From contig OY782392.1 of NCBI GenBank assembly GCA_963677765.1, forward strand, positions 210,001 to 242,000: a stretch of 32,000 bases of DNA, written 5' to 3'. This DNA comes from Candidatus Saccharimonadota bacterium. Its GTDB lineage: Bacteria > Patescibacteriota > Gracilibacteria > BD1-5 > UBA6164. Positions 1-32,000 of the stretch are shown piece after piece. A program made the position numbers and the translations under genes. Each line of letters opens with the position of its first letter. Within the stretch, counting starts at the first letter, position 1. The notes below the pieces were generated by a model. That model worked only from the letters and a program-made list of their open reading frames with translations. It had not been told where the DNA came from and made no database searches.

Positions 1-194
1 ACAATTTTTACTTCAGGTTTTTTTCATTTTGTTTTAATTTCTACTCACTCTACCCTATCTCAATCTTCTGCTAATCAAAAATTATTTTTGTTTACATAAA
101 AATCTCATCAATAGTATTCTCTATCTTCTGGAATTAAAAAACCAAAATTAGATCATCCTTGAAATTTTCAAACTATTTTATCATTATTTTTCAT
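1..194 (-). CDS. rnr: RNase R/II-family exoribonuclease, N-terminal fragment (gene runs off the window start)
   Basis: ATG at 194 on the minus strand. With TGA=Gly it reads MKNNDKIVGKFQGGSNFGFLIPEDREYYGGDFYVNKNNFGLAEDGDRVEGVEIKTKGKKPEVKIV, an OB-fold N-terminus of RNase R type (GFGFxxP ... GD.V). The frame is open to the window edge. Confidence 0.6.
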
Positions 195-323
195 GATTTT
201 TATATTATTTAACTTTAAAATTTAAAGAATTGTAACTAAATATTTTTTTTTAGCAAAACAATTTGATTTTTTATACACAAATTATATACTTATATAAAAT
301 AAAATATCCTTAATTATAAAAAT

Positions 324-1643
324 ATGTATATTTGTAGTAGTTGTTGAAACGAAAGCCTAAAATGGCAATGACAATGTGGTTTTTGTAAAGAATGGAACAC
401 ACTAAAAGAGTTTAAAGAAGCAAAAATAACCAGTAATTGAGGAGAAAAATGAGAAGCAAAAGAACTATCAAACTTGAATGATGTAGTTGCTGAAAATAAA
501 GAAATAAAAATAAAAACAAGCTCTGGAGAGCTAAATAATGTTTTATGATGATGAATTGTTCCATGATGAATTGTATTATTATCTTGAGAGCCAGGTATAT
601 GAAAATCTACTATAACTATACAATTATCAAATTTTGTAAAAGAAAATAATATAGTATATGTATCTTGAGAAGAAACTAGTTACCAAATAGCAGATAGAGC
701 AAAAAGACTAGGTATAAAATGAGATAATATGAAGCTTTTAGCTGAAAGCTGTATAGAAGATATTTTAGAAACATTAAGCAAAAATCCATGTGATATACTT
801 ATTATAGATTCTATTTCTGTAATGCATTCTAAAAATATATCTTGAGTAGCCTGAAGTATAAGCCAAGTAAGATTTATAACTGAATTATTGGTAGCTTATG
901 CAAAAAAAACTAATACTTCTGTATTTATAATATGACATATAAACAAAGACTGAAATCTAGCATGACCTAAAACTTTGGAACATATGGTAGATACAGTATT
1001 ATATTTTGAATGAGATAAATATGATAATTTAAGAATGCTAAGAGCCTTAAAAAATAGATTTTGAGCTACTAGTGAAGTTTGATTATTTACTATGTGAGAA
1101 AAATGACTAACTGACTTACAAAACCCTTGAATGGAATTTGTAAATTCAACTGATGCAGCTGTTTGATCAAGCCTATCTATAACTATAGAATGAACAAGAC
1201 CTCTTATAGTAGAAACAGAAAGTTTAACTACATATACTAAATTTTGATATCCTAAAAGAAGTGCTAGATGAATAAATAGCTCAAAACTTGATTTGATAGT
1301 AGCAGTATTATGAAAATATACCAATGTAAAACTTGAAGCTTATGATGTTTACACAAATATTGCTAGATGATTAAAAATAGAAGAACCCTGAATAGATTTA
1401 TCTTTGGCTGTATCAATAATATCTAGTAAAACAAATAAAGCATTACCTAAAGACTCTATTTTTATAGGAGAAATTTCACTTACTGGAAAAATAAAAAAAC
1501 CAATTCATCTAGAAAAAAGAATAAAAGAAGCTGAAAAAATGTGATTTAAAAATGTATATATTCCTGATTGTGAAATAAGTTCTAAAAAAACTAATTTAAT
1601 AAAACTAAAAACAGTTTCTGATTTAATAAAAAACACTAATTAA
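324..1643 (+). CDS. radA: DNA repair protein RadA/Sms
   Basis: ATG 324, TAA 1641-1643, 439 aa with TGA=Gly. Zinc ribbon MYICSSCGNESLKWQGQCGFCKEWNT, Walker A GEPGIGKST (both flanking G are TGA), ALKNRFGATSEVG motif, Lon-like C-terminal domain. Confidence 0.95.
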
Positions 1644-1660
1644 AAATTAGTGTTTTTTTA
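1627..1660. terminator. Bidirectional rho-independent terminator between radA and the antiporter gene
   Basis: Perfect 9-bp stem aacactaat / attagtgtt (1632-1640 / 1646-1654). An A-run lies upstream and a T-run downstream. Confidence 0.8.
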
Positions 1661-1662
1661 TT

Positions 1663-2964
1663 TTAAAATAATTTAAATACATAAAACTGTAAATAAAAAA
1701 CTCAAATAGATACTATATATCATAAAAATATTATTGGAAAATATCTCATATGTGCTCAAAATGTATAAAATCATCTCATTTTTGACATAACTCATATTCA
1801 AGCTGCACTTCAAAAACTTATTAAGGAACCTCATATTCACACACACAAAGTAAGAAGTAACCATCATGCAGTATCAATATCTATAGGTGATTTTAAAACA
1901 GCACTCATGACAGGTATATTATCTACAATAGAAGATAAAAATCATATAATTATACTAGAATTGATAACTCAAAAATATTCATAAAAATTTGCTATATAAT
2001 CTAGGTATCAAATAAACTCTAAAGCTCATATAATTGAAAGTATTCAAAAGAAAAACAAAAGAGTATCCATTTCTGTCTTTTTTAAATTTTTATATACATC
2101 AAATCATATTTTTTTATCGGTATTTTTTGTATGATAACTTGTTAAATGTAATAATGATAATCAAAACATCATTCCCCACATTGCTGGAATATTAAAATAA
2201 TGCTGAATAACTATAGATATAAATATAGTAAATAATCATAAAAATATTACTCTTTTTCATCATGATTTCATTCATATAGATAACATTTTTTTAGTAGAAG
2301 AAATTTTTATATTTGGTATATTCAAAGATAGAAAAAATGCAGTTACTAAAAATCATATAAAAGCTGAAGGAAATAAACTAAAAAATTCAAATATTTCAGC
2401 TTTACCAGAAGTCCAAGCCATCAATGTAGTTATATCTCAAAATGGACTCCATGATCATCAAGCATTAGCTCCAACAACTATTATTATAGCCAATGGAACT
2501 AAAATTTTTGCATCTTTTGATAGAGAAAAAGATACAGCAGCTAAAACCAAAGCTGTAGTAAGATTATCTGCAACTGGTGATATAAAAAATGCTAAGAACC
2601 CTATTATCCAAAAAATTTTTTTATATGTATATCAACTAAGAATTAATCTTTTTTTTAGCTCATCAAAAACTCCCCTATCACGCATAACTTCTATATAAGT
2701 CATAGCAACAAGTAAAAAGAAAAATATTTCTGATATTTCTATTAAAAGATTTCTTGTTTCTTCATGTAAGATATTTGTATCTAATCAATTAAGAACAAAA
2801 TAAAATCATATTATAATAAATATAGAAGTTCAAGCTAGTAAAGCTGGTTTAGCCTTATTCATATGATAATTTTCTTCTCTAGCAATGAAATAATAAGATA
2901 CTATAAATATAAATAGTGATAAATATCAAACCCAAGTATTTGTTAAACTTCAAACTAATTCCAT
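1663..2964 (-). CDS. nhaD: NhaD-type Na+/H+ antiporter (ArsB/NhaD permease superfamily)
   Basis: ATG at 2964, TAA at 1663-1665, 433 aa, polytopic membrane protein. Motifs VVGANAGGSWSPFGDITTLMAW and GIGGSLISFGSAAGIGVM. Frame verified triplet by triplet around 2401-2480. Confidence 0.8.
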
Positions 2965-3018
2965 GTTTGTTATTTTATTTTTATTATTAATATTTTAACA
3001 TTTAAAACTATTTAAAGC

Positions 3019-3052
3019 AAAAAAGATAGATTTTAAAAATCTATCTTTTTTA
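3019..3052 (-). terminator. Rho-independent terminator downstream of dut
   Basis: 13-bp perfect inverted repeat aaaagatagattt / aaatctatctttt. It is flanked by A- and T-runs and sits immediately after the dut stop. Confidence 0.8.
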
Positions 3053-3481
3053 TTATTTTGTTCATGTAGTACCAAAACCACCTCTATCTTGATTTCACAT
3101 AGTATCCACCAATTCAAAATCTGCTCTATCTATTCTAACAAACATTCATTGACCTATTCTTGTTCATGCTTCAATAACAACTTTTTCTTTTGTCATATTC
3201 ATATATGGAAACTTTATAGTATCATTATCTCAACAATAATCTTGATCTATAATTCATACAGAATTAACTTGCATAAGTCAGTGCTTTTTAAAAGTTGAAC
3301 TTCTTGGTTGAGTTTGAAGAACATATCATTTAGGAGTTTCTATAACTGTACCTGTATCAATTAATTTGAATTCTCCTGGTTCAAAAGTAACCTCTTCCAT
3401 AGCTTTGAAATCAAATGCACATGCTCAAGAAGTTTCATAAGATAAAGACTGACCATCAAATGTTTTAATTCTAACTTTCAT
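3053..3481 (-). CDS. dut: dUTP diphosphatase (dUTPase)
   Basis: ATG 3481, TAA 3053-3055, 142 aa. Motifs PRSSTFKKHG, GIIDQDYCGDND, RIGQGMF and C-terminal RGGFGTTG. Confidence 0.9.
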
Positions 3482-3488
3482 AAAAAAA

Positions 3489-3520
3489 ATATTAAAAATA
3501 ATATTAAAAATATTAAAATA
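3489..3520. repeat. Tandem 12-bp A-tract repeat in the dut/protease divergent promoter region
   Basis: atattaaaaata occurs twice in perfect tandem (3489-3500 and 3501-3512), followed by a partial third copy ttaaaata. Confidence 0.6.
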
Positions 3521-3584
3521 AATGGAAAAAAAAGCAAATATAGATATAAATATATAGTTAAAAACTTAATAAAAATGTTAAAAA

Positions 3585-4226
3585 ATGAAAAAAATAGTAA
3601 CTATATCTTTGATAATACAAGTTATTATAATAATTTCTTGATTTATCTATCTTTCTAATAAAGATAAACAATCAAAAATAGAAAATAATATTGTACAAAT
3701 AATAAAAAAAGATGAAATATCAAAAATAAACCAAAACCCTTTATGATTATTTGATGATAATCATAATCTTGAAAAAAATATATTTAGCGGATTTTTTATA
3801 ACTAAAAATACTATAATAACAGTAGAACATTGAGTTAACTCAGTAAATAGTGAGTATTTAATAAAAGATATATTTTGAAATAAATATAACTGAGAACTAA
3901 TTTATAAAAATAAGGAATTAGATTATGCATTAATAAAAATTGATAGTAATTTTAATAATTTTTATAAATATAATATAAATGATGACTTTAAGATATGAGA
4001 TGAAATTAAAAGTATTAGTTTAAAAGAAGACAAATTATTGATAAAAAAATGAAAAATAGAAAAACTTAGTGATAATAAAATACATACTGATATATATTTA
4101 GAAAGTTGAGACTCATGATGAATATTAATAGATTCAAAAAATAACATATTAGCAATTAATAACTGATATAATTTTGAAGAAAAAATATCAATATCAACAA
4201 AAATAAAAGATATTATTGAAAATTAA
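3585..4226 (+). CDS. Small membrane-anchored trypsin-like serine protease (S1/Trypsin_2-like)
   Basis: ATG 3585, TAA 4224-4226, 213 aa. N-terminal TM segment IVTISLIIQVIIIISGFIYL. Catalytic triad context TVEHG (His), DYALIKI (Asp), GDSGG (Ser; 4107-4121 = TGA GAC TCA TGA TGA). Confidence 0.75.
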
Positions 4227-4235
4227 TAATATCTT

Positions 4236-4823
4236 TTATTCTTTTGCTAATTTATCAAAAACTACAGCTAAATCATCTGCTGCATTTTCATATCTATCAT
4301 AAAAAAATTCATAATTAAAAAGCGGGTCTATTTCTATTAACTCTCTTACATAATGACTCAAAGATAATTTAGGATTATTCTTTGTTTTTAGATTTTTATC
4401 TATTTTTTCTACAAGATATTTAACTCTCAAATCAATATATATTTCTTTGAAATATAGCTTTTCTCTAGTAGATAATTTTTCATATCATAAAACAAACAAA
4501 TTATAATCTATACTATTAGAAAAAGATTTTCATTGAGATATAATTCTATCAACTCTATTAACATAGCCCATAACCTCATCGATATTTTTTATTTCTTCTT
4601 CTGAGTAATCAAGTCAAGGAACATAAAATATAGGACTTGGAATATCTTTTTCTTCTATTTCATTATCTATTTTATTAGAAGAAATTTGAGTTTCTGAAGT
4701 ATTTAAAACATCATCAACATTGTCTTTAATTTCATAAGTTCACTCAATTACTTTTGATTGAAATTCAGGAGATTCTATTTCTTCTGGATTTAATTTAGAA
4801 AAATTATCTATTTTATTATTCAT
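4236..4823 (-). CDS. Hypothetical acidic cytoplasmic protein, last gene of the PilB-1 operon
   Basis: ATG 4823, TAA 4236-4238, 195 aa. It extends the track ORF 4236..4430 upstream through in-frame TGA codons. No TM segment or signal peptide. It starts 10 nt after the stop of the upstream gene. Confidence 0.65.
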
Positions 4824-4833
4824 AATTATATTT

Positions 4834-5820
4834 TTATTTATTATTATCAATTTCTAACCTATATCAAAATCATCTAAGTGCACTTCTTATATTGCTCTTA
4901 ATTTGAGCTACTTGGCTAGATTTAAGATTATTTGGTTCAACTCACTTGAAAAAAATATTTAAATTATCCTCATATATTTTTTGTATTGCAGATTCTGTTA
5001 ATATAAAGTTTATAACATTATCTCATCAAATATCCTCATTTGGTTTTCAATATCTATTTGTAGTATATTCTAATATGCTTAACATTCTCCAAGTTGGCAT
5101 TTTTACATTTTTTAATCACATTTTACTATCATATCATAGAGCTTTAGCTCAATAATAAAGATTTTCAAAATTTTCAACTTGTAAACTTGATGCAATACTT
5201 AATAATAAACTATTTCAATTAATACTTCATATAACACCAGATTCTTCTATTGTTTCAAGCTCTTGCTTTAATCATTTAAATTTATTAAGTGGTAAATTAA
5301 TTGTAGACCAATTCAATAAACCATTAAATCATAAAATTTCTGCTATAGTCTTTATATCTTGCATATGAGATAATCAAAAAAACTTTGCAAAATCAATTTG
5401 AGTATGATTTCATAATTTTAAATTATCAATATTTTTATCCAAGTATTCCCACATATAAAATAATGGATAAGAAAGTAACTTTTGATTAATAGATGTTCTA
5501 TTAATCGAAGATGAAGCTTCAACTAACTTTTTCTTCCTTTTTTCAGATAATAAAGAATTAATAGTTTCTCTACTATGAGTAATAGTATTTTTTAGACTAT
5601 TATCTAATAGCTTTGTAGAGAAATCTAAATCATTTTTATCAAAATAAAGATAATTTAATATCAAATAATGATATTTAACATATTCTCTTTTTACTTCATC
5701 ACTATCTAAATCTAAATCAGATATATTTTTAGATCATAGATTTTTAAATGATTCTTTCAGCATTTCTTTTGAATCAAACTCCATAAAATCAGGAGAAGTA
5801 TTTTCTAAACGATTATTCAT
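4834..5820 (-). CDS. Hypothetical cytoplasmic protein, middle gene of the PilB-1 operon
   Basis: ATG 5820, TAA 4834-4836, 328 aa, no TM segment and no motif I recognise. A 329-codon open frame is very unlikely by chance where TAA and TAG are so frequent. It starts 11 nt after the pilB stop. Confidence 0.65.
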
Positions 5821-5831
5821 ATTTTAAAAAA

Positions 5832-7136
5832 TTAAATAACTCTTAATATTTCTTCTATAGTGGTATATCATTTTATAGCTTTTAAAATACCATCTTCTTT
5901 GATTGTTATTAAATCTCAATTTCTTGCTTCTCTAATTATTTCCTCAACAGATGCTCATTCTCTAATCATATTTCTAAGATTTTCATTTAAATGAATTATT
6001 TCATATATTCAAAGTCTTCATTGATATCAACTATGATTACATTTATCACATCATTCTCACTCATAAAGTTTTATATTTTTAGCTGGTCTAACTGACATTC
6101 ATATTTCTTTCATCATTGCCTCAATCATTGCTTGTTCTTGAGGTGTTTTTTCTTTTTCTCTTTTACAATGAGGACATATTTTTCTTACAAGTCTTTGAGC
6201 TATTATAGTATCTAAAGCAGAAGCAATTATATATGATTTTAATCACATATTTACTATTCTATCCAAAGTATCTGCAGCTGATTTTGTATGAAGAGTAGAT
6301 AAAACTAAATGTCATGTAAGACTTGCTTGAGTAACTGTTTCTAGGGTTTCAGAATCCCTAACTTCTCAAACCATTATTATATCTGGATCTTGTCTAAGTA
6401 AGGCTCTTAATCAATTTGAAAAATTATATCATTTTTTTTCATTTATTTCTGATTGTATAACTCAATCCATTTGATATTCAATTGGATCTTCTAAAGTTAT
6501 AACTTTTTTATCTCTAGTATTTAATTTTGATAATATAGTATAAAGTGTTGTAGTCTTACCTGAACCTGTAGGTCAAGTAACCAATATTAATCAATTTTTC
6601 TTTGATATAGATTTTTCTAATATTCTTTTTGTAGTCCAAAAAAATCATAAATCATCAAAATCAACAACAGAATTAGTATTATCCAAAATTCTGGCTACAA
6701 CATTTTCTCAAACTCATACTGGTAGAGTTGATATTCTTACATCAATATCTCTATCATTCAAAACCATAGAGTATTTTCAGTCTTGAGGAACATCTGTAAT
6801 ATTTAATTTTAAACCAGAAGAATATTTAAGTCTTTCTAGTATTAATTTATATTCTTTTGTATTTAGCTTAAAAATATCAACTAGTACTCAATCGATTCTA
6901 AATCTAATAACTATATATTCTTCATAAATTTCAAAATGAATATCACTACTTCTAAGAACAAGAGCTCAAATAGTTAAATCTCTTAATGCATCATCTGTTT
7001 TTTGCAATTTTAAACTATTTTTTACATGTTCTTCTATTTTTTTAAATCTATCTGAGCGATATTCTTTTTTATTTTCATTTGAGAGAATAATTAATTTTAA
7101 TTCCTCTTCTAAATTATTATCTTTTTTTGCAACCAT
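5832..7136 (-). CDS. pilB: Type II secretion / type IV pilus assembly ATPase, GspE/PilB family (paralogue 1)
   Basis: ATG 7136, TAA 5832-5834, 434 aa. Walker [13 protein letters not shown], Walker B/Asp box [14 protein letters not shown], His box [11 protein letters not shown], tetracysteine CPHC...CDKC typical of GspE/PilB rather than PilT. Confidence 0.9.
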
Positions 7137-7197
7137 AACTTGGTATTTTAAGACTTATATATATAATTAAAAATAGTTTATCATAATAATAAAAATT

Positions 7198-7764
7198 ATG
7201 CAAAAAATAGCTAAAAATGCTTCCATACTAATTTGGTCAGTTTTTTTAAGTATGATGGTGTCTGTAGCTTTTATAAGTGTTAGTAGCAATGTTACAAAAA
7301 ACTTAAAAGAAAACCAGTCTATAAAACAATCTTTAAGTGCTGAAATAATAAAACAAAATGCTATAAACGAAGCTATAGCAGATGAAAAATTTGATAATAT
7401 AAAATTATCAAAAGACAAAGTTTTAATATTTGAACAATTTAATTATATAGAATTTTGATTAAAAGAAAATTGAGAATATTTAATAAAAGTAGATAATAAT
7501 CAAAATATGACTATAATAATAGAAAATTGAAGTTCAGTTAGTTATATAAACAGAAATGATAATAGTGTTTATTGAATAGTAAATAAAAGCTCGACTTTTG
7601 AGACTAAAACTTGAATAATAGAAATTAAAAATCTATGATGATACTCAAAAATAAAAGTATCTTCAGAATGAGAGTTTATACCTCAATATAAAAACTATAA
7701 AATAATTCAAAGAATTTGAAGTAAAGAACTTATAAAAGAAAATTGAAGAATTAAAATTTTTTAA
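7198..7764 (+). CDS. Hypothetical membrane-anchored protein with a pilin-like N-terminal hydrophobic segment but no cleavage motif
   Basis: ATG 7198, TAA 7762-7764, 188 aa. N-terminus MQKIAKNASILIWSVFLSMMVSVAFISV. The track ORF 7198..7458 is its N-terminal piece, cut short at a TGA. Confidence 0.65.
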
Positions 7765-7774
7765 TATATAAATT

Positions 7775-8677
7775 ATGAAAAAAAATATTATAATAATTTC
7801 GTTAATAATTACATTTATTTTTACAAATAATGTTTTTTCAAGTGATAAATATCTAAACGATTTATCATGATATGAACTATATCAAAAAAGAGTAACTGAT
7901 GTTTGTTCTTTATATAAATTTGATTCTAATAATTCAGAAACAATTTACTTAATGGATGATTCAAATAAATATCTAAATCTAGATAAAAACTTATGAATAG
8001 AATCAGATACAATAGACATAGTTGGAGAGTGAATGAAAAATTCTTATAGAGTATGAAAAGATATAGAATTAGCAAAAGAACAATATAAAACAAATATGGA
8101 TTGAATTTATAATTGTGCAGTAAATAAAGCTAATTTTAGATGACTTAGTTTAGTTAAAAAAACTATAAATAATTATCCTGAATTAAAAGAATATGAAAAT
8201 ATAATTGATCAAAAACAAAATGAGATAAAAATGAACCTAGAAAGCTCATGAGAAAGTAGTAAATGTAAATTAAACAGTGAAAAAAATGACCCTATAATTA
8301 AGGCAAATGTTTTAAAACAAGCAACATATGAGTTATGTAGATATAATTATTATTTAGAATATTTAAAAGAAGTTAATGATGATATATCTAAGCTTGATGA
8401 ATCTGTTATAAGTGATAGTGAAAATGCTGTTTGAATAAACAAAATTCTAGAAATACAATCAAATAAAATACAAGAGATAAATAAAGAAATAGAAGATGCT
8501 TATAGAGCATTCCCTATTGCATTTAAAGCCTATTCTGAATATGAAAATTATATAACTTCACATATATTATTAGAATTACTTAGACAAAATTATCTAAAAT
8601 TTAGAGAAGAATTACATAAAAACTTAAATCCAATAAACCAAGTAGTTTATAAAATAAGTAATGCCATGAGAAAATAA
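7775..8677 (+). CDS. Hypothetical secreted protein
   Basis: ATG 7775, TAA 8675-8677, 300 aa. Signal peptide MKKNIIIISLIITFIFTNNVFS, several Cys, predicted helical and K/E-rich. It starts 10 nt after the previous gene. Confidence 0.65.
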
Positions 8678-8707
8678 AAAAAGAAACCTTATATAAGGTT
8701 TCTTTTT
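8676..8707. terminator. Shared bidirectional terminator between convergent genes
   Basis: Stem aagaaacctt / aaggtttctt with loop atat, flanked by A- and T-runs. The stop codons of both convergent genes lie at or in its arms. Confidence 0.8.
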
Positions 8708-9866
8708 AGTTTACATAAATATATCATTCTATACTTCTATCGTTTATTGGTACTTTTCTATAAGTAATTTCGTTTAATTTTCTATAATTCATATCAGATA
8801 CAATAATATGATCTGATTTAACTTCCATAACAATTCATACATGACCATATCTAGGATTATAACCTCTACCATTGAACTGAACAATAGCTCATAAAGTAGG
8901 AGTAGATCAAGTTGCATGTCATTTTGCTCTTGCATTTGCTAACCATTGATTGGCATTTCATCACCAATTAACATTTTTATATTGTGCAACATACCGAGTA
9001 CAATTTCACCAATAAAAAGTATGTTGAGGCTGTCTCCGAACAAGTTTATATGAACCTTGAGTAGATGACATTTGACTATTAGCTTGAGTTGCAAAACTAT
9101 ATCATCATGAAGATGAAGATGAAGATGAATTTGAAGTTGAGCTAACTGCTTTTGTAGGTGCTACATAGACAGGCTTTGGAACAATCTTTTCAGCTCAAGG
9201 TAATACAAGATTAGCTCATATTTTTATAGAATCATTTTCAGAAAGTCAATTTTGTTCTCTAATAGAAGATTCTTCTATATCATATTTTTGAGCTAATGCT
9301 CATATAGTATCTCATGATACTACTTTGTGAATTATTCAAGAAACAGGAGGTATTTTTACTATTTCTCCTGGACGTAGAGTGTGATTTTTATCAAAATTAT
9401 TAGCCCAAAGAATAGAATTAATAGTAACATTAAAATTATTTGATAAAACAGAAAAAGAATCTCATGGTTTTATTTCATAACTAATTATTTCATTTGTTCA
9501 ATCTACATTTCTATCATCATTAAGTATAGTATTAACTGAAATGAATGAATCAGTAGTTTCAAAAATAGGTCATGACTCTCAAGTATTATCATCCAAGTCT
9601 CATCAATAATAAGACTCTAATATACTAGATTCATCAATATCTCACCTATAGAAGTCATAAGTAGAGTTATCATAAACAAATGACGCTAAAGTAGGATAAA
9701 AAGGAAAAATAAATACTATAAAAAATAAAACTATATAAAGATGTGAATTTGAAAGTGATTTATTATCTATTAATATAGAGTTTCAAAAACCATTTCAATC
9801 TTTAACTATCCTTAAATGTCTATCAATACGAGCTTTTATATTTACTTTTGTTTTATTATTTCTCAA
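8706..9866 (-). CDS. Membrane-anchored peptidoglycan hydrolase with two LysM repeats and a C-terminal CHAP amidase/peptidase domain
   Basis: TAA 8706-8708. There is no in-frame ATG near the 5' end, so the likely start is TTG at 9866 (386 aa). TM segment LYIVLFFIVFIFPFYPTLASFVY. LysM-like IKPGDSFSVLSNNFNVTINSILWAN and VSGDTIGALAQKYDIEESSIREQN. Ser-rich linker. CHAP motifs GNCTRYVA (Cys) and GHVGIV (His). Confidence 0.8.
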
Positions 9867-9941
9867 AACTATTTTTTAGAATATAAAATGAATTATTAAA
9901 ACAATTAATATAATAATAATTCAACTTAAGAAAATCTTAAG

Positions 9942-9986
9942 AAAAAAAAATCTTACTTTTAGATTATATCTAAAAATAAGATTTTT
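9942..9986 (-). terminator. Rho-independent terminator downstream of rplU
   Basis: 14-bp stem aaatcttactttta / taaaaataagattt with one mismatch and a 9-nt loop. On the minus strand it is followed by a 9-nt T-run (A-run 9942-9950 on plus). Confidence 0.7.
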
Positions 9987-9998
9987 CAAGATATTTAA

Positions 9999-10310
9999 TT
10001 AAGCAACTGATAATACTTCTAATTTTGTTAAGTGAGCTCTAAATCAGTTATTTTTCATCATTCTTTTTTTAGATTTCATTTTGAAAACTCTAACTTTTTC
10101 TCCTTTGAATTGATCTAAAACTTTGAATTCTACTTTAGAACCAGCAACAACAGGAGTACCTACTTTAGTATCATTACCTTCTTCATCTGAAACTAATAAA
10201 GCTTCCATAGAAAAAGTTGAATTAACTTCTTTATCTATTTTTTTTACATCAATTACATCACCTTGTTTTACAGTGAATTGGTTTCATCCTAACTCTATAA
10301 CAGCTATCAT
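9999..10310 (-). CDS. rplU: 50S ribosomal protein L21 (bL21)
   Basis: ATG 10310, TAA 9999-10001, 103 aa: MIAVIELGGNQFTVKQGDVIDV...GTPVVAGSKVEFKVLDQFKGEKVRVFKMKSKKRMMKNNGFRAHLTKLEV. Confidence 0.9.
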
Positions 10311-10539
10311 GTTATATAAAAATTAAAAAATAAATTATTTAATATTTATAAGCCTGCAAGCCATAAATATTTTTAAGCATAAAACTTAAAAAATAAAAAC
10401 CCTAATTTTTCTTATTCCTTAAGTCTTAAAAAATTTTTTAAGTTTCTAAAGTAAAAAACATAAAATAAAAAACAATTGTTATTATTTTCTATTCTCTGTT
10501 TTCCCCTCTTGAAATCATTAAATCACAAAAAGCTCAAAA

Positions 10540-10614
10540 TGGCTGGGGTGGAGGGATTCGAACCCCCGAATGACGGAGTCAAAGTCCGTTGCCTTACCGC
10601 TTGGCGACACCCCA
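10540..10614 (-). tRNA. tRNA-Gln (anticodon UUG)
   Basis: The only GC-rich island in the window. The minus strand reads TGGGGTGTCGCCAAGCGGTAAGGCAACGGACTTTGACTCCGTCATTCGGGGGTTCGAATCCCTCCACCCCAGCCA. It has a 7-bp acceptor stem, anticodon loop CTTTGAC, T-loop GGTTCGAATCC and an encoded CCA. It is close to canonical bacterial tRNA-Gln. Confidence 0.9.
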
Positions 10615-10645
10615 AAATATACTTTTAGTTCATTCGAGCTTGTGT

Positions 10646-10672
10646 ATTATATAAATATTTATAAAAAGTCAA
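10646..10672 (-). promoter_or_regulatory. Putative sigma70-like promoter for tRNA-Gln (and possibly rplU)
   Basis: The minus strand reads TTGACT (10672-10667), a 15-nt spacer, then TATAAT (10651-10646), about 30 nt upstream of the mature tRNA 5' end. The spacer is shorter than the canonical 17 nt. Confidence 0.35.
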
Positions 10673-10680
10673 AATTAATT

Positions 10681-10710
10681 TTGATTTTTTTCTATTTTTT
10701 TTAATATAGT
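10681..10710 (+). promoter_or_regulatory. Putative sigma70-like promoter for the 10742 gene
   Basis: TTGATT (10681-10686), an 18-nt spacer, then TATAGT (10705-10710), about 30 nt upstream of the ATG. Confidence 0.35.
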
Positions 10711-10741
10711 ATTATATTTAATAATTAACACAAAAAAGGAA

Positions 10742-11200
10742 ATGATAGGAATGATTAAATTTTTACAAAAAAGACCTAGTGATAAATCTATAATGATAGC
10801 AAGAATATTATTTTGAGTTATATATATAAGTGTATTATATTATAATTTTTTCTTACAAGAAACACCTAATACAATACAAAATATAATATTCTGACAAGAG
10901 TTATCAGAACAAGCATTAACATATATAACTTATTGAATAATAGCTATATGAATAGTACCTATTATAATGTGAGTAACTAATATATGTATTGCAAAGAAGA
11001 AAATAGTTAGAATTATACAAATAGTTTTTGCTATAGTTTTATTCTTTATATCTAGCTTAATAGTTGAATGACCTACTCTAGATATTGATTCATTGGTATT
11101 TATAATGTGATTTTTCCCTCTTTTAGCTTGAATAACTGGTAAATGTATAACTAGTAAATGTTTAAAATACTGAGAAAAAGTTACAAAAATAAGAGTATAA
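10742..11200 (+). CDS. Small polytopic membrane protein (possibly DUF2892/YgaP-like)
   Basis: ATG 10742 (alternative ATG at 10751), TAA 11198-11200, 152 aa, about 4 TM segments, C-terminal LLAGITGKCITSKCLKYG. The family assignment is tentative. Confidence 0.55.
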
Positions 11201-11203
11201 TAT

Positions 11204-11234
11204 AAAAAGAAGTAATTAAATTACTTCTTTTTTA
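11204..11234. terminator. Shared bidirectional terminator
   Basis: Inverted repeat aaagaagtaa / ttacttcttt with flanking A- and T-runs. The stop of the minus-strand GNAT gene (11221-11223) lies in the 3' arm. Confidence 0.75.
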
Positions 11235-11673
11235 TTTTTTTATAAGCAAATATAAATAATCCTAAACTTATAACACTAAATCAAAATTTTCTATATAAAT
11301 TATGAGATTCTTTTCTTTTTATATGTCATACCAAAAATGCAATATCACAATTATTATTTTTTATTTTATTTAAGACATTATCAAATAATTTTATTCAAAC
11401 TCATTTTCATCTTAATTTTTCAGAAACTATAAAATCATCAATATATCATCACTTATATCAAAATAGACTAAATATACTATAAGAAACTATTCAAAATCAT
11501 TTAGAATATTTATTTCTACTTAGAACAATATATTTTTTAATAGGACTAAGTAGAAAAAAGAATATTGATAGAAATATAATATATAATCAATAATAATTAT
11601 TGGAAATTTCTAATTTATTTTTTAATCTAATATCTCTTATCTTTAATTTTTGCTTTTCCTTAGTTTTAAACAT
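11221..11673 (-). CDS. GNAT-family N-acetyltransferase-like protein with an N-terminal TM segment
   Basis: ATG 11673, TAA 11221-11223, 150 aa. Acetyl-CoA motif A-like IVSEKLRGKGVGIKLFDNVL followed by HNLYRKFGF. Confidence 0.6.
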
Positions 11674-11746
11674 TAAACTGGTTGTTATTTTAAATATTGT
11701 AAATTATACTATTCTAATACTGTTTTTTTTCAAATTATTTTTAAAA

Positions 11747-11775
11747 TTGACTTTAGTCAAATAAGAGAATATATT
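11747..11775 (+). promoter_or_regulatory. Putative sigma70-like promoter of glmS
   Basis: TTGACT (11747-11752), a 17-nt spacer, then TATATT (11770-11775), about 35 nt upstream of the glmS ATG. The -35 box is half of the palindrome TTGACTTTAGTCAA. Confidence 0.45.
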
Positions 11776-11809
11776 ATAATCATAATTTTATTATTAATTA
11801 TAAAAAATT

Positions 11810-13633
11810 ATGTGTTGAATATTTGCCTATAATTGAAAAAATAATTCAATTGATTACTTAATAGAAGGATTAAGAAAGTTAGAATACAGATGATATGACA
11901 GTGCTTGAGTTGTAGGAGTAAATAAAAATTGAGAAATATTTTTAGAAAAATCTATATGAAAAGTATCTAATTTAGCATCAAAAGTAGAAAAAAATACAAA
12001 TAAAGAAAACAATTATAATTGTTGAATTGCTCATACAAGATGGGCTACTCATTGAAAAGTTACAATTGAAAATACTCACCCACATTTTAGTGAAAACCAA
12101 AGATTCTATGTAGTTCACAATTGAATTATTGAAAATTACATGAATATAAAAGAAAGCTTAGAAAAAAAATATAAATTCTATTGAGAAACAGATACTGAAG
12201 TAATAGCTAAACTCATAGAAGATTTATTTGATTGAAATATAGTTACTACAATAGAAAAAGTTACAAAAAAACTAGTTTGAGCTTATTCTATAGCAGTTAT
12301 AGATAAAGAAAACCCTAGTACTCTAATATGAGTAAAACTATGAAGTCCAATGGTAATTTGACTTTGAGATAATGCAGTTTATTTATCAAGTGATATAAAT
12401 GCTTTATGAAAAGTAGCAAATGAATTTACAACTCTTGATGATAATGAGACTGTTGTTATAAAAGATGGTAAATATAATGTATACTCTCTTTGAGAAAAAG
12501 TTAATAAAGATACTGAAGAAATAACACCTGATTTATGACTAGCAGATAAATGAAAATTTGAAACATTTACTGAAAAAGAAATATATGAAATACCTAATGT
12601 TTTAAGAAATGCTTTAAAATGAAGAATTAATTTTGAAAACAAAACAATAAATAATGAAACTTTGGAAGAATTAGATAAATATAATTTTGAAAACATAGAA
12701 ATAATAGCTTCATGATCAAGTTATTTTGCATGAGTAGTATGAAAAAATTGGTTTGAAGAGTTAGCATGAATAAGAACTGAAGTTAGAGTTAGTAGTGAAT
12801 TCTTATATTCAAAATTTATACCAAATAAAAAGACTTTATATATTTTTATGTCTCAATCATGAGAAACAGCAGATGTTAGAGAATCTGTTAGAATGGTAAA
12901 AGAAAAATGATGTTTTAGTTTTTGAATTGTAAATGTAGTATGAAGTACTATTGCTAGAATGTGTGATATGTGATTATATACTCACTCATGAATTGAAATA
13001 GGAGTAGCTTCTACAAAAAATATTGTAGCTCAGTTAGCTGTACTATTATTGATGTCATTATCTATGTGAATAAAAAGAGATTTACAATTAAATGAAGCAA
13101 AAAATATAATAGAAAAATTATGAGAACTAGATAATAAATTAGAATGATTATTAGAGAAAAAAAATCAATATAAAACATTAGCAGATAAATATTCTAAATA
13201 TAATAATTTCTTCTTCTTATGAAGAAATCTTGTTTATTGAACTGCTTGTGAATGTAGTTTAAAACTAAAAGAATTAAGTTATATACATGCAGAAAGTTAT
13301 TCTACATGAGAATTAAAACATTGACCTTTAGCTCTAATCTGACCAAATTTTCCTGTTGTAGTAATAAATCCAAAATCTATAATGAGAGAAAAAACAATAT
13401 CAAATATAAAGGAAATAAAAGCTAGAAATTGATTAGTATTATGAGTTATAACAGCTTGAGATTCATTAAAAGATATATATGATGATATAATTGAAATACC
13501 AAAAACTCATCCTGCATTAACACCTTTCCTACCATTAATTCCTTTATGGATATTTTCAGTAGATATAGCTAAAAACTTGAAAAGAGATATAGATAAACCT
13601 CAAAATTTAGCAAAATCTGTTACAGTTGAATAA
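11810..13633 (+). CDS. glmS: Glutamine--fructose-6-phosphate aminotransferase (isomerizing)
   Basis: ATG 11810, TAA 13631-13633, 607 aa. I translated the whole gene with no in-frame TAA or TAG. N-terminus MCGIFAY, motif GIAHTRWATHG (12023-12055), C-terminus KPQNLAKSVTVE. Confidence 0.97.
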
Positions 13634-13667
13634 AAAAACTTGAAGTATTAATACTTCAAGTTTTTTT
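13634..13667. terminator. Shared bidirectional terminator between glmS and the PAP2 gene
   Basis: Long perfect inverted repeat aaaaaacttgaagtatt / aatacttcaagtttttt. The stops of both convergent genes abut it. Confidence 0.85.
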
Positions 13668-14085
13668 ATATAAAATATATTATAACAGCAATAATCATAC
13701 CTAATACACTTCATGCAAATGCTTCACTAGGAAGATGTCAAAGAGATTCTTTGAATTTCTTTTCTCAAATAGACTTATTTATAGCAGCTGCATGTTGTCA
13801 TGCTTCAAATCTAACATTTATAGCATCATATATAATTATAACTGTAAATGTCATAGCAATGGCAAATAAATCAGAATGTATTCAATGTTTAATTGCTACA
13901 GCTGTAGCTAAAGATACAACAACAGAAGAATGCACAGAAGGCATTCATCAACTTCATAATGCTCTAGAAACATCTATTTTTCAGGTATTTAATTTAACGA
14001 AAATTCATTTTAATAAAACTGTAAAAACAAATGTAATAGCAGGTATCAACAATAAATTTTCATAAAAAAAGTTAAAATCAACCAT
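13666..14085 (-). CDS. Divergent PAP2-family membrane protein (YuiD/DUF212-like)
   Basis: ATG 14085, TAA 13666-13668, 139 aa. Motifs GSGGMPSVHSS, IIIYDAINVRFEAGQHA, LGHLPSEAFAGSVLG. Confidence 0.8.
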
Positions 14086-14096
14086 TTTTTTTATAA

Positions 14097-14573
14097 TTAT
14101 TTAATACTTATTATTTCGTATTCAAAATTTCAAGCTAATGCTGAAACTTTTACTTTTTGTCATTTCTTTTTTCAAAGAAGTGCTTTTCAAATAGGAGAAT
14201 CATTTGATATAGTTGGAGTTTCAGCTAATATATTTGCTTCTGTAGAACCTACTATTTTTAATGTATCTATTTCTCATGAGTCTAAGTTTTTAATTTCAAC
14301 TATAACTCACATATTTACTCTACCTCATTTTTCAACTCATTCTTCAATAATTTCTACTTTTTTAAGTTGTTCTTCTAAATCAGAGATTCTTAATTCAACT
14401 TGAGCTTGTTCATTTCTAGCATCTTCATATTCTGAGTTTTCTGAAAGATCTCAAAATGAAATAGCTTCTTTTAATTTTTCAGCAATTTCAACCCTTTTAA
14501 GAGTTTTTAAATCATTTAACTCATCTTGAAGTTTTTTTAATCACTCCTTAGTTACATATATTTTATTTGACAT
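14097..14573 (-). CDS. greA: Transcription elongation factor GreA
   Basis: ATG 14573, TAA 14097-14099, 158 aa: ...ITKEGLKKLQDELNDLK...[28 protein letters not shown]...SNDSPIGKALLGKKKG. Confidence 0.92.
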
Positions 14574-14580
14574 TTTTATA

Positions 14581-15285
14581 TTAATTAGTTCTTAAAGTAT
14601 TTAGTTTTTCTTTTACCAAATTATAATCATTTTTTCTTATTTTCAATCAAAAAACAACTCAATTATTTCATATAACAATTCTTACTATATTATCATCTAT
14701 ATCTTCATTAAGATTTATAAAAAATGAATTATCTCAAAAATTATTTATTTCATTTATACTAAAAGGTAGTTCATCTGATAAAACATTAAAAATATCTTTT
14801 AAATCATTATATTTTCTAGTAGTAAAAAAATACAGAGTTAAATCTTTTGAATAATATTCTAAATATTCATCAGGATATTCATTAGTTAAATCAAACAAAT
14901 TTGCATTAACTTCCATTCTAGTTAAATCATATGATTTGAACAAATCTAATATTTCATTGTAATTTTGTCATAAAACAATTTCACTTGTAGGAATATCTTC
15001 AATATCAAATTCATCATTATTTAAGTCATTTCATAAATCAAAATCTTGATTTAAATCATAAATATTTTCATCATTTGTATCATTAGAAGATCATGTAAAT
15101 GAAAAATCTTCATCATCATTATAATTTAAATTATTCTCTTCTTGAAATTCTATAGAACTTTCAATATTATCATCATTTTTTATTTGCTTTAAAAAATTTC
15201 TATAATCATCTGAAATATAATAAAACAATATATTTACAGAAAACGATAGAATCAAAAATATTAAAAATAATATAAGATTTCTCAT
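14581..15285 (-). CDS. Hypothetical membrane-anchored protein with a highly acidic D/E/N-rich region
   Basis: ATG 15285, TAA 14581-14583, 234 aa, N-terminal TM segment LILFLIFLILSFSVNILFYY. It joins track ORFs 15091..15285 and 14734..14943 through in-frame TGA codons. Confidence 0.65.
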
Positions 15286-15300
15286 AATTAATAATGATTA

Positions 15301-15831
15301 TTAAACTTTTATATCAGCAAATTCTAATTCTATTGGAGTATCTCTTCATAAAAGATTTACACTCAATTTAACTATTCCCTTTTTATCATTAACTTCTGTT
15401 ATCAATCATTCATTTCCTTCAAATGGTCATTTAATAACTAAAGCCATATCTCAAACTTGATATTTTGATTCAAAAGTTTCTGATCTTTCTGATACTTTTC
15501 ATTTTAATTGTTCTAATTCTTCACCTGAAACAGGAACAGGTATATTTCAAGCACCTAAAAATCATGTAACATTTGGAGTATTTCTAACTATATACCAACT
15601 TTCATTAGTTACATTCATTTGAACTAATATATACCCTGGTAATAAATTTTTTTGTTTTTTTACTTTAGTTCATCATGCTCTAACAGAAACAACATCATGA
15701 GTTGGAACATATACATCCAATATATAATCTTCCAATCAAAAACTTTCTCTTCTTTGAAAAAGTGATTTTTTAACGTTTTCTTCAGTTCAAGAAACAACTT
15801 GAATAACGTACCACTCTGGTTTTTTTAACAT
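15301..15831 (-). CDS. nusG: Transcription termination/antitermination factor NusG
   Basis: ATG 15831, TAA 15301-15303, 176 aa: [20 protein letters not shown]..., [19 protein letters not shown]-terminal KOW GDMALVIKGPFEGNEGLITEVN. Confidence 0.92.
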
Positions 15832-15867
15832 ATTTATTATTTTTTAAATTATTAAATTTTTAAAGTA

Positions 15868-16050
15868 CTAAGATACTAAATTTTTTAAATATAATAATAC
15901 TTCAGAAAATAAAGTTGAAGCAGCAAATAAATATATTCAAAATAAAACTAATACAATTAAAACAATTGTAAAATAATTTTTTGTTTCTTCTCTAGTTGGC
16001 CATACAACATGTTTTAATTCTCTAACAGAATCTTTAAAAAATTGTAACAT
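15868..16050 (-). CDS. secE: Preprotein translocase subunit SecE
   Basis: ATG 16050, TAG 15868-15870, 60 aa: MLQFFKDSVRELKHVVWPTREETKNYFTIVLIVLVLFGIYLFAA.... It lies immediately upstream of nusG, as is typical. Confidence 0.8.
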
Positions 16051-16222
16051 AAATTTTTAAGTTAAAACTAAAAAAATGCTGCAATATAATAGTTTGCAAC
16101 ATTTGTCAATAAAGATTATATGATTTTTTTAATAATAGTCAAAATAAAATTAGTTAGTTTTTTGTAAAAATAAGCTTTTATGTTAATATATAAAAAAGAA
16201 ATAAATAATAATTATTATATAT

Positions 16223-16708
16223 ATGACTTATACTATAATTTGAATTATTCTATTAATTATTTTATTACTGAATTTATTTGTATTTTTGTTATGAAAAAAA
16301 ATAAATAAATTAGAAAATCTAATAATAGAATTATTTAAAAAAAGAAATAATCAAGTAAATACAATATACTGAATATCTTGAGATACTTTAATTAAAAAAG
16401 ATGAAATATTTAAAAATTTTTTTGAACTTAAAAGAAAAGATTTTTGAGAAAATTACTGAAATATAAGTTTAGAAGCAAAGATAGATATTTATAAAAAAAT
16501 TCATAATGAAATAAATTTTATATTTAAAACTTGCGAAAAACATCCCAAAATATCTGTTAATCACTTTTATTTATATATAAAAGATTCTATACTAGAAAAA
16601 AGTGAAAAGATATGAAATTATTTTGAATTATATAAAAAAATTAAATCAAAATATAATTTTTTTAAATGATTAGCAAATATAACGATAATTTGAATATTTA
16701 TCAAATAA
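16223..16708 (+). CDS. Hypothetical membrane protein (TM segments at both termini)
   Basis: ATG 16223, TAA 16706-16708, 161 aa, N-terminal TM segment TIIGIILLIILLLNLFVFLL. No confident family assignment. Confidence 0.55.
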
Positions 16709-16738
16709 AAAAACCTTTCTTAAGAAAGGTTTTTTTTT
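16707..16738. terminator. Shared bidirectional terminator
   Basis: Stem aaaaaaacctttct / agaaaggttttttt with loop ta. It overlaps the stop codons of both convergent genes. Confidence 0.85.
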
Positions 16739-17633
16739 ATTTTTTAAATCTATTAAATAAAATTAGACTTCAAAATAATAATGATAAAAACACTAATAAA
16801 GTTTGAGCTGGTCAAGTTTGTGGTAGTCTTTCATTAGATTGTGCAACACTAATAACATTATTATTGATATCTTCTGAATTTACTTCAACTCATACATTTG
16901 AAGCTTCATCTCAAGCTGAATTTAAACTTAATTCGTCTTCATTTACTTCATATTGAATATCAGAAATATCAACTCATTCAAAAACTGTTTCAGAATCAAC
17001 TCAAAACTCTATATTTTGATCATTGATATCTTTAGTTGATAATACTATAATTTTATATTGTTCTCATTTTTTAGGTATACCATCAAGAGTTAATATAAGA
17101 GTTTTATTATCTGTTTCTTTTATAAATGAATCCAATACCTCAAAATAATCATTTGGATTTTCTACTCATTCAACTTTGAATTTTCTATTTTCTTTATCTT
17201 CATCTTTTATAGGATTAGAAAAAGTTAATTCTATTTCGTTTTCTCAAATCATTTTTGATTGTTCTACGAAAAATAATCCTAAATTTTCTTGATTTCAAGA
17301 AGTTGATAATCATTCTAAAGTATTTGCTTTTAACTCATTACTTTTGAATGCTTGATTACCCCATTCATCATATCATACTAATGAAAAATAATAAGAAGTA
17401 TTACTTTCTAAATCTGTAAATGTATAAGTAGTATCAGATAAAAAATCAATACTATCTTCAACTATTCAAGATTCTTTTCAGTAATCAATTCTATACATTT
17501 CTGATCAATCAGAAGCTTCCCAATCAAAAACTAAACCACTAGAGTCATTACTAGATACTCTAAAATTAGAATCAGCATTAGCTTGACTAAATAAAAAACT
17601 AATTGCTAAAATAGAAACAAGTATTTTTTTCAT
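16737..17633 (-). CDS. Surface protein with signal peptide, fibronectin type III-like domain and C-terminal LPXTG sortase sorting signal
   Basis: ATG 17633, TAA 16737-16739, 298 aa. Signal peptide MKKILVSILAISFLFSQANA. FN3-like stretch LVFDWEASDGSEMYRIDYG...YTFTDLESNTSYYFSLVGYDEWGN. C-terminus LPQTG-PAQTLLVFLSLLFGSLILF-NRFKK (LPQTG = 16812-16826). Confidence 0.8.
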
Positions 17634-17727
17634 ATATTTATTTTAAAAAATAATTTGAAGTTATTTTTTTATCAGTAAAATTAACTGGTAAGAGTATATC
17701 ATTTTTTTTATTATTTACAAATTTTTT

Positions 17728-18276
17728 ATGCAATTAAAAAACATTAACAAAGCCTTTACTGTTATAGAGTTACTTGTAGTAATAGCTGTCATAATAATAA
17801 TGGTTTTGTGAGCTACCAATATGAATTTTAATTCAACAACAAATAATCAAAAATTAGAAATTTTCACAAATAAAGTTATATCAGAAATAGAAACAGTCAG
17901 AACTAATGATTTGGTATGAAAATGAGAATTAAATTGAGCCGCTTTGGAAATACCTGATAAATGGCTAATAGAATTTTCTAGTTCATGATTATGAAGTATA
18001 TCTACAAAAATAGAAAGAAATTCTAGTATAGAAGATTTTAGTGATTTTTTTATGGAAGAAGGATTCTCTATAGATGAGGTATGATGTGATATGCCAGATA
18101 GAACATCTTATAATACAACAAATTCTTGAACAATAGTTTTTGATAAATGAAACTATAGTTTACAATGAGTAAATTGTCAAAATTGAGAAACACTAATAAC
18201 AATAAAAACATGATTTAGATGAATCCAAGACACTATAAATTTTGATACAATAAATTGACTAATAATAAAAGACTAA
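17728..18276 (+). CDS. Type IV pilin / pseudopilin with a prepilin N-terminal cleavage-methylation domain
   Basis: ATG 17728, TAA 18274-18276, 182 aa. N-terminus MQLKNINKA/FTVIELLVVIAVIIIMVLG, with Glu at +5 and Ala rather than Gly at -1. Confidence 0.8.
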
Positions 18277-18300
18277 AGTAAAAACTTTAGTCTTTTATTT
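18267..18300. terminator. Shared bidirectional terminator
   Basis: 13-bp perfect stem aaaagactaaagt / actttagtctttt with loop aaaa. The pilin stop codon lies inside the 5' arm. Confidence 0.85.
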
Positions 18301-18653
18301 TATGCTGCATCTCTATAATTATCATCATTTGCTGAATTTCTATAATTAGCATCATTTGATCAATTTATTATCATATTTACTTTATTTTTTTCAAGTTCAG
18401 TAAATCTAGATTTTAATTTATCATTTTCATCAATAATTTGTTCTTGAATATCTTTTCTTAATAATTCTTCAACCGTAAATTTATTTTTTACAGAATCTTT
18501 AGCTAATGCTTCTGCGAATTTATCAAAAACTCACAATGATTTAAGAGTTTCTATTCTTTGAGAAACCTCTATTTTATACTCAGGAGAATTTCTATATTCT
18601 TCAAACGAGTTATTTAATCATTCAGAATTATGAATATTTAAACCTTCTCTCAT
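18300..18653 (-). CDS. Hypothetical small charged (likely helical) protein, last gene of the PilB-2 operon
   Basis: ATG 18653, TAA 18300-18302, 117 aa, no TM segment, K/E-rich with an N/D-rich tail. Confidence 0.5.
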
Positions 18654-18678
18654 ATTATTATTATTTATATCGTTAAAT

Positions 18679-18972
18679 TTATAGTTCTCCTTTCAATAAA
18701 TTTATTTCATTTTTTATATGTTCATCTATTTTATTTTTCCTGTTTTTTAAAATAGAGTTTCTTATTCTTTCTACAGAATCTCATAAAAGAATTTCTTTTT
18801 CAGTATTAATTGTATCTTCTATGTATTTAAACTTAGTTAAAAATAATTCAAAATTATTCAATAATTGCTTTTGTTTATAAGCAGGCATTATAGAATAAAT
18901 TTGCTCTATTTCATATCTATTTTTATTTGATACATTATATTTCTCAAAAAGTGTATTTATACGTATATTCAT
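18679..18972 (-). CDS. Hypothetical small helical protein downstream of PilB-2
   Basis: ATG 18972, TAA 18679-18681, 97 aa. It extends track ORF 18781..18972 through one in-frame TGA. Confidence 0.5.
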
Positions 18973-19067
18973 ATTACATGATTACTAATATAGTTTAACA
19001 TAAATAATTATATCTAGCAAAAATATATATCAATAATTTTTTATAAAAACTATTTACATTTTTAATT

Positions 19068-20420
19068 TTAAGTTCATAAAACTGATAATATTTCTTCTAA
19101 AGATGTTTCTCAAAGAATAACTTTAAGTAATCAGTCATCTTTTATAGGAACCATTCAGTCTCATACTGCTTGTATCTCAATTTGTAAACGAGATGCATTT
19201 TTTAAAACTAAAGTTTCCATTTTATCAGTCATTTCTAAAACCTCATATAATCAAACTCTTCAATTATATCAAGTATGATTACATTTTTCACATCATCAAT
19301 CTTTTGCTTTGTATAAAAATATATCATCTTTATTTTTTATATATTTTCATACTCTTCAAACTATATAATCTCTAATTTTATCACTTGCTTTATATTTTAC
19401 TTTACAATTAGTACAAAGCTTTCTAGCAAGTCTTTGACTTATTATCATTCTCAAACTAGAAGTTATCAACAAAGGATCAACTCATAAATTTATTAATCTC
19501 TGTATTGTATGACTAGCTGAGTTTGTATGGATTGTAGAAAAAACAATATGTCATGTAATACTTGCTTCAACTGCCAACTTTGCAGTTTCATCATCTCTTA
19601 TTTCTCAAACCATTATAATATCTGGATCTTGTCTAAGTAGACTTCTTAATCATCTAGCAAAAGTAAAATCAATAGCTGGATTTATTTGTGTATGATTAAC
19701 TCATGATATTCTATATTCAACTGGATCTTCAAGAGTAGATATATTTTTTTCTTTTGGATCAAATTGAGATAAAAGTGAAAACAATGTTGTTGATTTACCA
19801 GAACCTGTAGGTCATACAGCAAGAATCATTCAATAATTATCTTTTAAATGATTTTTTACTTTTACCATATTATAAGGCATAATACCTAATTGCTTTAATT
19901 CTGGTGGTCTATCATCTTTTTTTAGAAGTCTTACTACACATTTTTCTCAATATATAGTAGGAATAACAGAAATTCTCATATCTATGGATTTTCATCAAAA
20001 AAGCTTATATGCAATTTTACCGTCTTGAGGAAGTCTATGTTCATCTATCCTAAGATATGACATTATCTTAATTCTAGCAATAATTGCATCTTTATAAGAT
20101 AAATCTAATTGTTTATAATTTAAGAAGTTTCAATCAACTCTAAATCTAATTGTTATATCTTTATCATTTGGTTCTATATGTATATCTGATGCTCTATATT
20201 TAATAGCATTCAAAAATATATCATTTACAATACCTATTAACTCACCATCTTCTTGTTTTTCTCAGTAAGAATTTATATTTAAGTCAGAATTTATTGAACT
20301 TTTAGTAGTTTTAGCTCAATTTGAAGATACACCAAAAAGATCTTCTACTTTTGTGTTTTTAGTAGAAGTTCATTTGTTTCTAGAGATTTTTTGTTTCTTT
20401 AGTATATCTTGAATACTCAT
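19068..20420 (-). CDS. pilB: Type II secretion / type IV pilus assembly ATPase, GspE/PilB family (paralogue 2)
   Basis: ATG 20420, TAA 19068-19070, 450 aa. Motifs [16 protein letters not shown], Walker [37 protein letters not shown], tetracysteine CTNC...CEKC. Confidence 0.9.
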
Positions 20421-20478
20421 ATATAAATACATTAAAACTAACTCTTTATAAATAGTATCATAAATATATTTTTGATAC

Positions 20479-20509
20479 AAAAAAACAAGCTTGACATTGC
20501 TTGTTTTTT
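20479..20509 (-). terminator. Rho-independent terminator at the end of recQ
   Basis: Stem aaaaaacaagc / gcttgtttttt with an 8-nt loop. It overlaps the recQ stop (20508-20510) and separates recQ from pilB-2. Confidence 0.75.
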
Positions 20510-22790
20510 ATAAATCTTTTTTTTCTATCATTGAAATAGCTATTTTTATATCAAAATATGTTATTTTATCTTTTCATATTTTTTCTAAAGATTCTTTAAT
20601 TGGTTTTAATTTATCTATATTTCAATTAAAATCATTTATTATAATATCTTTTATAGTTTTTAGAGATGAAAAACTTGTGTATTTCATTATATCAGAAAGA
20701 CTAATCTCTCAGTATTCATATAATTTTATAACATGAGATTCAATTGTTATATTTTTAAGTCATCTTTCAGATTCTATATCTGATAAACTTTTTCAATCTT
20801 TTATCATTTTCAAAGTTTCTTTATAAGTATCAACTTTTTTATTATCAACAGAACTATTTCAATTTTTATTTGATTCTTTTTGTTTTTTATAAATTTCCTT
20901 TGTTCATAATCTCATTTTTATATATTGTTGTAATTCAGTATTATCTTGTTTTAAAATACTATCTCTAGTTATAGAAACAATTCATGTTTCTGTAATTCAA
21001 ACAAGAGGAAATTTTCAATTACTTCTATACAAATAATCATTTTGAATAAGAGCTTCAATAATTGACTGAATAGTTTCAGATGTTAAATCACTTAAAGCTC
21101 AAAAGTAGTCATCTTTATCCATATTCCAATCAGATATTTTTTTATCCTTACTTCACCGTAAAAATTTGGTAATTATTTGTAGTCAAAATTTTTGATCATA
21201 TTTTTTAACAACTTCTAAAACTAAACTAAAAACTGATATTTTTACGATATCTGCCATTTGAGTACTAGACATATTTTTTTTCTCTATACAAAAATCACAA
21301 CTTCAACATCAGTTTTTGATTTTTATCATATCCTCTTCATCTCAAAAATAATCTAATATAAATTTTTTTCTACAATGAGGATAAAATAATAATTTTTTTA
21401 TTTGTTCTAGTTTAAAGTAGTTCTCTGTTTTTAATGCTTCTTGATGTGACCAATCAACAGGAATCAAATTATGCTTAAACTTATTTTTTATAAGAGTAAG
21501 TCATCTTCATCTAAAGTCATTTGGAGTATCTTCACTATCAAGTCACCTTCTCAAAATATTATATTTTTCAAAAATTCTAATAATAGCTCAAACTAATAAG
21601 TCATTTTTTAATCAGCTTTCATTAGCCATAACCATATAAGTTTTAGTTATTTGATGATTTGCTCATTCTCAATACTTGAAATCACTATAAAGATAATCAT
21701 AAAAATCTAATATTGTTTTTTTATCTGGAAAAGAGTTATCTATAAAAAATTCTTGAATCTTTGTATCTGAAAAAGAAGCTAAAACAACTCAATAACTATT
21801 TTTTCAATCTCTTCATGCTCTACCTACTTCTTGATAATAGTTTTCAATACTACCAGGTAAATTATAGTGAATAACAAATCTTATATCTTTTTTATCAATT
21901 CACATACCAAAAGCATTAGTAGCTACTATAACTTTATAAACTCAATTCATAAAATTATTTTGTTCTATTTCTCTTTTTTCTGCTGGCATTTCTCAAGTAT
22001 AAACTCAGGCACTTATATTATTTTGAATCAAATAATCATAAACTTCCTTAACATTTTTTCTACTTGAACAATATATAATTCATGAACCAGGTGTTTTTTC
22101 TAGTATTTCTGAAACTTTTGATAATTTTTCATCTCTTTTTGAAATTTCTCTTATTATTATAGATATATTTTTTCTTTCAAATCATGTTGTAAAAGTTTTT
22201 GGTTCTTTTAATCATAATCTATCAACAATATCTTCTCTTACTTTTGAAGTTGCTGTTGCAGTAAGAGCAATAACTGGAAAATCTTTATTTTCTCTTAATG
22301 ATTCTATAAAATCTCTTAATTTCATATAACTAGGCCTAAAATCATGCCCCCATTGACTAATACAATGGGCTTCATCTATAGCTAGCAATGAAATTTTAAT
22401 TTTTGAAATAACTCTCAAAAAATCAGAATTATTAAGTCTTTCAGGAGCAATATATAGAAATTTTACAGTTCAGTCATTTTTTGAAATATCATTAAGTATT
22501 ATTTGTTTGTCATAGTTATCTATAGTTGAATTAATTAACTCTGCTTTTAGTCAAAGCTCATTTAATTTATCAACTTGATCTTTCATAAGTGATATTAATG
22601 GAGATATAACCAAAACTAGTCAATCCATAGCAACTCAAGGTAGTTGATAAGTCAAAGATTTTCATCATCATGTTGGCATAAAAACAAGAGTGTCTTTTTT
22701 ATTACAAACACTCTCTATTATTTCTCTTTGTCATTCTCTAAAATTATCTAATCAAAAATTAGATTTTAATATAGTATTTAAGTTATCCAT
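20508..22790 (-). CDS. recQ: ATP-dependent DNA helicase RecQ (long form with C-terminal extension)
   Basis: ATG 22790, TAA 20508-20510, 760 aa. Motifs [73 protein letters not shown], and Zn-binding Cys cluster CRKK...CGSCDFC. Confidence 0.95.
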
Positions 22791-22924
22791 TATTTATATA
22801 TAAATTATTCAATTTAATTTATTGTAACTAAAATATATATATTACAAATAAGAATTATTCTCATTTTATTTGACTTATGCTATATTTAAGTAATCTATAA
22901 GCAAAATAATACTAAAAAATAATT

Positions 22925-23731
22925 ATGTTTGATTGAAATATAATATTTGCATTGAGCTTAACTCTAATAGCATGACTTGCAACATGAATATGAAGTTTTT
23001 TGATTTTTTTTACAAAGAATTTTAATCCAAAATTTTTAGCAAGTAGTTTAGGTTTTTCAGCATGAGTAATGATATACGTATCATTTATGGAAATATTACC
23101 TAAAGCATTGGATGATTTAACAAAATACCATTGAGAAGAAAAATGATATTTATATATGACAATTGCTTTTTTCTTGTGAATAATAACTATAGCGATAATT
23201 GATAAAATAGTCCCCTCTTATGAAAATCCACATGAAATCAAAAATATAAAACAACTAAACAAAAAAGAAAACTCAAAAGAAAAAAAACTACTTAGAATGT
23301 GATTGTTTTCAGCTTTAGCAATAACTCTACATAATTTCCCTGAATGATTAGCAACATTTGTAGCAGCCTTATATGACCCTAGCTTATGAGTAAGTATAGC
23401 TATTGCAATTGCTCTACATAATATACCAGAGTGAATAGCTGTAGCTGCTCCAATATACTATGCCACAAAAAGTAAAATAAAAGCAGCTAGTTTATGATTT
23501 TTATCTGGTTTTGCAGAATTTATATGAGCTATAATATGATATGTATTTTTTATAAAATATGTATGAGATTTAAGTTTTTGATTTATATTTGCATTTGTTG
23601 CTGGTATAATGATTTATATTTCATTGGATGAATTACTACCAACTGCAGAAGAATATTGAGAACACCATATAGCTATTTGATGACTAATTGCATGAATGTT
23701 TATAATGGCTATAAGTTTAGTTTTATTATAA
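22925..23731 (+). CDS. zupT: ZIP-family zinc transporter ZupT
   Basis: ATG 22925, TAA 23729-23731, 268 aa. Motifs LHNFPEGLATF and LHNIPEGIAVAAP, with multiple TM segments. Confidence 0.9.
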
Positions 23732-23758
23732 AAAAGAACCCAAAAAGGGTTCTTTTTT
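23731..23758 (+). terminator. Rho-independent terminator of zupT
   Basis: Stem aaaaagaaccc / gggttcttttt with loop aaaaa and a T-run. Confidence 0.8.
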
Positions 23759-23783
23759 ATAATCTACTTGAATTATTCTAATT

Positions 23784-23817
23784 AAAACTAAAGGAAAAAT
23801 ATTTTCCTTTAGTTTTT
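23784..23817 (-). terminator. Rho-independent terminator of the 23824-24207 gene (face to face with the zupT terminator)
   Basis: 15-bp perfect stem aaaactaaaggaaaa / ttttcctttagtttt. Confidence 0.8.
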
Positions 23818-23823
23818 AACATA

Positions 23824-24207
23824 TTATTTAAATATTGAATTTCAATTAGGTAAATCATTAATATTTATAATAGGATTATTTATTACTATGAATAATATTA
23901 TTATAAATATTAATATTATTCATGTAAAATATAAGTAATAATATTTTTTATTTCTATCAAAAAATATTGGTAAAATCACCCAAAGGCTCAATATATAAAT
24001 ATATATTAATATATTATTAAACAATCAATAATATCAATAACAAGTATATCATGCATATCCTAGTCATCAAGATATTAAATTACAATTAGATAATACATAA
24101 ACATTTAATATATATGTATAAAGTAAATATAATAATAATGATATAATTATATATAAAGATATTTTAAAATATTTATTTTTAACTATATTTTTAATTTTTT
24201 CTTTCAT
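23824..24207 (-). CDS. Hypothetical small membrane protein
   Basis: ATG 24207, TAA 23824-23826, 127 aa, three strongly hydrophobic I/L/Y-rich segments. Low complexity, so confidence is moderate. Confidence 0.5.
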
Positions 24208-24227
24208 AAGTTTAAATTTATTATATA

Positions 24228-25526
24228 TTATTTAATTTTTAAATTCTTAATCAATTGTTCTAGTAGTTTATTTATAACTTGAAAATCTTTATCTATATAA
24301 TTTTCTCCATTAGTTATTTCTAGCATATAGTATAAAGTTTGTGGAGTTTTTGTAGTCCATCACTTCTTTAATTCTAAACTTAGTTTATAAATTCATGGTT
24401 CTAAATCTACTATTTTATAGTTTCATTTATTATCTAGTTCTATATATTGTTTTTCTTCTTTGTTTTTATCTTTTACTTTTTTATTTTGTTTTTTATATTT
24501 ATTTTTATTATTTCATTCTATTTCATCTTCTAACTCTTCTTGTTTTTCTAATATTAGTTTTGTAGTTTTGTTTAGTATTTCTTTTTCTAGTTGTTTTACT
24601 ATTTGAATACAATTTTTATTTCATATCTTTTTGCATATTTCTTGTGGTAGATATAGTCATATCTTTCAGCTTATATTTCATGATAAGATTTCTGGTTCTA
24701 TACTATAATCTAGTATTGGTTTAAGATTTTCTGTTGATTCTTGTATTCCATCATTGTCTAAATCTTTTGAATATATTAATGCAGTATTACTATTGTTTAA
24801 TACTTCTATCCAATTTATATCTAATTCTTGTTTTCAGTTTATTGTTTCTAGATTTCACAGCATAACTGTTCAAGTTCAACTATTTTTGAAGTCATCTACT
24901 AATATATTGTATGAATTATTTTCTATTTTATTATCATCGAAATCTATTTTAATATTTTCTCTTGATATATTAAAAGTATCAGTTTGTCATGATGCTGTAG
25001 TTATTCATTCTAGTTTTGTATAATAATCTCATCATGCTATCATTAAGTCATAGTTTTCTTCTATTTTACCATTTATTTCTATTGTTAAGTTTTCTAGTTT
25101 TTGTGGTAGGTAGATTTGTTTCCATGTATTATATGTAGTTTCTCAAGCATAGTTTACCACTATTCTAGTTCAAGGGATTTCTTCATATATTTCTCAGTTT
25201 TTATATCATGTTTTACTTCAATTTATATCAACTAATAATAAATCAGCTTCTCAATTAATAATAAAAGATGTATCGTTTTCATTAAATCACATAGGAGATG
25301 ATTTCTTTCAATCATTATTCATATCATTTATATCCATTAATCACATTAATGTTAAATTTGTCTCATTAACATCTGGCCATGATTTAATTATGATTTTTCA
25401 ATTATCATTTATTTCAATATATTGTTTATATGCTTTTAACTCTCAGTATTTTTCACTATTAAAAAATGGAAAATTAACTATATTATCATAAATATATATT
25501 TTCATTATCATTTCATATAAAATCAT
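24228..25526 (-). CDS. C-terminal reading frame of a large secreted/surface protein (frame B), probably continuous with 25483-26262 through a frameshift
   Basis: TAA 24228-24230. The frame is open up to a TAG at 25539-25541, with candidate ATGs at 25526, 25511 and 25505. There is no signal peptide of its own. It has a K/E-rich coiled-coil stretch and a C-terminal prealbumin/SdrD-B-like segment YKIVDLEPGIYKLSLELKKGWTTKTPQTLYYMLEITNGENYIDKDF. I checked all triplets and found no internal TAA or TAG. Confidence 0.6.
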
Positions 25527-26262
25527 AATTAGATAAATCTATATCATATATTTGTATAACATTTGTAATTAATGGACTTTTAATTGATTGTTTATTTAGT
25601 TTTCAATCAGTTAAATAATAAATATCTTCTTTTAATTTATCATGGAATAAAAATTTATCTATTTTAATTCAAAAATCATATTGTGAATAATCTAATACAT
25701 CTCATCTATTTCAAATTTTAGATAAATCTCAATTTGGATTTATATAAAATACAGAAGAGTTATCATTTGCAATATAGTTTATATCATTTTGTTTACTTAT
25801 TTTTTTTCATTTTAGATTATAATTAGAGCATTCTTCATTTATCATATATATATTTAAATCATCATTTGGATTTTTGTAATATACATATCAATTTTTTATA
25901 AACAAAAATTCTCTCTTATTATCTATTATATCATTAAATTCAGTTAAATATCATAAATCTAATAAGTGATATTCATTTCAATTTTTTATAGTTCTATATA
26001 CTTTACTATTTGATAAAAAGTATACATAGTTTTGACTTTCTCATAAAAATTCTAATCAATATGATAAATTATTTTCTAAAATTTTATATGAATATGAAGA
26101 TATATCTTTATCTAGATTTGATATGTTTCATAATACTCATTTTTCTATTTCATTTATACTTGCAGGCATTAAGTATAATCAACAAGAATCATTATATGTA
26201 TTATCATTTGCACTAACATTATTCCCTAATAAAAACATTACTATACATGATAGTATTAACAA
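25483..26262 (-). CDS. N-terminal reading frame of the same large secreted protein (frame A)
   Basis: TAA 25483-25485. The frame is open up to a TAA at 26278-26280. The only start in this frame near the 5' end is TTG at 26262, giving (M)LILSCIVMFLLGNNVSANDNTYND. A canonical ATG-AAA-AAG (26276) sits one frame off, just before a T6 run. I checked all triplets and found no internal stops. Confidence 0.55.
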
Positions 26263-26303
26263 AAAATCTTTTTCATATTAAGATTTTTAATGAATAAAGT
26301 AAT

Positions 26304-26336
26304 TTTTGGGAGATAGTTTATGTGTTTTGGGAGATA
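26304..26336. promoter_or_regulatory. Perfect 12-bp direct repeat TTTTGGGAGATA x2 (21-bp period) upstream of the large secreted-protein gene
   Basis: Copies at 26304-26315 and 26325-26336. They contain G in otherwise almost pure A/T intergenic DNA and lie 28-60 nt upstream of the gene's 5' end. Confidence 0.4.
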
Positions 26337-26379
26337 CTAAAATTATATAATTTTATAGTTATATGTAAAATTATAATGC

Positions 26380-26411
26380 AAAAAAAGATTGTTTTAAAAA
26401 CAATCTTTTTT
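26380..26411 (-). terminator. Rho-independent terminator of mnmA
   Basis: Stem aaaaagattgtt / aacaatcttttt with loop ttaaa. On the minus strand it is followed by a T-run. Confidence 0.8.
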
Positions 26412-26449
26412 AATAAAATATAATTTAGAGTAAAATAATTATAAGGGTT

Positions 26450-27532
26450 TTATCAACTAATAACTCAACTCATTATTAATTCATCATCTAAATATATAGC
26501 ACATATTTGTCATACAGCTATAGCTCTTTGTGAGTTTTCAAACTCAACTCTATATTTAAAACTAGATTTTATATCACTATTATATATATCTTGCTTGTAA
26601 ATAGTACAATCCTGATCTTCTTGTCTATATCTAATTTTTGCTTTAGCTTTTAATGGAAAACTAAATTCTGAATTAGATAAAAAATTGAAATCTTCAACAT
26701 ATAATTTATCATCAAAAAGTTGTAAATCATTTGAATTTCAAACAATTATTTCATTTTTTTCTATATCTTTTTTGACTACAAATATAGGTTCTGATTGTCA
26801 TCAAATATCAAGACCTTTTCTTTGTCCAATTGTATAATAATATACTCATTTATGTTCTCATAAAACTTTTCAACTAGTATCCTTTACTATACCTGGTTTA
26901 GGTTTTATCTTTTTTTCAAGAAACTTAGACATATCTACTTTTCAAACAAAACATATTCATTGACTATCTTTTCTAGTTGCATTTGGCAATCAAGCTTCTT
27001 CTGCTATTTTTCTAACTTCTGATTTTTCAAGGTTTCAAATTGGAAACAATGCTTTTGATAATTGTTCTTGATTTAATCAAGCTAAAAAATAGCTTTGATC
27101 TTTGTTTTTATCAATTCATTTTTTCAAATGATATAATCAATCTTCTCATTTTTCTATTTGAGCATAGTGTCACATTGCGATTTTATCAAATCAGTACTCC
27201 AAAGCTTCATCTAAGAAAACTCTAAATTTAACTTCACTATTACACATTATATCTGGATTTGGAGTAATTCATTTTTTATATCATTCGTACATATAATCCA
27301 AAACTTTTTGAGAATAAGTTTCCCTATAATCAAAAGTAAAAAATGGTATATCCAAATACTCTGCTACCTCTTTTGCTACTTCTATATCATCTTTTGTTGG
27401 ACAGTATTCTCCATCTGGTGCTAAATAGTTTATCATAAAACCAGCAACAACATCGTATCATTGCTTTTTTAATAAATAAGCTGAAACAGCACTATCTACT
27501 CAACCTGATAATCAAACTAAAACTTTTTGCAT
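26450..27532 (-). CDS. mnmA: tRNA-specific 2-thiouridylase MnmA
   Basis: ATG 27532, TAA 26450-26452, 360 aa. PP-loop VLVGLSGGVDSAVSAYLL, then TPNPDIMCNSEVKF, MGHYA, KDQSYFL, RKDSQGICFVG. Confidence 0.95.
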
Positions 27533-27591
27533 TTAATATTGTATATTTATTTGTTAATATAAATTCATAAAAAATAGTATAAATATATTTA

Positions 27592-27623
27592 AAAAAAAGT
27601 AAAACTTATAAGTTTTACTTTTT
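27592..27623 (-). terminator. Rho-independent terminator downstream of the 27622-28086 gene
   Basis: Inverted repeat gtaaaactt / aagttttac flanked by an 8-nt A-run and a T-run. Confidence 0.7.
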
Positions 27624-28086
27624 AATTATTAATAATTGTTCAGTTTTGAACAAGTTTATCTCTTGCATCATTTAAAAACCCAATTGCTTTGTGAGGTTTA
27701 GGAACATACCAAAATTCTCTAACTTTATCTCTTTGTTGTTCAACAACAAGAGTTCAATATCATATCATATTTGGCATTATTCAATTACAATAAGTATCTA
27801 ATTTTGTAATCTTATGTAAATCAATTAATTCAATATTATCAGTATCAATTAAACTAGATTTTATAACAATAATTTGATCTTTATATAAAATAATTAAATT
27901 ATTATAATACCTAATATAATAAAGTATTAACTTTATAAAAGCATAATTTAAACTAATAAAAACAAGTGGAAAAATAACATATGTTGTTAATTCATATCAT
28001 AATTTTTCTCAAAATAAAATTCAAATAGAAAAAAAACTAATTGCCACCAATAAGAAAAAAGAAAATTTTACATACTTAAAAATCAT
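27622..28086 (-). CDS. Membrane protein with a bacterial PH (bPH_2/YdbS-like) domain
   Basis: ATG 28086, TAA 27622-27624, 154 aa. Two N-terminal TM segments, then ILYKDQIIVIKSSLIDTDNIELIDLHKITKLD...GYGTLVVEQQ. The start overlaps the upstream gene's stop (ATGATTTTTAA). Confidence 0.6.
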
Positions 28087-28354
28087 TGTTATCCAATGTC
28101 TCCTGATCATAACGTAATCATATTTTTGGTAGTAAGTCATTTTCTGTAAAAGTTATCAAAACTAAACTCGAAAGAAAAAATAGCAATAAAAGTATGACTA
28201 TAAGCCTCCTTCTAACTATTCTATATCATCTAGATAAAGAATAGATTCCTGTATTTTGCATATGCCTATTACTCAAGTTTTTTAATCTCTTTATAACAAA
28301 AATATAAAGTAAAATAAGAAACAAAGCATATATCACTATGTATAGTATAGTCAT
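28076..28354 (-). CDS. Hypothetical small two-TM membrane protein
   Basis: ATG 28354, TAA 28076-28078, 92 aa. It overlaps the next gene by 11 nt. Confidence 0.5.
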
Positions 28355-28396
28355 AAATAAAATTTAGTTACTAACTAGAAAAATTATATAAACTAA

Positions 28397-28660
28397 TTAG
28401 AAAAAATCAATTTTTATTGTTTTATTTCTACTAGTTTCTCAAGATAAAATTGTTATATTATTTTTAGCTATTTTTAGTTCTTTTGATAAAAAATTTATAA
28501 TTTCTTTATTTACTTTTCATTTTTCAGGAACTCATTTTATTTTAAATTTTAAACATCCGTCATCCATCTCTCATAAAAATAAATTATTTTGACTATTTGG
28601 AACAACTTTTATTTTTACAATATTAATACTATTTTTGTCTATATAATCTAATAAATCCAT
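28397..28660 (-). CDS. DUF167 (YggU/UPF0235) family protein
   Basis: ATG 28660, TAA 28397-28399, 87 aa: ...IKVVPNSQNNLF...KFKIKGVPEKGKVNKEIINFLSKELKIAKNNITILSGETSRNKTIKI. Confidence 0.7.
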
Positions 28661-28731
28661 AAAAAATCTTTTAAAATATGAGTTTTAATATATAATAATT
28701 ATAATTAAAAATTTAAAATTAAAAAAATAAA

Positions 28732-29808
28732 ATGAAAATAGGGATAGATCTTAGATTTATAAAAGATGAGCTATACTCAAAATTTGCACTAGAGCTTGTA
28801 AAAGCCTATATAAATAGTAATTCTTGAAATAAATATACAATATATCTAAACAAAGATATAAATTTATGAATGGAAAATATTATTGATAAAAAAATAGTAA
28901 ATATTGAAAATGAAAGTTTTCAAGAACAATATAAATTTTTGAAAATATTAAAAGAAGACAAAAATAATACTATGATTTTTTTTAATCAATATAAACCAAT
29001 TTTATATAAATGAGATTATATAACTATAATATGATCATTAAAAGAAATCTATTATATGAATTTTAACTCTCATATAAAAAAAATGAAGTTCTTGTTTTTG
29101 ATGGAAAACAACCTAAAAAATTCTAGAAAAACAATATGTTTAGATAAAAACACAAAAAATGAACTTATAGAAAAGTATAATATAAAAGAAGAAAAAATAG
29201 AAATAATAAACTGATTCTTCCCTAAAAGCTGAAAAGTAGAAAACATAAATGAAATTGCTATAAATATAAAAAATAAATTTTTAATAAAAAATGATTATAT
29301 AATTTATTCATGATGAGATTCTATAGAAAAAAATTATGAAAAATTAGTTTTAGTATTAGATAGATTAAGAAAAGACAATATAGAAATTGATTTAGTGTTT
29401 TTATGAAATAATATTTCAAAAAATATTCAACTAAGAAATCATATACTTGATTTATGACTAGAAAAAAATGTATATTTTCTTTGATCACCTGATATAGAAT
29501 CAAAAAAATACTTATATAAAGAAGCTCTTTTTACAATATTCCCTAGTTTTTATGAAACTTTTCCTTTTAGACTAAGTGAACCCATGTATTTTTGAGCACA
29601 AATACTTTCATCAAATCTAAATAATATAAAAAAGATTTTTTGAGAAAAAATAACATACTTCTCACCTATATCAGTAAATAGTATTTACAAAGTAGCTAAA
29701 GATTTTATAATAAAAAATGAAAACAAAAAAGATATTGATTATTCAGAAATAAAAAATGAATATTCATTAGAAAAAACTACAAAACAATTACAAGAAATAA
29801 TAAAATAA
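28732..29808 (+). CDS. Glycosyltransferase, GT4 / group-1 (GT-B fold)
   Basis: ATG 28732, TAA 29806-29808, 358 aa. Starts MKIGIDLRF. The C-terminal half has the typical LYKEALFTIFPSFYETFPFRLSEPMYFG (E-x7-E region). Confidence 0.8.
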
Positions 29809-29810
29809 TT

Positions 29811-30506
29811 ATGCTTAGTCCTAGAAATATTGAAATTTTAAAAATAATAGTTTTAGAATATTTAGAAACTTGATGAGTACTATGAAGCAAAATGCTACTA
29901 AAAAAGTATGACTTATGAGTTTCAAGTGCTACAGTAAGAAATGATATGGCTAGACTTGAAGAATTAGAGTTAGTATATCAACCTTATAATTCAGCTTGAA
30001 GATTACCTACATCAAAATGACTTAGAGCTTTTGTTAATTTTTTGATGCAACAAGTTCCTGAGTATTTTTTAGAAGTTGAAAATATAGAAAATAAAGCATG
30101 AAAAATAAATAATATATGGGATTTTTCAAACAAGATAAGTTTTGAGTTAGCTAAAAACACTTGAGAAATCGCTTTTTTTGCTGTAGAAGAAAAAAATATA
30201 ATGAATTATTCTGGTATTTGATATTTCCTAGAAAATAATCATTCTAGATTATGAAACTCTATTTTTTCTATTATAAAAATGCTTGATGACAAAGATAGTT
30301 TTCTAAACTTCATAAAAAGTTTTCCTATAAATTCAAGCATAGATGTTTTTATATGAGAAGAAAATATACTTCCATTTCTAAAAGACTATACAATTATAAT
30401 AAAAAAAGTTTATATAGATTGAATGGAAGCATATATATGAATTATATGAAGCCTAAAAATGAATTATAGCTTTAATATAAGTGCTGTAAACTGAATAATA
30501 AAATAG
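29811..30506 (+). CDS. hrcA: Heat-inducible transcription repressor HrcA (short form)
   Basis: ATG 29811 (2 nt after the glycosyltransferase stop), TAG 30504-30506, 231 aa. Winged-helix N-terminus YLETGGVLGSKMLLKKYDLGVSSATVRNDMARLEELELVYQPYNSAGRLPTSKGLRAFVNFL and C-terminal GIIGSLKMNYSFNISAVN. Confidence 0.8.
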
Positions 30507-30538
30507 AAGAATAATTTTAAAAATTATTCTTCTATTTT
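30501..30538. terminator. Shared bidirectional terminator between hrcA and the lipoprotein gene
   Basis: 16-bp perfect stem aatagaagaataattt / aaattattcttctatt. The hrcA TAG (30504-30506) lies in the 5' arm and the lipoprotein gene's TAA (30524-30526) lies in the 3' arm. Confidence 0.85.
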
Positions 30539-30712
30539 ATTTATAGACTCTTGTCTTTTATTTAATGTATTAACAACATCTCTAGCATTATCTGGAGCAG
30601 TATCCAAAGTATTTATATAGTTTTCTCAAATATCTTTAGTTTCTTGTATTACTTGTGATTCGCATGAGTATAAAAAACTAATAAATAAAGTTATTAATAA
30701 TGTTTTTTTCAT
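30524..30712 (-). CDS. Small putative lipoprotein
   Basis: ATG 30712, TAA 30524-30526, 62 aa. Starts MKKTLLITLFISFLYSC with a lipobox-like L-Y-S-C. Confidence 0.55.
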
Positions 30713-30720
30713 ATAAATAT

Positions 30721-31656
30721 CTAATTATATTTTAAATCTCATATTATTTTTTTCATATCTGGTTTCAAGTCTCATATGAATTTTTGTTTTTTTCAATATA
30801 AATCAAATTCTAAACTATATGCATGTAAAGCCTGTCTAGATAATCAAAATTTTGAAAATACTAGATTATTGATTTTTTCTTTTGAATAAACTTTATCTCA
30901 TATTATAGGAAATCCTATACTTGATAAATGAACTCTTATTTGATGAGTTCTTCATGTTTCTATATTTACTTTCAAAAGACTATAATTATCCCCTATATAT
31001 CACAACAACTCAGCATTTGTAATAGCTATCTTTGGATTAATAGGATTTTTTGTAGTCATTTTTAATCTATTATTCGGATCTCTTCAAATATAACTCTCTA
31101 TTCTAAATTTATCTTTTGATACTTTTCAATAAACTATAGCTAAATAATTTTTTGTTATTTTTCTATCTTTTATTATTTCTGATAAATAATTCATCATTTT
31201 ATCAGTTTTTGCTATAAGTATAATTCAAGAAGTATCTTTGTCTAACCTATGTACTATTCAAGGTCTTTCAACTCATCATATACTCGGCAAATTATCTTTA
31301 CAATGATATAATATAGCATTAACTAATGTGTTACTATTACCTCATTCTCAAGGTACAGGATGTACATTTATAGAAGAGTCTTTATTTATAATAAGTATTT
31401 CATTATCTTCATATATAATATCTATATCTATTTTTTCTGGTTCTATTTTGTCTAAAGATTTTTTTATAATATGAACCTTTAATTCATCTCTAGATGAAAT
31501 TTTTATATTTTTATTTACTACTTTTCAATTTACAGATAAATTTCATGAATCAATAATTTTTTGTATATAACTTCTAGAAAAATCATTAAAAAGAGTAGAT
31601 AAATAAATATCTACTCTTACTTTTTTTTCAGAATATACACAAAAATTATATATCAT
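30721..31656 (-). CDS. rluD: RluA-family 23S rRNA pseudouridine synthase (RluD-like)
   Basis: ATG 31656, TAG 30721-30723, 311 aa. S4-like N-terminus RVDIYLSTLF..SRSYIQKIID, catalytic HRLDKDTSGIILIAK, and GRTHQIRVHL. Confidence 0.9.
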
Positions 31657-31672
31657 TATTTTATAATTATAA

Positions 31673-32000
31673 TCATAATGATGATTTTATATCATCAATT
31701 TTATCTTGATCTTGATTTTCTTTTTCTTTTGCTTCTATTTCAGCATTATATAAATCACCTAAATCAATCCATTCTGATTGTTGTTTTGCAACAAGTTTTT
31801 TTATATCATCTGGATGTTGTTTAGCTAATTCTCTGAATTTTTCTCTTTCTTCTGTAAAAACTTTTATCAATTCATCAAATTGAAATTGAGACAAAGTAGG
31901 AACAGCATCAATAACTCTCTTTTTTTCCATAGTATTAAGAGAAAGACTATATTTTAATAAGTCTAAAAAATCTTTTTCATCAACTTGAACATCTCAAGAG
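31673..32000 (-). CDS. Hypothetical protein, C-terminal part (frame open to the window end)
   Basis: TAA 31673-31675. The track ORF starts at ATG 31930, but the same frame stays open through a TGA up to position 32000, so the true start may lie outside the window. The C-terminus is K/E/D-rich. Confidence 0.55.

Follow-up and report, generated by a model that had tools for sequence, protein, structure and literature searches.

UGA as the Dominant Glycine Codon and CGG as a Probable Tryptophan Codon in Very AT-Rich Candidatus Gracilibacteria

The stretch of DNA analysed here (32,000 nucleotides, hereafter the window) is, almost certainly, chromosomal DNA of a very AT-rich member of the Candidatus Gracilibacteria (BD1-5; GTDB class JAEDAM01), kin to HOT-871 to judge by its best protein matches and its gene order, and it uses genetic code 25. 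The assignment of UGA to glycine is, in itself, an already known code (table 25) and textbook knowledge for the lineage. To this known code, the window adds that UGA is its dominant glycine codon. In addition, CGG is probably a tryptophan codon in the low-GC clade to which the window belongs.

Table 25, in which UGA encodes glycine, is reported for SR1 (Absconditabacteria) and Gracilibacteria (Wrighton 2012; Campbell 2013; Rinke 2013; Hanke 2014, PMC4032931), and a proteomic validation of this assignment is reported for BD1-5 (PMC4032931, summarised in PMC6851277). The same meaning of UGA has been inferred for this clade with Codetta (PMC8629427).

Coding Capacity of the Window

The window (positions 1 to 32000; 22.3% GC) is legible only when TGA is taken to encode an amino acid. 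If TGA terminates alongside TAA and TAG, no ORF exceeds 142 amino acids, just as an earlier note on this DNA had stated, three ORFs have at least 100 and none has 200 or more; the 142-amino acid ORF itself (896-1324, minus strand) is junk, antisense to radA. With TAA and TAG as the only stops, the longest ORF reaches 760 amino acids, 20 ORFs have at least 200, and 40 non-overlapping ORFs of at least 60 amino acids occupy 92.4% of the window. Table 11 yields a coding density of 7% and table 25 one of 89-92%, and the comparison of translation tables by ORF length and density that the earlier note had proposed is thus decided against the standard code. When TAG was freed instead of TGA, no ORF of at least 200 amino acids appeared in the window, and in 200 shuffles of the window, read with TAA and TAG as stops, none reached 200 codons (maximum 165).

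The same note had counted 40 uninterrupted, tightly packed genes. The number of non-overlapping ORFs is indeed 40, but the ORF at 10412-10615 (minus strand) was rejected as spurious because it overlies a tRNA-Gln(UUG) gene (10540-10614, minus strand), and the tally becomes 39 protein genes and this one tRNA; two ORFs run past the window ends. Gene ends are TAA (35) or TAG (3), in agreement with the claim that these two codons alone terminate genes.

Under a standard code, the internal TGA codons would have to be explained by pseudogene damage, sequencing error, selenocysteine or programmed read-through. The only point in favour of such an explanation is the usual role of TGA as a stop. Against it, in addition to the coding densities given above, there are 544 in-frame TGA codons distributed across all 39 genes, and assemblies obtained independently from different samples keep TGA at the same positions (48 alignment columns with invariant TGA and 177 with TGA and GGN only). 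As for selenocysteine, TGA is far too numerous and no tRNA of the size of tRNA-Sec was seen. The standard code is refuted for the window, and its probability is negligible.

Origin of the Window

All the named best matches for GlmS and RecQ belong to Candidatus Gracilibacteria, and the gene order of the window is that of the complete chromosome of HOT-871 (CP017714.1, a human oral taxon) and of six other genomes; both lines of evidence agree with the lineage proposed in the earlier note. Since phages and prophages with code 25 are known in Gracilibacteria (PMC10746230), the window might conceivably derive from one of them instead of from the core chromosome. Nevertheless, it carries the housekeeping genes radA, glmS, mnmA, recQ, greA, nusG, secE, rplU, dut, hrcA and a rluD-like gene, its genes show no phage hallmark domain, and its gene order is the chromosomal one. 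A phage origin is, in consequence, very improbable.

The Amino Acid Encoded by TGA

For a neutral test, TGA was masked as X and the proteins RadA, GlmS, MnmA and RecQ were aligned to homologues from the PDB that use the standard code; these were chosen since an initial GlmS search had returned members of the clade alone and, hence, was not neutral. Masked TGA sites face glycine at 88 of 123 positions and tryptophan at none, as the earlier note had anticipated. In the same alignments, GGN codons face glycine at 14 of 22 positions, while the remaining positions show 2.9% glycine (Fisher p = 2e-84). The other 35 TGA sites face alanine (10), serine (6), glutamine (6), aspartate (5) and other residues, a share of about the same order as that of GGN (8 of 22) which fits ordinary sequence divergence. 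TGG, for its part, faces tryptophan at 4 of 7 sites. Reading TGA as tryptophan instead of glycine lowers the Pfam score in 10 of 10 proteins; for instance, SIS drops from 124 to 69 bits, Zip from 127 to 81, and DUF212 from 127 to 92.

The individual genes illustrate this pattern, and all the codon strings quoted in the earlier note proved exact. The radA gene (324-1643, plus strand) has 32 in-frame TGA codons, of which 24 face glycine in Streptococcus pneumoniae RadA (5lkm); its Walker A motif at 585-608 (TGA GAG CCA GGT ATA TGA AAA TCT) contains two TGA-encoded glycines, and the glycine of KNRFG (1050-1064) is also TGA. The glmS gene (11810-13633, plus strand) has 42, of which 27 face glycine in Escherichia coli GlmS (4amv). 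It starts with Met-Cys-Gly (ATG TGT TGA, 11810-11818), carries the motif GIAHTRWATHG (12023-12055) with both glycines as TGA and the tryptophan as TGG, and ends with the conserved KSVTVE followed by TAA. In recQ (20508-22790, minus strand; 42 TGA), GGGKS is written TGA TGA TGA AAA TCT (22656-22670). In mnmA (26450-27532, minus strand; 24 TGA), whose PP-loop SGGVDS lies at 27491-27508 with TGA for glycine, 19 of 22 TGA sites aligned to MnmA structures face glycine.

Other genes show the same usage. A trypsin-like serine protease (3585-4226, plus strand) has its G-D-S-G-G motif at 4107-4121, with TGA in three of five codons (TGA GAC TCA TGA TGA). A PilB/GspE-type ATPase (T2SSE; 5832-7136, minus strand; 23 TGA) scores 407 bits in Pfam with glycine versus 339 bits with tryptophan; the first glycine of its Walker A motif (6552-6575) is TGA, as is that of a second PilB/GspE-type ATPase (19068-20480, minus strand; 26 TGA). 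A surface protein with fibronectin type III domain (16737-17633, minus strand) ends in a C-terminal LPQTG sortase-type signal (16812-16826) whose glycine is TGA. Finally, greA, a hypothetical gene, nusG and secE (14097-16050, minus strand) are each broken by TGA under table 11.

The main competitor among sense readings is code 4, the code of Mycoplasmatales and several insect endosymbionts (organisms that are likewise very AT-rich), which assigns UGA to tryptophan. The GC content of the window (22%) is compatible with it, ORFs lengthen equally well with table 4, and public pipelines have translated the lineage in this manner: the RecQ of the window is stored (P0123) with tryptophan at 42 of 42 TGA sites. 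Against code 4 stand the alignments (tryptophan at 0 and glycine at 88 of 123 sites), the Pfam scores, and codon usage. Among the 9,810 in-frame codons of the window there are 544 TGA, 99 GGN and 38 TGG; TGA thus makes up 5.5% of codons, which is a glycine-like frequency, and TGG 0.39%, so that under code 4 tryptophan would be about 6% of residues. The related genomes, described below, offer no conserved column shared by TGA and TGG, and none with these two codons only among 283 TGA-majority columns from 43 loci, and their tRNA(UCA) bears glycine, not tryptophan, identity elements. To judge from these comparisons, code 4 is refuted for the window, with hardly any probability left to it.

Evidence From Related Genomes

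In pairwise comparisons, TGA in the window corresponds to GGN 57 times and to TGG twice in one related locus (L001), and to GGN 38 times and never to TGG in HOT-871. Conversely, TGG in the window stays TGG at 21 of 23 positions in one such comparison and at 13 of 14 in another, in line with the earlier claim that TGG retains its tryptophan meaning. A comparison of codon columns was extended to 43 syntenic related contigs or loci. Of the 283 columns with a TGA majority, 177 consist exclusively of TGA and GGN and 48 of invariant TGA; in these 43 loci, no column is made up solely of TGA and TGG. On this comparative evidence, UGA is read as synonymous with GGN among close relatives, and UGG as tryptophan. 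The checks proposed in the earlier note and carried out here all agree with its reading.

TGA accounts for 85% of glycine codons in the window (22% GC). In relatives, its share is 70% at 25% GC, approximately 54% at 30%, and approximately 22% at 35%. In the explanation favoured here, AT mutation pressure has driven the majority of glycine codons away from GGN towards TGA, which is richer in AT. The window stands at the far end of codon capture, a former stop having become the majority codon of an amino acid.

Concerning the decoding machinery, neither a tRNA(UCA) nor prfB or another release-factor gene was found in the 32-kb window. Three syntenic relatives, namely HOT-871 (L037), GCA_041694155.1 (L010) and GCA_013368515.1 (L112), each have a tRNA(UCA); it measures 74-79 nt and bears the identity elements of glycine (G1:C72, C2:G71, G3:C70, U73). 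ARAGORN finds these three genes, of which one, that of GCA_041694155.1, is recovered at the Rfam gathering threshold and fits the ordinary tRNA model. Besides, tRNA(UCA) occurs in about 90 further contigs of Gracilibacteria and Absconditabacterales. Given those identity elements, GlyRS should charge this tRNA, and relatives and literature suggest that UGA has its own tRNA-Gly, with UCA as anticodon. The gene prfB was undetected in every BD1-5 genome (PMC6851277); likewise, release factor 2 would be absent here and, therefore, there would be no competition for UGA.

The Status of CGG

CGG occurs three times in the 9,810 codons of the window: at 9036-9038 and 8994-8996, both within a LysM-CHAP cell-wall hydrolase gene (8706-9866, minus strand), and at 21156-21158, within recQ. 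The codon at 8994-8996 (amino acid 291) lies in the motif G-N-C-T-(CGG)-Y-V, beside the catalytic cysteine, and is aligned with the tryptophan of QCTW in homologous structures (2k3a, 2lrj). In loci below 27% GC, CGG appears in seven columns, a small sample, of which six also contain TGG, two TAT, and none an arginine codon; moreover, none of the 165 arginine-majority columns of the low-GC loci has CGG as its minority codon. The site in recQ is arginine in E. coli and variable across Gracilibacteria. There, 19 of 21 tryptophan-bearing sequences are table-4 translations, and the count of tryptophan is mostly uninformative because such a tryptophan may stand for TGA.

An arginine meaning of CGG holds in relatives at 33-35% GC (L143, L153); for the low-GC clade it is unsupported, the columns being shared with TGG or TAT. 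A tryptophan meaning of CGA, the form predicted for Absconditabacteria, was rejected: the window has no CGA codon, and the CGA codons of relatives face AGA and AAA and therefore stay arginine. Among about 120 related loci, none carries a tRNA(CCG), and CGG = Trp thus has no backing from tRNA genes. Altogether, the columns and the CHAP motif suggest that CGG probably encodes tryptophan in the low-GC clade and, since CGG acts there as a tryptophan codon, table 25 probably describes the code of the window incompletely.

A related possibility is that UGA does encode glycine, albeit ambiguously, either because tRNA-Gly(UCA) also reads UGG through U34 wobble or because tRNA-Trp partly reads UGA. This possibility has been raised for the clade (Shulgina and Eddy, PMC8629427). 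UGA is the major glycine codon of the window and its tRNA must therefore be abundant; CGG seems to take over some tryptophan positions; and the highly expressed gene for ribosomal protein L21 (9999-10310, minus strand) is unusually rich in GGN, which it retains in six of eight glycine codons versus two TGA. In opposition to this, TGG is well conserved at tryptophan positions, and the supporting signals are small samples. Ambiguous decoding appears unlikely, though less so than code 4, the standard code or a phage origin.

We lean towards a code for the low-GC clade that is distinct from table 25, with UGA as the main glycine codon and CGG, not CGA, as a second tryptophan codon, a reading favoured with some reserve. 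Speculatively, the tRNA pool would offer a reason for it: tRNA-Gly(UCA), if very abundant, may misread UGG through wobble, which would favour shifting critical tryptophans, such as that by the catalytic cysteine of CHAP, to a codon with a dedicated tRNA. We know of no NCBI table for a code in which UGA is glycine and CGG, not CGA, is tryptophan.

Consequences for Annotation

With table 11, the coding density of the window falls to 7%, which makes such an annotation worthless; the earlier note was right to consider any standard-code annotation of this DNA invalid. Annotation with table 4 swaps about 85% of glycines for tryptophan. In public data, the RecQ of the window itself (P0123) carries 42 such substitutions. 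Of 120 RecQ entries from relatives, 101 resemble table-4 translations. This mistranslation is a real error in public data for the lineage.

Comparison With Known Genetic Codes

In table 4, UGA encodes tryptophan in Mycoplasmatales, Entomoplasmatales and insect endosymbionts, and loss of RF2 is its usual companion. The window resembles these systems in the reassignment of the UGA stop and in an AT-rich, reduced genome. The difference lies in the amino acid, which here is glycine; the tryptophan reading was tested and failed.

With table 25, the window shares UGA at conserved glycines, UGG as tryptophan, UAA and UAG as stops, low GC, and the Gracilibacteria lineage; its relatives carry tRNA-Gly(UCA). 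It differs in that CGG is apparently not arginine in its clade, a point on which table 25 is silent. Its usage is also extreme: 85% of its glycine codons are UGA, and its GC content of 22% lies at the bottom of the range reported for the clade (0.21-0.53) (PMC8629427).

The code predicted by Codetta for Absconditabacteria has UGA as glycine and both CGA and CGG as tryptophan, and in some Gracilibacteria CGG is predicted to be tryptophan (Shulgina and Eddy, 2021, PMC8629427). The window is similar in that CGG is very rare, shares columns in the low-GC clade with TGG or TAT and not with arginine codons, and falls on the tryptophan of QCTW. It differs from the Absconditabacteria code in CGA, which is absent from the window and appears to be arginine in relatives. 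The orthologues compared here thus lend independent support, for part of the Gracilibacteria, to the still unvalidated prediction that CGG encodes tryptophan.

Reading frames and gene content

The window has a GC content of 22.3%. When the three standard stop codons are applied in six frames, only three open reading frames (ORFs) reach 100 aa, the longest of which (142 aa) runs antisense to radA. If TGA is read through and only TAA and TAG end a frame, 20 ORFs of at least 200 aa appear, the longest being 760 aa, and 40 ORFs (at least 60 aa), picked greedily so that none overlaps another, span 92.4% of the window. Two controls were run: (i) freeing TAG in place of TGA gave zero ORFs of at least 200 aa; and (ii) the longest ORF among 200 shuffled copies of the window, read with TAA/TAG stops, had 165 codons. 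In consequence, the opening of ORFs is specific to TGA. The earlier note was thus right that genes are broken by TGA under the standard code, and the codon strings that it cited were all exact when the window was read again.

Its count of 40 genes agrees with the number of ORFs; nevertheless, one of them, 10412-10615 (minus strand), is spurious because it overlaps the sole tRNA of the window, tRNA-Gln(UUG) at 10540-10614. The window thus holds 39 protein genes, of which two are cut by its ends. As had been claimed, TAA (35 gene ends) and TAG (three) are the sole terminators.

The gene content is of the housekeeping type, and a Pfam domain search found no phage hallmark domains in the window genes. 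The window also carries two paralogous PilB/GspE-type ATPases (5832-7136 and 19068-20480), a pilin-like protein whose N-terminus bears a methylation motif (17728-18276) and a surface protein with fibronectin type III domains (16737-17633), which has LPQTG and then a hydrophobic tail at its end. Taken together, these genes suggest a type IV pilus and surface machinery anchored by sortase; their layout is kept in all syntenic relatives.

The meaning of UGA

In-frame TGA occurs 544 times in the 39 genes (5.5% of codons), together with 99 GGN and 38 TGG codons, a frequency that fits glycine and not tryptophan. For a neutral test, TGA was translated as X and four proteins were aligned to solved structures from standard-code organisms: (i) GlmS to E. 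coli 4amv; (ii) RadA to S. pneumoniae 5lkm; (iii) MnmA to 9hlv; and (iv) RecQ to E. coli 1oyw. Across these alignments, 88 of the 123 masked positions face Gly and none faces Trp, the other partners being Ala (10), Ser (6), Gln (6), Asp (5) and singles. GGN codons face Gly at 14 of 22 positions and TGG codons face Trp at four of seven, whereas all other codons (1701 positions) face Gly in only 2.9% of cases (Fisher p = 2e-84, TGA versus others). Furthermore, replacing Gly by Trp at the TGA codons lowered the Pfam score in 10 of 10 proteins tested (in bits, SIS from 124 to 69, T2SSE from 407 to 339, Zip from 127 to 81 and DUF212 from 127 to 92); in NusG, the Pfam match to the KOW domain disappeared altogether. 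The observation in the earlier note is therefore confirmed, and its reading, in which TGA is Gly and TGG remains Trp, is supported.

The window's own RecQ is stored in public collections (entry P0123) with a sequence that differs solely by Trp at all 42 TGA sites, and therefore as a table-4 translation. Among this entry and its RecQ relatives P0124-P0242, 101 of 120 contain 4-7% Trp and 1-3% Gly, a composition that identifies them as products of code-25 genomes mistranslated with table 4.

Codon exchange and codon usage

Loci syntenic with the window, drawn from six assemblies and 37 metagenome contigs (43 loci in all), were aligned codon by codon. The window's TGA codons are paired with TGA 205 times, GGN 57 times and TGG twice in GCA_028689115.1 (L001), and with TGA 132 times, GGN 38 times and TGG never in the oral taxon HOT-871 (L002). 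Among the GGN partners GGT is frequent although it lies two mutations from TGA, while TGG, a single mutation away, is almost absent. The 283 TGA-majority columns of the 43 loci include GGT in 132, GGA in 126 and TGG in none; 177 columns consist exclusively of TGA and GGN, and none exclusively of TGA and TGG. Since the exchange is with GGN and not with TGG, TGA is evolving as a synonymous glycine codon. Sequencing error or pseudogenes as the source of TGA can be excluded, given that independent assemblies have the same pattern.

TGA is the dominant glycine codon of the window (85%). Its share of glycine codons climbs steeply with falling GC, from 0.20-0.24 (about 0.22) at 35% GC (loci L141, L143-L145 and L147), through 0.53-0.55 (about 0.54) at 30% (L161 and L139) and 0.70 at 25% (HOT-871), to 0.77-0.85 at 22-24% (L125, L128 and the window, the latter with 0.85). 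Heavy UGA use in code-25 bacteria was reported earlier, according to PMC10746230, which cites Campbell 2013.

Two genes retain more GGN than the window mean of 15%: rplU (ribosomal protein L21, 9999-10310), with GGN at six of eight glycines (p = 3e-4), and dut (dUTPase, 3053-3481), at seven of 16 (p = 0.007). In this small sample, the retention may reflect a translational preference in highly expressed genes. Codons ending in C or G are close to absent window-wide (e.g., GGC 1, CTC 2, ACG 2), and arginine is nearly always AGA (247 of 273 Arg-box codons).

tRNA(UCA) and release factor 2

The 32-kb window itself contains no tRNA(UCA). A pattern with the shape of a tRNA (G1-C2-G3, U73 and anticodon UCA), searched for in the GTDB species genomes, gave at least 120 matches. 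Those listed are mostly Gracilibacteria, Absconditabacterales or mislabelled 'Peribacteria' contigs, and three of the genomes among them have synteny to the window: HOT-871 (L037), GCA_041694155.1 (L010; the syntenic locus of this assembly, L125, has 79% protein identity to the window) and GCA_013368515.1 (L112). ARAGORN confirmed anticodon-UCA tRNAs of 74-79 nt (L037 6517-6595; L010 1375-1453; L007 4438-4516; L017 6342-6416; L056 584-657). It labels them tRNA-SeC due to the anticodon alone; they lack a long extra arm, possess the glycine identity set and, in the case of L010, match the ordinary tRNA model of Rfam with 47.8 bits. As to release factor 2, prfB is absent from every BD1-5 genome according to Sieber et al. 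(PMC6851277), who also credit Hanke et al. (PMC4032931) with the proteomic validation of UGA as Gly.

Two forms of tRNA(UCA) can be distinguished: (i) the Gracilibacteria form, of 79 nt, with an odd D-arm and encoded CCA, which often adjoins tRNA-Gly(GCC) and tRNA-Arg(GCG); and (ii) the Absconditabacterales form, of 74 nt, within a Tyr-Ala-Arg-Glu-Leu tRNA cluster. A canonical tRNA-Gly body with anticodon UCA was also found on three GC-rich contigs: a Gemmatimonadales MAG (L099 269-341, GC 67%), an Anaerolineaceae MAG (L006 16-90, GC 65%) and a contig labelled Woesearchaeota (L085 4566-4638, GC 55%). ORFs are intact there under table 11, with TGA serving as stop. The three tRNA genes may represent either opal suppressors of natural origin, derived from tRNA-Gly, or variants created in assembly. 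The L099 copy is placed between tRNA-Thr, tRNA-Tyr and tRNA-Thr, the slot that glyT occupies in E. coli.

CGG as a probable tryptophan codon

CGN codons are almost gone from the window (CGT 6, CGC 1, CGA 0, CGG 3). The three CGG codons lie at 9036-9038 and 8994-8996 in the LysM-CHAP hydrolase gene and at 21156-21158 in recQ, all on the minus strand, and correspond to aa 277 and aa 291 of the CHAP protein and aa 545 of RecQ; low-GC relatives show TGG in each of these columns. In loci below 27% GC, seven columns bear CGG; TGG also occurs in six and TAT in two, and AGA, AGG or another CGN in none. CGG is never the minority codon in the 165 Arg-majority columns, a role taken by AGG in 78, CGT in nine and CGA in three. 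One CGG of the CHAP gene directly follows the catalytic Cys-Thr and, when masked, is aligned with the Trp of the motif G-Q-C-T-W-Y-V in two CHAP structures from staphylococci. The sole contrary hint is the recQ CGG, which faces Arg in E. coli RecQ; within Gracilibacteria, however, this column is variable, with TGG in L148 DNA and Trp in two relatives translated with table 25. In relatives at 33-35% GC, CGG stands in columns with Arg codons, and throughout the relatives CGA is partnered by AGA and AAA. From these alignments, CGG probably encodes Trp in the window's organism; the claim is put no higher because no tRNA(CCG) was found for inspection among the loci searched for tRNAs.

Comparison with known systems

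Every named best match of GlmS and RecQ is a Candidatus Gracilibacteria, and gene order agrees with the complete chromosome of Gracilibacteria bacterium HOT-871 (CP017714.1), which upholds the lineage proposed at the outset. The code of the window is NCBI table 25, proposed first for BD1-5 (2012) and then for SR1 (2013), and now given to several hundred genomes of the GTDB class JAEDAM01 (PMC8629427; bioRxiv 10.64898/2026.05.24.727570). As a representative of a known lineage, the window is ordinary: the finding is correct and matters for annotation, yet it is already known biology, and CGG is the one lead worth pursuing. This lead has a published prediction behind it, since Codetta assigned CGG to Trp in some Gracilibacteria and to Arg in others (PMC8629427), a split with which the pattern described here agrees. 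CGG as Trp would be a feature of this clade that table 25 does not describe.
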